Assembly: GCA_965205015.1 (NCBI GenBank)
Contig: OZ242029.1
Coordinates: forward strand, 416,001-480,000
Source of the DNA: Candidatus Poribacteria bacterium
Lineage (GTDB): Bacteria; Poribacteria; WGA-4E; WGA-3G
Direction: 5' to 3'
Length of the DNA stretch: 64,000 nucleotides
In this document: positions 1 to 64,000 of the stretch, piece after piece
Layout: each line of letters opens with the position of its first letter
Position numbering within the stretch: position 1 is the stretch's first letter
Notes under the pieces: generated by a model
Told to the model about the DNA's origin: nothing
What the model saw: the letters and a program-made list of their open reading frames with translations, nothing else
The model's database searches: none
Translations under genes and position numbers: made by a program

Positions 1-107
1 AACAACTGACTGTCGACGGCTACCTCTAATGTGCATTTTTTTATCATAGGATGTCCAAAAAATAGGCAATATCCCGCAAAAATTGCCCAAAACACCCCAT
101 TTTGGAT

Positions 108-123
108 TGGCACGGAAATTGCT
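108..123 (+). promoter_or_regulatory. sigma54 (-24/-12) promoter
   Basis: TGGCACGGAAATTGCT matches the TGGCACG-N4-TTGCW consensus exactly. Confidence 0.75.
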
Positions 124-133
124 TATGTTTATG

Positions 134-267
134 TGAGCCTCCTTGGGTACGCCGGAGCCATAATTCCTATAAGGTGTGACTTGCGAGTTCCTGTTGCATG
201 CGTTAGTTCAGTTGAAATCCCTGAAACTCCTGGACCGATTAGGAATGTGGTTTCCGGCTCCTTTTTT
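134..267 (+). ncRNA. candidate structured small RNA or leader downstream of the sigma54 promoter
   Basis: 151-175 (GCCGGAGCCATAATTCCTATAAGGT) pairs imperfectly with 234-258 (ACCGATTAGGAATGTGGTTTCCGGC), followed by TCCTTTTTT; no credible ORF. Confidence 0.4.
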
Positions 268-461
268 ATCTTCCTTCCTCACACAATCATCTTTTTTTTA
301 CTTGGATTCGTAAAAAAATCCACAATTTCAAGCAATTTTTTCATTTTTTTTCCCATTTTGCACCCTTTTTGCCTTAAAATTGTGTCTTTAACAACATCGT
401 CTTGATTTTGCAAGATATGAAGCTCACAAGTTTTCTCTTTAGACGAGAAAGGAGAGAAAAA

Positions 462-1319
462 ATGACACATCGACACATCCTGACATGCCTCTTTTTGCTC
501 GCTTTAATTCCGCTGAGTGCCAAAGCATTCCCACCCGCTTCACCCGCAGGGGGTAACTATTTAATCCTCGATGGGGTGGACGACTATGCGGTTTTAGACT
601 TTAAAACCTTCGGTATCCTCTTACCGAAAGGCACGGACGAATTCACCGTTGAAGCGTGGGTATACCCAACCACACCACTGCCTAACATGGATACACACGC
701 AATGATTCTCAGTCAACAGGTGCGAATGAATGCAGCGGTCGCTGTCGAGGCACGGAGGGACATCAAGAAGGGGGATTTAGTCTTAGCAATGCAAGCACAC
801 ATTACGGTTGTGGGCAGGCTCGCTACGACCCCGTACCATCCCGTAGTACTTGCCCCGAACCAATGGCATCACATCGCTTATCAGGCGGAAGGGAAAGAGA
901 CAGTAACCATCGTTAACGATTTCGTAGGCATCTTACCGCAAAGAACAACACTCGCGCACGATCTCGCAGGATTCAAGCGTCCAAAGGATTTTACACTCGG
1001 AGGATTTGGAAAGAAAGTCAAGTTCCACATCGATCACTTTTGGGGACCTTTTGCGGGATATATTGATGAGGTCCGTATCTCGAGAGTCGCTCGTTACAAG
1101 GTCGGCAAAAAAGGGTTCACGCCGCGCGAAAAGTTCAAGGAGGACCCGAAGACGGTTGCGCTGTGGCATTTTGATGAGCCGCACGGAACACAGACATTTT
1201 CAGATGCCTCGGGACATGCACATCATCTGACGGGTAAAAATGGCGCAAGGACCGGCATCCCACTCGCAGTCGAACCCCACGAAAAACTCACCACAACATG
1301 GGGACGACTTAAGCAATGA
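462..1319 (+). CDS. secreted LamG-like jellyroll protein with TWG C-terminal tail
   Basis: AGGAGA RBS before ATG 462; signal peptide ending AKA; FTVEAWVYP, QWHHIA, GYIDEVRIS, ALWHFDE LamG motifs; ends AVEPHEKLTTTWGRLKQ. Confidence 0.85.
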   Translation: MTHRHILTCLFLLALIPLSAKAFPPASPAGGNYLILDGVDDYAVLDFKTFGILLPKGTDEFTVEAWVYPTTPLPNMDTHAMILSQQVRMNAAVAVEARRDIKKGDLVLAMQAHITVVGRLATTPYHPVVLAPNQWHHIAYQAEGKETVTIVNDFVGILPQRTTLAHDLAGFKRPKDFTLGGFGKKVKFHIDHFWGPFAGYIDEVRISRVARYKVGKKGFTPREKFKEDPKTVALWHFDEPHGTQTFSDASGHAHHLTGKNGARTGIPLAVEPHEKLTTTWGRLKQ

Positions 1320-1364
1320 AATCTCGAAAAAAGCTTTCGTTATGGGTGTATAGGAGGAAGTCTC

Positions 1365-4256
1365 GTGGAAGTAAAAGAAGATGTTCAGTTGATTCACGAC
1401 ATTTTATCAGGCAACGATGATGCCTTCAGCACGTTAGTGCAAAAATATCAGAAGAGTGTTCACGCGCTCGCTTGGCGAAAGATTAGCGATTTTCACTATG
1501 CTGAAGAGATTACGCAGGACACCTTCCTCCAGGCATACAAAAAACTCTCGACCCTCAAAAATCCGCATCATTTTGCTGGGTGGCTGTATGTCATTGCAAA
1601 TCGGCTTTGCATTAACTGGCTCCAAAGGCACAAATCGGCGATGCAATCGCTTGAGGGTACGCCAGTGCGGGAAATCAATCAACTCACTTATGAACGTTAC
1701 ATCTCCGAGGCGCGCGAATCGGAAGCGACCGAACGCCGGTATGAAATCGTCGAAAAACTTCTCGAAAAACTCCCAGAAAGTGAGCGCACAGTGATGACGC
1801 TCTATTACCTCGGTGAGATGACGGCGAAAGAGATAGGCAACTTCTTAGGGGTGTCAGTGAATACGATTAAAAGCCGGCTTCGGCGAGGGCGAGAACGTCT
1901 ACAAGAAGATCAGGAACTCTTAATTCAAGAGGTCTTCAGTGGCGTCCAAATATCGACGGGTCTGAGCCAGAACATCATGCGGCAAGTCGCTGACTTGAAA
2001 CCCACACCCCCGCCGGCTACGAAACCCTTGATTCCATGGCTGGCTTTGGGAACGGCTGCGGTTTTGGTGCTGTTGCTGGTGGGTGCAAGCGATCGATACC
2101 TCACCCGCTTTCAGAAGCCTTATAGTCTCGATGCGGCATCTGAACCGACAATTGAAATCGTTGATGCCCCTATCGTCCTTGATATTGATGTGAAACCGGA
2201 TGTGCGACATCAAGTTGGACGGATTGTATCCAGAAATAAAAATGGCGACACAGGTTTGCAGGCTTCTGAGAGGATCCGAACATCTAATGCCCAAGCGGGT
2301 TCTTCCAAGTTTTCTATTTCACAGTGGACCCAGACAAATGGACCACCGGCGGGTTACATCCGCAATATCTTCGCTACGCCGGAGGAGGCTGTTTATGCTG
2401 TTGCATCGTCAGGACTATACAGATTAACAGAAGACGCGAGCGCTTGGACACACATCGACGGGAGTGTTCCAATTGACAAATCTCTAATGCCGATGGCAGC
2501 TCACGACGGGAACCTTTATATCGTTTCCGCTGACGAGGTATTCACCTCGACGGATCGGGGTGAAACATGGAATACACTCGGTCCTCGACCGAAAGGGGAG
2601 GCTGTCGGAATTCTCATGACGGATGAGGCACAACCCCGCATTACAATGTACCTCGCCCTGAAAGATGAAGGGGTTTTCCGATCAACAGACGGTGGAACGC
2701 ACTGGCAGCCGCTGCGAGATGGATTAACAAGCAAAAAAATCTCCGCAATTGCCGCTGTTGACAACACAGTGTTTGCTGGAACAGAGAACGGACTCTACCG
2801 TCTTGATTCGGGCATCTGGAATAAGTTGCCCGTGGAGACATCACGAGCCGTCTGTTCCTTGACAGTATCTGGAAATAACCTTTATGTTGGAACGGGTTCC
2901 GATCTATTGGTGACATTAACGCCAACAGAAATATATCAAGTCCATCGGGAGACACGGAACACATGGAATCACTGGAATAACAGGTCGTACCCCGTCAAGA
3001 TTTTCCATTCATCTGACTTGGGAGCCTCGTGGACTGAAATAATGGACGGAAGTGAATACAATTATGAGGGTTCACCATCGGGTATAACAGTTTTAGCCGT
3101 AGGTGAAACGCTCTTGGCATTAGGGGTGTATCAATCCCGTTCAGCAGATGGTGGTAAAACGTGGACCAAACTTGGATGGGACGCGAGTTGGTTGAGGTAC
3201 AGTAGCCGCCCCGCTGTAATGGTGAACGAGAGCACGTTTTACAAAACCAGAGGATTCGGGCTTCACCGCACAACAGATGGCGGCGACTCATGGCACCTCT
3301 TTTTGAACGGAATGACAGGAACACTTCTAATTGATTTGGTTGCGTTTAACAACAGGTTATACGCACATTCCGGCTACGAAGTCTATCAATCCTCCGATGC
3401 CGGAGAGTCTTGGAAAAAAGTTCCCGTTGAGGGACAGGAAACCGCTCTCAACCCGAGAATCAAAATCGCTTCTGAGTCAAAGTTCGTGGTTACCGACAAT
3501 ACGCTTTACCTTCTTTCATCTGAAGCAGAAGACTTCCAAATTTTCCGTTTATCCACAGATGGCGATACGCTCATTCCAGTTCAAGGCGTCCCCATTTTTG
3601 ACCGTCAATCCATTTCTTTTGCCATAGCGCGTCTGCAAACGGAAACGGCTACCGCCAGCCGCGATGCGTTCTATGTGGAATACCAAAGAAAACTTTTCAA
3701 ATGGAAACTGGGGGATCCGACGTGGATAAACACGGGATTGGTAGATACAAGTCAAGTGTCCTATAGCGATTACAGAGGTGGATTCAAAATAGCGGTTTCC
3801 GATGAAACCGTCTACGTCGGTCAACGGGACGGACATCTGTTTCAGTCGCTTGATGAAGGGAAAAGTTGGAAAGACATTACATCGAGTTTGCCGCTTCGCT
3901 TCACCCGTTTCAAAGAGGTAACCTTTGTCGGGCAAACGATCTACGTCGCAACAGACAAAGGCACCTTGGTTTCACAGACTGGGGACCACTGGAGCGTTCT
4001 AACCGATGGGGCTGACAGGCGTCCTATCGTAGACAGATTTGCTACAGATGGCACCAAAGTCTACGGCATCGGTGAAGCAGGGGTCTATCATTTAGATGCC
4101 AGTGGCCAATGGACACAGATTTCGTCAAATGTTCCCGATAAAATTCTCTCCCTCGTCGTCAATAATAACAGGCTTTATAGTGTTACGCAACAAGCTGGGA
4201 TGTTTCATATCCCGCTTGAGGCGGATACCATTGCAGAGAGTAGTTCTCGGTATTGA
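1365..4256 (+). CDS. ECF sigma factor fused to a transmembrane helix and a BNR/Asp-box beta-propeller
   Basis: AGGAGG RBS; region 2 (AEEITQDTFLQAY, FAGWLYVIANR) and region 4 (EIGNFLGVSVNTIKSRLRRGR); TM LIPWLALGTAAVLVLLLVGA; seven [ST]xDxGxxW boxes. Confidence 0.9.
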   Translation: MEVKEDVQLIHDILSGNDDAFSTLVQKYQKSVHALAWRKISDFHYAEEITQDTFLQAYKKLSTLKNPHHFAGWLYVIANRLCINWLQRHKSAMQSLEGTPVREINQLTYERYISEARESEATERRYEIVEKLLEKLPESERTVMTLYYLGEMTAKEIGNFLGVSVNTIKSRLRRGRERLQEDQELLIQEVFSGVQISTGLSQNIMRQVADLKPTPPPATKPLIPWLALGTAAVLVLLLVGASDRYLTRFQKPYSLDAASEPTIEIVDAPIVLDIDVKPDVRHQVGRIVSRNKNGDTGLQASERIRTSNAQAGSSKFSISQWTQTNGPPAGYIRNIFATPEEAVYAVASSGLYRLTEDASAWTHIDGSVPIDKSLMPMAAHDGNLYIVSADEVFTSTDRGETWNTLGPRPKGEAVGILMTDEAQPRITMYLALKDEGVFRSTDGGTHWQPLRDGLTSKKISAIAAVDNTVFAGTENGLYRLDSGIWNKLPVETSRAVCSLTVSGNNLYVGTGSDLLVTLTPTEIYQVHRETRNTWNHWNNRSYPVKIFHSSDLGASWTEIMDGSEYNYEGSPSGITVLAVGETLLALGVYQSRSADGGKTWTKLGWDASWLRYSSRPAVMVNESTFYKTRGFGLHRTTDGGDSWHLFLNGMTGTLLIDLVAFNNRLYAHSGYEVYQSSDAGESWKKVPVEGQETALNPRIKIASESKFVVTDNTLYLLSSEAEDFQIFRLSTDGDTLIPVQGVPIFDRQSISFAIARLQTETATASRDAFYVEYQRKLFKWKLGDPTWINTGLVDTSQVSYSDYRGGFKIAVSDETVYVGQRDGHLFQSLDEGKSWKDITSSLPLRFTRFKEVTFVGQTIYVATDKGTLVSQTGDHWSVLTDGADRRPIVDRFATDGTKVYGIGEAGVYHLDASGQWTQISSNVPDKILSLVVNNNRLYSVTQQAGMFHIPLEADTIAESSSRY

Positions 4257-4283
4257 AATGCATTCTACAAATGGAGGCAAACC

Positions 4284-5402
4284 ATGAAAACCTATTTGAC
4301 TTTTGGAATCCTAATTCTGTGCGCCTTGTTAGTTATCAACGTTGCCAATCTTGGTGCCGAAGAGAATTGGACGCAGAAAGCAGATATGCCGACACAACGC
4401 TCCAGTTTTGATACCTGTATTGTGAATGAAAAGATATACGCAATCGGGGGCGGGATTGAGGGATTTGGAAACTTATCCGTCTCAACGGTAGAGATGTACG
4501 ATCCGACAACCGATACATGGGAACGAAAGGCGGATATGCCGACCGCCCGTTCTAATGCGTCTGTCTCGGTTGTAGACGGAAAAATATATGCGATTGGTGG
4601 AACGGAACTGAAGAGGTTTGAGATGGATGTCCTTATTCAGGGTGAGTTTAGAAAGGTTAAACAGTGGGAGCCCAAAGAACTTCCAACCGTGGAAATGTAT
4701 GATCCAACGACCGACACATGGATGCAGAAAGCAGACATGCCGACACCCAGAAATACTGGCACTTGTGTCGTGGACGGAAAAATATATGCTATCGGTGGAA
4801 TAGCGTTTAATAATGTTAAGAAGAAAAAACCGTGGCGTTTAGATACCGTGGAAGTCTATGATCCAGCAACAGACACATGGGCGAAAGGAAAGAAAATGAA
4901 CCATGCTCGCGATGGTGCCGCAATCAGTGTAGTAGATGGAAAGATCTACGTCATGGGCGGAACGGGTTGGCCCCAACTTCCAAATCGTCCAGGTCCCTAT
5001 CTCTCCAGCATTGAAGTGTTTAATCCAAAAACGAATCAATGGCGTGACATTGGGGAAATGTCTGAGCCAAAATCAGGTCATTCAGCAAGTGTCATCAACG
5101 GAAAAATTTACGTGATAGGCGGTTTTTTCCGAGGCAATGGGTTAGATACGAAATATTTTAAAACAATCGAAATCTATCACCCTGAAACCGGTCGCTGGAC
5201 ACAGAAACCCGACATGCCGGTTGGCAAATCAGGACATGCGGCTGAAGCCATAAATGGGAAAATCTATATCCTTACCGGAGCAGACCCTGATGAGGTTCCA
5301 TTTGCCACCGTTGAAGTCTATGCCCCAGAAGGGTTCCCTCAGAGCGTCGATCCAACCGGGAAACTTTTCAAAACATGGGGTACCCTTAAGAACATACAGT
5401 AA
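4284..5402 (+). CDS. secreted Kelch-repeat beta-propeller with TWG tail
   Basis: signal peptide; six GKIYAIGG...VEMYDP..DTW repeats; ends SVDPTGKLFKTWGTLKNIQ. Confidence 0.9.
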   Translation: MKTYLTFGILILCALLVINVANLGAEENWTQKADMPTQRSSFDTCIVNEKIYAIGGGIEGFGNLSVSTVEMYDPTTDTWERKADMPTARSNASVSVVDGKIYAIGGTELKRFEMDVLIQGEFRKVKQWEPKELPTVEMYDPTTDTWMQKADMPTPRNTGTCVVDGKIYAIGGIAFNNVKKKKPWRLDTVEVYDPATDTWAKGKKMNHARDGAAISVVDGKIYVMGGTGWPQLPNRPGPYLSSIEVFNPKTNQWRDIGEMSEPKSGHSASVINGKIYVIGGFFRGNGLDTKYFKTIEIYHPETGRWTQKPDMPVGKSGHAAEAINGKIYILTGADPDEVPFATVEVYAPEGFPQSVDPTGKLFKTWGTLKNIQ

Positions 5403-5488
5403 CAGGAAAACTATCTACACACCGCGATGAAATCAAAGCAGAACATTATAACTCACCTTAACATCGGTTCGTTAAGAAGGAGAAATCA

Positions 5489-6634
5489 ATGAGGTTCAAA
5501 ACGTTTCAGTATCTACGATGGGTTGTTGGTTTCGCTGCTGTTGTTCTATTTCATGTAGCCACGGAGAACACTGATGCGGAAAAATGGAAGGTCATCTCCC
5601 AACTTCCAACAGAGAGAACGGGTTTCGCGACCGCAGTCGTTGATAGTAAGATTTATCTTTTCGGTGGCACACTCTTTGAACATGAGCGGGGGGTTCGGCG
5701 TGAAAATGAACCTGGTATTTGGCGGGGTCCTTTTGGGATGTCCTTGGTGGAAGTCTATGATCCACAAACCAACGCTTGGCAGAGACTCGCAGATATGCCG
5801 ACTGCTCGATCCGAACCTCTGACAGCCGTCGTTGATGGCAAGATTTATGTTTTGGCAGGATACGTCGGGAAAGACAACAAGGGAGTGAATCTCAAAAATC
5901 TGAAAGCCGTCGAGATGTACGATCCACAAACCGACATGTGGGTCAAAAAACAGGACATGCCTACCCCCCGCATAGACTTCGGCACTGGTGTAGTGGCTGG
6001 CAAAATTTATGCCATTGGCGGACGTGTCTACTGGAGGGATAGAAAACCTGGGAGTCCAGGACGCATTGATCTCGTGGAAGTCTACGACCCTGCCAGCGAT
6101 ACGTGGACAAAGCGCGCGAAAATGCCAACCAAACGCAATGGCTTCGGAACAGGGGTTGTCAACGATCAGATTTATGCTATCGGGGGGACTGGCTGGCCCC
6201 AAGTAGGCAATCACGGGGGTCCCTATCTTGGAACGATTGAGGTCTATGAACCGAGAATCAACCGATGGACGAAGAGGGCTGACATGCCAAATCCGAGAAC
6301 CGTATTTTCGACAGTTGTTATTTCCGATAAAATCTATCTGATCGGCGGTTCCGATGTGCAAGCGGGGGGTGCTGCGGTGGGTGAGTGGCTTGCCAGCATC
6401 GAAGTGTATGATCCAGCTACCGAGAAATGGCGTGTGGTTTCTGCGGGACCAATCGTAAAGTCGCCATTTGGTGTAACGGCGGTTAATGGTAAGATTTATA
6501 CCTTCGGTGGTTACACAGCAGATTGGGAACTTTCTCCAATCGTCGAAGTCTTTGATACCGGTTTTCGTAATGTCGAGGCGCGTGGAAAACTTCCGACGCG
6601 CTGGGGTGAACTCAAAGCAACACGCCAAAACTAA
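5489..6634 (+). CDS. secreted Kelch-repeat beta-propeller with TWG-like tail
   Basis: AAGGAG RBS; signal-like N-terminus; Kelch repeats; ends NVEARGKLPTRWGELKATRQN. Confidence 0.9.
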   Translation: MRFKTFQYLRWVVGFAAVVLFHVATENTDAEKWKVISQLPTERTGFATAVVDSKIYLFGGTLFEHERGVRRENEPGIWRGPFGMSLVEVYDPQTNAWQRLADMPTARSEPLTAVVDGKIYVLAGYVGKDNKGVNLKNLKAVEMYDPQTDMWVKKQDMPTPRIDFGTGVVAGKIYAIGGRVYWRDRKPGSPGRIDLVEVYDPASDTWTKRAKMPTKRNGFGTGVVNDQIYAIGGTGWPQVGNHGGPYLGTIEVYEPRINRWTKRADMPNPRTVFSTVVISDKIYLIGGSDVQAGGAAVGEWLASIEVYDPATEKWRVVSAGPIVKSPFGVTAVNGKIYTFGGYTADWELSPIVEVFDTGFRNVEARGKLPTRWGELKATRQN

Positions 6635-6696
6635 TCTTAACAGCGGTTCGTATTAATAGAAGGGATATGCAATGCGCAAATACCAAACTTACTGAG

Positions 6697-6824
6697 TGTT
6701 CCCGATAAAACCGTTTCTTTCGTCGTCAATAAAAAAGCCTTTACATTGCTACATGAGTGCGCGGGATGTTCCATATCCCGCCTGAGACGGAATTGTGAAT
6801 TTTACTATAGAATGGAGGCAAACC
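6697..6824 (+). pseudogene. degenerate copy of the 3' end of the ECF-propeller gene and its downstream spacer
   Basis: TGTTCCCGATAAAA..TCGTCGTCAATAA..GGGATGTTCCATATCCCGCCTGAG..AATGGAGGCAAACC aligns to 4130-4283. Confidence 0.8.
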
Positions 6825-7901
6825 ATGAAAACTTACTTGACCTGCGGAATCCTAATTCTGTGTGCCCTGTTAGTTATCAATGTTGTTAATCTGGTTGCCG
6901 CCGAAGAAAATTGGACGCAGAAAGCAGATATGCCGACACAGCGATCTGATTTTGCTACCTGCATTGTCAATGGAAAAATATACGCTATTGGAGGTGAAGT
7001 TGACAAATTCGGGGACGTATCCATTGCAACAGTAGAGATGTACGACCCGAAAACTGATACATGGACGCAGAAGGCAGATATGCCCACAGCCAGAAGTACC
7101 AGTACCTCCGTCGTCGATGGAAAAATCTACGCCATTGGTGGAGGAAAAACACACAAACGTCGGATTGGTCCCGGTTGGGGATGGGAAACTATAATACTCC
7201 CAACTGTGGAAATGTATGATCCGATTACGGACACGTGGACCCCGAAAGCAGACATGCCTGCGCCAAGAAGTGCCGATACCTGCGTCGTGGGCGGAAAAAT
7301 ATACCTTATCGGTGGCGCGAATAAAAAACAGCATCGATCAGAAATCGTAGATGTGTATGACCCTGCAACTGATACATGGGCAAGAGCCAAAAGCATGAAC
7401 CACGCGCGCTCCGGTGCGGCAATTAGTGTTATGGATGGAAAGATTTACGTCATGGGCGGCACAGGGTGGCCCCAGATTCCATTCCACCCAGGTCCCTTTC
7501 TCTCCAGCATAGAGGTGTATAACCCAAAAACAAATCAATGGCGCGAAATAGGAGATATGCCTGCCGCAAAATCGAGCCATACAGCAAGTGTCATCAATGG
7601 AAAAATTTATGTGATAGGTGGTTTTTTTCGAGGCAATGGGTTAGATCGAAGATATTTTAAAACAATCGAAATCTATCACCCTGAAACCGGTCGCTGGACA
7701 CAGAAACCCGACATGCCGGTCGGCAAATCAGGACATGCGGCTGAAGTCATAAACGGGAAAATTTATATCCTTACCGAAGCAGATCCTGATGATGCCCCGT
7801 TTGCAACCGTTGAAGTCTATGCCCCAGAAGGGTTCCCTCAGAGCGTCGATCCAACCGGGAAACTTTTCAAAACATGGGGTACCCTTAAGAACATACAGTA
7901 A
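6825..7901 (+). CDS. secreted Kelch-repeat protein, close paralog of 4284-5402
   Basis: GGAGG RBS, ATG 6825; near-identical N- and C-termini to 4284-5402; same tail SVDPTGKLFKTWGTLKNIQ. Confidence 0.9.
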   Translation: MKTYLTCGILILCALLVINVVNLVAAEENWTQKADMPTQRSDFATCIVNGKIYAIGGEVDKFGDVSIATVEMYDPKTDTWTQKADMPTARSTSTSVVDGKIYAIGGGKTHKRRIGPGWGWETIILPTVEMYDPITDTWTPKADMPAPRSADTCVVGGKIYLIGGANKKQHRSEIVDVYDPATDTWARAKSMNHARSGAAISVMDGKIYVMGGTGWPQIPFHPGPFLSSIEVYNPKTNQWREIGDMPAAKSSHTASVINGKIYVIGGFFRGNGLDRRYFKTIEIYHPETGRWTQKPDMPVGKSGHAAEVINGKIYILTEADPDDAPFATVEVYAPEGFPQSVDPTGKLFKTWGTLKNIQ

Positions 7902-7906
7902 CAGGT

Positions 7907-7972
7907 GAAGCGGTCGGGAAACTCTCCACACGTTGGGGTGCGTTGAAAATGAAGCACCAAAACCAACCTTAA
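7907..7972 (+). pseudogene. orphan TWG-tail relic of a deleted Kelch gene
   Basis: translates EAVGKLSTRWGALKMKHQNQP*, compare EARGKLPTRWGELKATRQN* of 5489-6634; no gene body upstream. Confidence 0.8.
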
Positions 7973-8076
7973 TGCCTTGAAAGATGCCCAACTACCAGAA
8001 TTTGTCCTTCGATCCTCTTCTACTTTCCCGTCGTTATACCATCTACAAAATATTTACACACCCCGAGAGAGATTAG

Positions 8077-8085
8077 TGCTATAAT
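8077..8085 (+). promoter_or_regulatory. extended -10 promoter
   Basis: TGCTATAAT upstream of the TolB-like gene trio. Confidence 0.5.
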
Positions 8086-8090
8086 AAAGG

Positions 8091-8183
8091 GCGGATCGGT
8101 TTGATCCAATCATTGCCTTACCAGTTTCACCGCAGCCACAATCACTAACAACGACATGCGGAGAAATAGAGACAGAAAACTGA
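8091..8183 (+). pseudogene. orphan C-terminal relic of a TolB-like gene
   Basis: translates ADRFDPIIALPVSPQPQSLTTTCGEIETEN*, compare ADWFDPIVALSVSPQPQLLTTTWGKVKREN*; the following spacer resembles 9196-9220. Confidence 0.85.
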
Positions 8184-8208
8184 AGTCAGCGTTTTGAAGG
8201 AGTCGATA

Positions 8209-9195
8209 ATGCGAGAAAAGGGTCTACTTGTTTTATGTATGCTAAATGTAGTCGCATTGTGCGCAGGCGTTTGTCCCGTTTTCGCTAAGGCACCCAACAC
8301 AGCAAAAATAGTGTATTCCTCAACCCGCGACGGGAATTGGGAAATCTATACTATGAACACAGACGGCAGTCAGCAAGTGAGATTAACACAAAATTTTGCA
8401 GAGGATTTTACCCCTGTTTGGTCACCTACTGGCGAGGAGATACTTTTTCTATCGGATCGGGACGGAGTTCCTGACCTATACCTGATGGATGCCGATGGGA
8501 AAAATGTTCGACGGGTGTTTAAGAAATCTGCACGTAGAGAACACCCGACCTGGTCACCCGACGGCAAGCAGATTGCTTATGTCCGCAAGTGGTTTATCTA
8601 TATCGCTACACTTGGGAAACAAGAAGAACACCAATTGGTAAACGGCTTCGATCCGACATGGTCACCCGATGGTACCGAGATAGCCTTTGCGAGAGGGGCT
8701 TTCGGAAGCCATCGGTTGACCCTCGTCAACGTTCGGACGGGAAGGCAAAAGCAGGTACTCCCAGAGAATACACTGTCATGGCAGCATTTGCCAGCGTGGT
8801 CTGTGACAGGCGAGCAAATTGCCTTTTCTTGGTTGAATCACGTTCTGCCGAACGGTAAACTTTTTGACCTTGTTGATAAAGAGACCATCTATATTGTGAA
8901 TCGCGACGGTACTGGACTTGCACAAATTGTCTCTGAAGCGGGCAAAGCAGCGATGGATCCCGTTTGGGATCCACGAGGTAATAGCGTTGTTTATGAGCAA
9001 GAAATTGACAATTATTTCCAACTTTTTAAAATTAATCTGGCGAGTCGTGTCCGAACACAACTTACACATATTGCAGTAGGTCCCGGTCGGGGGAATGCAG
9101 ACGCAGACTGGTTTGATCCTATTGTTGCCTTGTCCGTTTCACCGCAACCACAATTGCTAACAACGACGTGGGGAAAAGTAAAGAGAGAAAACTGA
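8209..9195 (+). CDS. secreted TolB-like (PD40) beta-propeller with TWG tail
   Basis: AAGGAG RBS; signal peptide ending VFA; PxWSPDG repeats; ends VSPQPQLLTTTWGKVKREN. Confidence 0.9.
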   Translation: MREKGLLVLCMLNVVALCAGVCPVFAKAPNTAKIVYSSTRDGNWEIYTMNTDGSQQVRLTQNFAEDFTPVWSPTGEEILFLSDRDGVPDLYLMDADGKNVRRVFKKSARREHPTWSPDGKQIAYVRKWFIYIATLGKQEEHQLVNGFDPTWSPDGTEIAFARGAFGSHRLTLVNVRTGRQKQVLPENTLSWQHLPAWSVTGEQIAFSWLNHVLPNGKLFDLVDKETIYIVNRDGTGLAQIVSEAGKAAMDPVWDPRGNSVVYEQEIDNYFQLFKINLASRVRTQLTHIAVGPGRGNADADWFDPIVALSVSPQPQLLTTTWGKVKREN

Positions 9196-9220
9196 AGTTG
9201 ATCTTTTAAGGGAGTCGATA

Positions 9221-10180
9221 ATGCGAAAAAAACATCTGTTTGTTTTATGTGTCCTAAGTATCGTCATGTTATGCGCAAACGTTTGTTCGGTCTTTGCCAA
9301 AGCACCCGACACACCGAAAATCGTCTTTACTGGGTGGCGCGGCGACAATCGGGACATCTATCTGATGAATCCGGATGGAAGTGAGCAGGTCAACATTACC
9401 AATCACCGCGCAGATGATGTCTCTCCCATCTGGTCTCCGACAGGCGAACACATCCTTTTCGCCTCTGATCGAGATGGTCCCCGCGACCTGTATTTGATGA
9501 ATCCTGATGGTTCCAATGTGCGGCGCGTTTTTGGGAAATCGGCAACGAGGGGAGGACCGGCCTGGGGTCCCGATGAAAAACAGATCGCCTATGATCACGG
9601 ACCCCCTGGGAACAGGTTCATCTACACCGGAACAATAGACGGTAAGAAAGAAGAACGCATGGCAATTGGAGCACGTCCAACCTGGTCTCCCGACGGCACG
9701 GCAATCGTCTTTACCAGCGGCGCCTTGGGCGAACCGTGGCGCTTCAGTTTACTCAACGTCAAAACGAAAAGGCTAACGTTCTTCCCTTTCCCCAAGGAAC
9801 CCATGTTTGTTCGGGGTCCCGCATGGTCCCCAAGTGGCGACAAACTCGCCTTCTCCTGGCACATTGATGGCTTCAGAGAAGAGGCAATCTACATTGTGAA
9901 CCGAGATGGGACAGATCCGCAAGAAATCGTGGGCGACATTACAACGAGGGCTTCTGATCCGACCTGGTCCCCCGATGGTACCGCACTCCTTTATACACAA
10001 CTTGTTAACAAGAATTTACACATCTTCAAAGTCGCATTGGACGGTGGGAAGCCGGTCCAACTCACCCACGACGGATGGAATTATATGGGCGGTTGGTTTG
10101 ATCCGGCGTATGCCTTGCCCGTCTCACCACAACCACAATTGCTAACAACCCAATGGGGAAACGTAAAGAAAGGAAACTAA
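9221..10180 (+). CDS. secreted TolB-like (PD40) beta-propeller with TWG tail
   Basis: signal peptide; PxWSPDG repeats; ends VSPQPQLLTTQWGNVKKGN. Confidence 0.9.
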   Translation: MRKKHLFVLCVLSIVMLCANVCSVFAKAPDTPKIVFTGWRGDNRDIYLMNPDGSEQVNITNHRADDVSPIWSPTGEHILFASDRDGPRDLYLMNPDGSNVRRVFGKSATRGGPAWGPDEKQIAYDHGPPGNRFIYTGTIDGKKEERMAIGARPTWSPDGTAIVFTSGALGEPWRFSLLNVKTKRLTFFPFPKEPMFVRGPAWSPSGDKLAFSWHIDGFREEAIYIVNRDGTDPQEIVGDITTRASDPTWSPDGTALLYTQLVNKNLHIFKVALDGGKPVQLTHDGWNYMGGWFDPAYALPVSPQPQLLTTQWGNVKKGN

Positions 10181-10205
10181 AGCAGGATTTTTGGAGAAAT
10201 ATATA

Positions 10206-11183
10206 ATGCGAACTCAGTATCTATTTGTTCTATCTGTGCTAAGTGCGGTTCTGTCATGCGTAAGCGTCTGTCCAGTTCTTGCCAAAGCACCCAATACGGC
10301 AAAAATTGCATTCGCGTCATCTCGTGATGGAAATCGTGAAATCTATCTGATGAATCCGGATGGAAGTGAGCAGGTTAATATCACCAATCATCGCGCAAAC
10401 GATATTTATGCAGTTTGGTCGCCAACAGGTGAACACATTCTTTTCGTCTCTGATCGTGAGCAGAAGGAGAAGGGATGGGGGAATTGGGATTTGTATCTCA
10501 TGGAACCAGATGGCTCTAATGTACAAAAGGTGTTTGACAAATGGAAGATACGAGCAAATCCCACATGGTCTCCCGATGGCAAACGATTTGCCTACAGTTA
10601 TGGAGAAATTGGAAACAATTTGCTCTATATTGGCACAATCGATGGAAAAGAGGAAGAGCGTGTGGCGATTGGTTACTCACCGGCATGGTCTCCAGATGGC
10701 ACGCAAATCATCTTTCGCAGCGGTGCCTTGGACAAACCGAGACGTTTCAGTCTACTCCATGTCAAAACGAAAAGACAAACATTCTTCCCTTTCCCCAAGG
10801 AACCAAAATGGGTTCGGGGTCCCGCATGGTCCCCAAGTGGCGATAAACTCGCTTTCTCCTGGCACATTGATGGCTTCAGGGAAGAGGCAATCTACATTGT
10901 GAATCGCGATGGCACAGATCCCCAAGAGATCGTGGGGGCTCTTACAACACGGGCTGGCAGCCCGATCTGGTCTCCAGATGGCACAGAACTCCTATATACA
11001 CAATTTGTTAACAAGAATTTACACATCTTCAAAGTCGCCTTGGACGGCGGGAAACCGGTCCAACTCACCCACGAAGGATGGAATTATAGGGGTAGTTGGT
11101 TTGATCCGGCGTATGCCTTGCCCGTCTCACCACAACCACAGTTGCTAACGACGACGTGGGGAGACGTGAAAAAAGGAAACTGA
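10206..11183 (+). CDS. secreted TolB-like (PD40) beta-propeller with TWG tail
   Basis: GGAGA RBS; signal peptide; 3' part nearly identical to 9221-10180; ends VSPQPQLLTTTWGDVKKGN. Confidence 0.9.
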   Translation: MRTQYLFVLSVLSAVLSCVSVCPVLAKAPNTAKIAFASSRDGNREIYLMNPDGSEQVNITNHRANDIYAVWSPTGEHILFVSDREQKEKGWGNWDLYLMEPDGSNVQKVFDKWKIRANPTWSPDGKRFAYSYGEIGNNLLYIGTIDGKEEERVAIGYSPAWSPDGTQIIFRSGALDKPRRFSLLHVKTKRQTFFPFPKEPKWVRGPAWSPSGDKLAFSWHIDGFREEAIYIVNRDGTDPQEIVGALTTRAGSPIWSPDGTELLYTQFVNKNLHIFKVALDGGKPVQLTHEGWNYRGSWFDPAYALPVSPQPQLLTTTWGDVKKGN

Positions 11184-11196
11184 CATAAGTCTCCAG

Positions 11197-12660
11197 TCAG
11201 CCTGATGGGATCAACTTCCGCAACGTCTGAATCAGTGTGCTTTCTGAGAACCATTTACCTGCCACACGCCACACACTGCTTGAAAACGTCGGGTACACAT
11301 GGATCATCCCGCTCAATTTCCGCAACGGAATTCCTTCTTGCATCGCCAGGATATACTCGTGAATGACCTCACCGGCGTTTGCACCGACGAGATGAACCCC
11401 TAATATCTTTCCAGTCCACCGACTCGCGATGACTTTGCTGAAACCGTGTGTCTCGCCTTCCGCGACGGCTCTGTCAACATCCCCTTGGTCCAGTGTGAAC
11501 ACATCAACGTCCCCATACTTCTCGCGCGCTTCCGCTTCTGTTAATCCGCAACGCGCAACTTCAGGATCACAGAAGGTTGTCCACGGTACGACGGCATAGT
11601 TAATCGTTTGAGAGAGCGGGAAGAAGATATTTCGGAGGAGCAGCTGCGCCTGAAACGCCGCAACGTGCGTGAATAGATAATGTCCGATCACATCGCCTGC
11701 AGCATAGATATTTTTCACGCTTGTTTGAAGTTTACTGTTCACCTCAATCCCACGTGTGCCGATCTGCACTCCGATTTTGTCAAGTGCTAAACCCTCAACG
11801 TTCGGTGCGCGTCCCGCGGCAATCAAAATGTTATCAAAAGACTGCACTACAGTTCCATTTTCACTATCGCTAAACGCGACAGTTGTGCCTTCCTGATTTT
11901 TCACAACGCCTGCGATACCCGTATTCAGTCGGATCGTGATCCCTTCCTCGCGGAGGTAACGCAGCATCTGTTCAGAAACATCGGCATCCTCTTTCGTCAG
12001 AATGCGTTCACTCCGTTGCGCTATCGTCACATCCGCACCGAGGCGATGAAACGCTTGTCCGAGTTCAATACCGATTGGACCCGCACCTACAACGAGCAGC
12101 CGGTTCGGGAACGCTTCAAGATCCCAGACGTTTTCACTGTCAAGATAGCCACAAGATTCTAAACCCGGTATAGGCGGGGCAACGGGACGGGACCCCGTGC
12201 TAATCACGAATTTCTTGCTTTTGAGGGTGCGGGTCTGACCGCTTTCAGTATCCTCCACAACAAAACTCTCAGCGGACTCAAAATGCCCGTTGCCGAAGAT
12301 AACATCAACCCCCATCTCACGGAATCGCTCAGGGTTGTCGTGTTCCTCCTCTATGGCATGTTGGGTACTTCTCACATACGCCATCACACGTTGCCAATCA
12401 GGCGGTGTCGAGGTGCCTGCAATGCCGTATTTCTCAGCGTCTTTGACGTAATTCGCGACCTTCGCTGCCTTCAGGAGTGCTTTGGAAGGCACGCATCCCG
12501 TCCAGAGGCAGTCACCCCCGATACGGTGTTTCTCCACGAGCGCGGTCTTTTTACCCAATTTTGCGCCCGCCACCGCAAGCACGAGTCCGGCACTTCCGCC
12601 GCCGATAATTGTTACATCATTCTTTAATTTTTCCTTGCGGAGTAATTGCGTAGGTTTCAT
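11197..12660 (-). CDS. pyridine nucleotide-disulfide oxidoreductase (dihydrolipoamide dehydrogenase/mercuric reductase-like family)
   Basis: IIGGGSAG FAD motif, GGDCLWTGCVPSK redox disulfide, VVGAGPIG, HVYPT; start uncertain (12660 or 12678). Confidence 0.85.
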   Translation of the reverse strand: MKPTQLLRKEKLKNDVTIIGGGSAGLVLAVAGAKLGKKTALVEKHRIGGDCLWTGCVPSKALLKAAKVANYVKDAEKYGIAGTSTPPDWQRVMAYVRSTQHAIEEEHDNPERFREMGVDVIFGNGHFESAESFVVEDTESGQTRTLKSKKFVISTGSRPVAPPIPGLESCGYLDSENVWDLEAFPNRLLVVGAGPIGIELGQAFHRLGADVTIAQRSERILTKEDADVSEQMLRYLREEGITIRLNTGIAGVVKNQEGTTVAFSDSENGTVVQSFDNILIAAGRAPNVEGLALDKIGVQIGTRGIEVNSKLQTSVKNIYAAGDVIGHYLFTHVAAFQAQLLLRNIFFPLSQTINYAVVPWTTFCDPEVARCGLTEAEAREKYGDVDVFTLDQGDVDRAVAEGETHGFSKVIASRWTGKILGVHLVGANAGEVIHEYILAMQEGIPLRKLSGMIHVYPTFSSSVWRVAGKWFSESTLIQTLRKLIPSG

Positions 12661-12787
12661 GCTTGAATTGCCTTCCATCTATTCGCCCTCCAAATGTAAA
12701 GCAAAGACAAATTATGCCATTTAAGGCATAATTTCATTACGGGCTAGGGTTTCGCAGGAATGCCCAGACTAACAGTCTATGCTACGC

Positions 12788-14335
12788 CTAGCGGCGGTGG
12801 CGCAGAACTCTACCGGGGAGCTGCCCCGTCACGTCCCCATTTTCAACAACCGAAACGCCGTTGACGAACACATAGTTTACACCGACGGGAGATTGCACCG
12901 GATCGAACCACGTAGACCTATCTGCGACAGTCGCCGGATCGAAGACGACGATATCCGCCGCAAGTCCTCGATCAATTCTGCCGCGATCGGAGAGTCGAAA
13001 ACGCTCCGCTGGAAAACCGCTCATTTTATAGACGGCTTCTTTCAACGAAATCAACCGGCGTTCGCGAACGAATTTGCCCAGATATTGCACGAAGCATCCG
13101 TAACTCCGTGGATGTGGATGCGGAATGTTGTAGACACCGTCGCTGGCAATCATCATGCGCGGATGGCTCGCAGTACGGTTCAAAATGCGTTCGTTTTCTT
13201 CGGGCGGGGTTGCCCACGGCATCACAAAGGTTTCAATCGCGGCTTCTTCTTGAATGAAATCGAAGGCGAACGCTTCCTGCGACTTCCCTTCGCTTGCAGC
13301 AGCTTCGGCGAGCGTCATCCCGATAAATCTACCCGACCGGTTGTAACCCACGATCTGGTTGCCGTCGCGCAATTCACCGCGCAGATATGCGATCGATTTT
13401 TCTCGGACTTCGGGGTCCTGTAGATGTGCCAACATATCAACGGGTGCGCCGGTCTGATATTCCATCGGGAGCATCATGGCGAGATGCGTCATACCGGCAG
13501 GATAGAGATAGGACTCAAACGTCAAATCTATCTGTTCCCTCTCTACCCGTTCAAGCACGTCCGCGGCTTCATCGTCAACGCGCTCGTGCGAAATATGCAC
13601 AGGAATTTCGGCACGTTGCGCAATCTCGATCGTCTCCTCCCACGCCTGTTTTCTGCCGAGAATGCGGTAGCGGATGTGCGCAGCGTAGATGGCATCATAA
13701 GCCGCCGCAATTTTTGAGAGATACACCAGTTCGTGCAAATCGGCATTCGCGGAGGGTTGATAGTCGAGTCCCAAGCAGAGACAACACGCACCCGCCTCCA
13801 ACCATTCACGCGTTGTGCGTTCCATCACTTTCAACGCATCGGCAGTTGCTGGGCGCGGATCCCATCCCATCGCACCGAGGCGAACCGCACAATGCGGCAC
13901 CTGTGGATAGAGGTTCGCCGGGATTCGTCCTTCAAATATGCTGAGATATTCATCTGGTGTTTGCCAATTGAGTGGGACCTCCGCATCGCCATAAGCAAAT
14001 TGCGTGTAGTGCCACATCTCTTGTGCCTGTTCTGGTGATAAAGGTGCCCATCCGAAACCATCCGGCGCGGCTAAATGCGTCGTCACACCTTGACTGACAG
14101 CGGCGAACTGGTCTCGACCGCCGAGCAGAGCGATTTCAGAATGCACGTGCACATCGACGAAACCCGGGCAGACAACCTGTCGCTCCGCAGAAATTCGACG
14201 CGGTGTCTCCGCTTCCGAGAGGTCCCCGATGGCGGCAATCCGGTCACCCTGAATGCCGACGTCCGCGATAAAGGGGTCCCGCTTACCCGTTCCGTCAACG
14301 ATGTTCCCGCCTGCAATAATTGTATCAAATCTCAT
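12788..14335 (-). CDS. N-acyl-D-amino-acid deacylase (amidohydrolase)
   Basis: PGFVDVHVHS, HPHPRSYGCF, ADIVVFDP motifs. Confidence 0.88.
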   Translation of the reverse strand: MRFDTIIAGGNIVDGTGKRDPFIADVGIQGDRIAAIGDLSEAETPRRISAERQVVCPGFVDVHVHSEIALLGGRDQFAAVSQGVTTHLAAPDGFGWAPLSPEQAQEMWHYTQFAYGDAEVPLNWQTPDEYLSIFEGRIPANLYPQVPHCAVRLGAMGWDPRPATADALKVMERTTREWLEAGACCLCLGLDYQPSANADLHELVYLSKIAAAYDAIYAAHIRYRILGRKQAWEETIEIAQRAEIPVHISHERVDDEAADVLERVEREQIDLTFESYLYPAGMTHLAMMLPMEYQTGAPVDMLAHLQDPEVREKSIAYLRGELRDGNQIVGYNRSGRFIGMTLAEAAASEGKSQEAFAFDFIQEEAAIETFVMPWATPPEENERILNRTASHPRMMIASDGVYNIPHPHPRSYGCFVQYLGKFVRERRLISLKEAVYKMSGFPAERFRLSDRGRIDRGLAADIVVFDPATVADRSTWFDPVQSPVGVNYVFVNGVSVVENGDVTGQLPGRVLRHRR

Positions 14336-14443
14336 TTTTTAAATTTTCCTTGCGGTTCGGTCAGGTCGGTTCTATGTTTGAAGTGCCTTTTCGTTTATCC
14401 ACCTGCGCCGTTGTTGCAGGTTTCGTTTTCGTGTTAATTTTCA
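14336..14443 (-). repeat. ~110-nt dispersed leader repeat (other copies 28564-28673 +, partial 12623-12688 -)
   Basis: TGAAAATTA..CGAAAAC.AA.CC.GCAACAACGGCGC.GG..AAGGCAC.TCAAACAT..AACC..CCGCAAGG.AAA.TTAAA shared between copies. Confidence 0.75.
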
Positions 14444-14537
14444 AACTGAAAAGACTCGCTTTCTTATCTATCCTAAGGGTACTTCTCCATTATTGCCACA
14501 ATCTATCACGAAAAAAGAGATATGTCAACACAGACAC

Positions 14538-15884
14538 CAGGGGTATTTAGTTTTAAGTTTTGTCACTGTATGAGTTTAACTGCGAGTTTAGGTTTTGCAG
14601 CGAAAAATCGCAGTGTTTCCGCAATTTTTGTGTGTCCGTCAAAGCGTAAGAGAGCCAGGGCAGTGTTGCGTAGGGCAGCCATGACTTGTGGGAGTCTCCC
14701 TGTTCTTGCTTGTGAAGCGTCCTCCCCGAGGACGACATCTCGCACCCAATGGACTTTGTTTTCTATCGTCCAGTGTTGGCGTCGGAGTTTGAGCAAAGTT
14801 TCTGCGGATGCGTCTTGTGGTGTAAGACTCGTGATGCCATACTGCGTCTGGTAGGTAGTCTCGCCTGTTTTGGTATTCTCCCGCTTGGATTGGTATTGAT
14901 ACACTTGTGCGAGTCCTGGCCAGTTGATATAATCCGTCAAGAGTGTGCTTGCTGTTAGCGTGCGTGTGGTGATAAACCCGTGTGATGTTTCAACGTCTGT
15001 GTGGGTATCAAGGTGTGCGTCTGCCTCGGTGTGTAGGTTCTGAAACCGTCGTGCTTGGACGTGTGGTGTGTCTGTCTCCGAAAGCGGTTCAAAGAGTTCG
15101 CGAATGTCGTGATACATCTGTTTGTGATTCTCTTTGACGGGCATTGCATAGTTTGCGTGATATTTGAGAACCTCTTTACAAAAGGTTCTTTGGGTCAAAA
15201 GTGCATCTGTTGTTATGACTTTCCCGGTGACATCAAAGGTTTTCAGAAGTTGCGTTGAGATGGGGATCTCATTTGTTTTTCCACTGACAGCCCGCTGTGT
15301 AAGGGTAATCCCTAACTCATGAGAGACAGCGGAGAGTAAATGTGTGCGGTATCGGGTTTCTGGGTCTTTGGAGCCACATAACTCTTTGCCATCTATCGCC
15401 ACCCCTTGTAAATCCTGTGTTTTCAAAACTTGAAGACTTTCAAGTTTTGAAAACACCCATTTCGTGAGTAAGGCTTCGAGACTCACGACGTCAAGACGCT
15501 TCAAAAGATTATGAAGCGTTCCAGCACACGGGGTCTTCTCTGATTTGAAACCTAACGCTTTTGCCAGGGCCCCTTGATGCCGTGCCCAAGTCGCTATAGA
15601 CGTATACCCTTTATGATTCGACATTACACCGATGACGAGCAGCGCAAGGATAGACCCCAAGTTGTAGCGTTTCCCTTTTTTATGGCGTGGATCCGGAACT
15701 TCTGCTAATATGTCAAGTAAGTGGCAAGAGGAACTTCTTGTCATGATTCACCTCAAAAAATGTGATGGTTTTTTACGGTGAAGTATAGCAGATACAGCGG
15801 GAAAAGTCACGCTGTATCTGTTTATTTTATAATATTAACAGATGTGAAAAATATTACGAAAAAACCGAAAACTGAATACCCCTG
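14538..15884 (-). mobile_element. ISAs1-family insertion sequence
   Basis: 17-bp TIRs CAGGGGTATTTAGTTTT / AAAACTGAATACCCCTG (16/17 match); 10-bp target duplication ACACAGACAC at 14528-14537 and 15885-15894. Confidence 0.95.
14563..15744 (-). CDS. ISAs1-family DDE transposase
   Basis: VPDPR, AIDGK, KTNEIP, TTDAL, VKENH, RQHWTIENKVHWVRDV motifs. Confidence 0.93.
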   Translation of the reverse strand: MTRSSSCHLLDILAEVPDPRHKKGKRYNLGSILALLVIGVMSNHKGYTSIATWARHQGALAKALGFKSEKTPCAGTLHNLLKRLDVVSLEALLTKWVFSKLESLQVLKTQDLQGVAIDGKELCGSKDPETRYRTHLLSAVSHELGITLTQRAVSGKTNEIPISTQLLKTFDVTGKVITTDALLTQRTFCKEVLKYHANYAMPVKENHKQMYHDIRELFEPLSETDTPHVQARRFQNLHTEADAHLDTHTDVETSHGFITTRTLTASTLLTDYINWPGLAQVYQYQSKRENTKTGETTYQTQYGITSLTPQDASAETLLKLRRQHWTIENKVHWVRDVVLGEDASQARTGRLPQVMAALRNTALALLRFDGHTKIAETLRFFAAKPKLAVKLIQ

Positions 15885-15953
15885 ACACAGACACCTAAGG
15901 AATAAGAGGCGGGAATCGGAGTTCCCCTCCTACAGAAGCGTCCTAATTTTCCT

Positions 15954-15982
15954 TTGACAAAAAAACCGAGGACGGATATAAT
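15954..15982 (+). promoter_or_regulatory. sigma70 promoter
   Basis: TTGACA-N17-TATAAT. Confidence 0.8.
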
Positions 15983-16048
15983 GTGAATTGATATTTATAG
16001 CAAATTCATCAACTGGGACCATCCCACCCCAAGATAGGAGAAGAATCC

Positions 16049-16543
16049 GTGCGTCAAGCCCATACTTTCATCAAGACCCTTCTCACAACGCCATATCCCA
16101 CATTCGGGATAGTTCTACTGTCGCTGACGCTTGTCGTGAGCGGTTGTAGTGAAACCGATTCCGGCGGAAGTGGACTCACCGATGTAGGACGGGCCGAACC
16201 GATGATTGTAGATTCTGTCTTGGCACTTGCTGTCTTCGAAGACAGACCCGACGGTATCACGACCACCTTTTCCGCTGAGTTCAACGACCAAGTATTTTTG
16301 TGGATTCTGTGGGCTAACATTACAGAACACCACACCGTTAAAGTCTCATGGTTCTCACCGGAAGACGGTATCGAAGATCCGGCTTTCTGGACAGAGACGC
16401 AAACCCTCACATCAACAACCGGCGATAAAATCACGTGGTTTTACATCGACTTGCCAGAACCAGACATTACAGGCGAGTGGTTCGTTGAAATCCACTTAGA
16501 CGAAGATCTTTTTGAACGGAGTCATATTTTCTGGGTGGAATAA
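16049..16543 (+). CDS. putative lipoprotein of unknown function
   Basis: AGGAG RBS; hydrophobic stretch ending VVSG-C lipobox; beta-rich body ending GEWFVEI. Confidence 0.7.
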   Translation: MRQAHTFIKTLLTTPYPTFGIVLLSLTLVVSGCSETDSGGSGLTDVGRAEPMIVDSVLALAVFEDRPDGITTTFSAEFNDQVFLWILWANITEHHTVKVSWFSPEDGIEDPAFWTETQTLTSTTGDKITWFYIDLPEPDITGEWFVEIHLDEDLFERSHIFWVE

Positions 16544-16585
16544 CAAAGGCGATTCCCGACTCACACCCCTGGGAGGAGAAAAGCC

Positions 16586-17671
16586 ATGGATAAACTCAAA
16601 ATCGCGCATATCGGTACTGGCAGACGCGGTGCCGGAACCTACCTTCCCCTTATCTCGAAATTGACGGATGACCTTGAACTCGTCGCCGTTTGTGATCCAC
16701 GCCAAGAGAGCGTTACGGAACAGGGCGAGAAATACAGTGTCCCCGCCTACACGAATACCGAGCAGATGTTGGAAACAGTGAAACCTGACATCTGCGCGAT
16801 TGTAATTACACCGAGCAACAATCACATTCCAGGACTCCTCTGCTCCGAGCGTGGGATTAGCTACTGCACCGAAACACCGATTGACACCGATCTCGGGTGG
16901 GCAGACAAGATGATCGCGTCTGCACAGGCGAACGGTACAAAACTGGAAGTCAATGAAAATTACTACCGCGTCCCTTCGGAACGGATAAAACGGGAGATGA
17001 TTCTCGCGGGGGTTTTCGGGAAAGTCAACGCCGCCTATAACGACTTTCGAGGACACGGTTATCACGGTATCGGGCTCATCCGTAGTTACGTCGGTTTCGA
17101 CAATGAACCCGTTCAAGTTTACGGCTTCCGAAAAGGATACGACGTCCAGGATCACGTCTGGCGGCAGGGACAACCGAAGCGCGATACCGAGGACTGGCAA
17201 CACGCCGTTATCGAATTCGCAGATGGTGCCGTCGGCATCTTCAATTTCAGTAGCCTCTCCTACGGCTCGCCACTGCGCGGTTTTAACGGGTCAAAGTTCT
17301 ACGCAGAACGCGGGATGTGTTTTCGAGACACCGCCGTTATCTTAACCGAACCCGCCGATGAACAGCGCGCGATTAACATCTCACGCAGAACCAATACCGT
17401 CGATGGCTTCGAAACCTTAGTCGCTCTTGTGGCGGATACGGATCCCGAAGTGGTGTGGGAAAATCCGTTGCACAATTATCCACTCAGCGACGGTGAAATC
17501 ACTGTTGCATCCGAGTTGATGAGTCTCGTAAACGCAGTTCGTAACGACACAGAACCTGAATACGGTGCTTACAACGGTCGCAAGGATCGGGAGATCGATG
17601 TCGCCATGGCACGTTCATGGGCAAACAACGGCGCGCCTGTCACTTTCCCCTTTGAATACGAGGCACGCTAA
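16586..17671 (+). CDS. Gfo/Idh/MocA family oxidoreductase
   Basis: IAHIGTGRRG Rossmann fold, LVAVCD, ETP variant of the EKP motif. Confidence 0.85.
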   Translation: MDKLKIAHIGTGRRGAGTYLPLISKLTDDLELVAVCDPRQESVTEQGEKYSVPAYTNTEQMLETVKPDICAIVITPSNNHIPGLLCSERGISYCTETPIDTDLGWADKMIASAQANGTKLEVNENYYRVPSERIKREMILAGVFGKVNAAYNDFRGHGYHGIGLIRSYVGFDNEPVQVYGFRKGYDVQDHVWRQGQPKRDTEDWQHAVIEFADGAVGIFNFSSLSYGSPLRGFNGSKFYAERGMCFRDTAVILTEPADEQRAINISRRTNTVDGFETLVALVADTDPEVVWENPLHNYPLSDGEITVASELMSLVNAVRNDTEPEYGAYNGRKDREIDVAMARSWANNGAPVTFPFEYEAR

Positions 17672-17715
17672 GGGAAACACCCAAGCAAAAACACACCGTT
17701 GTTAGAGAATTTGCC

Positions 17716-17744
17716 TTGCCGTCTGCTGAGAAATCTTGTATACT
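17716..17744 (+). promoter_or_regulatory. sigma70-like promoter
   Basis: TTGCCG-N17-TATACT. Confidence 0.5.
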
Positions 17745-17871
17745 TTAATAATTAAATCTGAACTATGATTTTTACGATTCTCAGACTTACCATGATTATT
17801 GGAGGTCCGACCATTCTATCATCTATCGTGGTAAATCACATAAATCACAAACCTTGGAGGAACCTCCCATT

Positions 17872-18795
17872 TTGAAAAACTTTCGGTTCATTCTCGCCAT
17901 TTTGCTTCTCTTCGGTTTCAGCGCGACGTTGATGGGAAATGAATGGGCGAACTACTACTTTCCAGATGCCCCGGGTAATTACTGGGTTTACGAAGACCAG
18001 AACGGTGACGAACTAACGCGCTACGCAATAGAGCCAGAAGAGATTGATGGCGAATTCTATCGCGCCTTTAGTTACGACCCGGCTTTGGAGGACTGGGCAG
18101 ATTTTGAGCATTACACACACCCCTATTTCTACCAAGTCGGTGCCGACTGGGTGGCGTTTTTCGTTGGCACTGAAATCGAAAACGCCCTCAAGGCAGCAAC
18201 GATGCAACAGATGGAAGAAGCAATGGTGCTGATGCGTCAGGCAATGCAAGATCAGATGCCTGAGGGATTAAACATCACATTTGACTTAGATTACGATATT
18301 GAAGTGGATTCCCAAGACTACTTCTACTTCCTGCCGACCCCCGCCACCTTTGGTGAAGAGTGGACAGCCATAGAAATAAACGTCGTCCTCACGCTGACAA
18401 TCGATTTCCAAGGCATGCCTATAGAGATACCGGGTGGCTCAGCGCAGACTGTTAAAACTTACACAACTCTCGTAGAGACAGGAAACGTCACCGGCACGGA
18501 GACGGTGGAAACGGAAGCTGGCACCTTTGAAGATTGCTTGGTAATTGAATATCGAACAGATGCCTCAACAGAGACTGTTATGTCCGTGGAAGTCCCACAA
18601 GCCCCCGGACCGCAAGAACAGCAAGATGTAACCCTAACAACTATCTGGTTGGCACCGAACGTCGGTATCGTCAAATTTGAACACCAACACGAGGCATCTC
18701 CAGAGAATGAAGAAATGGGGCTGGCAACGCCTGAAGACCAGACACTTGAATTAATCAGTTACGAAATCAAATCCTCAAGTTCGGAGAACGAATGA
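17872..18795 (+). CDS. secreted acidic hypothetical protein
   Basis: GGAGG RBS, TTG start; signal peptide; [23 protein letters not shown] and [10 protein letters not shown] motifs; ATGA overlap with hemB. Confidence 0.7.
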
Positions 18796-19769
18796 GCACC
18801 TTCCCTGTCTATCGTCCGAGGCGACTTCGCGCAAATGAGAATTTGCGACGATTGGTTCGCGAGACCACGCTCTCTGCTAATGACCTTATCTACCCGATGT
18901 TTGTCGTTCATGGACATAACACCGCGACCGAAATTTCCGCGATGCCCGGGTGCTATCAATACTCGGTTGATACCCTCGTCATCGCCGCAAAAGAACTCGC
19001 CACGCTTGGAATCCCAGGAACAATTCTGTTCGGAATCCCAGAGGCAAAAGACCCACTCGGTTCTGAGGCATACGCCGACGATGGGATCATCCAACAAGCC
19101 GTTCGAGCCATCAAAGACGCTGTGCCCGATCTGCTCGTCATGACGGATGTGTGTCTCTGCGAATACACCGATCATGGACACTGCGGTGTCGTTGCAGCTG
19201 GCGAAGTACAAAACGATCCGACACTGGAACTCCTCGTTAAGGAGAGCCTGTCGCACGCCCGTGCCGGTGCCGATGTCATCGCACCGTCAGATATGATGGA
19301 CGGTCGCGTCGGCGCAATTCGTGACGCGTTAGATGAAAGCGGTTATGAAAACATCCCGATTATGGCATATTCCGCCAAATACGCCTCCGCCTTCTACGGA
19401 CCCTTTCGGGAAGCGGCGGAATCAACACCCCAATTCGGAGATCGACGTGCCTATCAGATGGATCCAGCCAATGCAGAAGAGGCGTTACGGGAAGTCGCAT
19501 TGGATATCCAAGAGGGCGCGGACGTTCTCATGGTGAAACCCGCCCTCTCCTACCTCGACGTTATCCATCGGGTCAAAACAGAATTTCAGGTGCCTGTTGC
19601 GGCTTACAACGTCAGCGGTGAATACGCTATGATTAAAGCCGCCGCAGAAAACGGTTGGATCGATGAAGAGCGGGTCGCTTTGGAGGTCCTCAACAGCATC
19701 AAGCGCGCAGGGGCGGATATAATTTTAACCTACTTTGCGAAGTCCGTTGTCGAGTGGCTCAACGATTAG
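18792..19769 (+). CDS. hemB: porphobilinogen synthase
   Basis: [48 protein letters not shown]. Confidence 0.97.
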
Positions 19770-19895
19770 GGTTACGGAACATGGGTTCGACTTAGAACAG
19801 ACTTTTCTCTTTCCGCTCAACCTGGGGAAATCCGCAGAAACACCCAAGCAAAAACACCTACGAAAACTAATAACTGACAACTTTGGAGAAATACT

Positions 19896-21179
19896 TTGGA
19901 GAGCAGCAAATCCTTAGCCGCATGGCAGAAATCACAACACGTCATCCCCGGCGGGGTTAACAGCCCCGTCCGAAATTTCAGCAAAGTCGAAGGGCATCCC
20001 CGTTTCATCGAACGTGGCGAAGGCTCGAAAATCTACGACATCGATGGCAACGAATACATTGATTATGTCGCCTCCTGGGGTCCCTTGGTTTTGGGACATG
20101 CGCATCCGAGCGTCATAGAGGCTATCCATTCAGTGGCGGCGAACGGCACGAGTTTCGGCGCGCCGACGACGCGGGAGACAGTGCTCGCTGAAATTATTGT
20201 CAACGCCGTCCCCTCAATTGAACAGGTGCGACTCGTCAATTCGGGCACCGAGGCAACCATGAGCGCAATCCGTGTCGCTCGCGGGTATACCGGTCGTGAT
20301 AAAATCCTTAAGATCGACAGTTGCTACCACGGGCACGTAGACTATCTATTAGCGAAAGCCGGCTCCGGGGTCGCAACCTTCGGACTTTCAGATAGCGGCG
20401 GTGTTCCCGAAGACTTCGCACGGAACACACTCACAGTCCCTTTCAATAATCCTGACGCTGTCCGTGAAGCGATAGAAGCCAATCCAGACGAAATCGCCTG
20501 TCTCATTCTCGAACCGATTATGGGCAATATGGGCATCATCCCGCCGCGTGAAGGCTATCTCAATCAACTCCGTGAGATCACTGAAGAACACGGTATCGTG
20601 CTTATCTTTGACGAAGTTATCACCGGCTTCCGAGTCGCTTACGGCGGTGCGCAATCCTACTATAACGTTACACCCGACATGACCTGTCTCGGAAAAATTA
20701 TCGGTGGCGGGTTGCCCGTTGGAGCATACGGCGGAAAACGGGACATCATGCGATGTGTCGCACCGGAAGGCGATGTCTATCAGGCGGGAACCCTGTCGGG
20801 CAATCCGTTAGCCGTTACCGCAGGTATAGCGACGTTGAAGAAACTCGCTGAACCAGGGGTTTATGAGCACCTCGAAAACAGTGCCGCTGCCCTTGCGGAA
20901 GGTCTCGCCGCGGCGACTCAAAAACATGGGATCGACGCATGGCACAGTCGGGTCGGTTCGATGCTGATGCTCTATTTCACATCGGAAACTGTCACCGATG
21001 CCGATGGGGCACGCACAGCCGATACAGAACGCTTTCAACATTACTTCTGGGGACTTTTGGAGCGCGGGGTCTATGTCGCGCCCTCCCAATTCGAGGCAGG
21101 ATTTGTCTCCTTAGTCCACTCTGAAGAGGACATCAACAACACCATTGAAGCCGCAACACAGGCATTAGCGAATCTCTAA
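19896..21179 (+). CDS. hemL: glutamate-1-semialdehyde 2,1-aminomutase
   Basis: [50 protein letters not shown]. Confidence 0.97.
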
Positions 21180-21188
21180 ACGGAAAAT

Positions 21189-21292
21189 AAGGGAAGGGCA
21201 GCCACAAGGGCTGCCCCTACATTATGTCCAACCTTGATCAAAGGGAAGGGCAGCCACAAGGGCTGCCCCTACATTATGTCCAATTTCGATCA
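21189..21292 (+). repeat. 52-bp tandem duplication containing a GTAG-type REP palindrome and the start codon of the next gene
   Basis: 21189-21240 and 21241-21292 differ at 3 positions; palindrome GGGCAGCC-ACAAG-GGCTGCCC-CTAC. Confidence 0.85.
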
Positions 21293-22259
21293 AATTGTTG
21301 AATTAATTGCTGACGACCTCAGTGCCGTTGAGGCGAAACTCACCGAACATACCGCTAGCGAATACACGTTCGTTGACATGGCGGTTCAACACGTTGTGGA
21401 GGGCGGCGGTAAACGGCTCCGCCCGATTCTCGTCGTGCTTTCCGCCAAAGTCTGCGGCTACGAAGGAAGCGATGCACACACCCTTGCCGCTGTTGTTGAA
21501 CTTATCCACGTCGCCTCGCTCGTTCACGACGATGTCCTCGACGAAGCCGCCATCCGCCGTGGACGTGAGACGTTACAGACGAAATGGGGCAACAAAGTCG
21601 CTGTCCTCGTCGGAGATTACTTACACGCACGAGTGCTTTCGATGCTCGTATCTCGTCGTGCGGATGATCCGGCGATGGCGATCCTCGCTGATACCACACA
21701 AGCGATGTGTGAAGGTGAGGTGATACACGCATATAAAAGCGGCGATTTCGACATCTCCGAAGCCGAATACCTCAAAATCATCAGTTTCAAAACCGGCAAA
21801 TTAATCGCGGCGTCCTGCACCCTCGGCGCACATCTCGGAAACCCAACAGACACACAGCAGATTGAGGCACTCACAACCTACGGACAACAGATCGGAACCG
21901 CTTTCCAAATTGTAGACGATTTGCTCGATTTCACAGAAGATTCCGACACATTGGGGAAAGACGCGTTTGGCGACCTCCGCGAAGGAAAACTCACCTTCCC
22001 CATCATCTATGCCCGAACCGTCTGCAATAACGATGAAAAACAGACGCTTGAAAAAGTGCTAAAACCCGACACCAATGAAACGGAAGCGATCGCCTTTGTC
22101 GAGGCTCTGTTCCAACGTTATGGCGTTGAAACCCACTGTTTGAAGGTCGCCCAAGGTTACGCCGAGCGCGCCAAAGCCGCATTGGCACCCTTACCCGAAA
22201 CCCCCGCGCGCATCGCCTTGGAACACCTCGCAGATTACGTCGTCTCCCGCGAGTCATAA
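21276..22259 (+). CDS. polyprenyl diphosphate synthase (IspB/HepT-like)
   Basis: GGKRLRP, LVHDDVLD, FQIVDDLLD, KTG, DLREGK. Confidence 0.93.
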   Translation: MSNFDQIVELIADDLSAVEAKLTEHTASEYTFVDMAVQHVVEGGGKRLRPILVVLSAKVCGYEGSDAHTLAAVVELIHVASLVHDDVLDEAAIRRGRETLQTKWGNKVAVLVGDYLHARVLSMLVSRRADDPAMAILADTTQAMCEGEVIHAYKSGDFDISEAEYLKIISFKTGKLIAASCTLGAHLGNPTDTQQIEALTTYGQQIGTAFQIVDDLLDFTEDSDTLGKDAFGDLREGKLTFPIIYARTVCNNDEKQTLEKVLKPDTNETEAIAFVEALFQRYGVETHCLKVAQGYAERAKAALAPLPETPARIALEHLADYVVSRES

Positions 22260-22506
22260 AAACAGTTGTCAGTTAATATGTCGCTGTGCGTTGTAGCACA
22301 AACTTTATGGAGTTTCAGAATTTAATTCGGTAGTGTAGGATGGTAATTGCCTGAAGCAGGATTAACAGGATTAAAGAATCTTCAGGATTGGATGTCCGCC
22401 TTGACGGGAACTGTCCGCATAGAATTACCCAATTATTTATTTCCTCTACGCCCGGCAGATGCGGTTTGTCATCACACCATAGGTGTCAATTTAAGAAAAA
22501 TACTAT

Positions 22507-22750
22507 CGTAGGTTGGGTTGAACGGTTACCACCAAACTCGCAGAAATCATAAAAATGCGACATTTTCTCCTGATACATCATATCAGATAAACAGCGAGTG
22601 AAACCCAACACTTTCGCTTTGATGTTCCCGGGGTTCTGTGGGTGTAAAGTTGGGTTTCACTCTGTTCTTGAATATGTTGCGGGATACTGACTTTAGATGG
22701 GTCTGGCATATTAATGCCCACCCTCTCAACGCCGTTCAACCCAACCTACG
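22507..22750. repeat. REPIN/MITE-like nested inverted repeat
   Basis: perfect 19-bp outer IR CGTAGGTTGGGTTGAACGG / CCGTTCAACCCAACCTACG; inner IR AGTGAAACCCAAC (22597-22609) / GTTGGGTTTCACT (22649-22661). Confidence 0.85.
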
Positions 22751-22780
22751 GGTCAAATTGACTCTTAGCGGGCGGAATCA

Positions 22781-22837
22781 GGCACAAACTCACAGTTTAT
22801 GCTACAACAACTCTCACAAACTCACAGTTTGTGCTAC
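22781..22837 (-). repeat. two tandem GTAG-type REP palindromes (family also at 31712-31768 and 35414-35437)
   Basis: consensus GTAGCACAAACTGT[TG]AGTTTGTG. Confidence 0.75.
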
Positions 22838-22883
22838 AAAGAGGCAACTCGCATCATAAATCGACGCATCAGGAGCATCCCTT

Positions 22884-24026
22884 ATGAAATTGCTAAGTAA
22901 AAATTTGCTGCTGACGATGGTTTTCGGAGGTTACTTGTTCTGGAACTTGCCATCCACAACACAGGGATTCATCGCGAGGGCTGGCATATTTAACATGCTG
23001 GTGCAAAAAGTGCATGAACCCCAGTGGCGAATCGGCTATAATTTCATCTTTGGCTGTGCTGCCGCCTTCGAGGTAAAGGGAGAAGACAAACTAAAAGCAG
23101 CAATCACCAAGACCCTGCAGGTTTGGATGCAGCCGTTGCGGGAGCGGTACCCGAACAAGGTATTTACCGATGATTTTATCTTCGTGCGGATGCCGGATAT
23201 GAAAGAACGCTTTGATAACAGGGAGGCACGAGAACAGGTGGACCTGCGTATCACCTTCGATTGTAAACCGGCGGTGGTGGGTGGTACTGGTGTCCTCGTT
23301 TCAAGTATAGTGTCTCCAGATGTATATATGCGAGAGGGGACTGACCTTGATAATAACCGTTTTCTCAGCGTTTTTGCCCACGAGTTAGGGCATGCTTTCG
23401 GACTGGCGGATACCTACGTTCGCGGCAATCGGGTGAGCACAGGGGGGTTGACCAAGACCGAAGGCAAGCAACCGTCATCACTCATGGCAGATGCTCATGG
23501 AGTTTTTCGACTGCGTCAGTTCGCTTACCTCAGGGAAGATGACAAAAACGGCATCATCTATCTCTACAAGTACTATCACGAGGACCACCCCGCAGGTGAT
23601 TGTTTTTTCCCTGATTACGTTTCCGTAGAGGCTCGACTTAAGACCCATCAAGCTTGCGAGCCGCGTTACCCGTTAATTTTTGAGGCAAAGCACGGGACCT
23701 CTAAAACTGTGGAGCAGATACTGAAAGATGATCCAACGCTTGATATAAACGCACGGGATGCCAGCGGGTTTACGGCACTGCATCATGCCGTGCAGCAAGG
23801 AAGTGTCGAGAAGGTGAAGGCATTGTTGGCGAAAACGGGCATCAAAGTCAACCTCCTCAACACACACAAGCGTACACCCGCACAACTCGCACGCATCCTC
23901 AAACAGACCCAGATTGCAAAGATGATCGAGGCGCATCCGAGCAGCAAGCACCCCTCGATCGCATGGGACGTAGCACCCAAAGGCAAATTGACGACGACTT
24001 GGGGACACCTCAAAAAGAAATACTGA
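22884..24026 (+). CDS. secreted zinc metalloprotease with ankyrin repeats and TWG tail
   Basis: signal-like N-terminus; HELGHAFGLAD zinc motif with downstream SLM Met-turn; ankyrin DINARDASGFTALHHA and RTPAQLA; ends DVAPKGKLTTTWGHLKKKY. Confidence 0.85.
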   Translation: MKLLSKNLLLTMVFGGYLFWNLPSTTQGFIARAGIFNMLVQKVHEPQWRIGYNFIFGCAAAFEVKGEDKLKAAITKTLQVWMQPLRERYPNKVFTDDFIFVRMPDMKERFDNREAREQVDLRITFDCKPAVVGGTGVLVSSIVSPDVYMREGTDLDNNRFLSVFAHELGHAFGLADTYVRGNRVSTGGLTKTEGKQPSSLMADAHGVFRLRQFAYLREDDKNGIIYLYKYYHEDHPAGDCFFPDYVSVEARLKTHQACEPRYPLIFEAKHGTSKTVEQILKDDPTLDINARDASGFTALHHAVQQGSVEKVKALLAKTGIKVNLLNTHKRTPAQLARILKQTQIAKMIEAHPSSKHPSIAWDVAPKGKLTTTWGHLKKKY

Positions 24027-24037
24027 AAACTAATAAA

Positions 24038-25213
24038 ATGTTTTATCCTGCACATATCAACCTTCAAGATCGGAAATGCCTTGTTGTTGGTGGCGGGACC
24101 GTCGCCGAGCGGAAAGTCGTCGCCATGCTCGTCAGCGGTGGCGATGTCACCGTAATTAGTCCCGATGCCACGGAATTGTTGACGTTCCTCGCAAATATCG
24201 GTACAATTCGCTGGCACAAGCGGCAGTCGAAGGCAGGCGATACAGATGGCTATTTCCTCGTCTGTGCTGCCACTGATTTCACGGATATTAACACTGCTGT
24301 CTTCACAGAAGCACACGAGAAAAACAAGATACGTTTAGTTAATGTCGTTGATGTCATCCCACAATGCACCTTTGCCGCTGCCTCTGTCGTAACCGATGGT
24401 GAGATCATGTTGAGTATCTCGACAAGCGGTAAAAGCCCCGCGACGAGCCGTCGGATCCGTGAATATTTTGAGAAAGTCTTGAACGCCACTTCGCTATACA
24501 CACTCGGATACGAAAATGGCGAACCCGTACCGATTGAGAATCAAGGACTTCCTTACCCGGTTTATCTCCTGTTGGAGAATCGTCCGTGCGTTGTCCTATA
24601 TGAGCAAAAAACGCCTGAGATTGAACGTCGCATCTCCCTGCTAAACCAGTGCGGTGCCTCTGTGTTATGTATGACGCCCAATGCGGCGAAACCGTATCAC
24701 CTTGAAGACGTATTCCTCATCATTGCAGACAAGGTGTCTGTTGCAGACGTGCCCTGCGGAGATACAGGAGCATTCATTGCGGAATACCTTGATGAATCGG
24801 ATACTGGCACCCACTTCACTCCCGAACTCATCATAGACGACAATCTGATAATTAGCGTATCGGCGCGAAACAGCACAGGTATTGACAAGGCGAAACGTCT
24901 ACATACAAAACTCACGAACCAGTTTGAAAACAACGGCTACGGGGCATTCATTGAATTCCTCGGAACGCGTCGCTCAGAGATCCTCAAGGCGTTCCCGACG
25001 CCTAAAAAGCGTGCCGACTTCTTTGACACGCTCATCGACACTGTCGAAGATGAGGTATCGGGGTTACAAACCCCTCCTACAACATGCTGTCTCGGTCTCA
25101 CAAACCCTGAATGCTCCGCCGAATGCCTCTTCAACTGGGTTCGGCACGGTAAGTTGGAACGCGCCAACGCCTTTACCTCCAAACGACTTGACAAAGCAGA
25201 CGAGGGTTGCTAA
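24038..25213 (+). CDS. precorrin-2 dehydrogenase/sirohydrochlorin ferrochelatase (SirC/CysG-B) with internal tandem duplication
   Basis: YPAHINLQDRKCLVVGGGTVAERK, LVNVVD, ISTSGKSP; second degenerate copy begins YPVYLLLENRPCVV. Confidence 0.85.
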   Translation: MFYPAHINLQDRKCLVVGGGTVAERKVVAMLVSGGDVTVISPDATELLTFLANIGTIRWHKRQSKAGDTDGYFLVCAATDFTDINTAVFTEAHEKNKIRLVNVVDVIPQCTFAAASVVTDGEIMLSISTSGKSPATSRRIREYFEKVLNATSLYTLGYENGEPVPIENQGLPYPVYLLLENRPCVVLYEQKTPEIERRISLLNQCGASVLCMTPNAAKPYHLEDVFLIIADKVSVADVPCGDTGAFIAEYLDESDTGTHFTPELIIDDNLIISVSARNSTGIDKAKRLHTKLTNQFENNGYGAFIEFLGTRRSEILKAFPTPKKRADFFDTLIDTVEDEVSGLQTPPTTCCLGLTNPECSAECLFNWVRHGKLERANAFTSKRLDKADEGC

Positions 25214-25334
25214 AATTGCAGGGAAATAAAAATAATGTACCCTTTTTCAAGACCTCCAAGACAATTGAGAATTGCTTTAACGATCTCACGCGGATAAGAG
25301 ACATGCCTGCCTTGATACGCAAAGGAAGAAAATC

Positions 25335-26156
25335 ATGAAGACGCTACATGATTTTGAATTGAAGCAAAGAAAATATATGCCTGTCTTTCCAAAAGCGATC
25401 GGAAAACCGACCGTTTACATCGAAGGCTACCCTTCCGAGGACGAAAACCCCATGCCAGCAGGTGAATTTCACGGGATGCAGATGCAGAGCTTATTTGACC
25501 AGTTTTTACGATATTTTCAGGCACACCCTTATGTCCATGTCAGTATGGACAATTTTATCTATTATCGCGAAGGCGATATCAGAAAGGTCGTTGGTCCCGA
25601 TGTGTATGTCGTCTTGGGTGCCGCGAAACTTCCCTTGCGAAGGAGTTTTTACACCTGGGCAGAAGGGACCGTCCCTACAGCAGTTTTTGAGTTTCTTTCA
25701 GATACAACAGCGTCTGAGGATCGGCATGAAAAAGTTGAAGTGTATCTACGGGATATAGGAGTTGCGGAGTATTTCATTCATCAACCCGATATGAATCGCC
25801 CGATAGAATTTCGAGGGTGGCGGCGGGATGCATTGGACAACATCGTTGAGATTGAACCGGAGGCGGATGGCGGCATCTTCAGTGCGTCGTTAAATCTCTA
25901 TTTTCGGTGGGAACTCCATGAGGCGTGGGAGCTGCGGCTTTTACGCCCATATCTCCCTGATGGCACGCCGATTACGACTTCTATGGAAGAACATCACCTC
26001 CGGATAGAAGCAGAAGAACTGGCAGCTGTGGAAACGGAACGACGGCAGGCAGCAGAAAGGCTCGCCAGAGAAGAAGCCGAACGACGGCAGACAATAGAAA
26101 CCGAGTTAGAACGCCTCCGGGCGCAACTCGCCAACAGCGAAAATAAAAGCGAATGA
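25335..26156 (+). CDS. Uma2 (DUF820) family PD-(D/E)xK endonuclease with coiled-coil tail
   Basis: VGPDVYVV, VFEFLS, EK..Y...GVAEYFI; acidic/basic helical C-terminus. Confidence 0.85.
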   Translation: MKTLHDFELKQRKYMPVFPKAIGKPTVYIEGYPSEDENPMPAGEFHGMQMQSLFDQFLRYFQAHPYVHVSMDNFIYYREGDIRKVVGPDVYVVLGAAKLPLRRSFYTWAEGTVPTAVFEFLSDTTASEDRHEKVEVYLRDIGVAEYFIHQPDMNRPIEFRGWRRDALDNIVEIEPEADGGIFSASLNLYFRWELHEAWELRLLRPYLPDGTPITTSMEEHHLRIEAEELAAVETERRQAAERLAREEAERRQTIETELERLRAQLANSENKSE

Positions 26157-26190
26157 ACACACATAACGGAGAGGCATATCCCCTTACTCT

Positions 26191-27063
26191 GTGCCCTTCG
26201 TGTCTCGAAAAGCACAGCGCATGATAAATTTTCTATTCCTCATTACCCTTTTAATATACTTAGCAGCAGGCATCTTCCAGACCCTCTCGCTGGCGATTGG
26301 GGCTCGGACCGAAGCATTGGTGATTCGCCCAACAATTGAGCGCATCGCCTTTTGGTGTACCATCATCGGCTTCGCTTTTTTGACCGTTTTTATCGCGCTC
26401 TGGTGGCTCCAGCAGGGGCATTTTCCAATGACCCACTGGACGGACTCTACTGCCTTCTTTTCATGGGCAATCACGCTGATTTATCTCATCATCGTGCGGC
26501 TGACACATCTCCGCACCCTCGGGAGCTTCGTGATGCCGGTTGCGTTTATTGCTATACTCATCTCATATAGTTTCGCCACGCACACGGCTGCGCTCCCAGA
26601 ACCGTTGCAAAATTACTGGCTTCTGGCACACACGACACTCATCTTTCTCGCCTACGCCGCGTTCATTGCTGCCTTCGGGTTCGGACTGATGTATCTCATA
26701 GCAGAACGGAAAATCCGCAGAAAGACGGACACCCTTTTTGATAACCTTCTTCCGTCTCTTGGTACTTCCGATGTCCTCGGGTATCGTTGCGCCATTTTGG
26801 GTGTCATTCTACTGACAATGGGCGTCATTGTCGGGAGCCTCTGGACCCAATATATCCGAGATGTGCCGTGGAGATGGCTTGATGCAAAGGTAATCTCCAC
26901 CTTGGTGACGTGGTTTATCTATATCGCCCAAATCGGTATCCGCCAATTTTGGGGGTGGCACGGACGCAGAGCGGCGTATGCCGCAATCATCGGTCTCGTT
27001 GCTGTCCTCTGCACCTATGTCGGCGTGGATCTTTTCGTAGACAGCATGCATACATACCGCTAA
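26191..27063 (+). CDS. ccsA: cytochrome c assembly protein (CcsA/HemX-like)
   Basis: multiple TM helices, WLLAH, LPSL..D, GSLW..W.W.DAK tryptophan-rich motif, GWHGRR, C-terminal H. Confidence 0.85.
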   Translation: MPFVSRKAQRMINFLFLITLLIYLAAGIFQTLSLAIGARTEALVIRPTIERIAFWCTIIGFAFLTVFIALWWLQQGHFPMTHWTDSTAFFSWAITLIYLIIVRLTHLRTLGSFVMPVAFIAILISYSFATHTAALPEPLQNYWLLAHTTLIFLAYAAFIAAFGFGLMYLIAERKIRRKTDTLFDNLLPSLGTSDVLGYRCAILGVILLTMGVIVGSLWTQYIRDVPWRWLDAKVISTLVTWFIYIAQIGIRQFWGWHGRRAAYAAIIGLVAVLCTYVGVDLFVDSMHTYR

Positions 27064-27070
27064 GGGGGTT

Positions 27071-27134
27071 GTAGTCGTGCGATTCATCGCACGTCCTACC
27101 CATGTGTATAATGGGCAATCAATGGTGCCCCTAC
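27071..27134. repeat. REP doublet-like element
   Basis: GTAG-T-CGTGCGAT-TC-ATCGCACG at the left, closing with GCCCCTAC. Confidence 0.5.
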
Positions 27135-27163
27135 GACGAACCATCCGAATCGAAACTCTAAAT

Positions 27164-27192
27164 TTGACACAACCCCCGATATGTGATATAAT
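27164..27192 (+). promoter_or_regulatory. sigma70 promoter for hemA-hemC
   Basis: TTGACA-N17-TATAAT with extended TG. Confidence 0.85.
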
Positions 27193-27245
27193 TTAGCAAA
27201 CGTATGAAGGATTTTTCACGTTTTTAGATTTTTTTGGTAACAGGA

Positions 27246-28544
27246 ATGAACCAACTCGTCTCTATCGGAACCAGCCACCACGTCGCGCCCATTGAATTCA
27301 GAGAAAGGTTGGCGTTTTCCGAAGCACAACTCATTGAATCCCATCAGCACCTGCGTGAATCCGATCAGGTCCAAGAGGCGGTGATCCTCTCCACCTGTAA
27401 TCGAGTAGAGGTCTATGCAGTCCTAAATTCAGTGCGGACTGCCGAAGCCGCCGCCAAGGTGTTGGCTGAATTTCTCTCCCGATGCCATCGGATTGATATG
27501 GCATCACTGAAGAAATGGACGTACCTCCACCATAACTTGGAGACGATCCAGCATCTCTTCAGAGTGACATCCAGTCTCGATTCCATGGTCGTCGGCGAGT
27601 CCCAAATACTCGGTCAAGTCAAAGATGGCTACGACGCCTCACGTTCAGCGGGTAGCACAGGGACTATTCTCAATCGTCTTTTCACCAAAGCCTTCAGCGT
27701 TGGTAAACGCATCCGATCCGAAACGACAATCACCACCGGTGCCGTCTCTATTAGTTACGCCGCCGTTGAACTCGCCAAAAAGATTTTCAATACACTCGAA
27801 GGCAAAACCGTCGCGATTATCGGGGCGGGAGAGATGAGCGAACTCACGGCAAAGCACCTCGTTGCAAACGGGGTCTCCAACGTGATTGTCGCAAATCGCA
27901 CATACGAACGGGCAGTCAAAATCGCAGAGAAGTTTAAGGGAACCCCTCTCACCTACGATAGCGATCTCAATTTCCTCATTGATGCCGATATTGTCATTAG
28001 TTCCACCAACGCTCCCGATTATCTCATCAAGCGACAGCCGCTTGCCGACATCATGCGGAAACGGAAACACCGATACATGTTCCTCATTGACATCGCTGTG
28101 CCACGCGACATTGCGCCGGATGTGAACAAACTCGACGCAGCGTTCCTTTACAATATCGATGATCTGGAAACCGTTGTCGCTTCTAACCTCAAAGACCGGC
28201 AACAGGAAGCAGTCCTCGCTGAACAGATCGTCTCTGAAGAGGCGAAACGGTTCTACGACCAATTGCAAATCTTTCAAGTCAATCCTACGATTAAAGCATT
28301 GCACCAGCAGTTTCGACAGATAGCCGACACCGAATTGCAAGCGTGTTTCTACAAAACATCACTCTCCGACCAGCAGGAGGAAGCCATCGCCTCCATGACG
28401 CAGGCAATCGTCAAGAAACTGCTCCATCATCCGATGCAGAACCTCCGAGGGGCTGTTAACGACGGCGATGCCGATCATGGGCAATATGTTCAGTCCCTAC
28501 AGGAATTGTTCGCCTTGGATGTTAATGATGAAAAGCCAGAATAG
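27246..28544 (+). CDS. hemA: glutamyl-tRNA reductase
   Basis: LSTCNRVE, SLDSMVVGESQILGQVK, IGAGEM, DIAVPRD. Confidence 0.97.
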   Translation: MNQLVSIGTSHHVAPIEFRERLAFSEAQLIESHQHLRESDQVQEAVILSTCNRVEVYAVLNSVRTAEAAAKVLAEFLSRCHRIDMASLKKWTYLHHNLETIQHLFRVTSSLDSMVVGESQILGQVKDGYDASRSAGSTGTILNRLFTKAFSVGKRIRSETTITTGAVSISYAAVELAKKIFNTLEGKTVAIIGAGEMSELTAKHLVANGVSNVIVANRTYERAVKIAEKFKGTPLTYDSDLNFLIDADIVISSTNAPDYLIKRQPLADIMRKRKHRYMFLIDIAVPRDIAPDVNKLDAAFLYNIDDLETVVASNLKDRQQEAVLAEQIVSEEAKRFYDQLQIFQVNPTIKALHQQFRQIADTELQACFYKTSLSDQQEEAIASMTQAIVKKLLHHPMQNLRGAVNDGDADHGQYVQSLQELFALDVNDEKPE

Positions 28545-28550
28545 CAATCA

Positions 28551-29603
28551 ATGGTCAGTAAAATGAAAATTAGAAGCGAAAACAAAGCCCGCAACAACGG
28601 CGCGGGCGACTCGTCGGGAAGGCACGTCAAACATGAAACCCACTCAATTGCTCCGCAAGGGAAAATTAAAAAACTTGTAATTGGTACACGCGGCAGTCAA
28701 CTTGCCCTTTGGCAGTCACAATTCGTCAAAAATCAATTGGAACGCCATTTCCCTACCTTGGAAATCTCCCTGAAGACCATCAAAACCACCGGCGATACAA
28801 TCCAAAACCGCTCGTTAGTTGGACTCGGCAAAGGTGTTTTCACCAAAGAGATAGAAAATGCCCTCTTAACCGGCGGCATCGACCTCGCTGTCCACAGTTT
28901 GAAAGACCTCCCGACAGAATTGCCGGAGGGGCTTTGCATTGCCGCCATTCCGACGCGAGAAGACCCACGCGATGTCCTCGTCACAGATACAGGACTCCCT
29001 TTAGAAGACTTGTCGGAAGGGGCGAAGATCGGCACCACAAGTCCACGCCGAAAGGCGCAGCTCCTCTATATCCGCCCAGATCTGCGAGTCGTTGACGTGC
29101 GAGGCAACATCGATACACGGTTGCGCAAACTTCACGAGACCGACCTCGACGGAATCATCCTCGCCGCCGCGGGCATCAAACGCCTCCTCGAACCAGAAAT
29201 TATCACACAATATTTTGACACAGAACAGATGGTCCCGGCAGTCGGGCAGGGCGCGCTCGCGATTGAAATACGGGAAGGTGACGATAGGGTTGAACAGCTG
29301 CTTCTGCCGCTGAACGACCCCGCAGCAACGGTAGAAATCACAGCGGAAAGGACTGTATTGGAAAGCCTCGGCGGCGGATGCCAAGTGCCGATTGGCGCGC
29401 ATGCGAAACATGTCAACGGTGAACTCTCGCTCATCGGCGCGGTTTGTCATCCAGACGGCACGCGACGCATTGTGGCGCGCACCACGGGAACACCAGATAC
29501 AGCACAGCATTTGGGCGAAGGTGTTGCCGAAAAACTTCGGAACAGTGGCGCAACAGAATTGTTGAAGGAACAGGAGAACGATCAGTCAGTGACCCAAACC
29601 TAA
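28551..29603 (+). CDS. hemC: hydroxymethylbilane synthase with repeat-derived N-terminal extension; last 5 codons and stop come from an inserted element
   Basis: IGTRGSQLALWQ, AVHSLKDLP, GTTSPRR, RGNIDTRL, GGCQVPIG. Confidence 0.96.
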   Translation: MVSKMKIRSENKARNNGAGDSSGRHVKHETHSIAPQGKIKKLVIGTRGSQLALWQSQFVKNQLERHFPTLEISLKTIKTTGDTIQNRSLVGLGKGVFTKEIENALLTGGIDLAVHSLKDLPTELPEGLCIAAIPTREDPRDVLVTDTGLPLEDLSEGAKIGTTSPRRKAQLLYIRPDLRVVDVRGNIDTRLRKLHETDLDGIILAAAGIKRLLEPEIITQYFDTEQMVPAVGQGALAIEIREGDDRVEQLLLPLNDPAATVEITAERTVLESLGGGCQVPIGAHAKHVNGELSLIGAVCHPDGTRRIVARTTGTPDTAQHLGEGVAEKLRNSGATELLKEQENDQSVTQT

Positions 29604-30065
29604 AGGATTGGGCTTGTCCACTACGCCAACCAAGGCTATAGAGTGGGCAAGGGTAACTCATTGACTACCGTAAAATATCGCAGTTTCTGGAGCGTGGTAG
29701 CTCCAAACAATGGTTAGAGAACGCTATACCGAACTGGTAGTAGGTATAGTTAAGGGTGCTCCCCAAGCCTTAACCCTCTTGGAAACTGTGATCGGGATGG
29801 GGCAACATATACCCGCTTTTGCGGAGAGCCGAAAGGTCATTACCTGTTTTCTTGATAGCACCGGGTCAGGTCTCAGTAGTAAGTGGTGACAGCCTTGTGA
29901 ACCGAAGCAGCCCACTGGAAAGAATCGCCTACTGGATTGTGGCGAAAAAACAACCAGCACTTTTTCTATCGGTTTCTTTTTTTTAACCTGGACCTCTGGT
30001 CCTTTCCAAGAGGGCGGTGTTTCCTCCCAAGCCTAAAAGACTTGGGTCTCCACACCGTAATATAG
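29585..30065 (+). mobile_element. non-autonomous IS200/IS605-type element carrying a stand-alone omegaRNA (no intact ORF)
   Basis: starts GTCAGTGACCCAAACCTAAAGGATTGGGCTTG like 44633; shares CATTGACTAC, TATCGCAGT, AGCGTGGTAGC, TGCTCCCCAAG, ACTGTGATC.GGATGGGGCAA with 44633-44835; hairpin end at 30015-30065; removal restores the hemC/cobA ATGA overlap. Confidence 0.85.
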
Positions 30066-31565
30066 ATGAACAAACCGAGCACAGGTACCGTTTACATCGT
30101 AGGTGCTGGTCCCGGCGACAGAAAACTCATCACGCTTAAAGGTGTGGAGTGTCTGCAGCGCGCCGATGTCGTCATTTATGACCTGTTGCTCAACGACAGC
30201 CTGTTGGAACACTGCCCCGCGCACACCGAAAAAATCCAAGCCCCCGACCCGCGACTCCGAACGACCCGCCAAGATGAACTCAACCACTTGCTGATTGAAC
30301 ACGCCAAAGCCGGGAAAACCGTTGTTCGCCTGAAAGGCGGCGATCCCTATATCTTCGGACGCGGCGGCGAAGAAGCCGTTGCGCTCACGGAAGCCGGTAT
30401 CCCATTCGAAGTTGTTCCGGGTATCACATCGGCGATTGCCGCATCAGCGTATGCAGGCATTCCAGTTACACATCGCGACTATGCCTCATCGGTCGCTTTT
30501 GTGACAGGGCATTCCGCGGCATTACATCCAGATTCAAACATTAATTGGTCACACCTCGCCACAGCCGTTGATACGCTCGTTGTCTACATGGGGGTCGCAC
30601 ACCTTCGCCAGATTGTGGAGCGGCTAACAGCACACGGTAGAGATCCGCAAACTCCTGTCAGTTTAGTCCGTCTCGGAACGACACCGCAACAGCATGTCGT
30701 CCAAGGCACCCTCACCGATATTGTGCAAAAAGTGGAAGCAGTGCAACTCAAAAGTCCAGCGGTTATCGTTGTGGGAGAGGTAAACCGGCTACGTGAGCAC
30801 CTCCGATGGTTTGATACCAAACCCCTCTTCGGAAAGCGGATCCTTGTCACGCGCGCCCGAGCACAGGCAAGCGAATTCGCAGACCTGTTGGAAGCAAACG
30901 GCGCAGAAGTCATTCAATTCCCCACGATACAGATTCAACCGATTGCGGGTGTAGACATACCCCCTCCCAACACATACGATTGGGTCATCTTTACGAGCGT
31001 CAACGCCGTTGAAATTCTCTATGAACGTCTACGAGAAAGCGGAAAGGATGCCCGAGCGTTCGGTGGGAGCCGTATCTGCGCAGTCGGCGCGAAAACGGTG
31101 GAAGCTTTAAACCGCATCGGTATCCATCCCGATTTCGTGCCTTCTCACGCCCGCGGAAGTGCTATTGCCTCTGAAATGACAGACGTGAACGGAAAGAAAA
31201 TCCTCCTACCACGTGCGAAAATTGCCACTGCCGATCTGCCCAACGGTTTGCGCGAGAAGGGGGCACAGGTCGATGATGTGCCACTCTACGATACCCTCAA
31301 AGTGGCAAACGAAAACAGCGATGAAATCGAAGCAGACCTTCTGAACGGTAGCATCGACTTCGTCACGTTCACCAGTTCCTCAACGGTTACGAATTTCTTG
31401 GAGATGTTCCGCGCACACGCACCCATGGACTTACTCGCGAATGTCAAGGTCGCCGTGATCGGACCCACAACACAGAAAACGGCACTGGCGCGTGATATAC
31501 GGGTTGATGTGGTTGCGAAGGAGGCATCCGTCGAGAGTCTTGTGGAAGCAATCATTGAGGTATGA
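30066..31565 (+). CDS. cobA-hemD: fused uroporphyrinogen-III C-methyltransferase / uroporphyrinogen-III synthase
   Basis: VGAGPGD, RLKGGDP, VVPGITS; then RILVTRA, IFTSVNAV, TFTSSSTV, IGPTT. Confidence 0.95.
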   Translation: MNKPSTGTVYIVGAGPGDRKLITLKGVECLQRADVVIYDLLLNDSLLEHCPAHTEKIQAPDPRLRTTRQDELNHLLIEHAKAGKTVVRLKGGDPYIFGRGGEEAVALTEAGIPFEVVPGITSAIAASAYAGIPVTHRDYASSVAFVTGHSAALHPDSNINWSHLATAVDTLVVYMGVAHLRQIVERLTAHGRDPQTPVSLVRLGTTPQQHVVQGTLTDIVQKVEAVQLKSPAVIVVGEVNRLREHLRWFDTKPLFGKRILVTRARAQASEFADLLEANGAEVIQFPTIQIQPIAGVDIPPPNTYDWVIFTSVNAVEILYERLRESGKDARAFGGSRICAVGAKTVEALNRIGIHPDFVPSHARGSAIASEMTDVNGKKILLPRAKIATADLPNGLREKGAQVDDVPLYDTLKVANENSDEIEADLLNGSIDFVTFTSSSTVTNFLEMFRAHAPMDLLANVKVAVIGPTTQKTALARDIRVDVVAKEASVESLVEAIIEV

Positions 31566-31785
31566 TTTATAGCAAAACCCACAATTAAATTTACACTCTG
31601 TTTTGAATTTTAGGGTAGATTCATAGTCCTGTGATTTATCGCATGTTACCCGTCCTGAACGAGCAATGAATTGTTCAGTCTATCCCAATTTCAAGGTGGA
31701 CAAAACAAGTTGTAGCGCAAACTGTTAGTTTGCGACACATGCAGGCACAAACTAACAGTTTGTGTTACAAAAAGGAGATTACATT

Positions 31786-32532
31786 ATGAAAAACCGAATT
31801 TTCTATTATAGCGCGCTCGTTTGCTTACTCATGTTCAGCATTGTCTGTATAGCAAACGCCGCAAACGAATCCTTCGGGGATCCCTTCGAGAAGGGGAAGT
31901 TGCAAAACCCGAATTGGAAATGGCAAAACGAACCCCCGGATTGGGATATCGGGGACACCCGTGAGGATTACCTGTATATTGACAGTGAAACCAACCGAAA
32001 CATCTGGGCATCGGATGAATCCCACTTCCTCTATCAGGAAACCGATGCCGACATGTTTGATGTCGAAACCCATTTCTTTTCCACATGGGATACCGATTCC
32101 GGCGTTAATGGACTTCTCGTCAAAAGTCCGAAAGACAATAACTGGGTCACCATCAAGTTCTGGTCGCGTGATGCGGGGGCTAAAGGGCAACTCCAGTTCC
32201 AAACCCGGGAGGCGGGAGTACCTGGGGGTCCACCCGATCCACCGTGGCGTCCGGAATTTGGTGATACGGAATTGTTCCTCAGGCTCAAAAAAGAGAGAGA
32301 TACTTACACGGCGTGGTATAAAATGGACGCAAACGACGATTGGACAGATTTCGGCGCAGGCGACTTTAAGATGACACCCCCGCTGTGGCTCGGAATTTAT
32401 GCCGGTGTCGCCTCAGGGGTCGGTTCCTTAGAGGTCGAATACGAGTATTTCCAAGACAATGTGACACCTTGGGGGGTTGAACCTGAAGGCAAAGTGGCGA
32501 CAACCTGGGGCATCCTGAAGTCACGCTATTAG
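31786..32532 (+). CDS. secreted concanavalin/jellyroll-like protein with TWG tail
   Basis: AAGGAG RBS; signal peptide ending ANA; LRLKKERDTYTAWY, LGIYA; ends GVEPEGKVATTWGILKSRY. Confidence 0.75.
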   Translation: MKNRIFYYSALVCLLMFSIVCIANAANESFGDPFEKGKLQNPNWKWQNEPPDWDIGDTREDYLYIDSETNRNIWASDESHFLYQETDADMFDVETHFFSTWDTDSGVNGLLVKSPKDNNWVTIKFWSRDAGAKGQLQFQTREAGVPGGPPDPPWRPEFGDTELFLRLKKERDTYTAWYKMDANDDWTDFGAGDFKMTPPLWLGIYAGVASGVGSLEVEYEYFQDNVTPWGVEPEGKVATTWGILKSRY

Positions 32533-32555
32533 GGTTACGATCAGGATCATTTTAT

Positions 32556-32580
32556 GTCGGGGCACCCCTTGTGGGTGCCC
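32556..32580. repeat. REP palindrome between convergent genes
   Basis: GTCG-GGGCACCC-CTTGT-GGGTGCCC, related to the 21196 palindrome. Confidence 0.6.
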
Positions 32581-32596
32581 ACAAATGAATGTAGTA

Positions 32597-34093
32597 TTAC
32601 CCAAAAATCGGGAAAACATAAGGCACAAGCACTTTTTGATAGACGGTAATCGTTCCGAAAATTGAATAGTACCCTGCACACAACAAAAGCCCAATCTGCT
32701 TCCACAACGGCGCTTGTATCTCAGGTGGTAAGAATTTCCGGTTCACATAGAACGTATGTATCGCTGAAAATACAAGGAGATACCCACCAATCGTTGCCGA
32801 TACCAAGATCATAAAGAAGGGTTTCGCGAGGTACATCGCGATGATCCCCCAAACGATATAGACCCCGAGAATGGGATAATAGATCCATTTTGCGCTGTTT
32901 TCACCTAAGTTGCGCGCACGCCGCACGCCGGTCCAAATAATATCGGTAAAACCGCGCGGGACACCGTCCACGCCACCGAGCTGCGTCGAAAATAGCACCC
33001 AGAAACCGCAGAGCAGTGTGAGATACCACATAACCCTACCGCCTTTTGCCTCAAGTCCCTGTGCTTGCATTGCCGCTGCCGACCACTGTTCCATCTCCTG
33101 CCCCAAAGGCACATACTGCAAAGTCAGCATTGCGGGGAGTGCGATACCGATGAAACATCCGATCATCCAGATATAATACTGTTCAAATCGGACATATTTC
33201 CACCACTCCTTGAACCGTTCGAGGTTCTCCGGTGTGATGCGAAACACTTTGCCCCAGTGTGAGAGCGTTACGTGCTGCCCGCCGATGATAGAGGGAATCG
33301 CACCCACGAGACTGCTCATCCCCCAGCCTTTATCGCGGACGTAATGGGTGATACCGACATTCCCTAAGCCGCCGCTGCCAGCATACGCCGCGAACGCACC
33401 GACCAACAACCAATTTACCTGGCCGTCCTCCCCTCCAGTCGGAAATGCGCCGAAACTCAAGAACCCTTTGATAACTTTCCACCATGTGCTCGGTGACACC
33501 ATAAACAGATCGACGATGACAAGGTAGCCGATAATCCAAACTACCATAAAGAGCGACACCTTCTCAAGCGAGTTATAAATCTTCCCGCCGAACAGCACAA
33601 TCCCCAAACAGGAGAAAAAGATGAGATAGGCGAACACGCGCACCGTCCCGCCATCTGCCTCCGCCGGCATATAGCCGAGCCATGCCGCAGCGAGTGCCGT
33701 CGCAGCCGTCATCGCCCAACCGGGCCAAATCCCGAAAAAGTTGATACCCGAATAGAACGTCATCCAGAAGCCCGCGCCGGGTTTACAGCGCATATAACCG
33801 CTCATCATCGGCTCGCCGGTATAGAGTGTATAGCGGATCGCCTCTGTATTCAGAATGACTTGAAGTAGGATAGCGATTGTCGCGATCCAGAGCAATGTGC
33901 CACCGTATTGTGCCGTAATCGCAGGACCCAGGAGCCATTCGCCACTCCCAATTGAACCGCCTAACGCAATGATACCGGGACCTAAGATATTCCGAAACGC
34001 TTTCCCAAATTGATACGGGGGCGGTGCAGGTAAATCGTCGACCTCCCAATCCGGGAGCGTGCCGCCCGCTACACGTTCTTTGGTTTCTGCCAT
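32597..34093 (-). CDS. NRAMP/APC-superfamily transporter
   Basis: LGPGIIALGGSIGSGEW motif; many TM helices. Confidence 0.8.
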   Translation of the reverse strand: MAETKERVAGGTLPDWEVDDLPAPPPYQFGKAFRNILGPGIIALGGSIGSGEWLLGPAITAQYGGTLLWIATIAILLQVILNTEAIRYTLYTGEPMMSGYMRCKPGAGFWMTFYSGINFFGIWPGWAMTAATALAAAWLGYMPAEADGGTVRVFAYLIFFSCLGIVLFGGKIYNSLEKVSLFMVVWIIGYLVIVDLFMVSPSTWWKVIKGFLSFGAFPTGGEDGQVNWLLVGAFAAYAGSGGLGNVGITHYVRDKGWGMSSLVGAIPSIIGGQHVTLSHWGKVFRITPENLERFKEWWKYVRFEQYYIWMIGCFIGIALPAMLTLQYVPLGQEMEQWSAAAMQAQGLEAKGGRVMWYLTLLCGFWVLFSTQLGGVDGVPRGFTDIIWTGVRRARNLGENSAKWIYYPILGVYIVWGIIAMYLAKPFFMILVSATIGGYLLVFSAIHTFYVNRKFLPPEIQAPLWKQIGLLLCAGYYSIFGTITVYQKVLVPYVFPIFG

Positions 34094-34160
34094 ATTCCTA
34101 TACTTTCCCTCCTCGAATTTCGATTGCGGATTGAGGTGTTGACCCGTTTTTGTTCTTCCC

Positions 34161-35189
34161 CTACCACTCCCAACAGATAGGAACGTCTAATTTCTCAGCA
34201 ATGCCAGCGAGACCGCGTAAATGGTCCACGTGGATCGGGATGCCGTTTTCAAGGTAATCATCGTAATTATTCCACTCAATTTCGCCGGGAAGATATGCCT
34301 GTTCCACACCTTCTGCCGTTTTCGAGGCGTGAATTTTGTCGATACCCCGTTGGATTTCCTCTACATAACCCTCGTAGTCTGTGAAACTCGCAACATCCAT
34401 CGCAAAGAAGAAGTGTTCAGAAGGATCGCCTTCTTTATTACAAGCCATCAAACCACCGCTCAAAGGACCCGCTAAGATACCCATGATCAGTGCCAATCCG
34501 TAACCCCGCGGTCCCGCTGCCGGTGCGAGGAAACGTCCCTTATCTGGATCGCTCGTCGGTTGACCCGTCTCATCTACCAGCCACCCTTCAGGAATCGGTT
34601 TGCCATACATCCGAAGCGTGCCGATCTTCCCCCATGCGGAAACACCACACGCCATATCCAACACAATCGGATGCCCATCGCCGGTAGGCAAGGCGTAACT
34701 CATCGCGTTATTGGCAACCACGGCTTCCGCGCCGCCGGGTGCTACAATAGAGGCACCCCCCGTATTCGTCGTCGAAAACCCGATCATCCGTTGCGATGCC
34801 GCCATAATTGCGTAGCATGCCGCTGCACCGAAATGGCCGGCGTTGCGAACCCCTGCGGCAGCGATACCCGTTGTCTTCGCCTTCTCTATCGCCGTCTCCA
34901 TTGCGAACGTGCTTGCCAGATGTCCCATCCCGTTATCTCCCTCAACAACAGCGAAACTCGGTCCCTCTGTTGCGATGCAGAGTTCAGGCTGCGGGTTCAT
35001 CTTTCCGTCAAGAACGAGGTTGAGATACCCCGGTAATGCGCGTGTGCCGTGTGAATGCACACCCCGTAAATCCGTCAGTACCTGATGCTTCGCGATTGTC
35101 TCTCCGTCTTCCGAACGCAATCCTGCCTTTTCACAAAGCGTCCGAGCGAAATCGTGTAACCTCGCTGAATCTACCACAATCTCCTGCAT
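34161..35189 (-). CDS. Ldh_2 family oxidoreductase (malate/L-lactate/ureidoglycolate dehydrogenase-like)
   Basis: DLRGVHSHG, GDNGMGH, GHFGA, VLDMA, RGYGL, YLPGE; GGAGG RBS before 35189. Confidence 0.88.
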   Translation of the reverse strand: MQEIVVDSARLHDFARTLCEKAGLRSEDGETIAKHQVLTDLRGVHSHGTRALPGYLNLVLDGKMNPQPELCIATEGPSFAVVEGDNGMGHLASTFAMETAIEKAKTTGIAAAGVRNAGHFGAAACYAIMAASQRMIGFSTTNTGGASIVAPGGAEAVVANNAMSYALPTGDGHPIVLDMACGVSAWGKIGTLRMYGKPIPEGWLVDETGQPTSDPDKGRFLAPAAGPRGYGLALIMGILAGPLSGGLMACNKEGDPSEHFFFAMDVASFTDYEGYVEEIQRGIDKIHASKTAEGVEQAYLPGEIEWNNYDDYLENGIPIHVDHLRGLAGIAEKLDVPICWEW

Positions 35190-35313
35190 AACATCCCCTC
35201 CAGTCATGAATTTACGGTCCATTTTAGCAGAGGAGCGGTTATGAATCAAGCACAATCCGATTTTTTCAGGTGTTCCATCATTTCTTTTGCATAAGAACCT
35301 ACGACGCTTTGAT

Positions 35314-35342
35314 TTGAGAAATCTCCTCAATTGTGGTATAAT
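35314..35342 (+). promoter_or_regulatory. sigma70 promoter
   Basis: TTGAGA-N17-TATAAT with extended TG. Confidence 0.65.
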
Positions 35343-35507
35343 TGAACACGGAGATGGTCCCCAATGGCATTTAGCGATTTCAAGTCAATTTCTTTAGACT
35401 GTGCTTGCCTTTTGTAGCATAGTCTGTTAGACTGTGCCTGCCTTTGGATGCACAAACTGAATGAAGGAGACGCAACGCCTACTCCGAAAAAGAAGGAGAC
35501 GAACCCA

Positions 35508-38471
35508 ATGAAGAAGCTACAACTCTTAGCATTCGCCCTATGGATAGCACTCACCTTACCCACCGCTTATGCCCAGAATCTCTCGCAACAGCACTTACCC
35601 GAAGGTGCGAAGATGCGCCTCGGTAAAGGTGAAACATGGGCGTTTCAGCTTTCACCCGATGGCACGCGGCTGAAGGTGGCAAGTGGTTTAGGGATCTGGC
35701 ATTACGATACACAGACAGGTCAAGAAGTTACTGTGGTTCCCTGGTCGAAAAATATTAGTATAGGTCGTGCTGTATTCAGTCCAGATGGTAGGGTACTTGC
35801 GAGTATTCATTATGGCAGGACTGAGGTTCAGCTATGGGATGTGGCGACGGGGGCACTTCTCAAGACACTCACGGGGCACACGGGTAGGGATCTCGCTAGT
35901 ATAACGTTCAGTCCGGATGGTACCACCCTGGCGAGTGGGAGTTATGATAAGACGGTTAGTCTGTGGGATGTGGCGACGGGGGCACTTCTCAAGACACTCA
36001 CTGGACACACGTATCCTGTCTTTGGTGTAACGTTCAGTCCGGATGGCAGGATACTGGCAAGTAGTGGAGGAGGGTACGACCGAACAGTTCGTCTGTGGGA
36101 TGTAGAGACGGGGGCACTTCTTAAGACACTCATTGGACATACGAGGGGTGTCTTTGATGTATCGTTCAGTCCGGATGGTAGGATACTGGCGAGTGGGAGT
36201 GAGGATAGCACGGTTCGTCTGTGGGATGTGGCGACGGGGGCACTTCTCAAGACACTCACTGAACATACGGGTAAGGTCTCGGGGGTAGCGTTCAGTCCAG
36301 ATGGTACCACTCTGGCGAGCAGTGGCGCGAGCAGTGGCGCTTGGACCGACAGCACGGTTCAGCTATGGGATGTGGCGACGGGGGCACTTCTCAAGACACT
36401 CACTGAACATACGGGTAAGGTCGGGAGGGTAGCGTTCAGTCCAGATGGTACCACCCTGGTGGGTCTGGGTTCGACGGTTCAGCTATGGGATGTGGCGACG
36501 GGGGCACTTCTCAAGACACTCACTGAGCATACGGGTGCGGTCCGGAGAGTAGCATTCAGTCCGGATGGCAGGACACTGGCAAGTGCGCTTTGGGATGGCA
36601 CGGTTTGTCTATGGGATGTAGGGACGGGGGCACTTCTCAAAACCCTCACTGGGCATACGGGTAATGTCTTTAGTGTAGCCTTCAGCCCGGATGGTCAGAT
36701 GCTGGCGAGTGGGAGTCTGGAGGAGATTCGTTTCTGGGATGTAGGGACGGGGGCACTTCTCAAAACCCTCACTGAGCCTACGGGTAATGTCCTCAGCGTA
36801 GCCTTCAGCCCGGATGGTCAGATGCTGGCGAGTGGGGGTAATGATACGGTGATTCGTTTGTGGGATACGCGGACAGGGGCCCTCCGAAAAACGTTTATGG
36901 GGCACACGGCAACGGTCATGAGTATGGCGTTCAGTCCGGATGGGACAACGCTGGGGAGTACGGGTCTGGACAACACGGTTCGGCTGTGGGATGTGCGGAC
37001 AGGAATACCCCGTGAGAGGCTCACAGAGCCTAAAGTCATTCCCTGTGCGTATGGCCAAAGTGTGGTGTTCAGTCCCGATGGCACCACCTTCGCAAATAAT
37101 GTGAATGGTGGTGCAGTTCAGCTGTGGGATGTGCACAGTGGTGAACTCCAACGGACATTTAACGCTTCGGCAGGGACTCCGCCTGCCTTCAGTCCCGATA
37201 GTGGCTTCCTTGCTATCGGAAATCACTCCGATAGGGTCTTGCTTATGGATCTTGCCATAGGTGAGGCATGGGAACCCCTCGGATATCACACAGGGGTTAA
37301 CGACCTGGCGTTCAGTCCGGATGGCAGGACACTGGCGAGTGGAGGTAATACTGGCACGATCCTTCTATGGGATGCCACACCTTACACCTCACAACCTTTC
37401 ACTGTTGAGACGGATAGCATAACAGTAGTGCCGGAGGTGCCTGTTGGTGGCGATGTTGCGAGTGTGAGTCTCTCGCCTGCGGCGGTATGGTCTGGCACTA
37501 TAGGGGACCAAGTGACGGTGAACGCTAACATCGCAAAGGGTGTAGATGTGAGAGGGTATCAGGTGGAACTCACTTTTGAGACGACTGCGCTGCGGTTTGT
37601 GTCAAGTGTGGATGCTGGGTATCTGCCTACGGGTGCTTTCCAAGTGCTGCCCGTGGTGAATAACAATCGCGTCACGTTTGGTGCGACCTCTCTGCAAGAG
37701 AGCAGTGAAGGGGAGGGAACGCTTGCGGCATTCACGTTTGAAGTGCTTGCTGCCTCGCCCGCGATGCCGAGATTAGTTGATGTGAAACTCACCGACAGCG
37801 ACGCGAACTTCTTAGCCGTGCGGATTGAAACTCCGGGCGTGCCGGATTCCGCGCCCCTCACAGGAGACGTGAACGGTGATGGTGTGATAAACCTTGAAGA
37901 TATGGAGGCAGCGACAACGCGTCTGGGGCAAAGGGGTGAGAACACGGCGGATATGAACGGCGATGGCGTTGTGGATGCTGCGGATTTAGTGCTCATCGCA
38001 GCAGCGATAGAAGCCGCGACGGCTGCCCCATCCCTGCATCCATCAGTTGTTACTGAACTGTTCACTGCGACAGCGGTGCGTCAGTGGTTGTCGCTTGCGC
38101 GGGCACAAGGTCTCACGGGTGGGGAATATCAGCGTGGGTTTCTGCTGCTGGAGCAACTCCTCTTAATACTCACGCCGAAAGAGACGATGTTGTTAGCAAA
38201 CTATCCCAATCCCTTCAATCCTGAGACGTGGATCCCATATCACCTCTCTGAACCTGCGGATGTCCGTATTTCAATTTATGCTGCCGATGGTCGATTGGTT
38301 CGGATGCTAACCGTAGGGCATCAGGGTGCGGGTATCTATGAATCTCGGGGTCGCGCGGCGTATTGGGATGGCAGAAATGCGTTGGGTGAAACTGTGGCGA
38401 GTGGTGTCTATTTCTACACCTTCACCACTGGTGAGTTCACCGCCACCCGAAAACTGTTGATACGCAAGTAA
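35508..38471 (+). CDS. secreted WD40-repeat protein with cohesin, dockerin and FlgD-Ig/T9SS-CTD-like C-terminal domain
   Basis: AAGGAG RBS; signal peptide ending AYA; many FSPDG..LASG..V.LWDV repeats; GDVNGDG/ADMNGDG dockerin; NYPNPFNPETWIPY..WDGRN..VASGVYFY..TRKLLIRK. Confidence 0.92.
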   Translation: MKKLQLLAFALWIALTLPTAYAQNLSQQHLPEGAKMRLGKGETWAFQLSPDGTRLKVASGLGIWHYDTQTGQEVTVVPWSKNISIGRAVFSPDGRVLASIHYGRTEVQLWDVATGALLKTLTGHTGRDLASITFSPDGTTLASGSYDKTVSLWDVATGALLKTLTGHTYPVFGVTFSPDGRILASSGGGYDRTVRLWDVETGALLKTLIGHTRGVFDVSFSPDGRILASGSEDSTVRLWDVATGALLKTLTEHTGKVSGVAFSPDGTTLASSGASSGAWTDSTVQLWDVATGALLKTLTEHTGKVGRVAFSPDGTTLVGLGSTVQLWDVATGALLKTLTEHTGAVRRVAFSPDGRTLASALWDGTVCLWDVGTGALLKTLTGHTGNVFSVAFSPDGQMLASGSLEEIRFWDVGTGALLKTLTEPTGNVLSVAFSPDGQMLASGGNDTVIRLWDTRTGALRKTFMGHTATVMSMAFSPDGTTLGSTGLDNTVRLWDVRTGIPRERLTEPKVIPCAYGQSVVFSPDGTTFANNVNGGAVQLWDVHSGELQRTFNASAGTPPAFSPDSGFLAIGNHSDRVLLMDLAIGEAWEPLGYHTGVNDLAFSPDGRTLASGGNTGTILLWDATPYTSQPFTVETDSITVVPEVPVGGDVASVSLSPAAVWSGTIGDQVTVNANIAKGVDVRGYQVELTFETTALRFVSSVDAGYLPTGAFQVLPVVNNNRVTFGATSLQESSEGEGTLAAFTFEVLAASPAMPRLVDVKLTDSDANFLAVRIETPGVPDSAPLTGDVNGDGVINLEDMEAATTRLGQRGENTADMNGDGVVDAADLVLIAAAIEAATAAPSLHPSVVTELFTATAVRQWLSLARAQGLTGGEYQRGFLLLEQLLLILTPKETMLLANYPNPFNPETWIPYHLSEPADVRISIYAADGRLVRMLTVGHQGAGIYESRGRAAYWDGRNALGETVASGVYFYTFTTGEFTATRKLLIRK
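35830..36865 (+). repeat. highly similar intragenic WD40 nucleotide repeats (about 120-135 bp units)
   Basis: TGGGATGTGGCGACGGGGGCACTTCTCAAGACACTCAC recurs with few changes about eight times. Confidence 0.9.
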
Positions 38472-38478
38472 GTACCGG

Positions 38479-40185
38479 ATGCAAACTTTCTACCCGTCAG
38501 CATTGAAAATGCGGATATGGTTGATAGAGGATAAACCCGTCATGTCGCAAAAGGGAGTCGCGCTCCTTGCCTTTTTCTTCATCGTTTTCGTCGGTCCCGC
38601 GTGGAACGCTACCGCACAATCCCCCCAAGATCTTTACGCCCGCGGTATGCAAGCCGCACAGCGAGGACACTACACGCAGGCAATCCGATATTTTCAGCAC
38701 ACCCTTCAACGCGATCCCGCATCTGCCAAAGCCTACGCCGGACTCGGAACCGTTTACAGCCAACTCAGTCAGTTCCGTGAAGCGGAAGCCGCCCTCAAAC
38801 AGGCACTGGCTCTCGCGCCGGGATTGTTACAAGCCGAAGCAAACCTTGCTTTGCTCTACACAAGAACAGCACGGAATGACGAAGCAATTGACATCTATCG
38901 AAGACTCAGTCAAAACCACCCAGAGTCTCTCCAAATACAGATCGGACTCGCAACCGCCTATCAGAAAGCCTCGCGGTTTGCAGAAGCCATAGATGCGTAT
39001 CACCGGACACTCAACCTTTCCCCGAAACTCGCCGAAGCCATGACGAACCTCGCCTCCTGCTATGAAGCCGTCAAACAGCAGGAGCAGGCAATCCATTATT
39101 ACGAATCCGCTTTAGCCTTGAATCCTGAACTCTCTATGGCAAACGGGAACTTAGGTGCCATTTACCAAAAACAGGGCGAACTTGACAAAGCACGTCCACT
39201 GTTAGAGAAAGCCATTCGCCTGGATCCTAATTTTACAGCCGCTTCCTACAGCCTGGGTCTAATCGCATCAAAGCAACGGGAATTCCAGCGCGCCGCTGAC
39301 CTATACCGCAGCGTCATCGCACAACACCCCGACCATATCGGAGCCTACTATAACCTCGCGCAGGCACTGTTCCGATTAAAGCAGGTGCCGGAAGGCACGC
39401 GCGCCATGGAAACCTACCGTCGTTTAAACGCAATCGCTCAAGAGATTGACACCCGCGAGCGTGCGATTCTCCTCGAACCCAGCAATCCTCGCAAACAGTA
39501 CCAACTCGGACGCATTTACGAAAAATATGGAAAATTCAATAAGGCACTTGAGGCGTATCAGGCAGCAGTCAGGCTTCAGCCACAATACGCCGCCGCACAT
39601 TATAAACTCGGCAAACTCTATTTTCGCGAGCGCCGGTTTAAGGAAGCAGAAAAATCCTATCTCAGTGCGATTGCAATTACGCCAGAGCAAGCCCCCCTGC
39701 ACGCAGGGTTAGGGGCAGTCTATTATCTGCAAGACCGGCTCGATGAAGCCCTTGCTGAATACAAGGCTGCCCTCGCCTATGATGCCTCGTTAGTGCATGC
39801 CCAAGTCGGTATCGCCGTCATTCACCACCGTCGCGGTGAATTTGAACAAGCACTCGCCGCGTATCAGACGGCTTTAAAGTTAGACGCGGAGGCACATCAC
39901 GCCCTAAACGGATTGGTAAGGCTCTATCTTGAAGGTGCTTCTGCTTCAGTCCCATCGGGTAAAAAAGAGACGCAACTCCAAGAAACCATCGCCTTGGCTG
40001 AAAAAGCCGTCCGTTTAGCACCCATCCCACAATACCTACAGACCCTCGCCTTAGCCTACTTTCAGGCAGGCGCGCATCAAAAAGCGTTGAAAGCGATTCG
40101 GACCGCCATTGAAATGGAACCCGAAAACGATGCATTTCGACAGACACTGAGAAAAATAAAAAAGGCAGATGAAAAGACGAAGTAG
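38479..40185 (+). CDS. secreted tetratricopeptide-repeat protein
   Basis: hydrophobic signal-like segment; many TPR motifs (AYAGLG..Y, ALALNP, AHYKLG); true start possibly 38542. Confidence 0.88.
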   Translation: MQTFYPSALKMRIWLIEDKPVMSQKGVALLAFFFIVFVGPAWNATAQSPQDLYARGMQAAQRGHYTQAIRYFQHTLQRDPASAKAYAGLGTVYSQLSQFREAEAALKQALALAPGLLQAEANLALLYTRTARNDEAIDIYRRLSQNHPESLQIQIGLATAYQKASRFAEAIDAYHRTLNLSPKLAEAMTNLASCYEAVKQQEQAIHYYESALALNPELSMANGNLGAIYQKQGELDKARPLLEKAIRLDPNFTAASYSLGLIASKQREFQRAADLYRSVIAQHPDHIGAYYNLAQALFRLKQVPEGTRAMETYRRLNAIAQEIDTRERAILLEPSNPRKQYQLGRIYEKYGKFNKALEAYQAAVRLQPQYAAAHYKLGKLYFRERRFKEAEKSYLSAIAITPEQAPLHAGLGAVYYLQDRLDEALAEYKAALAYDASLVHAQVGIAVIHHRRGEFEQALAAYQTALKLDAEAHHALNGLVRLYLEGASASVPSGKKETQLQETIALAEKAVRLAPIPQYLQTLALAYFQAGAHQKALKAIRTAIEMEPENDAFRQTLRKIKKADEKTK

Positions 40186-41851
40186 CATTATAGATCTCTT
40201 AATCCTGTTCCTAATCGCAATTGCTGCACAAAGCATCCTTATCCGTCTTGTGAGTGCGGATACCAACATCCAATTCGTCGATGTGACGCAGGAAGCGGGT
40301 ATTCATTGGCAACACGTCGACGGACGGAGCGGACAAAAGTATTTTATGGAGACGCTCGGCGCCGGTGCCGCTTTTTTCGACTACGACACGGACGGCGATC
40401 CCGATTTGTACTTCGTTAACGGTGCGCCGCTCCCCGGTTACGTCTCGCCAGAAATTCCAACCAATTGCCTCTACCGAAACAATGGTGACGGCACGTTCAC
40501 AGATGTCACCGAAAAAGCCGACGTCGGGGACACCGGTTACGGACACGGATGCGCCGTGGGCGACTACAATAACGATGGTAAACTGGACCTTTACGTCACA
40601 AACTACGGGGTCAATCGGCTCTATCGCAATAATGGCGATGGTACGTTTACAGAAGTCGCCGAATCCGCGGGTGTAACGGAACCTCGTTGGAGCACGAGCT
40701 GCGCCTTCGCTGACTACGATCGAGACGGCCACCTCGACCTCTACGTCGTCAACTACATCGTCTTTGATATTGATGAAAATCCGTGGTGCGGCTTCAAGGA
40801 AAAAGGGATTCGTGCCTACTGTGAACCCGATAACTTCACCGCCCAATCCGACACGCTCTATCGCAATAACGGTGACGGCACGTTTACCGACGTTACAAAA
40901 ACGGCGGGTATCCACAACACCACCGGCAAGGGTTTAGGCGTTGTTTGGGGGGACTATAATAACGACGGCACCCCTGATATATACGTCGCTAACGATTCCA
41001 CAGAAAACCTCTTTTATCACAATAACGGGAACGGTACTTTTGAGGAGGTCGGTTTCATGGTTGGCGTCGCACTCAGCGAAGATGGTGTCGCTGAGAACGG
41101 TATGGGCACAGCCTTCGGCGATTGGAACAACGACGGTTGGATCGACCTCACCGTCACCAACTATGCCCAACAGACGAACACCCTCTACCATAATGATGCA
41201 GACGGCTTCTTTACAGACGCAACAATCACAACAAAGACCGCACAACTCACCTATCCCTATCTCGGTTGGGCAACCGCCTTTATCGATTACGATAACGATG
41301 GATACCAAGACCTCTTTGTTGCCAACGGGCATCTGCATGAGAATCTCGCTGAACTTGGACAGGAAGGCACATACGGGCAACGCAACCTGCTGTTCCGAAA
41401 CAACGCTAACGGCACGTTTACTGAAGTCTCTGAAACCCTCGGTGCTGGTATGAAATTGGAGGACGTCAGCCGCGGCGCCACCTTTGCAGACTACGATTTA
41501 GATGGCGACATCGATATCGTGGTAACCAATTCCAATACCGCACCACGCCTTTTACGCAACGATGGTGGGAATCGAAGAAACTATTTGCAGATCCGATTGA
41601 CCGCGACAAACGGCTCCACGGATGCGATCGGGGCGCGCGTCAAGATTACGACGGGAAAACTCACACAGACGCGTGAGGTCCGGAGCGGGGACGGCTACCT
41701 TTCACAACAAGATCTCATACTCCATTTCGGAATTGGGAACTACGAACAGGTGGACAGTATTGAAGTGTTGTGGCAGAGTGGAACAAAGCAATTGCTCGAA
41801 AGCGTCCGAGCAAATCAGGTACTATCGCTTGAGGAAAATCGCAATGAATAA
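40169..41851 (+). CDS. CRTAC1-family FG-GAP/VCBS repeat protein with ASPIC/UnbV domain
   Basis: repeated D[YW]xxDGxxDLYVxN and [14 protein letters not shown]; DAIGARV..GYLSQ..HFGIG. Confidence 0.92.
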
Positions 41852-42242
41852 CATATCGGATGCCGTTGAACGTCATTATTGGAAAGCGGTCACTTTTCTC
41901 GTGATACTGATTTTAGTCGGTAGCGGTTTTTGGGGTGTGAGACGCTTTGCACCTGCGGTGTTCCTTGGCAAACCCGATTTAATTGCCATTCCAAACGAGG
42001 AACGTCCACAAAACCAAACAACACAACCACTAACACCGAACAAGCCCGAACTTCTCAACATCAACACCGCCTCTGCCGAAGAACTCCAGACCCTCCCGAA
42101 CATCGGCGTGCAAATGGCACAAAGGATCCTCGATTATCGCGAGCGGCACGGCAAGTTTACCAGTGTAGAGGCTCTCCAGAACGTCAAAGGTATTGGTGCA
42201 AAGACTTTGGAGAAACTAAGACCTTTCGTCGATGCCAAATAG
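41844..42242 (+). CDS. ComEA-like helix-hairpin-helix DNA-binding membrane protein
   Basis: N-terminal TM; [23 protein letters not shown]. Confidence 0.88.
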
Positions 42243-42818
42243 TTAAATTCCTATGCTACCGGCCTCTGTGAAAATGTGCTGAACCGGCACATCCCACGCC
42301 TGTGGGAACGTATCTTCTACAAGCTGTATCTCATACGCCAATCCGATCGCCACAGCGTGTGGGCACTTCACGAGAAATCGGTCGTAGAAACCTTTGCCGT
42401 ATCCGAGACGATACCCATTACGATCAAAAGCGACGCCGGGAACCACAATGAGTTGAAGGTGTCCGGTCGGAAAGATTGGGCATGCCTCGCTCGGTTCCAA
42501 CATACCGTAGGAATGACGGACTAACTCTGTTTTCAGATTTTGAATCCGTCGCGGTATAAGTGCCAGCTGTTCTGTATCTACAACAGGAGCGCAAACCTGT
42601 TTGCCTGAATCGAGTAACGCCTCAAGCAAACTGAGGGTTTCAACCTCGCTTCTCATATTCAGGTAGAGCATCACGGCGTCGAAACCCTCACGCCGTATCC
42701 AATCCGCAGCGGAATCAACGATACGCTGGCTGAGCCGTGTTCGCGCTTCTGGGGTGAGTGCCTCGCGACGGTGGAGTGTTTCCGCGCGGACGCGTTCCCG
42801 TTCGATCGCGGTCTTCAT
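42243..42818 (-). CDS. 5-formyltetrahydrofolate cyclo-ligase
   Basis: SEVET, VPGVAFDRNGYRLGYGKGFYDRFL. Confidence 0.93.
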   Translation of the reverse strand: MKTAIERERVRAETLHRREALTPEARTRLSQRIVDSAADWIRREGFDAVMLYLNMRSEVETLSLLEALLDSGKQVCAPVVDTEQLALIPRRIQNLKTELVRHSYGMLEPSEACPIFPTGHLQLIVVPGVAFDRNGYRLGYGKGFYDRFLVKCPHAVAIGLAYEIQLVEDTFPQAWDVPVQHIFTEAGSIGI

Positions 42819-42823
42819 CGTTT

Positions 42824-43111
42824 CTATTTCTGATACCGGACTTTTCCAGCAACTTCCACGGTATCAACAATCGCCATGATCACAGCGTCGACCGGTTTGT
42901 TGCCCGTCACTGCGGTTTGACGCGCCGAACTGCCGGTGGCAACGAGAACAATTTCGCCGATACCTGCCCCGACTGCATCCACAGCAACAGTATATTGCCG
43001 ATCAACCTCTCCGTTGAGATCCACATCTTGGACAACCATCAGTTTGCTCCCGATTAATTTCTCATCTTTCTGCGTCGCGACGATTGTCCCGGTAACTTTT
43101 CCCAGGGTCAT
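42824..43111 (-). CDS. EutN/CcmL microcompartment vertex protein
   Basis: GKVTGTIVATQK, AVDAVGAGIGE, GSSAR, DAVIMAIVD. Confidence 0.95.
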   Translation of the reverse strand: MTLGKVTGTIVATQKDEKLIGSKLMVVQDVDLNGEVDRQYTVAVDAVGAGIGEIVLVATGSSARQTAVTGNKPVDAVIMAIVDTVEVAGKVRYQK

Positions 43112-43142
43112 TTAATAAATACCTTTCGTTTCAGTATAAGAA

Positions 43143-43165
43143 TCGCGAGTGAAACTCGCTCCTAC
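43143..43165 (-). repeat. GTAG-type REP palindrome (similar one at 15911-15933)
   Basis: minus strand GTAGGA-GCGAGT-TTC-ACTCGC. Confidence 0.55.
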
Positions 43166-43341
43166 AAGAAGAATTTCTTTCAGCATCACCGGATTTGAGA
43201 GCGTCTACTTTACAAGAGTCGTAGTAATTATACACGGAATCTGCTGAAATTTCAAGCCTCAATCTATATTACCCAAAAAGTGCATCCGAAAATGTGTATA
43301 AGCGGTAGAACTGAAATGCCCATAGACCTCGGCAGGTGAAA

Positions 43342-43370
43342 TTGACAAACGATCGACAATGTGCTAAACT
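43342..43370 (+). promoter_or_regulatory. sigma70 promoter
   Basis: TTGACA-N17-TAAACT with extended TG. Confidence 0.7.
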
Positions 43371-43415
43371 ATCTTTATAGTGTTGTTTCGATTCTCTGGT
43401 AAAGTGGAGGATAAC

Positions 43416-44534
43416 TTGAGCCGAAATCATGCCGATGTCATCATTATCGGTGCGGGCATTATCGGATGCAACATCGCCTACGATCTCGCCAAACGGAACG
43501 TGAAATCGTTAGTGATTGATAAAGCATCCGCCGTTGGAACAGAAGCCTCATGGGCAGGTGCAGGAATTTTAACCTCACACGCCTCAACAGATGCGCCGTA
43601 CCCAACCTTGTGTCGAGCGAGCCTTGCACGCTATCCGGCGTTAGCCGAAGAACTCCGAGCAGAAACCCTGATAGATATTGAGTTGATCCAATCCGGAACG
43701 CTGTCAGTATTCTTCAATCCAGCGGAAGCGGCAGGATTAATCGGTCTCGCAGATCGGCGTGTGAAACGCGGCTTCTCAACCGAAGTTCTGACGGCGGAAC
43801 AGGCATGGCAGTTGGAACCTGCGCTCTCAAAATCTATTGCCGGTGCTGTTCTGTTCCCCGAAGACGCGCAAGTCCGTAATCCGAAGATGGTGACCGCACT
43901 CGCCAAGGGTGCAGCAAAACTCGGGGCGCAATTTCAAGTGGGCAATCCTGTTGCCGATTTTATCCGAGTGAGTGAGGGCGATAGAGAGCACGTTGTCGGT
44001 GTCGTCGTTAACAGTGAAACCTATTACGCCGACACGTTCGTGATCGCAGCAGGCTGCTGGACAGGGACGCTTACGGCTCAACTGGATGTCCCAATTCAGG
44101 TTGAACCCGCGAAAGGCCAGATCGTCCTCGTTGAAGCGATGCCACCGCCGTTCGAGCGAACGATTGATGGACTTGGCATCTACATCGTACCGAGAGCCGA
44201 CGGTAAGATTCTACTCGGAGCGACGGTCGAATTTGTCGGTTATGACAAGACCGCCACTGTGGAGGGTGCTAAGCAGATGATCGACGCAGGAATTGCCATC
44301 GCGCCGCAACTCGCGCACAGTACTTTCGTGCAAACATGGGCAGGTTTACGGCCCCATGCCAAAAAAGGACCGCTTCTCGGTTACCTACCGGGGTATGACA
44401 ACGTCGTTTTGGCATCAGGGCATTTCAAAAATGGTATTCTCCTCGCGCCGATTACAGGACACCTTATCGCTGAACTGATCACCACAGGACAGACATCGTT
44501 GCCCTTGGAACCTTTTCAGCCAACGACGGTGTAA
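43416..44534 (+). CDS. thiO: glycine oxidase
   Basis: GGAGG RBS; IIGAGIIG, ASWAGAGIL, PAKGQ, YIVPR, WAGLRP, GHFKNGILLAP. Confidence 0.85.
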   Translation: MSRNHADVIIIGAGIIGCNIAYDLAKRNVKSLVIDKASAVGTEASWAGAGILTSHASTDAPYPTLCRASLARYPALAEELRAETLIDIELIQSGTLSVFFNPAEAAGLIGLADRRVKRGFSTEVLTAEQAWQLEPALSKSIAGAVLFPEDAQVRNPKMVTALAKGAAKLGAQFQVGNPVADFIRVSEGDREHVVGVVVNSETYYADTFVIAAGCWTGTLTAQLDVPIQVEPAKGQIVLVEAMPPPFERTIDGLGIYIVPRADGKILLGATVEFVGYDKTATVEGAKQMIDAGIAIAPQLAHSTFVQTWAGLRPHAKKGPLLGYLPGYDNVVLASGHFKNGILLAPITGHLIAELITTGQTSLPLEPFQPTTV

Positions 44535-44632
44535 CGGACTATCTTTGCCTGTTTTGGAAACCCAATTTAAAGGTGTGAAATATTTTTTTAATTTTAAATG
44601 AATTGTTTCAAAATATATGGGTTAAACTTTAA

Positions 44633-44835
44633 GTCAGTGACCTCGCCCTAAAGGGCGAGGCTTGTGCGAAGCGTATACCAAACGTTCACTCCACAAGTTA
44701 AACCATTGACTACAGTAAACTATCGCAGTATCTTAGCGTGGTAGCCAGTGCTATGTTTCAGATGCTCCCCAAGTCTGATTCCTCTCCGATACTGTGATCT
44801 GGATGGGGCAATATACAACCCGTAAGGGAGATTAC
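44633..44835 (+). ncRNA. omegaRNA scaffold of IsrB
   Basis: structured non-coding region between the element end and isrB; TTGACTA and TGCTCCCCAAG motifs; conserved with 29585-29830. Confidence 0.75.
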
Positions 44836-44846
44836 AAACTCTGTTT

Positions 44847-45845
44847 GTGCCAGTCGTTGATCAAAACCAAAATCCACTGATGCCAACAACACCACAGCGT
44901 GCGGGAAAGTGGATAAAATCAGGAAAAGCCACACCCTTTTGGCGGAACGGTGTGTTTTGTGTCCGTCTGAATATAGAGCCTTCGGATAGATATAAGCAAG
45001 ATATTGCTGTCGGCGTAGACCCCGGCAGTAAGAAAGAGGGCTTTACTGTGAAGTCTGAGGCACACACGTATTTGAATGTGCAAGCGGACGCACACCATAA
45101 AGTCGGTCAGAAAATAAAAAAGCGTCATGAGTTGCGGAGAGGTCGACGTTCCCGTAAGTGTCCGAATCGGAAAAACCGAACCAATCGTCTTGCAAACAGA
45201 GAGCGTATCCCCGCAGGCACACGCGCAAGATGGGATTGGAAGTTGCGTATTCTTGACTATTTATCGAAACTCTATCCAATCACGCATGTGTGTGTTGAGG
45301 ATATAAAGGCACGGACGATACAGCGTGCGAAGAAGTGGAATCAGTCGTTTAGTCCTTTGGAAGTCGGTAAGCAGTGGTTTTACACTGAAGTCAAAAAGCG
45401 GTGGGAGCTCCTAACACTTCAAGGATGGGAAACAAAGGAGATACGCGATAGATTGGGTCTGAAGAAATCGTCTGATAAACTATCAGAAACATTCGATGCA
45501 CATTGTATTGATAGTTGGTGCTTAGCATATCAGACCATCGGCGGTAAATCCATTGTAGACAATACTTCAATCTTCTGTATATCGCCTATCCCTATACGCA
45601 GGCGGGAACTCCACCGTCAGAACCCACAGAAAGGTGGCAAGCGTCCCCGTTATGGGGGCACAAGGTGTCTTGGTATTCCGAAGAATACATTAGTGAAGCA
45701 TATCACAAAAGGACTCCTACGCGTTAGTGAATACCAAAAAGGTTGCTTGACCCTAAGTGAAATCCACAGTAGTAAACAAGTTATACTTAGGGCGAAACCA
45801 GACAGCTATAAGATTTTGAAAAAACTTAACTTTAGATATTCATAA
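44847..45845 (+). CDS. isrB: IsrB RNA-guided nickase (RRXRR family, no HNH)
   Basis: PLMP, RuvC-I GVDPGSK, Arg-rich bridge helix RRGRRSRK, RuvC-II VEDI, RuvC-III HCIDS; 332 aa with no room for HNH. Confidence 0.88.
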   Translation: MPVVDQNQNPLMPTTPQRAGKWIKSGKATPFWRNGVFCVRLNIEPSDRYKQDIAVGVDPGSKKEGFTVKSEAHTYLNVQADAHHKVGQKIKKRHELRRGRRSRKCPNRKNRTNRLANRERIPAGTRARWDWKLRILDYLSKLYPITHVCVEDIKARTIQRAKKWNQSFSPLEVGKQWFYTEVKKRWELLTLQGWETKEIRDRLGLKKSSDKLSETFDAHCIDSWCLAYQTIGGKSIVDNTSIFCISPIPIRRRELHRQNPQKGGKRPRYGGTRCLGIPKNTLVKHITKGLLRVSEYQKGCLTLSEIHSSKQVILRAKPDSYKILKKLNFRYS

Positions 45846-45976
45846 AACAGCGTCTACATCTCCGCCCTAAAGGACGGAGTTTTGACGCTGAAGAATTGAT
45901 AATCTTTTTAATGATCGAAAAAGGGTATAAAACACTACCCTTATCTGACGAATAAACTTAGAAAGGAGTTTTCAAA

Positions 45977-46201
45977 ATGCGTCAGTACGTTTTGTGTTTA
46001 ACGGAGGCAATGCCTCACGCTGGAGATGAACGTGACAATTCTTTGGGGGATTGGATCTCCCTGAAGGCACGGGCATCTAAAATTGCCAATGCATGTCGTT
46101 ATTGGACGAAGACCCGATTATGGAGAAGGCACAGACCGAGGAGTGAACAAGCAGGCATCCTCCGTTACGGAACGGAAGGAGGGGTGCGCGCCTTCGCTTG
46201 A
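45977..46201 (+). CDS. small hypothetical protein upstream of ECF sigma
   Basis: strong AAAGGAG RBS; stop abuts the sigma gene; no recognised motif. Confidence 0.45.
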   Translation: MRQYVLCLTEAMPHAGDERDNSLGDWISLKARASKIANACRYWTKTRLWRRHRPRSEQAGILRYGTEGGVRAFA

Positions 46202-46227
46202 GAAACTCCTCTCTTGAGGAGACAAGC

Positions 46228-46818
46228 ATGTTACACACTGACGAACAGTTGATGCTCTCTGTGAAGGATGGAAACAGAGATGCATTCCGAATTTTAACCG
46301 AGCGGCATTATACAAACACTTTAAATTTTATCTATCGATTTGTCAAAAACCGGACGCTTGCGGAAGACCTCTGTCAAGAGACGTTCCTACGGGTGTGGCG
46401 CTGTGTGCCAACCTATCGCCCAATTGCGAAATTTAGAACGTTCCTCTATCACATCGCCAAAAACGTTTGTTTGAAACAGTTAGCGAAGGACCAGAGAACA
46501 CCGCAGATCGAATCTTTAGATGCACCCTATAGCGATGAAGATGAAAACTCTCACCCCGTTGCGGTTGCTGTCGCAGACACCAACTACTCTCCAGAGGCGC
46601 TGTTGATCGCCAAGGAGACTTACGAGGCAATTCAGGCAGCAATCAACAAACTGTCGCAAGAACATCAAGTCGTGTTTCGGCTGACAGAAGTTCAAGGATT
46701 GTCTTACCAAGAAGTTGCCGAGATCGTTCAATGTCCGATTGGCACTGTTGCCTCACGTAAAAACGCTGCGATTCGACAACTCCGGAAATTTTTGGCACCC
46801 TACAGGACCAGTTTATAA
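46228..46818 (+). CDS. ECF RNA polymerase sigma factor
   Basis: GAGGAG RBS; AEDLCQETFLRVW, FRTFLYHIAKN, SYQEVAEIVQCPIGTVASR. Confidence 0.92.
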   Translation: MLHTDEQLMLSVKDGNRDAFRILTERHYTNTLNFIYRFVKNRTLAEDLCQETFLRVWRCVPTYRPIAKFRTFLYHIAKNVCLKQLAKDQRTPQIESLDAPYSDEDENSHPVAVAVADTNYSPEALLIAKETYEAIQAAINKLSQEHQVVFRLTEVQGLSYQEVAEIVQCPIGTVASRKNAAIRQLRKFLAPYRTSL

Positions 46819-46855
46819 TATATAGGTCCTTAGGCTTAAACATACAAACCCCCTT

Positions 46856-46895
46856 AGCACTCTGGCGTCCGGCTTCACGTCAGAGTGCTTTTTTT
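46856..46895 (+). terminator. intrinsic terminator
   Basis: AGCACTCTGGCGT / ACGTCAGAGTGCT stem followed by a T run. Confidence 0.8.
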
Positions 46896-46957
46896 AGAGC
46901 GATACCCACGGAAGCGTTAACAATTAATTACATCTGTACATTATTCGCAACGGTGTA

Positions 46958-46986
46958 TTGATATTTAATGCTGCGCATTGTATAAT
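46958..46986 (+). promoter_or_regulatory. sigma70 promoter
   Basis: TTGATA-N17-TATAAT. Confidence 0.7.
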
Positions 46987-47046
46987 GAGGGAATCAGAAT
47001 AGGTTGGTACTCCATCAGCGAAAAGACGGAATCTGGGGGTAAGACA

Positions 47047-47766
47047 ATGCAAAATAGACATGCCGAAGTGAAGGCACTCACATTTGATGTCTTCGGCACG
47101 GTTGTAGATTGGTACAGTTCCATTGTTGCTGAAGGCGAAAGGTTCGGGGACACCCACGGCATTGACATTGACTGGGCACAATTCGCCTTGAAATGGCGTG
47201 CTGGTTACGGTCCCGCGATGAACAGGGTTCGGCAAGGTGAATTGCCGTGGCAGAACATTGACGCACTGCATCGACGCATCTTGGACAGCCTCCTTGAGGC
47301 GTTTAACATTACAGGCTTGAGCGAAGCGGATAAAGACCACCTGAATCGAGTCTGGCATCGACTCAAACCGTGGCCCGATGCGGTCAGCGGCTTGGCACGG
47401 CTCCGCACGCGATATATCGTCGCGACCCTCTCCAACGGCAACGTTGCCTTGCTCACCAATATGGCAAAATTTGCGGGGCTACCGTGGGATTGTATCCTGT
47501 CTGCCGAGTTAACGGGGCATTACAAGCCGGATCCCGAAGTTTATCAAACCGCCGCCGCACTGCTCGGTTTGTCTCCCAATGAGGTCATGATGGTCGCCGC
47601 ACATCCGGGGGATCTCCGCGCCTCGCAAGCCGTCGGTTTCCAAACAGCGTTGGTGCCGCGACCTCTGGAGTACGGACCCGGCAGAGTTCAAGGCGTAAAT
47701 GCGCATCCCTCGGACCTCGTCGCCAGCGATTTTAATGAGTTGGCAGATTTGTTAGATATCGAATAA
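47047..47766 (+). CDS. haloacid dehalogenase type II
   Basis: FDVFGTVVDW, TLSNG, YKPDP, MVAAHPGDL. Confidence 0.92.
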   Translation: MQNRHAEVKALTFDVFGTVVDWYSSIVAEGERFGDTHGIDIDWAQFALKWRAGYGPAMNRVRQGELPWQNIDALHRRILDSLLEAFNITGLSEADKDHLNRVWHRLKPWPDAVSGLARLRTRYIVATLSNGNVALLTNMAKFAGLPWDCILSAELTGHYKPDPEVYQTAAALLGLSPNEVMMVAAHPGDLRASQAVGFQTALVPRPLEYGPGRVQGVNAHPSDLVASDFNELADLLDIE

Positions 47767-47808
47767 GCGGCAGGAACGATCCCCTGAACTTAAATTGGAG
47801 AACACATT

Positions 47809-48828
47809 ATGGATAAAATCCGAATTGCTTTTATTGGCTGTGGTGGCATGTCATCGCAATTGCAACAGTGCATACCGATGGTGCCAGAATTTGAATTTGT
47901 CGCGACCTGTGATCTCGTGGAAGAGAAGGCAGCATCGAACGCCCGAAGGTTCGGTGCCCTTCGCCATTATACCGATTACAATGAGATGTTCAAAAACGAA
48001 GACCTCTACGCAGTGGCTGTCGTCGGTAGACCGGAGGACAAACTGCACCGCGACATCGGTATCGAGTGTCTCCAGCGCGGTTACCACATCTACACCGAAA
48101 AACCGCCTGCGACCACCGCTGAAGGCGCGAAGATGCTCGTCGATGCATCGGTTGAGAGCGGCAAAACGGGGATGGTCGGTACGATGTGGCGACACGCCCC
48201 TGCCCATCAGATTGCCAAACAGTTGATGGACGCAGCAGAATTCGGTGAAGCCTGCCAATATCATACCCGATATCTCGCCCCAAGTCCGCGTCTACAAGAG
48301 GCAGGGTCGCCGTTTGCTTGGCCCTTCATGCTCGATCAGGTGATTCATCCGACCGATTGTATGCGCTTCTTTATGGGACAGGTCAGTGAAGTCTTTGCCC
48401 TGGGAACAATTGATGCAACATCGAGCACGGTTTCAATGTCCGTGAACCTGCGTTATGAGAATGGCGGTATCGGTACAATGACGCTCGGCACTGGCCCGGT
48501 TTTAGAAGCCATGGTTTTCGCTAAAGGCACCGGTAATCAGGCGATCCAAGTGTTGGAGACACGCAGACTGCGCCGTTACCGTATGCCGACATGGCTCGAC
48601 GCGGGGGGTGGCTATGCCGACACACCTACCGAGGAATGGGACCTCAACACCGCATTCCATAGCATCGGTAGACCGGGTTATCTCGAAGAGATGCAGCATT
48701 GGGCAGCATCGCTGCAGGCGGGGACCCAACCCCACGCAAGCCTCGAAGATTCCTATCAGAACATGCGCGTTTTAGAGGCAATTAGCCACAGCATTGAAAC
48801 CCGTGAGGTCGTTCAAATTCCAGTGTAA
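47809..48828 (+). CDS. Gfo/Idh/MocA family oxidoreductase
   Basis: IAFIGCGG, TEKPP, DQVIH. Confidence 0.88.
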   Translation: MDKIRIAFIGCGGMSSQLQQCIPMVPEFEFVATCDLVEEKAASNARRFGALRHYTDYNEMFKNEDLYAVAVVGRPEDKLHRDIGIECLQRGYHIYTEKPPATTAEGAKMLVDASVESGKTGMVGTMWRHAPAHQIAKQLMDAAEFGEACQYHTRYLAPSPRLQEAGSPFAWPFMLDQVIHPTDCMRFFMGQVSEVFALGTIDATSSTVSMSVNLRYENGGIGTMTLGTGPVLEAMVFAKGTGNQAIQVLETRRLRRYRMPTWLDAGGGYADTPTEEWDLNTAFHSIGRPGYLEEMQHWAASLQAGTQPHASLEDSYQNMRVLEAISHSIETREVVQIPV

Positions 48829-48903
48829 CGTATAGCATAGACAGAGATTTAGTTCTTTCGTAACCTTGGTCCTTGAGCAAACTCTTTGTATTGGAGATAA
48901 ACA

Positions 48904-49110
48904 ATGAGACAAGTAGTTATTTACCCGGGCGAAGATGGCTATTGGATCGCCGAATGTCCCAGTTTGCCCGGTTGCATCAGTCAAGCTGAAACTAAACAAG
49001 AGGTGGTCAGCAGTATTAGAGAAGCAATTGAGGGTTATATTGTTGTGCTTAAAGAAGATGGACTGCCGGTTCCTGAAGAAAATTTTGAGGCATTGGTATT
49101 AGCCATATGA
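48904..49110 (+). CDS. HicB-like antitoxin
   Basis: EDGYWIAECPSLPGCISQAET.....IREAI. Confidence 0.88.
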   Translation: MRQVVIYPGEDGYWIAECPSLPGCISQAETKQEVVSSIREAIEGYIVVLKEDGLPVPEENFEALVLAI

Positions 49111-49122
49111 GTGGAGGCAGAC

Positions 49123-49353
49123 ATGAAAAAATTAGACCGAATCCAGATTAATCCCAAAATTTGTCTTGGGCAACCTGTAGTTCGTGGGACCCGAATCACG
49201 GTAAGCGTAATTCTCAAATTATTAGCCAGTGGTCGGTCGGTTGAGGATGTTATTGAACTATATCCAGAACTGGAAGTTGCTGATATTCAGGAGGCAATGA
49301 AATACGCTGCTTGGATAGTTTCAGATCAACTTTTAGATACGCAAGGGCTGTAG
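49123..49353 (+). CDS. DUF433 antitoxin
   Basis: GGAGG RBS; RIQINPKICLGQPVVRGTRITV..YPEL...DI. Confidence 0.9.
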   Translation: MKKLDRIQINPKICLGQPVVRGTRITVSVILKLLASGRSVEDVIELYPELEVADIQEAMKYAAWIVSDQLLDTQGL

Positions 49354-49364
49354 TAGGGATTTGA

Positions 49365-49739
49365 ATGACCTCGATTCGCTTTCTCGTCGATATGAATCTT
49401 TCACCAAGAATAGTTACTGATCTGCGTCAGCAGGGCTGGGATATTCTTCGAGTTTCGCAAGTTTTACCTATGGATGCTCCAGACTCTGAAATCCTTGAAT
49501 TTGCTCGCCAACAAAACCGTGTGATCATTACTCAGGATTTGGACTTTTCCTCATTACTGGCGTTGGGCGGTTATGAAAAACCCAGTTTAATCACTTTTCG
49601 CTTATCTGTCCCTGATCCTGAAACAATTACGTGGAAATTATTGGAACTTTTATCTGATATTGAAGAAGAATTATTGGCAGGCTGTGCAGTAGTCATCGAT
49701 GATCGGAGGGTGCGGGTTCGTCGCCTGCCGATCTTGTAG
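49365..49739 (+). CDS. DUF5615 PIN-like toxin
   Basis: FLVDMNLSP, DSEIL..A, IITQDLDF. Confidence 0.88.
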   Translation: MTSIRFLVDMNLSPRIVTDLRQQGWDILRVSQVLPMDAPDSEILEFARQQNRVIITQDLDFSSLLALGGYEKPSLITFRLSVPDPETITWKLLELLSDIEEELLAGCAVVIDDRRVRVRRLPIL

Positions 49740-49761
49740 GTTGAAACCCAGCAGAAACATT

Positions 49762-50658
49762 ATGAACTGGTCATCTCGTGTAAAACCTATCAAAATCCGT
49801 CAACTCTATCGGTATGCTCGACTTGGCATCTACGACGACACTTTACTACACGATGTAGGGTGGGAACTCTACGCTCGCTGTGTTGATATCGCTACAGTCG
49901 CCGACGTTTACCGAGGCGGACGTGTGCCGTGTCCGAAGTGTAGCACAAAGGTAACGCGCCGCATTGATCCACTCTTTAGTAGGGGTGAAGGTGGCACGCA
50001 CGAACACTGGTTTCGCTGCCCACACTGTACCGAGCGGCTGCTTTGGCGCGACTGCCGTCAGGCACTCCGAAACATCCCGCGATGTTTCGACTGTCGCACT
50101 GTTCTACAGAAAGAGGTTGTGTTGAGCTGCGCTTGTGGTAAAACATGGACCCAAGACGCTTATAAGCAATCGGTGAGAACCCGTGTCCTCTTACCCTGTC
50201 CGCACTGTTTTAATCTCGTCCGCAGACCAGATCCACCACCGATGGATCGAACTACCCAAAAACGACGATCCGAACCTGAGTTGCAATGTCCGAAGTGTCA
50301 AGGCATTGCAGTCCATCAGCACGGGAATATTGAATGTACAGTCTGTGGTTACAAACGTCGATGGCGGGATTACCGGAAGAGTTTAAAAAAGAAGGACGAG
50401 AAACTCGAATGCCCGAAGTGTCAACATGCCTTTAGATGGCAGGCGTGGCGTAAAAGCACCCGTTCACTCCGAACCGGCAATCCGAGACCCGCACGCGAAT
50501 TCGTTAAAAAGTGGCTCAGGTGCCGCACACCGCAACAGTGCATGATACAGATCGATACCCTACTTCAGACGCTGCACGGTAGGGGTCCGTTAGCACCCCT
50601 GTTTATTGACAGTGGTGAACACAACATCCGCCAGATGCTTGACGATCTGGCTTCATAA
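49762..50658 (+). CDS. basic multi-zinc-ribbon repeat protein of unknown function
   Basis: CPKC, CPHC, CFDC, CAC, CPHC, CPKC, CTVC, CPKC with repeating W-x2-[YWC]-R-x-[SA]-x-[RK] helices. Confidence 0.75.
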   Translation: MNWSSRVKPIKIRQLYRYARLGIYDDTLLHDVGWELYARCVDIATVADVYRGGRVPCPKCSTKVTRRIDPLFSRGEGGTHEHWFRCPHCTERLLWRDCRQALRNIPRCFDCRTVLQKEVVLSCACGKTWTQDAYKQSVRTRVLLPCPHCFNLVRRPDPPPMDRTTQKRRSEPELQCPKCQGIAVHQHGNIECTVCGYKRRWRDYRKSLKKKDEKLECPKCQHAFRWQAWRKSTRSLRTGNPRPAREFVKKWLRCRTPQQCMIQIDTLLQTLHGRGPLAPLFIDSGEHNIRQMLDDLAS

Positions 50659-50728
50659 AGGTAAACCAAATCCAGAAATAAAATAAGCGATTGCTAATTG
50701 ATGAAATTAGCAACGCAGGAGGAACACC

Positions 50729-51487
50729 ATGAAAGTTCTGTTTTTTGTGACCCTCATTATCAGCTTGGTGGTACCCGGCACACTTTGGGCGAAAAATCTG
50801 GCACTGGAGTTAGATGGCGCGACGGCTATCGAAGTCCCAAATAGCGACAGCCTAAATCCTAAAACCGCGATAACGATAGAGGCGTGGATGAACATGAGCA
50901 AACCCGTCGGTGAATGCCTTGCAAAGGACTGGGGCGGTCAAAGGGATTACATCTTTCCAGAAATTGTCCAAAATGGAAACGGATTACGGTTTGTCCTCTG
51001 GCCCGGCACAAAAATTCTGGATGTCCCTGGATTGGAGCCGAACAAATGGCAACATGTCGCTGGGGTCTGGGATGGTAAAGAGATGCGGACATATATTGAT
51101 GGGGAGGAGAAGGGGGCCGCACCTTTTGGAGCAAAGGAATTAGCCGCAACCGACGCTTCGCTGTATATCGGTGTCGGTGACAGTAAAAGTTGGTTCTGTA
51201 CGGGGTCGATTGATGAAATCCGTATCTGGGAAGTCGCTCGGACCGAAGAAGAGATTAACGAGTTCATGATGAAGGTCCTCAACGGCGATGAAGCGGGATT
51301 AAACGCACACTACACTTTCGATGAAGGCAACGCCAACGATAATACCAAAAACGGCAACGATGGCGACGGTGGGTTTGGAAAACCGAACTACATTGATGTT
51401 ACCAACGCCTTGGATCTTGAGCCGCTTTCTGTTGACCCAGAAGATAAATTGACGACAACATGGGCGTGGGTGAAACGAACCCGATAA
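50729..51487 (+). CDS. secreted LamG protein with TWG-like tail
   Basis: AGGAGG RBS; signal peptide; ITIEAW, KWQHVAGVWDG, GSIDEIRIW; ends SVDPEDKLTTTWAWVKRTR. Confidence 0.9.
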   Translation: MKVLFFVTLIISLVVPGTLWAKNLALELDGATAIEVPNSDSLNPKTAITIEAWMNMSKPVGECLAKDWGGQRDYIFPEIVQNGNGLRFVLWPGTKILDVPGLEPNKWQHVAGVWDGKEMRTYIDGEEKGAAPFGAKELAATDASLYIGVGDSKSWFCTGSIDEIRIWEVARTEEEINEFMMKVLNGDEAGLNAHYTFDEGNANDNTKNGNDGDGGFGKPNYIDVTNALDLEPLSVDPEDKLTTTWAWVKRTR

Positions 51488-51510
51488 TCCGTTTTTGGAG
51501 GAATCAGAAA

Positions 51511-52332
51511 TTGTATCAACTTTCAGATGAGATTCTTTCGTTCTATAGACAGACACAAGAATCGAAAAGACTTACAAATAACGTCAAAGGACAGATAGAA
51601 TTTACGCGGACGCAAGAGATCATCACACGCTATCTACCCGTGCCACCAGCAGTCGTTTTGGACATCGGTGGCGGTTCGGGGCCTTATGCCTGTTGGTTAG
51701 CAAAGGCAGGCTATGAGGTCCACCTCGTGGATCCAGTGGACCTACATATCGATCAGGCGAAAGAAGCTTCAAACCAACAGCCGGAACACCCGATTGCCAG
51801 TGTGTCGCTCGGTGACGCGCGGGACCTACGTTTTTCATCCATGTCCGCGGATGCCGTTCTGTTGTTGGGTCCCCTCTATCATCTGATTGATAAAAACGAA
51901 CGGCTACTTGTCCTCAGCGAGGCGCATCGTGTCCTGCGAAACGGTGGCGTTACGGTTGCCGCCGGTATCTCACGCTTTGCGTCTATGCTCGACAGTTTTT
52001 TTGAGGATCGATTCAGGATTCCTGTTCACATGGACATCGTTCAAAACGATCTTGAAACGGGGTACCATCGTAACCTGACTGAGGACCTTAATTATTTTAC
52101 GGATGCCTATCTTCACTGCCCGGAAGAACTCAGTTCCGAAGTGGTCGAAGCAGGTTTTCAGCATCAAGCAACACTTGCTGTGGAAGGACCCGCATGGCTT
52201 TTCAGGTCGGTTGAAAATTATTGGGCAGATTCCGACCAGCGTGCTATGGTCTTAAATATGATTCGCAAGATCGAAGCAGAGCCTTCAATACTCGGTATGA
52301 GCGCGCATATCCTCGCGATAGGCACGAAATAG
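51511..52332 (+). CDS. class I SAM-dependent methyltransferase
   Basis: GGAGG RBS, TTG start; VLDIGGGSG, GDARDL, LLGPLYHL. Confidence 0.9.
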   Translation: MYQLSDEILSFYRQTQESKRLTNNVKGQIEFTRTQEIITRYLPVPPAVVLDIGGGSGPYACWLAKAGYEVHLVDPVDLHIDQAKEASNQQPEHPIASVSLGDARDLRFSSMSADAVLLLGPLYHLIDKNERLLVLSEAHRVLRNGGVTVAAGISRFASMLDSFFEDRFRIPVHMDIVQNDLETGYHRNLTEDLNYFTDAYLHCPEELSSEVVEAGFQHQATLAVEGPAWLFRSVENYWADSDQRAMVLNMIRKIEAEPSILGMSAHILAIGTK

Positions 52333-52345
52333 AGGATGACTGATA

Positions 52346-53167
52346 ATGCCTGAAAATCAAGTGGTTCACAAGACGGAAATACCTGTCACAGTCGAGTCGC
52401 TGCAGGCGGATTTTGAAGATCTCGGCATTGAAAAGGGGATGACTTTACTCGTTCATTCGTCCTTGAGCGCGATCGGATGGGTCTGCGGCGGTCCCGTTGC
52501 CGTCATCATTGCACTTCAGGAAGTCTTAGGGGAAACTGGCACACTCGTGATGCCAACCCACTCGACCGACCTCAGTGATCCAAGCCAATGGGGGAATCCA
52601 CCCGTGCCGGAGTCGTGGTGGCAAACCATACGGGAGACGATGCCTGCCTACGCTCCCGATTTGACCCCGACCCGTTCCATGGGCACAATTGTCGAAACGT
52701 TCCGAAAGCAAAAAGGGGTTCTCCGCAGTGCACATCCACAGCATTCCTTTTGTGCAAAGGGTCCTCAAACATCCTATATCATCAATAACCATCCTTTGGC
52801 TTATGGCATGGGTGAAGACTCACCCCTTGCCAGAATCTATGATTTGTATGGTTCTGTCCTACTCCTCGGTGTTGGACATTCAAACAACACGTCCCTACAT
52901 CTCTCAGAATATCGAGCAGACTTTCCGGCCAAACGTATCGTCCGAGAAGGCGCTCCAGTCTCACAGGCGGGTTCAAGGGTATGGACAACCTTTGAAAATA
53001 TCGATGTAGACGCTTCGGATTTTGATCGGATCGGTGAAGACTTCCTGCGATCTGATGCCGGAAAAGTGGTTCGACACGGCAAGGTCGGCAACGCAAATTG
53101 CCAACTGATGCCACAACGTGTCGTAGTTGACTTTGCCGTCGATTGGCTTGAAAAAAATAGAACGTAG
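52346..53167 (+). CDS. AAC(3)/YokD family N-acetyltransferase
   Basis: LLVHSSLS, GTLVMPT, RSAHPQHSF, LLLGVG..NTSLHLSE. Confidence 0.92.
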   Translation: MPENQVVHKTEIPVTVESLQADFEDLGIEKGMTLLVHSSLSAIGWVCGGPVAVIIALQEVLGETGTLVMPTHSTDLSDPSQWGNPPVPESWWQTIRETMPAYAPDLTPTRSMGTIVETFRKQKGVLRSAHPQHSFCAKGPQTSYIINNHPLAYGMGEDSPLARIYDLYGSVLLLGVGHSNNTSLHLSEYRADFPAKRIVREGAPVSQAGSRVWTTFENIDVDASDFDRIGEDFLRSDAGKVVRHGKVGNANCQLMPQRVVVDFAVDWLEKNRT

Positions 53168-53192
53168 AAACAATTTGCTGAATCTAAAAAAA

Positions 53193-53221
53193 TTGATTTT
53201 TCGTTACGTATGTGTTATACT
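53193..53221 (+). promoter_or_regulatory. sigma70 promoter
   Basis: TTGATT-N17-TATACT. Confidence 0.55.
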
Positions 53222-53268
53222 GTAAATATCTGAACCTTAAGCGGAAAGGAAAATTAAAGAAGCGGTCT

Positions 53269-53724
53269 ATGGAAGAGAAACGGGGATCCTTATTTACCGT
53301 CCGAGACGCAGAAAGTGCCATCATTACCTATACGGTATTAGGACTCCTCTACATTATCGGGATATGTCTCTACGAACTTGTTGCCGGATGGAACGGCGTG
53401 CTGCAGCTGTTAGCGATGTTAGACGCAACGTTCCCGGTATTCAATCGGACTGCAATTGCGTTCATTGTCTTTAAAGAAGGAGTGGATATCATGCTAAGGC
53501 GTTTTAACGAATGGCGTGCTGAACATGCACAAAGCCTTGCAAAAGCGAAAGAACAAGGGATCGAACAAGGGATCGAACAAGGGATCGAACAAGGAATTGA
53601 GCAGGGGCGCGCAGAAGCATACCAAGCCATTGCGGCTTGGAATAGACGCAGACTCGCAGCCGAGGCGAAAGGTATTCCTTTCAATGAACCTCCCCCGTCA
53701 CAGAACGGAAGCGAACACGGATAG
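53269..53724 (+). CDS. membrane protein with EQGI tandem repeats
   Basis: hydrophobic N-terminal half; GAACAAGGGATC x3 plus 2 variants at 53551-53607; ends WNRRRLAAEAKGIPFNEPPP. Confidence 0.7.
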   Translation: MEEKRGSLFTVRDAESAIITYTVLGLLYIIGICLYELVAGWNGVLQLLAMLDATFPVFNRTAIAFIVFKEGVDIMLRRFNEWRAEHAQSLAKAKEQGIEQGIEQGIEQGIEQGRAEAYQAIAAWNRRRLAAEAKGIPFNEPPPSQNGSEHG

Positions 53725-53742
53725 GCACAAGGAGGAACACGG

Positions 53743-54786
53743 ATGACAGCATTAAAAGAACTTCGCGTATCCAACGATGCGATGAACGATCCGGAAGAAT
53801 TGCGTCACCGGATCTCGGAAGAAGGATATGTTTTCTTCAAGAAGCTGCAAGATCCCGACAAACTCTGGGCGTTGCGGCGAGAAATGCTAACAACGATGCA
53901 GGAAGGCGGTTGGCTCATCGCAGGGACCGACCCCCTGGACGGTATCGCCGATATATCCACCCAGTGTACCGAAGGCGACCCGGAATACACGGATGTGTAC
54001 CATGAGGTGTATAAGTTAGAGGCGTTTCACCGTTCCGGGCATTGGCACGAAGTCGTCGATATGGTCGAGAAGATTGTCGGTAGAGAGGTGCTACCGCATC
54101 CACAGAAGATTGCGCGCCTCTGGTTTCCTCAGTACACGGCGCACACCACACCGATACACCAAGACTTCGTTCACTTCCAAGGGAATTTCCAGACCTATAC
54201 CTGCTGGGCACCCATCGGGGATTGTCCCATAGAATTGGGAGGCTTGGCAGTCCTACCCGGTTCCCATAAAGTCAATAAGGTCATGGAACACCACTTCTCA
54301 CTCGGGGCTGGGAGTTTGTGCGTTAATGAGGACGAGTTGTCGGGTGAATGGCACTCCACGAACTATGAGGTTGGCGATACGCTCATTTTTCCTGCTTTGA
54401 CGATTCACAAAGCATTGCCAAATCTAACCGAGGATCGGCTCCGCGTCTCGCTCGACAACCGCTATCAGGCTGCCGATGACCCGATCGCTGAGCACATGCT
54501 TGAACCGCACCTGAACATTTTCAACTCCCTCACGTGGGAACATGTCTACCGCAATTGGGAGTCCGATGAACTGAAGTATTATTGGAAAGACCGGGATCTG
54601 ACGGTTCTCCCAAGGGATTTCAGTTACGGAAACAAAGGGTTTGAGGAAGCGTTGGAGTTGGCAAGCAACGGAGATGAACGCGCCATCCTACACTTAAACC
54701 GAGCGGTCAAGCGCGATGCCACGACCGAATTGGCACAGCGAGCGGCGGCAATCCTGCAAGAAATCAACGCCGGGACTGTTCAATAA
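53743..54786 (+). CDS. phytanoyl-CoA dioxygenase (PhyH) family protein
   Basis: EEGYVFF, TPIHQD, LAVLPGSH, TIHKA..N...R.S. Confidence 0.9.
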   Translation: MTALKELRVSNDAMNDPEELRHRISEEGYVFFKKLQDPDKLWALRREMLTTMQEGGWLIAGTDPLDGIADISTQCTEGDPEYTDVYHEVYKLEAFHRSGHWHEVVDMVEKIVGREVLPHPQKIARLWFPQYTAHTTPIHQDFVHFQGNFQTYTCWAPIGDCPIELGGLAVLPGSHKVNKVMEHHFSLGAGSLCVNEDELSGEWHSTNYEVGDTLIFPALTIHKALPNLTEDRLRVSLDNRYQAADDPIAEHMLEPHLNIFNSLTWEHVYRNWESDELKYYWKDRDLTVLPRDFSYGNKGFEEALELASNGDERAILHLNRAVKRDATTELAQRAAAILQEINAGTVQ

Positions 54787-55190
54787 TGGAGTTCCATTAC
54801 CAAGACATCGTGCCGTGGGGGAGATCGTTTGACGAATATTTGGGTATGTTTAATCTCTCCGAGGACGACTTGGCGCGGGACCTTGTTGATGTAGGCGGCG
54901 GTCCCGCGTCGTTCAATTCCTTGATGCACCAGCGCGGCACGCCGATCGTCTCCGTGGATCCGATTTATCGGTATTCTGAGGCAGAATTGCGCCAGCGAAT
55001 TCAGGACACCTACGACGATGTCATCGCCCAAGCCCAACAGAATCAAGGTGATAGCACCCACTGCCTAAAGGAGACCGGGGCTTCGGTTTCGTAGCAACTG
55101 CGGTTTTCTCTAAGAGTCCACCGTCTAACTGTTGCTCCACCCGCGGGCATTTCCCTGATACTCTGAAATAGGTGAGTATCAGGCATATCG

Positions 55191-56303
55191 TCAAGTGACG
55201 GCTATCCCTGCCCGCAAAATGTTTATTGCAGCGTTGATGTCTCGGTCATGGTGAGAACCACAATCGGGACACGTCCACTGCCTATCTGAAAGGGTTAGGG
55301 TTTCGTTGTGAAAACCACAATCACTGCACGGCTTTGTCGTAGCAGTCCATTGTCCGACTTGTTTCAAAAGACGCTTATGCTTGCTACATTTATACTTCAA
55401 TATCTCAACAAACTGGTAGAAAGCAAGATCAGAGACTTTACGTCCCCAAAGCCGTTTCATGCCCTCAAGATTCAAGGTTTCAATGGCGATGGTATCGAAC
55501 CTTTTACAAAGTTCAGTGGCAAGCTGCCAATGAAAATCTTTGCGTTGATTCGTGATTTTCCGATAGAGGCGTGCGAGTTGTCGAACACAGCGCCACCAGC
55601 CATTAGAACCTTTTACTTTACGAGAAAGCGATTTGTTGAGGGTTCGCAATTTGTTCAAGGAGTGTTTCAAAGGTTGTGGGTGTTGTTTCTTTTCACCCGT
55701 GCTCAGCGTCAAAAATGCGTCTTTCATACCGAAGTCCGCCCCAACGCTTTCACCTGTTGTCGGCAGACGTTTCATATCCGTGTAGTCCGTGGTTATACAA
55801 AGCCAATAATCACCGCAGTTATCACGCTTTACCGTGATATATCTAATAAACCCGTGCCACTGGCGGTGTTTGTGAAAAGTGTAAGGCATGCGGTCAAATC
55901 GCCATTTACCGTTTTCCCATTTACAGAAGGTCAGTGTAATCCGATTATTTTTCAGTTTCCAACCTGCCTGACCGGGAAAGGTAACAGACTTAAACTTATG
56001 CCGTTTCTTAATTTTCGGTCTGCCACCCAGTTTCTTGAAAAAACGAACGTATGCTTTGTCAATACGTCTCAATTCCTGCTGAACCGCTTGACTCGGCAAG
56101 GACCTCCAATGTGGGTGTGTTGTCCGCTTGAGTTCTTTAAAGTGGCTATCCATAGCGTTATAGTTCGCATACGGCAGCCCGTCTTTATACCTTTGACGGT
56201 GCCACCTATGGAAGTATTCATGCACTTGCCACATATCGTCAAGCATGTTGCCAATGCGGATACAATTCGATTGATCGCCAAACTTATATTTATACGTTTT
56301 CAT
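55191..56303 (-). CDS. tnpB: RNA-guided endonuclease TnpB
   Basis: GADFG, IETLNL, CSDC..CPDC zinc finger, DRDINAAINI; D-E-D triad intact. Confidence 0.95.
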   Translation of the reverse strand: MKTYKYKFGDQSNCIRIGNMLDDMWQVHEYFHRWHRQRYKDGLPYANYNAMDSHFKELKRTTHPHWRSLPSQAVQQELRRIDKAYVRFFKKLGGRPKIKKRHKFKSVTFPGQAGWKLKNNRITLTFCKWENGKWRFDRMPYTFHKHRQWHGFIRYITVKRDNCGDYWLCITTDYTDMKRLPTTGESVGADFGMKDAFLTLSTGEKKQHPQPLKHSLNKLRTLNKSLSRKVKGSNGWWRCVRQLARLYRKITNQRKDFHWQLATELCKRFDTIAIETLNLEGMKRLWGRKVSDLAFYQFVEILKYKCSKHKRLLKQVGQWTATTKPCSDCGFHNETLTLSDRQWTCPDCGSHHDRDINAAINILRAGIAVT

Positions 56304-56400
56304 GGACTATCAAGTATCAAGTCTTTAACCCCTGTTCAGTGGGTAGGCAGACACACAATCAAGCGATTGTGCTGAACACGTCTGCCAACTTGATGCTTTA

Positions 56401-56429
56401 ATTATACTACATTTTTGACTAAATGTCAA
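56401..56429 (-). promoter_or_regulatory. sigma70 promoter of tnpB
   Basis: minus strand TTGACA-N17-TATAAT. Confidence 0.8.
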
Positions 56430-56486
56430 ATCTTTTTCGACAACAAAACCTAATGCCCGTCTACATCCCGCAAGCTAAAGCATGGG

Positions 56487-57848
56487 GTCACTTACCCCCA
56501 TTTTTTTTCGAGAGTAGATTGTAGTTGATGTAGTCAGGTTTTTCTGTGAGAAAGTCAGTCAGTGAGTGGGTCCGAAAAGTGGATCCCCTCTGGCACCTAT
56601 CTCGGTGAAAAAGGAGATAAGAAAGTGTTGGTTCCATAAGTCGGTGAGCACGCGTTTGATAATAGTAATAACAGAAAAAGTTTTTCTGTTATTACTATTA
56701 TATGCCCTCTGCCAATGCGTAGAGGCGACCTTCTCGTAACTGATAAACAGCAATCCATAAGCGAGGCAGGCACATAACCAAAGGACCTCCAGACGCGCTT
56801 GTGTCGGTTTTTTCAAGACGAGTTTACCAAATCCGAAGCACGACTTTATATCTCGAAACCCGTGTTCAATCTGCATGCGGCGTTTGTAGCAGTGATGTAT
56901 CTGATGTCCACTGAGGCGATTGGAGATAAGATACATCGGGTCTTTGAAGGTCTCATCTCTGAGGATATAGAGTTGAAGCGGTATCTGCTCCTGCGCCTGA
57001 TAAAGGATATGCCGATACCAGCCCGCTTCGAGGTCATCAAGTTTCTTCAGACTCCCATCATGCCGGATACCGACATTTCTCGCAACACGCATCACGAACG
57101 GGATATCCCGTGCCTTGAGAAACTTGATGACGTATCGCGCACGCCCAAAACCACGGTCAAACACCAGAACAGGTCGTTGTTGATGCCGCGACACCACCCC
57201 TAAAGCCTCTTGATAAACATGGACACAGAAGTATTGGATAATCTCATTATGACTCTTATAGATACCCTCGTGAAGCTGGTGATCGCTATAGATGAACCAA
57301 AAGACAGGGATCGCACGATGCCGAAACGGGATCGAAACAACAAGGGCTTTCCACCCGGCAATCAGAGACGTCTCATCAACGAGCAAATACAGATGAGCAC
57401 CCGCATCCTTGAAAAACCAACCCACAACCGACACGAACCACGCTTCTTTGAGCGCATCAATCGGCAGTGGGGTGTCAAGGAAACGCAGAAACCTTTTCTG
57501 TTTCGACTTCTCCCGCTTGACGACGAGCGACAAACGCGACGCAACTTCATTGATCCGAAACGTCGGGGCAACACTGATCGCTATCAAGACCAATACCAGA
57601 TTCCGAAAAACCGGTTTTTTCATACCAACAGACTTGAAGATTTCTCCAAAACGTGTTATCATCGTTTCTGGATTTACCCGTTTTGGGTATCTCTTTTTCA
57701 TAAAATACCTCCTTACATGTTTTGTAAAATGCGTTTACAAACAGTTGCTGTAAGGAGGTATTTTATCATAAACCCACTGAGTTTCTCACACTTTTTACAA
57801 CTAAAACCTTTCACCACAAACCTTCAGAAAAAAATGGGGGTAAGTGAC
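56487..57848 (-). mobile_element. IS4-like insertion sequence
   Basis: perfect 21-bp TIR GTCACTTACCCCCATTTTTTT; 10-bp duplication AAAGCATGGG at 56477-56486 and 57849-57858. Confidence 0.92.
56559..57701 (-). CDS. IS4-like DDE transposase
   Basis: LLVDET, RAIP, VFDRGF, YKRRMQIEHGFRDIK (YREK signature). Confidence 0.9.
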   Translation of the reverse strand: MKKRYPKRVNPETMITRFGEIFKSVGMKKPVFRNLVLVLIAISVAPTFRINEVASRLSLVVKREKSKQKRFLRFLDTPLPIDALKEAWFVSVVGWFFKDAGAHLYLLVDETSLIAGWKALVVSIPFRHRAIPVFWFIYSDHQLHEGIYKSHNEIIQYFCVHVYQEALGVVSRHQQRPVLVFDRGFGRARYVIKFLKARDIPFVMRVARNVGIRHDGSLKKLDDLEAGWYRHILYQAQEQIPLQLYILRDETFKDPMYLISNRLSGHQIHHCYKRRMQIEHGFRDIKSCFGFGKLVLKKPTQARLEVLWLCACLAYGLLFISYEKVASTHWQRAYNSNNRKTFSVITIIKRVLTDLWNQHFLISFFTEIGARGDPLFGPTH

Positions 57849-58314
57849 AAAGCATGGGGTCTTGACGGGAAGATTGATAAATTCGTCTGGACGCACATCT
57901 TATCTGTCGATGAATTGGCGGAAATCAGGATGCAGGCGATGGAGGCGTTCTGCCGAGACTTTGAAAACGGTAAGCAACACGGACGCTATATAGACGCATC
58001 ACTCCCCAATTTACCCTTCCCCGACGGTCATTTCGACCTCGTGCTCTCCGCACATCTGCTTTTCTTTTACTCCGCCAACAGAGATTTAGCGTTCCATCTC
58101 AATGCGATTCGGGAACTCCTTCGTATCGGAACTGAGGTGAGAATCTTCCCGATTGTTGATGTCAACAGCAACCCTTCGCCCTTTTTGTCACCTGTTATTG
58201 ATGAACTGGAAAAAGACCGGATTGCTTGCTCAGTGGAGCGTGTTCCCTACCATTTTCAGAAAACCGGGAATGAGATGCTACGGTTAAAGTCGTGCTGATT
58301 GTCTGACTCACAGA

Positions 58315-59241
58315 CTACCACTTCTGTGTCGGTGTTTCGGAGAGGTCTTTGACGAATTCGTAGGTCCAATCCACGGTCCGATACCCGCAGTTGCTATAAA
58401 AGAGGAACGCTCGGTGGTTATCCCAAGCAGTGCTAATCGCCGCATGCCGGTATCCGACTTTGTGCATCTCTTGCAGCGCGTATTGGAGCAGGTAACGCCC
58501 CAAACCCTGTCCCTGAAAATCGTCCTCAATACCGAGCCAAACGGTATGCAGCCAGGCTTGTGCATCGGTATCGTTTGAGAACTCACCCCCACAGAGGGAT
58601 TCACAGATGCCAACCTGCTCCCCGTTTTGGTGGGCGAGCACAGTGCAGTTCGGGAATTGCCCACGTCCATCCTGCCACTCGACAGAAAGCGTTACCGGTA
58701 GACTCGAAGGGACTGGCGTAACGGAATAATCCTTCCAATCCAAAAAGACCTCGCCAGCAGAACGATGGTATCCGTTATATCCGAGGAGACCCTGAACGTG
58801 ATCAAGTGCGTCCGATAGATAAGCGTGTTCAAAGTGATAAAAGCGGTATCGGCAATCTTGTGGGAAAGCGAAAATTCGGGAAACGTTAAATGTTTTCAGA
58901 TAGGCTTCGGCTTTTTCAAGCACGGCTTGTCCAATACGCCGCGCCCCGCGTGCGTAGGCGAAGAACCGAATAACACCTATGTCCTCTTCTCTATTATCCC
59001 CGATCTGACCGATACCGACGTGGATAAACGCCTGCACTGCACCGTTCGCCATTGCAACAAAGGCAGCTTCGGAGTCGAGCCCACCCTCCTTCTTATCGGC
59101 TTTACCGGTGGCAACCCCGCGTATCGCAGTAGCCAATTCTTCCGCTTTCACCGGATAGCACTTCGGCACATTGGCGGTCATACGGTTGTAAAATTGGGTT
59201 AAGGGCGCTTGCATGTCGGGTGTATATTGAAGAATATCCAT
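58315..59241 (-). CDS. GNAT family acetyltransferase
   Basis: FQGQGLGRYLL, NHRAFLFYSNCGY. Confidence 0.85.
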   Translation of the reverse strand: MDILQYTPDMQAPLTQFYNRMTANVPKCYPVKAEELATAIRGVATGKADKKEGGLDSEAAFVAMANGAVQAFIHVGIGQIGDNREEDIGVIRFFAYARGARRIGQAVLEKAEAYLKTFNVSRIFAFPQDCRYRFYHFEHAYLSDALDHVQGLLGYNGYHRSAGEVFLDWKDYSVTPVPSSLPVTLSVEWQDGRGQFPNCTVLAHQNGEQVGICESLCGGEFSNDTDAQAWLHTVWLGIEDDFQGQGLGRYLLQYALQEMHKVGYRHAAISTAWDNHRAFLFYSNCGYRTVDWTYEFVKDLSETPTQKW

Positions 59242-59250
59242 CCATTTCTC

Positions 59251-61878
59251 CTAACGTTTCTCGACCCGGAAACTGGCATCCAACGCCTTTTCAACTCGGA
59301 CTTGCGATTCTTCAAGGTGCGCAAAACTGTAATCGTCAAGGTTACCTCTGGCATTTTGAAGTACGCGCTGTATCTTACCCCTGATTTGTCCGAGATGGAG
59401 ACGTGCAAGCGATCGCGCATCTTCAGGCGTGCCACTGTCGGCTTCCAACACCAGTTTGATGAGTTGCTTCAAGTGCTCACGCTGCAAACCGCGACGGAAA
59501 CTGGAGATGAACGCATCTGAATTCGACCACTGCTTCGCACCCGCATCCCTCCCGAGTTCGACCCAGACTGCATCCGTAATGCCTGAAAAGAGTTCTGGCA
59601 GTGTGAACGCCTCCTCACCCTTAGGGAACTTAAGTTCAGCGTCCTGAACGCGGGACAGAACCGAGGGATAAAGCATGCGTTCCAAGATGAGGGTTTGATT
59701 GCGCAGAATAACATCATGCACCGGATAATCGAAACGTGTAGAGGTCCAACTATCTCCGCCCCAATCACTCCAACGGGTAATTGCCAGACTATTGAGGAGT
59801 TCGGGCGAGAAACTGAAGGCTTTATCTGAAAGGGCATATTCCTTGATGAATTGGAGTGCCTCGCGTTGTTTCGCTGCTGGCACAGGCACAAACGGTAGAC
59901 GCCCATTCTCATCACCCCGATGATCGCGATGGTGATACTGCCCACCGATGTATCGGCTTGCGAGATACATTGTGAAACCGTGTTCATACAGCAGACTCCC
60001 AAAAGCACGCCTGACCCGCTGATAGCCCATCCCTTCCTTCGCAACTTTGTCGGCAATCTTATCCCAGAGTCCCACAACGACCTCGCGTCGTTGCTTAGCA
60101 AACGCAAGCGGATCATCACCGAGGTCCCACCGATTTACCAGTGGATCGAGGTCTCTGAAGCGGTACCCATAAGCGTCTTCATCTGTACCATAAGTGAGTT
60201 CTGATGATGCAACACGGGAAGCGATCTCACCTAACGCTTTCAATTCACCTTCGGGTTTGCTGGCATCAATGGGTTTATAGGCGTACTCGACCACCCAGTA
60301 ATCCCAAGGTCCGATCGTCTTTGTATAGTAATCCCCCTGTTCCTGACCTTCCGGTGCGATATTCACGGCATCGTATTCCATAACGGAGCCGATAAGTGCT
60401 TCGCCCTTCTTTTTGTTCAAGTCGTCAAGAGAGAAGATCGTACTCGCTTTAAAGTTGTGGCGGAATCCCAACGTATGTCCGACTTCGTGCATCGTTAACG
60501 TCTTGAGTGCCTCCCCAATGAACTCCTCCGGGAGCTCACCGTCTTCGTCAGCCAAACCCCGTGCCTGCAAGACACTTGCCATAAAGCCCATCTGCCGTGC
60601 TAATCCGGATGCGATCTGACATTGGAAGTGTGAAGAGTGGTCCATCGGGTGGTCGCGTTCATGTGCTACCTCATCAAAGAACGTCGTATACTCGCGCTGC
60701 CAGTACCGGATCCAACTTTCACCGATAAGGATATCGGCATCCAAGATCTGTCCCGTCAACGGGTTCACGCGAGAGGGACCGATCGCGAACCCCGCGCCAA
60801 CCATCCAACGAATCGTATTGTACCGCGCATCTTCGGGGTCCCAGTCCTCATGGTCTTGCTGAATCCGCGCTTCAATCGCATCGGCAAAGCCTATTTTTTC
60901 AAACGCCTTGTTCCATTCCAGAATCCCCTGTCGGACATAGGGACGGTAGCGATGCGGTACGGTTTTCTCAATGTAGAAGATGATCGGTGCTTTTGGGGGT
61001 GAAAGTTTCGCATCTTTGTCGGCTTTCTCCAAATGCCAGCGGTTGACATACCGGATAAAAGGGGCATCACTGGTTTTAGACGAATAGTCTTTGACCGCCG
61101 TCATAAAATGTCCGAGGCGATCATCAGCCAATCGGGGACGATAATTGTTCTCTGGAAGTCCAGCGAGACTGTAGTGCAGCGTCAACTGGATCCCACGACT
61201 GTCCGGAATGGTACTCATATTCCTTTGGGAACTGTAGACAGCATTGACTTTTAACTCAACGTTCTTCGGGAACGCCTTGACTGCTCCCCACGTACTCCGC
61301 GTTTTGTCGAAGCGGGCATCAGATGCAATACGGCGTGCCAAAGGCGGTAGGTCGGATATGAAAACCGGAGAGATGTTCACCAGCACGCTCTTCCGTTGCG
61401 GGTGGATGCTTTCAATCTTGAGGGAGAACAGCACGGAGTCGTTGTGCCCTAAGTCAACCGCTTCTGCAATCGGTGTCCCTTTGTCCGCACGGAAACGCAC
61501 ATTTTTTCGCACCAGATGCACCTTGTCCCCGACACGCCGCCAGACGAGCATCCACTCCTCCAGCGTCATCCCTGAAAGGAGGAATCCTTGCCCCAGACCG
61601 CGCGCAACGCTAATCATGCACAGAAAGGGCTTGTCCAACTGGGAGGGTTGAATTTCGCAATAGAGGTTCTCTTTTTTCTGGTACAGTTTGAAAAAGCCCT
61701 CGTAACTTTTACTGTCCTCGGTCACCTTTGAAAAATCTTCAAACTCTTTCTTCTTTTTTGCGGGTGCTTCCTGTGTCGTCGGTTTTGCGGGTTGTGTCGC
61801 TTCCTGAGCAGATACCGAAAAGCAAAAAACCCCTATTAGAATTAGACAGATCCAGAAAGTCAATTGATATCGCATCAT
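59251..61878 (-). CDS. secreted zinc-dependent metalloprotease (DUF5117/DUF4953, EcxA-like)
   Basis: signal peptide; RPRLADDRLGHF, PLTGQILDADI, HEVGHTLGFRHNF, SVMEY. Confidence 0.9.
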   Translation of the reverse strand: MMRYQLTFWICLILIGVFCFSVSAQEATQPAKPTTQEAPAKKKKEFEDFSKVTEDSKSYEGFFKLYQKKENLYCEIQPSQLDKPFLCMISVARGLGQGFLLSGMTLEEWMLVWRRVGDKVHLVRKNVRFRADKGTPIAEAVDLGHNDSVLFSLKIESIHPQRKSVLVNISPVFISDLPPLARRIASDARFDKTRSTWGAVKAFPKNVELKVNAVYSSQRNMSTIPDSRGIQLTLHYSLAGLPENNYRPRLADDRLGHFMTAVKDYSSKTSDAPFIRYVNRWHLEKADKDAKLSPPKAPIIFYIEKTVPHRYRPYVRQGILEWNKAFEKIGFADAIEARIQQDHEDWDPEDARYNTIRWMVGAGFAIGPSRVNPLTGQILDADILIGESWIRYWQREYTTFFDEVAHERDHPMDHSSHFQCQIASGLARQMGFMASVLQARGLADEDGELPEEFIGEALKTLTMHEVGHTLGFRHNFKASTIFSLDDLNKKKGEALIGSVMEYDAVNIAPEGQEQGDYYTKTIGPWDYWVVEYAYKPIDASKPEGELKALGEIASRVASSELTYGTDEDAYGYRFRDLDPLVNRWDLGDDPLAFAKQRREVVVGLWDKIADKVAKEGMGYQRVRRAFGSLLYEHGFTMYLASRYIGGQYHHRDHRGDENGRLPFVPVPAAKQREALQFIKEYALSDKAFSFSPELLNSLAITRWSDWGGDSWTSTRFDYPVHDVILRNQTLILERMLYPSVLSRVQDAELKFPKGEEAFTLPELFSGITDAVWVELGRDAGAKQWSNSDAFISSFRRGLQREHLKQLIKLVLEADSGTPEDARSLARLHLGQIRGKIQRVLQNARGNLDDYSFAHLEESQVRVEKALDASFRVEKR

Positions 61879-62145
61879 CTCTCCTCCTTATTTCATTACC
61901 GATAGACAAATACGCGTGAGTGCTACCAGTGTGAGAGGTTTAGGTGTCTTTTTCCGCGCCAATCCGTTTCTGCCGTAGGTTTACCGTCCGAAGAGGGATA
62001 GAAGGGTGTTGGCACAGACATGATTTTTTTCCGCAGGGTGCTACCTCCTCAAAGGATTATCAAACTGCCAAGACTTTCGTCATTAAGGATAACACACAAG
62101 GTGCGAAATGTCAATTTGCATCAAGGTCTTCTTGTTATCCCCACT

Positions 62146-62901
62146 TTACTGATAATGAATCCGCCGATTGCCATCGAATGAAAACCTGGGCCAATCACGT
62201 TCCCAGTTTTCGGAGGCGTAAGGGATATAATGGCACGCCAAGGCGTGTCTACGCGTTCCCGACTTCAAAATTTCCGCGCCCCCGTGGATTAACTTTCCAT
62301 CAAATAGAATCACGTCCCCAGCATTCACCATCACCTGAACTGCGTCGGTTCCGTTTTCGTCGAAAACCTGTTTGACGGCTGGAAAATAACGGTTGTGCTG
62401 TTGCAACTCGTACGTCTCTCCGGGCAACAATGTCATCGGCACATCATTTTTCGTAATCAATCGACCCCGGTTCGACCCCGGCTGGACTATCAGGGGTCCA
62501 TTATCTTCATCAACACGAACCATCGCAAGCCAAGCGGATATGCAATCGGGTAGATAATACTGGTCTTGATGCAGCGGATGCTCCGATCCTTCATAAAAAT
62601 GCATCGTTTGGATGCCTTCCGGTTCCCCACCGAAACAATCCGCGAGCGGCTTATGTAAGCGCGGATCAATAAGCATATCCAGCACGACGGGATCGTAAAG
62701 ATGCTGATTAAAGGTTCGAGACCCGTATTTATCCTGTTGAAAGAACCCCTCAAGTTGCTTGTGACCTGTGTGCAGGTCTTCCATGTGCTTAACAAAACGC
62801 TGACATTCCTCTTGCGAGAAAACACCTTCAAGAACGAGATACCCATTCTCTTGATAAAATGTTTTTTGTGCAGGTGTCAAACCTGTCTTTTCGGATGCCA
62901 T
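62146..62901 (-). CDS. PhyH family dioxygenase
   Basis: FYQENGYL, PLHQDQYY, NGPL..PGS, GDVILF..LIHGG. Confidence 0.9.
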   Translation of the reverse strand: MASEKTGLTPAQKTFYQENGYLVLEGVFSQEECQRFVKHMEDLHTGHKQLEGFFQQDKYGSRTFNQHLYDPVVLDMLIDPRLHKPLADCFGGEPEGIQTMHFYEGSEHPLHQDQYYLPDCISAWLAMVRVDEDNGPLIVQPGSNRGRLITKNDVPMTLLPGETYELQQHNRYFPAVKQVFDENGTDAVQVMVNAGDVILFDGKLIHGGAEILKSGTRRHALACHYIPYASENWERDWPRFSFDGNRRIHYQ

Positions 62902-63003
62902 TTTCCCTCCTCAAGAAGTTGCAGACTCTTTTTAGCGGCTTCTCTTTTTATTTTATCACAATCTTTGGTGACACTGTAGTTAAATTCTTAGATTCTGAAG
63001 GGT

Positions 63004-63032
63004 TTGACAGCCTTTACCAAAACTGTTATCAT
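63004..63032 (+). promoter_or_regulatory. sigma70 promoter
   Basis: TTGACA-N17-TATCAT with extended TG. Confidence 0.7.
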
Positions 63033-63076
63033 ATTTGCAAGTATTTTCGCCAAAGAGGGTTGAAAGGAGACGATTA

Positions 63077-63826
63077 ATGGAAAGGGTTCCGAAGATTGTC
63101 GCAATTGGTGGGGGAGAAATTAGTGAACAGGAAACCGAGGCGATTGATAGACGTATCATTGAATTAACCGGCAAAACACAGCCGAAGGCACTCTTTATTC
63201 CAACCGCCAGTAGCGATGCTCATGGATATATTGAGACGTTTGAGACATATTACGGCGGACATCTCGGGTGTCAAACGCGGAGTCTCAAACTCACACAAGA
63301 GCCACCAGCATTTGATGAGATGTCAGCACTCGTGTTGGACTCGGACCTTATTTATGTTGGGGGCGGAAACACGCTCCGAATGATGAAACTCTGGCGACGG
63401 CTGGGATTAGATACCGTGCTGGCGGAAGCCGCATCCCGCGGCATCGTCCTATCAGGTCTCAGTGCCGGGGCGATCTGCTGGTTTAAATACGGACATAGCG
63501 ATTCCCAGTCTTTCACCAGCAATCCGAAATGGGACTATATCCGTGTGAGGGGACTCGGATTCATCAACGCTATATACTGCCCGCACTATCACTTCGAGAA
63601 GCGAGAACATAGTTTTTCACAGACAATTGCAAAGCGAAGCGGGATCGGCATCGCCTGTGATAACAACGCCGCAATTGAGATCGTAGGTGATCACTATCGC
63701 ATTATCACTTCTGCCCCTACCGGGAAGGCATACAAACTCTTTAAGCGTAAAGGAGAAGTTGTTCGTACGGAATTATCCGAAAATAGTGACTACACATCTT
63801 TAGCCGACCTTTTAAGGCGGAGATAA
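63077..63826 (+). CDS. peptidase E (S51) family
   Basis: AAGGAG RBS; FIPTAS, YVGGGNT, GLSAGA, CPHY. Confidence 0.9.
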   Translation: MERVPKIVAIGGGEISEQETEAIDRRIIELTGKTQPKALFIPTASSDAHGYIETFETYYGGHLGCQTRSLKLTQEPPAFDEMSALVLDSDLIYVGGGNTLRMMKLWRRLGLDTVLAEAASRGIVLSGLSAGAICWFKYGHSDSQSFTSNPKWDYIRVRGLGFINAIYCPHYHFEKREHSFSQTIAKRSGIGIACDNNAAIEIVGDHYRIITSAPTGKAYKLFKRKGEVVRTELSENSDYTSLADLLRRR

Positions 63827-64000
63827 CGCCAAAACACGGAAACCGAAATATGTCTTGACGGATTGCCCGCGCCGTACCATTCTATCCCAATCAACACTTT
63901 TTAAAGAATTGAAAGCACTTCCCGGTGTTGTCGATGCGCAACGGAACATCCTGTACGACATATTTCAGACGCTTTCAGGAAATGTGTCAATTCCCACGCC

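Follow-up and report, generated by a model that had tools for sequence, protein, structure and literature searches.

The question raised by this locus is why exported proteins of different folds end in the same short sequence. The window analyzed here is a 64-kb stretch of DNA with 86–91% nucleotide identity to a Poribacteria MAG. A first-pass annotation described ten open reading frames in it, starting at positions 462, 4284, 5489, 6825, 8209, 9221, 10206, 22884, 31786 and 50729, as secreted proteins sharing a C-terminal tail, and suggested a sorting system as the reason. All ten frames are present and end in the claimed tail, 1–5 residues short of the stop. The different folds assigned to them are upheld by domain matches. 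N-terminal signal peptides, also claimed for all ten, can be seen by eye in each; a crude signal-peptide predictor passes nine of them and misses the protein at 22884, although its N-terminus looks signal-peptide-like.

All of these genes are on the plus strand. The first encodes an exported protein of the LamG type (462–1319, matching Laminin_G_3), whose tail corresponds to positions about 1251–1316. Three Kelch propellers follow. Those at 4284–5402 and 5489–6634 have a signal peptide and a tail, which in the latter is the variant K-L-P-T-R-W-G-E-L-K. The third (6825–7901) is a paralogue with a tail, and its final ~90 nt are identical to the end of 4284–5402. Next are three PD40/TolB-like propellers: one at 8209–9195 with a signal peptide and a tail of the Q-L-L-T-T-T-W-G variant, and two paralogues with tails at 9221–10180 and 10206–11183. 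The protein at 22884–24026 combines a signal peptide, ankyrin repeats, a weak zinc-metallopeptidase match and the tail, and an orthologue with the same tail is present in the Poribacteria MAG L063. A concanavalin-like jelly-roll protein (GH43_C2; 31786–32532) and another LamG protein (Laminin_G_3; 50729–51487), the latter with a W-A variant, also have a signal peptide and a tail. For context, a WD40 protein on the same strand (35448–38471) carries an ordinary type A C-terminal domain (CTD) of the type IX secretion system (T9SS) and is devoid of the tail; it represents a second class of C-terminal signal in this genome.

Traces of additional tails are seen among the Kelch genes. A degenerate second tail is located 3' of the stop of 4284–5402, and an orphan second tail lies in another frame on the plus strand right after the stop of 6825–7901 (about 7889–7972). 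The orphan is likely what remains of an earlier C-terminus, and the tail-bearing 3' ends appear to have been exchanged between paralogues. When all six frames of the window were scanned for W-[GA]-x-[VLIM]-K, 13 matches emerged: the ten tails, the orphan tail and two others, in a 14-residue frame at 49564 and at an internal minus-strand site at 61290. The last two look like chance matches; a rough composition estimate predicts ~3 of these per ~128,000 six-frame residues.

The consensus of the tail is L-A-V-[ED]-P-x-x-K-L-[TA]-T-T-W-G-x-[LIV]-K, which comprises ~17 conserved residues. The final K is followed by 1–8 residues, mostly basic or polar, and then by the stop. Among 114 tail carriers, W and the final K are conserved in all, while V(-10) is seen in 107, K(-5) in 106, L(-4) in 105 and G(+1) in 108, numbered from W. 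Of the 114 proteins, 81 end in R, N, Q or K and 10 in F or Y. The C-terminal position is strict: of 136 distinct strict-pattern matches in the genome collection, 135 have the stop 1–8 residues past the final K, and of 40 HMM matches sampled from one complete genome, 39 have it 1–7 residues past this K. Codons for the conserved residues differ among copies (ACC/ACA/ACG, CTC/CTT/TTG, GGA/GGT/GGC and AAG/AAA). Synonymous sites vary, and the constraint therefore acts on the protein. The same codon differences rule out a DNA repeat as the origin of the tail.

The association with export extends beyond the window. By a home-made heuristic, cruder than SignalP, 109 of 114 tail-bearing frames pass as signal-peptide proteins, versus 52 of 179 other frames of the same loci. 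The five that fail resemble signal-peptide proteins by eye. A lipobox-like site is seen in only 8 of the 114 carriers. The tail is a modular element: its carriers match 47 Pfam families, led by Laminin_G_3 (59/114) and followed by CBM9, PD40, F5/8 type C, Kelch, 3-keto-disaccharide hydrolase, pentaxin, LTD and ankyrin. A homologue search with a 41-residue alignment returned only LamG proteins, named either "LamG domain-containing protein" or "hypothetical protein". Proteins carrying only the tail are small (median open frame, 279.5 residues), while the CTD proteins listed are mostly longer than 600 residues. In a confident model of a LamG carrier (mean pLDDT 87.9), the whole jelly roll has been formed by residue 234, and the tail follows in a terminal extension (pLDDT about 68–70) drawn as continuing the terminal helix; as modeled, the tail is not a strand of the fold. 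The AlphaFold model of the window LamG protein at 50729 (mean pLDDT 57.7) is too poor for use.

The tail is found throughout the phylum. The core T-T-W-G-x-[LIVMF]-K is present in all 120 Poribacteria genomes searched, and 113 of them contain 15–96 copies, against 0–1 for a reversed-pattern control. Of the remaining seven genomes, the five with the lowest counts have variant tails, giving 20–90 matches to the tail HMM. In other genomes, the number of HMM matches is from at least 106 to at least 149 each, with 150 candidates scored per genome. A scan of the genome collection found at least 132 loci, and 122 of the 132 listed are labeled Poribacteria. Among 61 cyanobacterial genomes used as a control, 11 have a single core match and none has more. 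With Cyanobacteria as the outgroup phylum sampled, the tag is, judged from the genome sequences, specific to Poribacteria. Within the phylum, proteins with signal peptides and unrelated folds carry the consensus tail no more than 8 residues from their stop. Presence/absence profiling inside the phylum is impossible because the tail is in all 120 genomes. The C-terminal position, the link to signal peptides, the unrelated folds and the protein-level selection are, as far as sequences go, the behavior expected of a sorting or address tag.

Several other explanations of such a conserved end can be weighed against these data. One gives the tail a structural or self-association role, for example as a terminal strand or helix that stabilizes the passenger or links subunits. 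Its richness in strand-forming residues (L-T-T-T-W) would suit this idea, as would the helix extension of the LamG model, but the LamG core is complete without the tail, and the tail is modeled with lower confidence. The same tail is seen on 47 Pfam families of very different architecture and also between a passenger and a CTD, and tail-bearing 3' ends have apparently been swapped among paralogues. A structural role is thus improbable. About as improbable, or slightly more so, is a short linear motif facing the host, bound by a sponge receptor or matrix component. In its favor, Poribacteria have been described as sponge symbionts rich in eukaryote-like repeat proteins (PMC3909097), and ankyrin, Kelch and lectin-like domains are among the carriers. 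However, some carrier MAGs, such as L034 and L042, have isolate names suggesting deep water or sediment and not a sponge, and invariance over the whole phylum and many host species fits a bacterial reader better. The fixed place near stop codons might also reflect a nucleic-acid element or a nascent peptide causing translation arrest at gene ends. This reading is already largely refuted by the free variation of synonymous positions and is very hard to believe: the distance to the stop ranges from 1 to 8 codons, and the motif also occurs inside proteins, where it stands 6 residues ahead of a CTD and about 90 codons from the stop.

This internal arrangement is informative about the remaining alternative, that the tail is a stand-alone signal for translocation across the outer membrane. 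The signal would define a minimal third class of T9SS substrates served by a PorV-like paralogue, or use another translocon, and would export small folded proteins from the periplasm. The combination seen here, a signal peptide and a conserved C-terminal tag shared by varied passengers, is typical of secretion signals. PorV-like and PorU-like paralogues are several, seemingly more than one class of CTD needs, and the difference in size between tail-only and CTD proteins looks like a division of labor. Against this, the order of tail, spacer and full type A CTD in one protein is found in 67 of 120 Poribacteria genomes, with 1–6 copies each. The spacer is six residues in all but two of the matches listed, although 2–12 were allowed in the search. 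The passengers are WD40, GSDH and FG-GAP/ASPIC proteins. Since these passengers are unrelated and codons differ between copies, both elements are maintained in one protein, and the step served by the tail is therefore probably different from translocation. The persistence of two redundant signals for one step is not expected. The tail profile also has no similarity to local CTDs, and, to our knowledge, seventeen residues are too few for the folded domain used in known T9SS recognition. The tandem thus argues against a mere alternative translocation signal, which is considered rather unlikely, and favors a role at the mature C-terminus as an anchor, dock or attachment site. Once its CTD was removed, a tandem protein would end much as the tail-only proteins do. 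The tandem form is rare (0–6 per genome versus 53–115 CTDs per genome) and could be a special case; in most of the CTD proteins sampled, the CTD is preceded by another kind of stretch, of the L-[TI]-P-K-E-T-A-L-L-P type.

Candidates for the reader were searched in five Poribacteria genomes. Each contains an SprA-like protein of 2200 residues, at least two PorU-like proteins of about 1700–2200 residues and 4–9 PorV-like matches, all below the curated cut-offs. The GldM model has no match in any genome, and the controls are equally silent. The GldK model has 2–78 matches per genome, restricted to its C-terminal half, a generic-looking domain that we take to be of the FGE-sulfatase type. The exosortase family PF09721 is absent from all five genomes, while the control genome of Methanocaldococcus matched, and the exosortase route was rejected. 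Around 80 tail loci, where 238 non-tail frames were clustered, no obvious reader machinery is seen. The recurrent neighbors are Gfo/Idh/MocA oxidoreductases, TPR proteins, FG-GAP/ASPIC proteins and ECF sigma/anti-sigma genes. The proposal of a sorting system in the first-pass annotation thus holds in part: the tail behaves like a tag, but the tag is not yet a demonstrated "system". Of the partners suggested there, a translocon, a protease and a docking protein cannot be separated by computation alone, but the tandem speaks against a pure translocation signal.

We propose that the tail is a modular address tag of Poribacteria, marking the mature C-terminus for envelope retention via a partner, and give this reading a probability of roughly 0.5. 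Its carriers are Sec-exported, for the most part either small proteins of lectin-like type (LamG/concanavalin-like, CBM9, discoidin, pentraxin) or beta-propellers (Kelch, PD40), and are encoded by a hundred or more genes in each genome. After Sec export, at a step other than recognition of the T9SS CTD, a conserved candidate partner would read the tag in the cell envelope. The mature C-terminus would thereby be marked so that the protein is kept at the envelope or cell surface, either by docking on a receptor or by processing or attachment through an extra PorU-like or PorV-like paralogue. The partner itself, the function in retention or attachment and the link to these paralogues are inferred.

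A more specific version can be speculated, although it is rather doubtful. The tail might be a minimal linear attachment signal linked to the T9SS and read by an extra PorU-like/PorV-like pair, with the tag exposed either natively or after removal of the CTD. More than 100 lectin-like and propeller proteins per cell might be fixed in this way as a phylum-specific "lectin coat". If true, type IX secretion would have its first signal in the form of a short linear peptide.

As a separate observation, tail-only proteins have no recognised route through the outer membrane. They are possibly periplasmic for this reason, and, if so, the reading of the tail as a surface anchor would be wrong for them.

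Poribacteria are an uncultured phylum, dominant in many sponge microbiomes. The study of short C-terminal sorting tags has time and again uncovered new envelope machinery, as in the case of sortases, exosortases, rhombosortases and the T9SS attachment complex. In Poribacteria, a hundred or more exported proteins of each genome bear the tag, phylum-wide, and among them are the lectin-like and eukaryote-like repeat proteins that are the presumed mediators of contact with glycans and the host. An HMM of the tag would define a large share of the exported proteome of Poribacteria and could be used as bait for finding the reader. Literature searches turned up no account of the tag, and none of a T9SS in Poribacteria. 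In a 2014 single-cell study, structural genes of the T9SS were reported missing in Poribacteria (PMC3909097). The tandem of tail and CTD gives a testable link to this secretion system, reported there without its structural genes.

Among known signals, the beta-signal of outer-membrane proteins is likewise a short strand-like C-terminal motif of envelope proteins. It has a terminal aromatic residue and is found on beta-barrels, whereas the carriers of the tail have soluble lectin-like or propeller folds and rarely end in F or Y. The dockerin-cohesin pair of the cellulosome offers a looser analogy: one C-terminal module on varied carbohydrate-binding or enzymatic passengers, possibly with a shared scaffold. 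A dockerin is a folded module of about 70 residues that binds calcium, and no cohesin-like receptor has turned up in these genomes.

PEP-CTERM/exosortase, LPXTG/sortase and GlyGly-CTERM/rhombosortase systems also use a short lineage-restricted C-terminal tag on diverse signal-peptide proteins. The tail even begins with V-[ED]-P and ends basic, as in the PEP-CTERM type. Unlike these signals, it has no membrane-spanning hydrophobic segment between the motif and the basic end; 13 polar residues lie between the V-[ED]-P signature and that end. The NCBIfam models of sorting signals do not match the tail proteins. The earlier statement that the tail, devoid of a TM helix, is not of the sortase/exosortase type is thus supported, and no Pfam or NCBIfam model was found to cover it.

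The closest comparison is with the type A CTD of the T9SS (TIGR04183/PF18962 Por_Secre_tail, FlgD_ig-like). Both are C-terminal elements of Sec-exported proteins of many folds, and both reach copy numbers of dozens to hundreds in a genome. Type A CTDs number 53–115 in genomes that have the tail, which also encode the SprA-like, PorU-like and PorV-like proteins. Models of the T9SS CTD have no match to the ten tail proteins at E<=1 (NCBIfam) or E<=0.1 (Pfam); as a positive control, the WD40 protein at 35448–38471 matches the CTD model with 35.4 bits against a cut-off of 23. An hhalign comparison of the tail alignment with that of local CTDs gave a probability of 0.2% and one aligned column, and the idea of a truncated CTD was rejected on this basis. 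Local CTDs span about 90 residues from the first conserved motif to the stop. Unlike this folded domain, the tail has ~17 conserved residues plus 1–8 others and is placed on small proteins, and the first-pass annotation was right in calling it far shorter. Unlike an alternative CTD, it coexists with the CTD in tandem proteins and does not replace it.

The tail is a real, phylum-wide and uncatalogued C-terminal tag of the kind represented by C-terminal sorting signals. The first-pass annotation had described it on ten secreted ORFs of the window (starting at 462, 4284, 5489, 6825, 8209, 9221, 10206, 22884, 31786, and 50729), and all ten are present with the ends described. Their folds are unrelated also according to Pfam: Laminin_G_3, Kelch, PD40, ankyrin, and GH43_C2, the last of which is concanavalin-like. 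The metallopeptidase match of the ankyrin protein is weak. Searched in all six frames, the window has 13 sites that match the tail core W-[GA]-x-[VLIM]-K. Ten of them are the ten tails, with the stop 1–5 residues away. The eleventh belongs to an orphan tail at around 7889–7972, in another frame and just 3' of the stop of the Kelch gene 6825–7901. The other two look like chance: the one at 49564 is in a frame of only 14 residues, and the one at 61290, on the minus strand, is internal. The codons of the conserved residues vary from copy to copy in the window, so it is the protein that is conserved, and a DNA repeat as the source is ruled out.

The suspicion that the tail had no catalogued name also held: among the ten window proteins, it is covered by no Pfam or NCBIfam model, while the neighboring WD40 protein (35448–38471), the positive control, scores as a type IX secretion system (T9SS) type A sorting domain. 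In their source records the tail proteins are called nothing more specific than "LamG domain-containing protein" or "hypothetical protein", and no earlier description of the tail was found in literature searches.

The Kelch genes 4284–5402 and 6825–7901 are paralogues with 80% overall identity, whereas over the last ~90 nt, where the working tail is encoded, they do not differ at all, which points to replacement of the 3' end by recombination. A decayed tail copy with a 12-nt deletion follows 4284–5402 at 5403–5465; unlike it, the orphan tail at 7889–7972 is intact. Orphan or fragment tails are also seen at two loci of another genome (L209 and L210).

The tail is strictly C-terminal and accompanies signal peptides, as had been anticipated. 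Of 136 distinct strict matches among those listed, 135 have the stop 1–8 residues after the final K, most commonly 3. The distance is 1–7 residues for 39 of 40 HMM hits drawn from along the ranking in one genome, and the remaining one resembles a gene fragment; in one further sampled hit, a stop codon 14 residues before the tail leaves it an orphan. A home-made signal-peptide test was run on loci of 3 kb or more, using closed, non-shadowed frames that reach 200 residues; duplicates and 5'-open frames were left out. The test was passed by 109/114 tail carriers versus 52/179 other frames, and the N-termini of the five failing carriers are signal-peptide-like by eye. Only 8/114 carriers have a lipobox-like site. 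The 114 carriers match 47 Pfam families (E ≤ 0.001). Laminin_G_3 is the commonest passenger (59/114), followed by CBM9, PD40, F5/8 type C, Kelch, 3-keto-disaccharide hydrolase, pentaxin, LTD, and ankyrin. Counted from the W, which is present in all 114 tails, the consensus is V at −10 (107), E or D at −9, P (74) or A (24) at −8, K at −5 (106), L at −4 (105), T or A at −3, T at −2 and −1, G at +1 (108), L, I, V or M at +3, and K at +4 (114). The stretch after this K is Arg-rich and polar, and its last residue is R, N, Q or K in 81/114.

One genome per prokaryotic species was searched with a back-translated strict pattern, K-[LF]-T-T-T-W-G-x-[LIVMF]-K, which matched at least 132 loci. Among the matches listed, 122 of 132 are labeled Poribacteria and six are in four "uncultured bacterium" MAGs, three of which were tested and contain >100 tails each. 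Two other listed loci (L018/L019) share one contig, JAPPIL010000222.1, of a 1.9-Mb MAG labeled Pseudomonadota with only 5 hits genome-wide; this is probably a misbinned Poribacteria contig. The last two listed, one in a Synechococcus MAG and one in a Clostridia MAG, look like chance because one is 45 residues from the stop and the other is in a 12-residue frame. The core T-T-W-G-x-[LIVMF]-K is present in 120/120 genomes drawn from Poribacteria, 113 of which contain 15–96 copies, versus 0–1 for the reversed-pattern control. Of the seven low-count genomes, the five lowest have variant tails, such as K-L-A-S-Q-W-G-S-L-K or a W-A variant, and give 20–90 HMM hits each at E ≤ 1. In the phylum to which the Synechococcus MAG belongs, 61 genomes were searched: 11 have a single match and none has more, which is the control rate.

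The first-pass annotation had proposed an HMM scan for further copies. In two complete genomes, a 21-column HMM built from the 114 tails recovers at least 147 and at least 149 hits (E ≤ 10), and in three further ones at least 106, 112, and 149 (E ≤ 0.001); these are lower bounds, with 150 candidates scored per genome. Tail genes are often in tandem arrays, one of which, in genome G001, consists of eight consecutive LamG paralogues. The tail also occurs on three contigs of the viral collection IMG/VR (L186, L187, and L188). Each has a LamG-type gene whose product has a hydrophobic segment at its N-terminus and ends in a perfect tail, with the stop one residue further on; the contigs may be from phages of Poribacteria or may be misfiled fragments.

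The hemB–hemL stretch of the window shows 86–91% nucleotide identity to the Candidatus Poribacteria MAG of locus L111 and 82–83% to a second MAG. Two of the ten window proteins have orthologues with the same tails in these MAGs (L111 and L063). On these grounds the window belongs to Poribacteria. Between hemB and hemL, the intergenic stretch 19821–19866 has dozens of copies per Poribacteria genome at 85–100% identity. A DDE transposase gene (14563–15744, minus strand; DDE_Tnp_1 and its associated N-terminal domain) has the tail-gene array on one side and the genes for heme biosynthesis on the other. A single frame at 1365–4256 encodes an ECF sigma factor fused to a BNR/sortilin-type propeller; it is flanked by the LamG tail gene and by the seven tail genes of the Kelch and PD40 types. 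Several other loci also have ECF sigma and anti-sigma genes beside their tail genes.

T9SS-like components accompany the tail. Five Poribacteria genomes (G001, G002, G005, G017, and G019) contain 53–115 type A C-terminal sorting domains (CTDs; TIGR04183/PF18962) each. Each also has, below curated cut-offs, one SprA-like protein (~2200 residues), 4–9 PorV-like matches and, among the listed places, at least two PorU-like proteins (~1700–2200 residues). Examples are at L146–L150. Some PorV-like genes adjoin PorU-like genes or giant CTD proteins. The GldM model of the motor had no match in the genomes searched, and the control genomes were silent as well. The GldK model gave 2–78 hits per genome in its C-terminal half only, which look like a generic domain, presumably of the FGE-sulfatase type. 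A 2014 single-cell study noted the CTDs and did not find Por structural genes (PMC3909097).

An internal HMM hit revealed the tandem of tail and CTD. An FG-GAP/ASPIC protein contains a full tail, six residues, and then a complete type A CTD. A pattern of the tail core, a gap of 2–12 residues and the CTD start is found in 67/120 Poribacteria genomes at 1–6 copies each, versus 0 for the reversed control. Among the matches listed, the spacer is exactly six residues in all but two. The copies differ in codons, and the passengers are WD40, GSDH, and FG-GAP/ASPIC proteins (L151:1077–3035 and L174–L185). Most CTD proteins lack the tail: among 20 CTD hits sampled in one genome, 17 have the local CTD start motif, the preceding stretch is generally of another type, and only one shows a degenerate tail-like stretch. 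We read the tail and the CTD as separate modules kept together under selection, which would therefore serve different steps.

In Bacteroidota, PorU removes the CTD. Its removal from a tandem protein would leave a C-terminus almost like that of tail-only proteins. It can be proposed, at roughly even odds (about 0.5), that the tail labels the mature C-terminus as an address tag and would be recognized there by a conserved partner in the envelope, which would then retain or attach the protein. The obvious candidates for this reader are the extra paralogues of PorU-like and PorV-like type. A weak point is the passage of tail-only proteins across the outer membrane; they may be periplasmic. The tail might instead be a translocation signal on its own, which we consider rather unlikely.

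A typical LamG carrier was used for structural evidence, the model of the window's own LamG protein being too poor. Its AlphaFold model is confident (mean pLDDT 87.9), the jelly roll is complete by residue 234, and the tail lies in a terminal extension of lower confidence (~68–70). The tail is thus left outside the jelly roll, and this, with the diversity of passenger folds, rules out a strand of each fold. A structural or oligomerization element is improbable, and a motif facing a host slightly more so. That the tail acts as a nucleic-acid or nascent-peptide element is hardly credible.

The address-tag reading can be set against known systems. Exosortase systems differ in that the exosortase family was not found in the five tail-bearing Poribacteria genomes searched (0/5). 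The T9SS type A CTD has no similarity to the tail by profile comparison, yet is joined to it in the tandem proteins, and the Poribacteria tail offers a testable link to T9SS-like components.

What the first reader, a model, noticed from the sequence alone, without database searches (positions are those of the whole stretch)
29572..30069. Stand-alone omegaRNA element inserted exactly at the hemC/cobA-hemD ATGA overlap
Seen: 29585-30065 shares ends and core motifs with the IsrB element at 44633 but has no intact ORF. Removing it yields ...AGGAGAACGATCA|ATGAAC..., restoring hemC's CAA-TGA stop overlapping the cobA ATG with an SD 8 nt upstream. The insert now supplies hemC's stop (SVTQT*) and separates cobA-hemD from its SD. 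Established: omegaRNA guides come from the 5' flank, the TAM lies 3' of the target, and ATGA-type TAMs are known for IscB/IsrB. Inference: the hem mRNA itself yields a guide RNA (hemC 3' end) that would direct IsrB in trans to the empty allele. An ATGA target would steer the element to stop/start overlaps, so operons tolerate it. How cobA-hemD is now translated is open.
Basis: partly seen in the sequence, partly recalled or inferred. Interest (0 to 1): 0.8.

Follow-up and report, generated by a model that had tools for sequence, protein, structure and literature searches.

The report
Mobile guide-RNA element at gene starts
A 481-base mobile element that carries only the guide-RNA scaffold of an IsrB nuclease sits exactly between hemC and the start codon of cobA-hemD, and its relatives in sponge-symbiont genomes are found unusually often right at gene start codons.

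Summary
Window 29585-30065 is a 481-nt protein-less element. Its first 237 nt match a covariance model built only from IsrB-linked omegaRNAs of other genomes (128.7 bits). Its 3' end is an IS200/IS605-type terminal hairpin. A contig from another sponge metagenome study skips exactly 29585-30065 and joins ...GATCA|ATGAAC.... This is the predicted empty allele, with the hemC stop overlapping the cobA-hemD start. Four close Poribacteria relatives show the same ATGA overlap.

The element is multi-copy and polymorphic, so it is recently mobile. Target N|ATGA, stand-alone omegaRNAs and co-orientation with host genes are already in print.

The wider pattern is that 51 of 86 ATGA-flanked copies (47 of 82 unique flanks) abut the start codon of a same-strand ORF of at least 100 aa, against 18-21% expected. 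Most of the rest lie in leaders of co-oriented genes.

Guide production from hem mRNA, trans action of IsrB and the route of cobA-hemD translation remain inferred. No RNA data were available.

The parts
28551..29603 (+). hemC (porphobilinogen deaminase). Its last five codons and its stop (29586-29603, SVTQT*) are supplied by the insert.
   Evidence: ORF list; Pfam; sequence
29565..29584 (+). Predicted guide-encoding 5' flank, about 16-20 nt of the hemC 3' end lying directly 5' of the omegaRNA scaffold. Inferred, not shown.
   Evidence: Position relative to the scaffold start. Architecture of IsrB/IscB omegaRNAs as described in passages read. In the empty allele this stretch is followed directly by ATGA.
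29585..30065 (+). Solo (protein-less) omegaRNA element of the IS200/IS605 / ISC1 kind, 481 nt.
   Evidence: Exact skip of 481 nt in a contig of run X4. Multi-copy depth and varied flanks in X1, X3 and X5. Related copies in other genomes.
29585..29821 (+). IsrB-type omegaRNA scaffold, 5' part. It includes the right-end subterminal hairpin (29593-29613) and a 53-nt inserted stem-loop not present in the IsrB-linked copies.
   Evidence: Model R1, 128.7 bits, positions 1-195 of 195. HEARO sub-threshold match. Compensatory pairs.
29822..29993 (+). Domain specific to the solo family, conserved among solo copies and absent from IsrB-bearing copies. It ends in a hairpin and a T-rich tract that do not meet the terminator scan's criteria.
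   Evidence: Alignments; BLAST; scan
29994..30065 (+). 3' end, the left end in canonical IS200/IS605 terms. It holds a nested terminal hairpin (30013-30057) plus an 8-nt A/U-rich tail (30058-30065). This stretch is most like the ends of the TnpB-bearing relatives.
   Evidence: nhmmer survey; covariation; BLAST
30066..30069 (+). ATGA, the target / TAM tetranucleotide. It was present before insertion and was not duplicated. Its ATG is the cobA-hemD start codon. In the empty allele its TGA is the hemC stop.
   Evidence: flank survey
30066..31565 (+). cobA-hemD fusion gene (uroporphyrinogen-III methyltransferase and synthase). It is intact and now has no SD within normal distance.
44633..45898 (+). 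IsrB-bearing element: omegaRNA from 44633, IsrB ORF 44847-45845 (332 aa), terminal hairpin, then flank ATAA at 45899-45902. The 3' boundary is inferred by analogy only.

Best explanation
Window 29585-30065 is a non-autonomous member of the IS200/IS605 superfamily, of the ISC1/IsrB kind, that has lost the nuclease gene. It keeps a complete, structurally constrained omegaRNA scaffold and both transposase-recognised ends.

Shown:
- It inserted without target duplication immediately 5' of ATGA at the hemC-stop/cobA-hemD-start overlap.
- The same population lineage exists with and without it.
- Identical copies lie elsewhere with other flanks.
- Related genomes carry Y1 transposase genes (5 of 5) and IsrB genes (4 of 5).

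Inferred from the published OMEGA model:
- The element has no promoter of its own and points the same way as the hem operon. Read-through from hemA-hemC would therefore produce an RNA whose 5' part (the hemC 3' end) is the guide and whose body is the scaffold.
- An IsrB made elsewhere would bind this RNA and nick the empty site (guide match followed by ATGA) after excision, or in a sister chromosome lacking the element. Repair from a filled copy would then restore it.
- The filled site is not a target, because the guide match is followed by GTCA.

Wider pattern, shown: this family, and above all its solo members, lies in sense orientation in the 5' leaders of host genes, most often with the target's ATG being the gene's start codon.

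Proposed reasons, inferred:
(i) ATGA(A/T) is the target.
(ii) The element depends on host transcription.
(iii) Insertions there are tolerated. The element's end offers an unstructured A/U-rich tail and, in many subfamilies, an exposed AGGAG(G) just 5' of the terminal hairpin, which could stand in for the displaced ribosome-binding site.

In the window copy that motif (GAGGG) is predicted to be paired. cobA-hemD is therefore more likely to be translated by SD-independent initiation.
For: Identity:
- R1 model hit at 128.7 bits over the full model.
- 29 of 50 predicted pairs show compensatory change among 14 solo copies.
- The 5' and 3' hairpins share the CCTAAAGG-type loop, as do IS200/IS605 ends.

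Mobility:
- Exact empty allele.
- Element contig depth of about 1894 against 400-550 in the flanks in X3, and about 510-550 against 214 in X1. There are loose ends with different flanks at 29585 and 30071. X5 holds an identical copy with other flanks.
- Copies 98-100% identical and 462-463 nt long in G039 and G049.

Machinery in relatives:
- PF01797 in 5 of 5 genomes.
- PF14239 in 4 of 5 genomes, with 28 matches in G039 and 9 in G049.
- The window's IsrB-like protein matches DtIsrB 8DMB at E 2e-34.

No sigma-70-like promoter was found in 29400-30200 (0 found).

Start-codon pattern:
- 32 of 47 copies and 19 of 39 copies, so 51 of 86, or 47 of 82 unique flanks.
- Expectation is 220 of 1243 (17.7%) for other ATGA sites in the same loci, or 21% for sites that do not break a gene (79 start-like against 295 intergenic). 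Binomial p is about 1e-12.
- After in-silico excision, the in-frame extension upstream was at most 16 codons in 29 of 35 copies.
- Of 10 downstream proteins scanned, Pfam profiles begin within the first 26 residues in 7 (for example RecN-like, FolP, MinE, GFO_IDH_MocA, YjeF_N); in the TrpB-like, GHMP-kinase-like and L15 proteins the matched domain starts at residue 69, 90 and 78.
- 31 of the 35 non-start copies have a same-strand long ORF starting within about 400 nt.

SD-like motif next to the terminal hairpin:
- 35 of 38 start copies against 8 of 15 non-start copies.
- It is predicted to be mostly unpaired in the AGGAG-type copies.
Against: - No RNA data. No RNA run was listed, so transcription, processing, guide formation and IsrB binding are all untested.
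- The only IsrB gene in the window belongs to a copy flanked by ATAA, and the rest of this genome is not held. A cognate ATGA-reading IsrB in this organism is therefore assumed.
- The SD idea is weak. The same GAGGG-type motif occurs in 8 of 11 TTGA-class and 7 of 13 NTAA-class ends that are not at starts. In IsrB-bearing copies the AGGAG lies where I infer the IsrB C-terminus to be encoded (not checked by any search). In the window copy it is predicted to be paired (P unpaired 0.13).
- Copies within a family are related, and some insertions are orthologous between G039 and G049. The Fisher and binomial figures therefore overstate independence.
- Gene starts were called from ORF length and a few Pfam checks, not from curated annotation.
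- The second survey gave a lower share (49%) than the first (68%).
Confidence: 0.75

Rival explanations
1. It is an inert deletion remnant of one IsrB element, decaying in place, with no RNA function and no further mobility.
For: It has no IsrB ORF. Rfam HEARO matches only below threshold.
Against: - Solo copies form their own conserved family of 325-547 nt with a shared domain that is absent from IsrB-bearing copies.
- Compensatory changes keep the stems (29 of 50 pairs).
- Identical copies exist at other sites, and an empty allele exists.
- There are near-identical multi-copy sets in G039 and G049.
Confidence: 0.03
2. It is a plain PATE-like passenger moved by a Y1 transposase alone. The omegaRNA part is carried along and does not guide any nuclease. 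The start-codon pattern reflects only the ATGA target plus loss of harmful insertions.
For: - Y1 transposase genes are present in 5 of 5 related genomes.
- Only the two ends are needed for IS200/IS605 transposition (passages of Kapitonov 2016).
- TnpB-bearing relatives share the same ends and targets.
Against: - About 375 nt of scaffold is conserved, with covariation, across diverged solo subfamilies. This is far more than the ends alone would need.
- The start-codon share is about three times that expected from non-disruptive ATGA sites.
- 78 of 82 unique copies lie at or upstream of a co-oriented ORF. Target choice alone does not predict that.
Confidence: 0.15
3. The solo elements have been taken over by the host, or act incidentally, as leader-RNA regulators. 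A large structured omegaRNA between promoter and start codon, with or without bound IsrB, would set the translation or stability of the downstream gene. The end of the element would supply a portable ribosome-binding site.
For: - Position in 5' leaders and at start codons.
- Exposed AGGAG(G) directly 5' of a stable terminal hairpin, with a 7-10-nt tail before the ATG, in the large G039/G049 families.
- Essential or housekeeping genes are among those affected (L15, RecN-like, TrpB-like, MinE, cobA-hemD), and all keep intact ORFs.
Against: - No expression data.
- The motif is not specific to start-codon copies and is predicted to be paired in the window copy.
- Polymorphism and near-identical copies point to a selfish, recently moving element rather than a fixed regulator.
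Confidence: 0.07
4. The element is removed from the hem mRNA at the RNA level, as an IStron-like self-splicing or processed insert, which would restore hemC/cobA-hemD coupling.
For: IStrons show that IS605 relatives can combine with self-splicing introns (passage in the review read).
Against: No group I or group II intron or ribozyme family matches in the window at gathering score, or in 29000-30600 at E up to 10. The ends GT..AG are those of the DNA element and match a DNA empty allele.
Confidence: 0.02

Closest known systems
ISC1 / IsrB-encoding IS200/IS605-superfamily elements, e.g. ISC1-1_MA of Microcystis (Kapitonov et al. 2016, PMC4810608; passages read)
   Same: - 5'-GTCA terminus.
- Subterminal hairpins.
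- Insertion at N|ATGA without target duplication.
- Termini and target shared with antisense TnpB-bearing IS605B elements.
- Presumed mobilisation in trans by a Y1 transposase.
   Different: - The window element has no IsrB gene.
- Its family carries an extra conserved RNA domain.
- That paper's text does not mention start codons (0 occurrences in the main text). Its supplements could not be opened.
IsrB omegaRNA / HEARO RNA (Rfam RF02033; Hirano et al. 2022, PMC9581776, passages read)
   Same: - Scaffold directly downstream of a flank-derived guide.
- First stem and hairpin match the HEARO consensus.
- Full-length match to a model of IsrB-linked copies.
- NTGA-type motif 3' of the target.
   Different: - It scores far below the Rfam gathering score (29.8 against 83 bits).
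- It has a 53-nt inserted stem-loop.
- It is not followed by a nuclease ORF.
Stand-alone omegaRNAs acting in trans with IscB. These are reported by Altae-Tran et al. 2021 as cited in Hirano 2022. I saw only that citing sentence and did not read the 2021 paper.
   Same: OmegaRNA loci without an adjacent nuclease gene, in genomes that also hold nuclease-bearing copies.
   Different: - Here they are IsrB-type.
- They form a transposing family with both ends intact.
- They are positioned at start codons and leaders of host genes.
- Trans activity is not shown here.
PATEs (protein-less IS200/IS605 derivatives; named in the Fig. 4 legend of Kapitonov 2016)
   Same: Short, non-coding, carrying both transposase-recognised hairpin ends, and multi-copy.
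   Different: PATEs as described there are defined by their ends alone. This family keeps several hundred bases of structured guide-RNA scaffold.
Orientation bias of IscB elements with the upstream gene (Meers et al. preprint, legend of Extended Data Fig. 1c)
   Same: Elements lie in the same direction as neighbouring host genes. This fits a dependence on host transcription.
   Different: That legend, the one place in the preprint's text where 'start codon' occurs, measures distance from the iscB gene's own start codon to the nearest upstream ORF; I found no report there of insertion at the start codon of a downstream host gene.

Membership tests
IS200/IS605 superfamily, ISC1-type non-autonomous element | Subterminal imperfect hairpins at both ends, no terminal inverted repeats | tested here: met
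   The 5' hairpin (29593-29613) and the nested 3' hairpin (30013-30057) have similar loops and are conserved with compensatory changes.
IS200/IS605 superfamily, ISC1-type non-autonomous element | Insertion next to a specific 4-nt target, without target-site duplication | tested here: met
   The empty allele joins 29584 to 30066 with no ambiguity. There is a single ATGA on the 3' side. 47 of 78 surveyed ends are flanked by ATGA.
IS200/IS605 superfamily, ISC1-type non-autonomous element | Mobilised by a Y1 (HUH) TnpA transposase | not testable with these tools
   PF01797 genes are present in 5 of 5 related genomes. The window's own genome is not held. No transposition assay was possible.
IS200/IS605 superfamily, ISC1-type non-autonomous element | Several copies with unrelated flanks | tested here: met
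   Depth excess and loose ends in X1 and X3, and an identical copy with other flanks in X5. Many copies in relatives.
IsrB-type omegaRNA | Sequence and structure match to omegaRNAs that lie upstream of IsrB genes | tested here: met
   Model R1 was built without window or solo sequences. It scores 128.7 bits, E about 1e-33, over positions 1-195 of 195.
IsrB-type omegaRNA | Rfam HEARO (RF02033) gathering score | tested here: not met
   29.8 bits against 83. The IsrB-linked copy at 44633 also fails, at 21.7 bits, so the Rfam model does not cover this lineage.
IsrB-type omegaRNA | Fold kept by compensatory substitutions | tested here: met
   29 of 50 RNAalifold pairs have at least one double change among 14 solo copies. 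The pseudoknots described for DtIsrB were not tested.
IsrB-type omegaRNA | Binds IsrB and guides nicking of a target followed by NTGA | not testable with these tools
   Needs biochemistry. No RNA run was listed.
IsrB protein (window 44847-45845) | PLMP motif, split RuvC, arginine-rich helix, no HNH insert | tested here: met
   - PF14239 (RRXRR) at E 2.2e-31.
- DtIsrB 8DMB at E 2e-34 over residues 1-275.
- PLMPT at residues 10-14.
- At 332 aa it is too short for an HNH insert.
IStron (intron plus IS605) | Group I intron core | tested here: not met
   No intron family was found at gathering score in the window, or at E up to 10 in 29000-30600.

The most novel reading that the evidence does not exclude
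The solo omegaRNA elements are a start-codon-seeking class of mobile guide RNAs.
- Their target (ATGA, and GTGA in a sister subfamily) is the initiation codon itself.
- The host gene's promoter and leader provide both transcription and the guide.
- The element's end carries a portable ribosome-binding module: AGGAG(G), a compact hairpin and a short A/U tail. This would let it live between a gene's own SD and its ATG.

On this reading dozens of host genes per genome, including ribosomal protein L15, RecN-like, TrpB-like, MinE and CobA-HemD, are translated from transposon-supplied leaders. IsrB binding to those leaders could then couple transposon activity to host gene expression.
Probability: 0.2. 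Interest if true: 0.8.

Novelty: new variant of a known kind. Interest (0 to 1): 0.6.

Why it matters
OMEGA systems (IscB, IsrB and TnpB with their omegaRNAs) are the ancestors of Cas9 and Cas12, and their natural biology is still being worked out. This locus offers three things.

1. A natural filled/empty pair, exact to the base, for an IsrB-type solo guide RNA. It gives a ready-made target for testing trans action and transposon retention.

2. Evidence that a protein-less, RNA-only derivative can out-number its nuclease-bearing parents while keeping its RNA fold.

3. A placement rule that I did not find in the papers searched. The element lies in sense orientation in leaders, most often with the target's ATG serving as the host start codon.

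If the placement reflects dependence on host transcription and a transposon-supplied translation start, it bears on how such elements minimise harm. It also bears on how guide RNAs are expressed without promoters of their own, and on how sponge-symbiont genomes tolerate high transposon loads. If it reflects only target choice and selection, the locus is still a clean new member of a known class.

Tried and rejected
- Rfam at gathering score over the whole window found nothing. Only sub-threshold HEARO hits appeared. A Moco-riboswitch-like hit on the minus strand at 29983-30131 (16.1 bits, E 1.3) and a SAM-Chlorobi-like hit (E 7.6) were dismissed as chance.

- The promoter and terminator scan of 29400-30200 gave 0 promoter-like sites. 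It gave 2 terminator-like sites, no more than shuffles give. My reading of the conserved hairpin plus T-tract at about 29935-29987 as a terminator does not meet the tool's criteria, and the G039/G049 families lack the T-tract. I dropped it.

- The whole-element fold was only mildly better than shuffles (z -2.33), so I relied on covariation instead.

- I rejected the idea that the window's SD-like GAGGG serves cobA-hemD. It is predicted to be paired (P unpaired 0.13), and the same motif occurs in subfamilies that are not at starts.

- I rejected stop/start overlaps as the general niche (2 of 41; 0 of 39).

- No RNA holder was listed for the stretch. All four runs laid were contigs, so they say nothing about transcripts.

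- Literature. Searches 'IsrB, start codon, insertion' (8 papers), 'HEARO, IsrB' (8), 'ISC, Cas9 homologs, transposons, target site' (39), 'IsrB, standalone' (9) and 'TnpB, ATGA, start codon' (2) listed no paper whose title or abstract start (of those listed; 10 of the 39), or whose passages I read, describes start-codon placement of these elements. Only listings and passages found by term were read, not whole papers. Supplements are closed. The supplementary figures of Kapitonov 2016 and the Meers preprint could hold relevant insertion-site data. Altae-Tran 2021 was not read. The phage T4 gene 38 / gene 25 'split ribosome-binding site' precedent is recalled from memory only.

- I did not test the DtIsrB pseudoknots, the TAM-reading residues of the window's IsrB, or the distribution outside Poribacteria.

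- Rows dropped. In the surveys, 3' end hits that did not cover model positions up to 5 and from 40 onward were left out; these are mostly cross-hits to the 5' hairpin. One end (L110) had no recognised flank class. L165 gave no full 3' end hit. L091 (flank ATGG) was seen but is not in the 78-end table.

Full report
WHAT IS THERE

The window is from a Poribacteria-like genome. Its CobA-HemD protein is 91% identical to those of Candidatus Poribacteria assemblies. Pfam identifies hemA (27234-28544), hemC (28551-29603) and a cobA-hemD fusion (30066-31565).

Between hemC and cobA-hemD lie 481 bases, 29585-30065. They begin GTCAGTGACC... and share long motifs with the RNA region upstream of an IsrB-like gene at 44847-45845. 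Each of three motifs occurs exactly twice in the window, with essentially none expected by chance. That gene's product has the RRXRR Pfam domain (E 2.2e-31), a PLMP motif, and matches the solved IsrB of Desulfovirgula (8DMB) at E 2e-34.

IS IT AN OMEGARNA?

Rfam's HEARO model matches both copies only below its threshold: 29.8 and 21.7 bits against 83. Nothing in the window passes a gathering score.

I therefore built a covariance model from eight omegaRNA 5' regions that lie upstream of IsrB genes in other Poribacteria genomes, using no window sequence and no solo copy. It finds exactly two places in the window. One is the IsrB-linked copy (209 bits). The other is 29585-29821 (128.7 bits, E about 1e-33, whole model), where a 53-nt stem-loop stands in place of a 14-nt one.

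Fourteen solo copies from different genomes, aligned over their full length, give 50 consensus pairs. Of these, 29 show compensatory double changes. The element is thus a structurally constrained IsrB-type omegaRNA without a nuclease gene. Its longest internal ORFs are 59, 55 and 42 aa.

ARE THE BOUNDARIES AND THE PREDICTED EMPTY SITE REAL?

Yes. I laid the contigs of four public runs on 29200-30500.
- In run X4, a sponge metagenome from a different study than the best holders, a 2049-nt contig matches 29200-29584 and 30066-30500 with one and zero differing letters. It skips exactly 481 bases, ends GT..AG, with no positional ambiguity.
- The empty allele therefore reads ...GATCA|ATGAAC..., in which CAA-TGA ends hemC and ATG starts cobA-hemD.
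- Among 80 related loci, the closest with the same N-terminus (L002, L008, L013, L014, and L005 with an extra repeat) also have the hemC stop overlapping the cobA-hemD start in ATGA, with AGGAG/GGGGA some 8-10 nt upstream.
- In the filled allele hemC gains SVTQT and stops at 29601-29603, and the ATG is 481 nt from that SD.

IS IT MOBILE?

- In runs X1 and X3 the element's contigs have about 2.5 and 4 times the depth of the flanks.
- Assembly breaks at 29585 and after 30071, with several different continuations.
- Run X5 holds an identical element (0 differing letters, 1 gap) between other flanks.
- In related genomes there are many copies. G039 and G049 hold sets of 462-463-nt copies that are 98-100% identical.
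- A filled and an empty allele therefore coexist in nature, and identical copies sit at other sites. This is recent transposition.

WHAT KIND OF ELEMENT?

An nhmmer model of the 3' terminal hairpin found 78 distinct ends in the fetched loci.
- The 5' hairpin inside the omegaRNA and the 3' nested hairpin have similar loops. This is the arrangement of IS200/IS605 right and left ends.
- Elements with both ends found fall into three sizes.
  - 325-547 nt: solo.
  - About 1206-1274 nt: IsrB on the same strand.
  - About 1441-1526 nt: a 400-440-aa ORF on the opposite strand. I took these for TnpB-type by size, strand and shared ends. Only the 510-aa ORF of the L074 element was read, by eye, as TnpB-like. 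No family search was run on any of them.
- The tetranucleotide after the 3' end is ATGA in 47 ends, TTGA in 11, GTAA in 9, GTGA in 6, ATAA in 4 and unclassed in 1.

All this matches Kapitonov et al. 2016 (passages). They describe ISC1/IsrB elements with a 5'-GTCA end that insert at N|ATGA without duplication and share ends and target with antisense TnpB elements.

Further background and machinery:
- The Meers preprint (passages) places the omegaRNA at the transposon right end and notes co-orientation with the upstream gene.
- Hirano et al. 2022 (passages) give an omegaRNA of about 300 nt and NTGA/NTG TAMs for IsrB, and mention stand-alone omegaRNAs.
- Y1 transposase genes are present in 5 of 5 related genomes searched.
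- IsrB-like genes are present in 4 of 5, with 28 matches in G039.

THE WIDER PATTERN

Reading the flanks, I noticed that the ATG of the target is often the start codon of the next gene.

First survey. These ends were found with the window's own 3' end in 5 + 61 genomes. Of the 47 ATGA-flanked copies, 32 are followed by an in-frame ORF of at least 100 aa starting at that ATG (34 of 47 at 70 aa or more). The figure for other ATGA sites in the same loci is 220 of 1243, or 17.7%.

Checks that these are true starts:
- After in-silico excision of the 35 copies with both ends, the frame is closed 16 codons or fewer upstream of the ATG in 29 (38 to 63 codons in four; two ran to the locus edge), so these are not internal methionines of broken genes.
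- Pfam profiles of ten such proteins were scanned; in seven the profile begins within the first 26 residues. Examples are RecN-like at residue 3-5, FolP at 17, MinE at 15, a GFO_IDH_MocA oxidoreductase at 6 and YjeF_N at 26. In the TrpB-like, GHMP-kinase-like and L15 proteins the matched domain starts at residue 69, 90 and 78, which neither supports nor contradicts the start.
- Many others begin with signal-peptide-like sequences, judged by eye.

Stricter null. This counts only sites that would not break a gene: 79 start-like against 295 intergenic ATGA sites, giving 21%.

Second survey. This was seeded with a different solo copy in G039 and G049. It gave 19 of 39.

Together the count is 51 of 86, or 47 of 82 after merging near-identical flanks, with binomial p about 1e-12 against 21%. 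Further points:
- Of the 35 unique copies not at a start, 31 have a same-strand ORF of at least 80 aa beginning within about 400 nt. Several sit just upstream of that gene's own SD.
- Solo copies: 37 of 62 at starts. Cargo-bearing copies: 5 of 12.
- Three of 6 GTGA-flanked copies sit at plausible GTG starts, judged by eye from ORF length and N-terminal sequence.
- Of the 11 TTGA-class ends, only one (L102) is followed by an in-frame ORF of 100 aa or more, and by eye its real start is a later ATG; the CCCTTGA subfamily is therefore not at starts.
- Only the window copy and L086, of 41, and 0 of 39 in the second set, lie on a 4-nt stop/start overlap.

Caveats:
- Gene starts rest on ORF length and spot checks.
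- Copies are related, and a few insertions are orthologous.
- The two surveys differ (68% and 49%).

HOW IT MOST LIKELY WORKS

Shown: insertion 5' of ATGA, a precise empty allele, a conserved RNA fold, co-orientation with host genes, and no promoter-like site in or near the element.

Inferred from the published model:
- Read-through from the hem operon yields an RNA whose first 16-20 nt (the hemC 3' end) is the guide.
- IsrB made elsewhere binds it and nicks the empty site, where the guide match is followed by ATGA.
- Repair from a filled copy restores the element.
- The filled site escapes because GTCA follows the guide match.

Whether the window's IsrB is the partner is open. Its own copy is flanked by ATAA. 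However, IsrB-bearing elements whose DNA is 72-80% identical to the window's copy over about 900-1040 nt are flanked by ATGA.

TRANSLATION OF cobA-hemD

Many copies carry AGGAG or AGGAGG directly 5' of the terminal hairpin, with a 7-10-nt A/U tail before the ATG.
- Such a motif is present in 35 of 38 start-codon copies against 8 of 15 others (Fisher p 0.003, copies not independent).
- It is predicted to be mostly unpaired in the AGGAG types, while the hairpin forms.
- A hairpin between SD and start codon that brings the two together is known from phage T4. This is recalled from memory, not checked.

The idea is weak for three reasons.
- The motif also occurs in subfamilies that are not at starts (8 of 11 and 7 of 13).
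- In IsrB-bearing copies it lies where I infer the IsrB C-terminus to be encoded (not checked by any search).
- In the window copy the GAGGG is predicted to be paired (P unpaired 0.13), with the AUG half open (0.46).

For this locus I therefore favour SD-independent initiation on the A/U-rich tail. Only 12 of 35 reconstructed empty sites had a strict SD-like motif, which suggests that this phylum often does without one.

COMPARISON AND NOVELTY

The element is a member of the ISC1/IsrB branch of IS200/IS605, and its RNA is an IsrB-type omegaRNA. Stand-alone omegaRNAs, the ATGA target and the orientation bias are all known.

Three things appear new.
- A transposing, structurally conserved solo family with its own extra domain.
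- Its abundance relative to IsrB genes.
- Its placement at start codons and leaders of co-oriented genes.

I rate it a new variant of a known kind. The locus is also a clean natural filled/empty pair for experiments.

ALSO SEEN

- In L074 a TnpB-type relative with the same ends is inserted at an ATGA inside the last codons of hemC. The hemC/cobA-hemD junction has thus been hit independently.
- The same gene start is occupied by a 1497-nt TnpB-type element in G001 (L088) and by a 440-nt solo with a different tail in G039 (L160).

Noticed in passing
L074:2432-3845: A relative with the same two ends carries a 510-aa TnpB-like ORF on the opposite strand. It is inserted at an ATGA inside the last codons of hemC in a more distant Poribacteria genome. 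L075 shows the uninterrupted ...GAGA|ATGAAATGTGA... sequence. This is an independent hit on the same hemC/cobA-hemD junction.
   Followed up: partly
L088 (G001) and L160 (G039): The same gene start (MNILMLRHSAGFEH...) is occupied by a 1497-nt TnpB-type element in one genome and by a 440-nt solo omegaRNA element with a different 3' tail in another. This suggests recurrent use of one site, or replacement of one element by another.
   Followed up: no
loci L081-L164 (3' end survey): Subfamilies of the terminal hairpin go with different flanking tetranucleotides: ATGA, GTGA, (CCC)TTGA, ATAA and GTAA. The target / TAM appears to have diversified together with the end sequence.
   Followed up: partly
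window 45899-45902: The window's IsrB-bearing element appears to be flanked by ATAA rather than ATGA. Its boundary is inferred by analogy only; no empty site was sought.
   Followed up: no
window 29994-30065: The last 70 nt or so of the window's solo element are most like the ends of TnpB-type relatives (90% to L111). Its omegaRNA part is most like other solo copies (81% to L081). The copy looks recombinant.
   Followed up: no
L154 (G049): A 463-nt solo element sits directly before the start codon of ribosomal protein L15 (MKLNELKPAPG...), a gene that in most bacteria lies in a tightly packed ribosomal operon (neighbouring genes not examined here).
   Followed up: partly
G039 and G049: Besides full solo copies, many hits cover only positions 166-462 or 277-462 of the solo query at 71-77% identity. 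On fetching, these proved to be 409-449-nt solo subfamilies with diverged 5' parts. G039 had 174 first-look candidates, of which only 40 were scored, so copy numbers are lower bounds.
   Followed up: partly
L005:3905-3990; L001:3545-4000; L004, L007, L011, L012 upstream of 4001: Other relatives have different material between hemC and cobA-hemD.
- L005 has a tandem duplication holding a GGGAATCGGAGTTCCC hairpin.
- L001 has a 457-nt spacer.
- L004, L007, L011 and L012 have a 142-nt stretch that may extend the CobA N-terminus.
None matched the element's end models.
   Followed up: partly
window 29983-30131, minus strand: A weak Moco-riboswitch-like Rfam hit (16.1 bits, E 1.3) overlaps the element's 3' end and the cobA-hemD start. 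I took it for chance.
   Followed up: no
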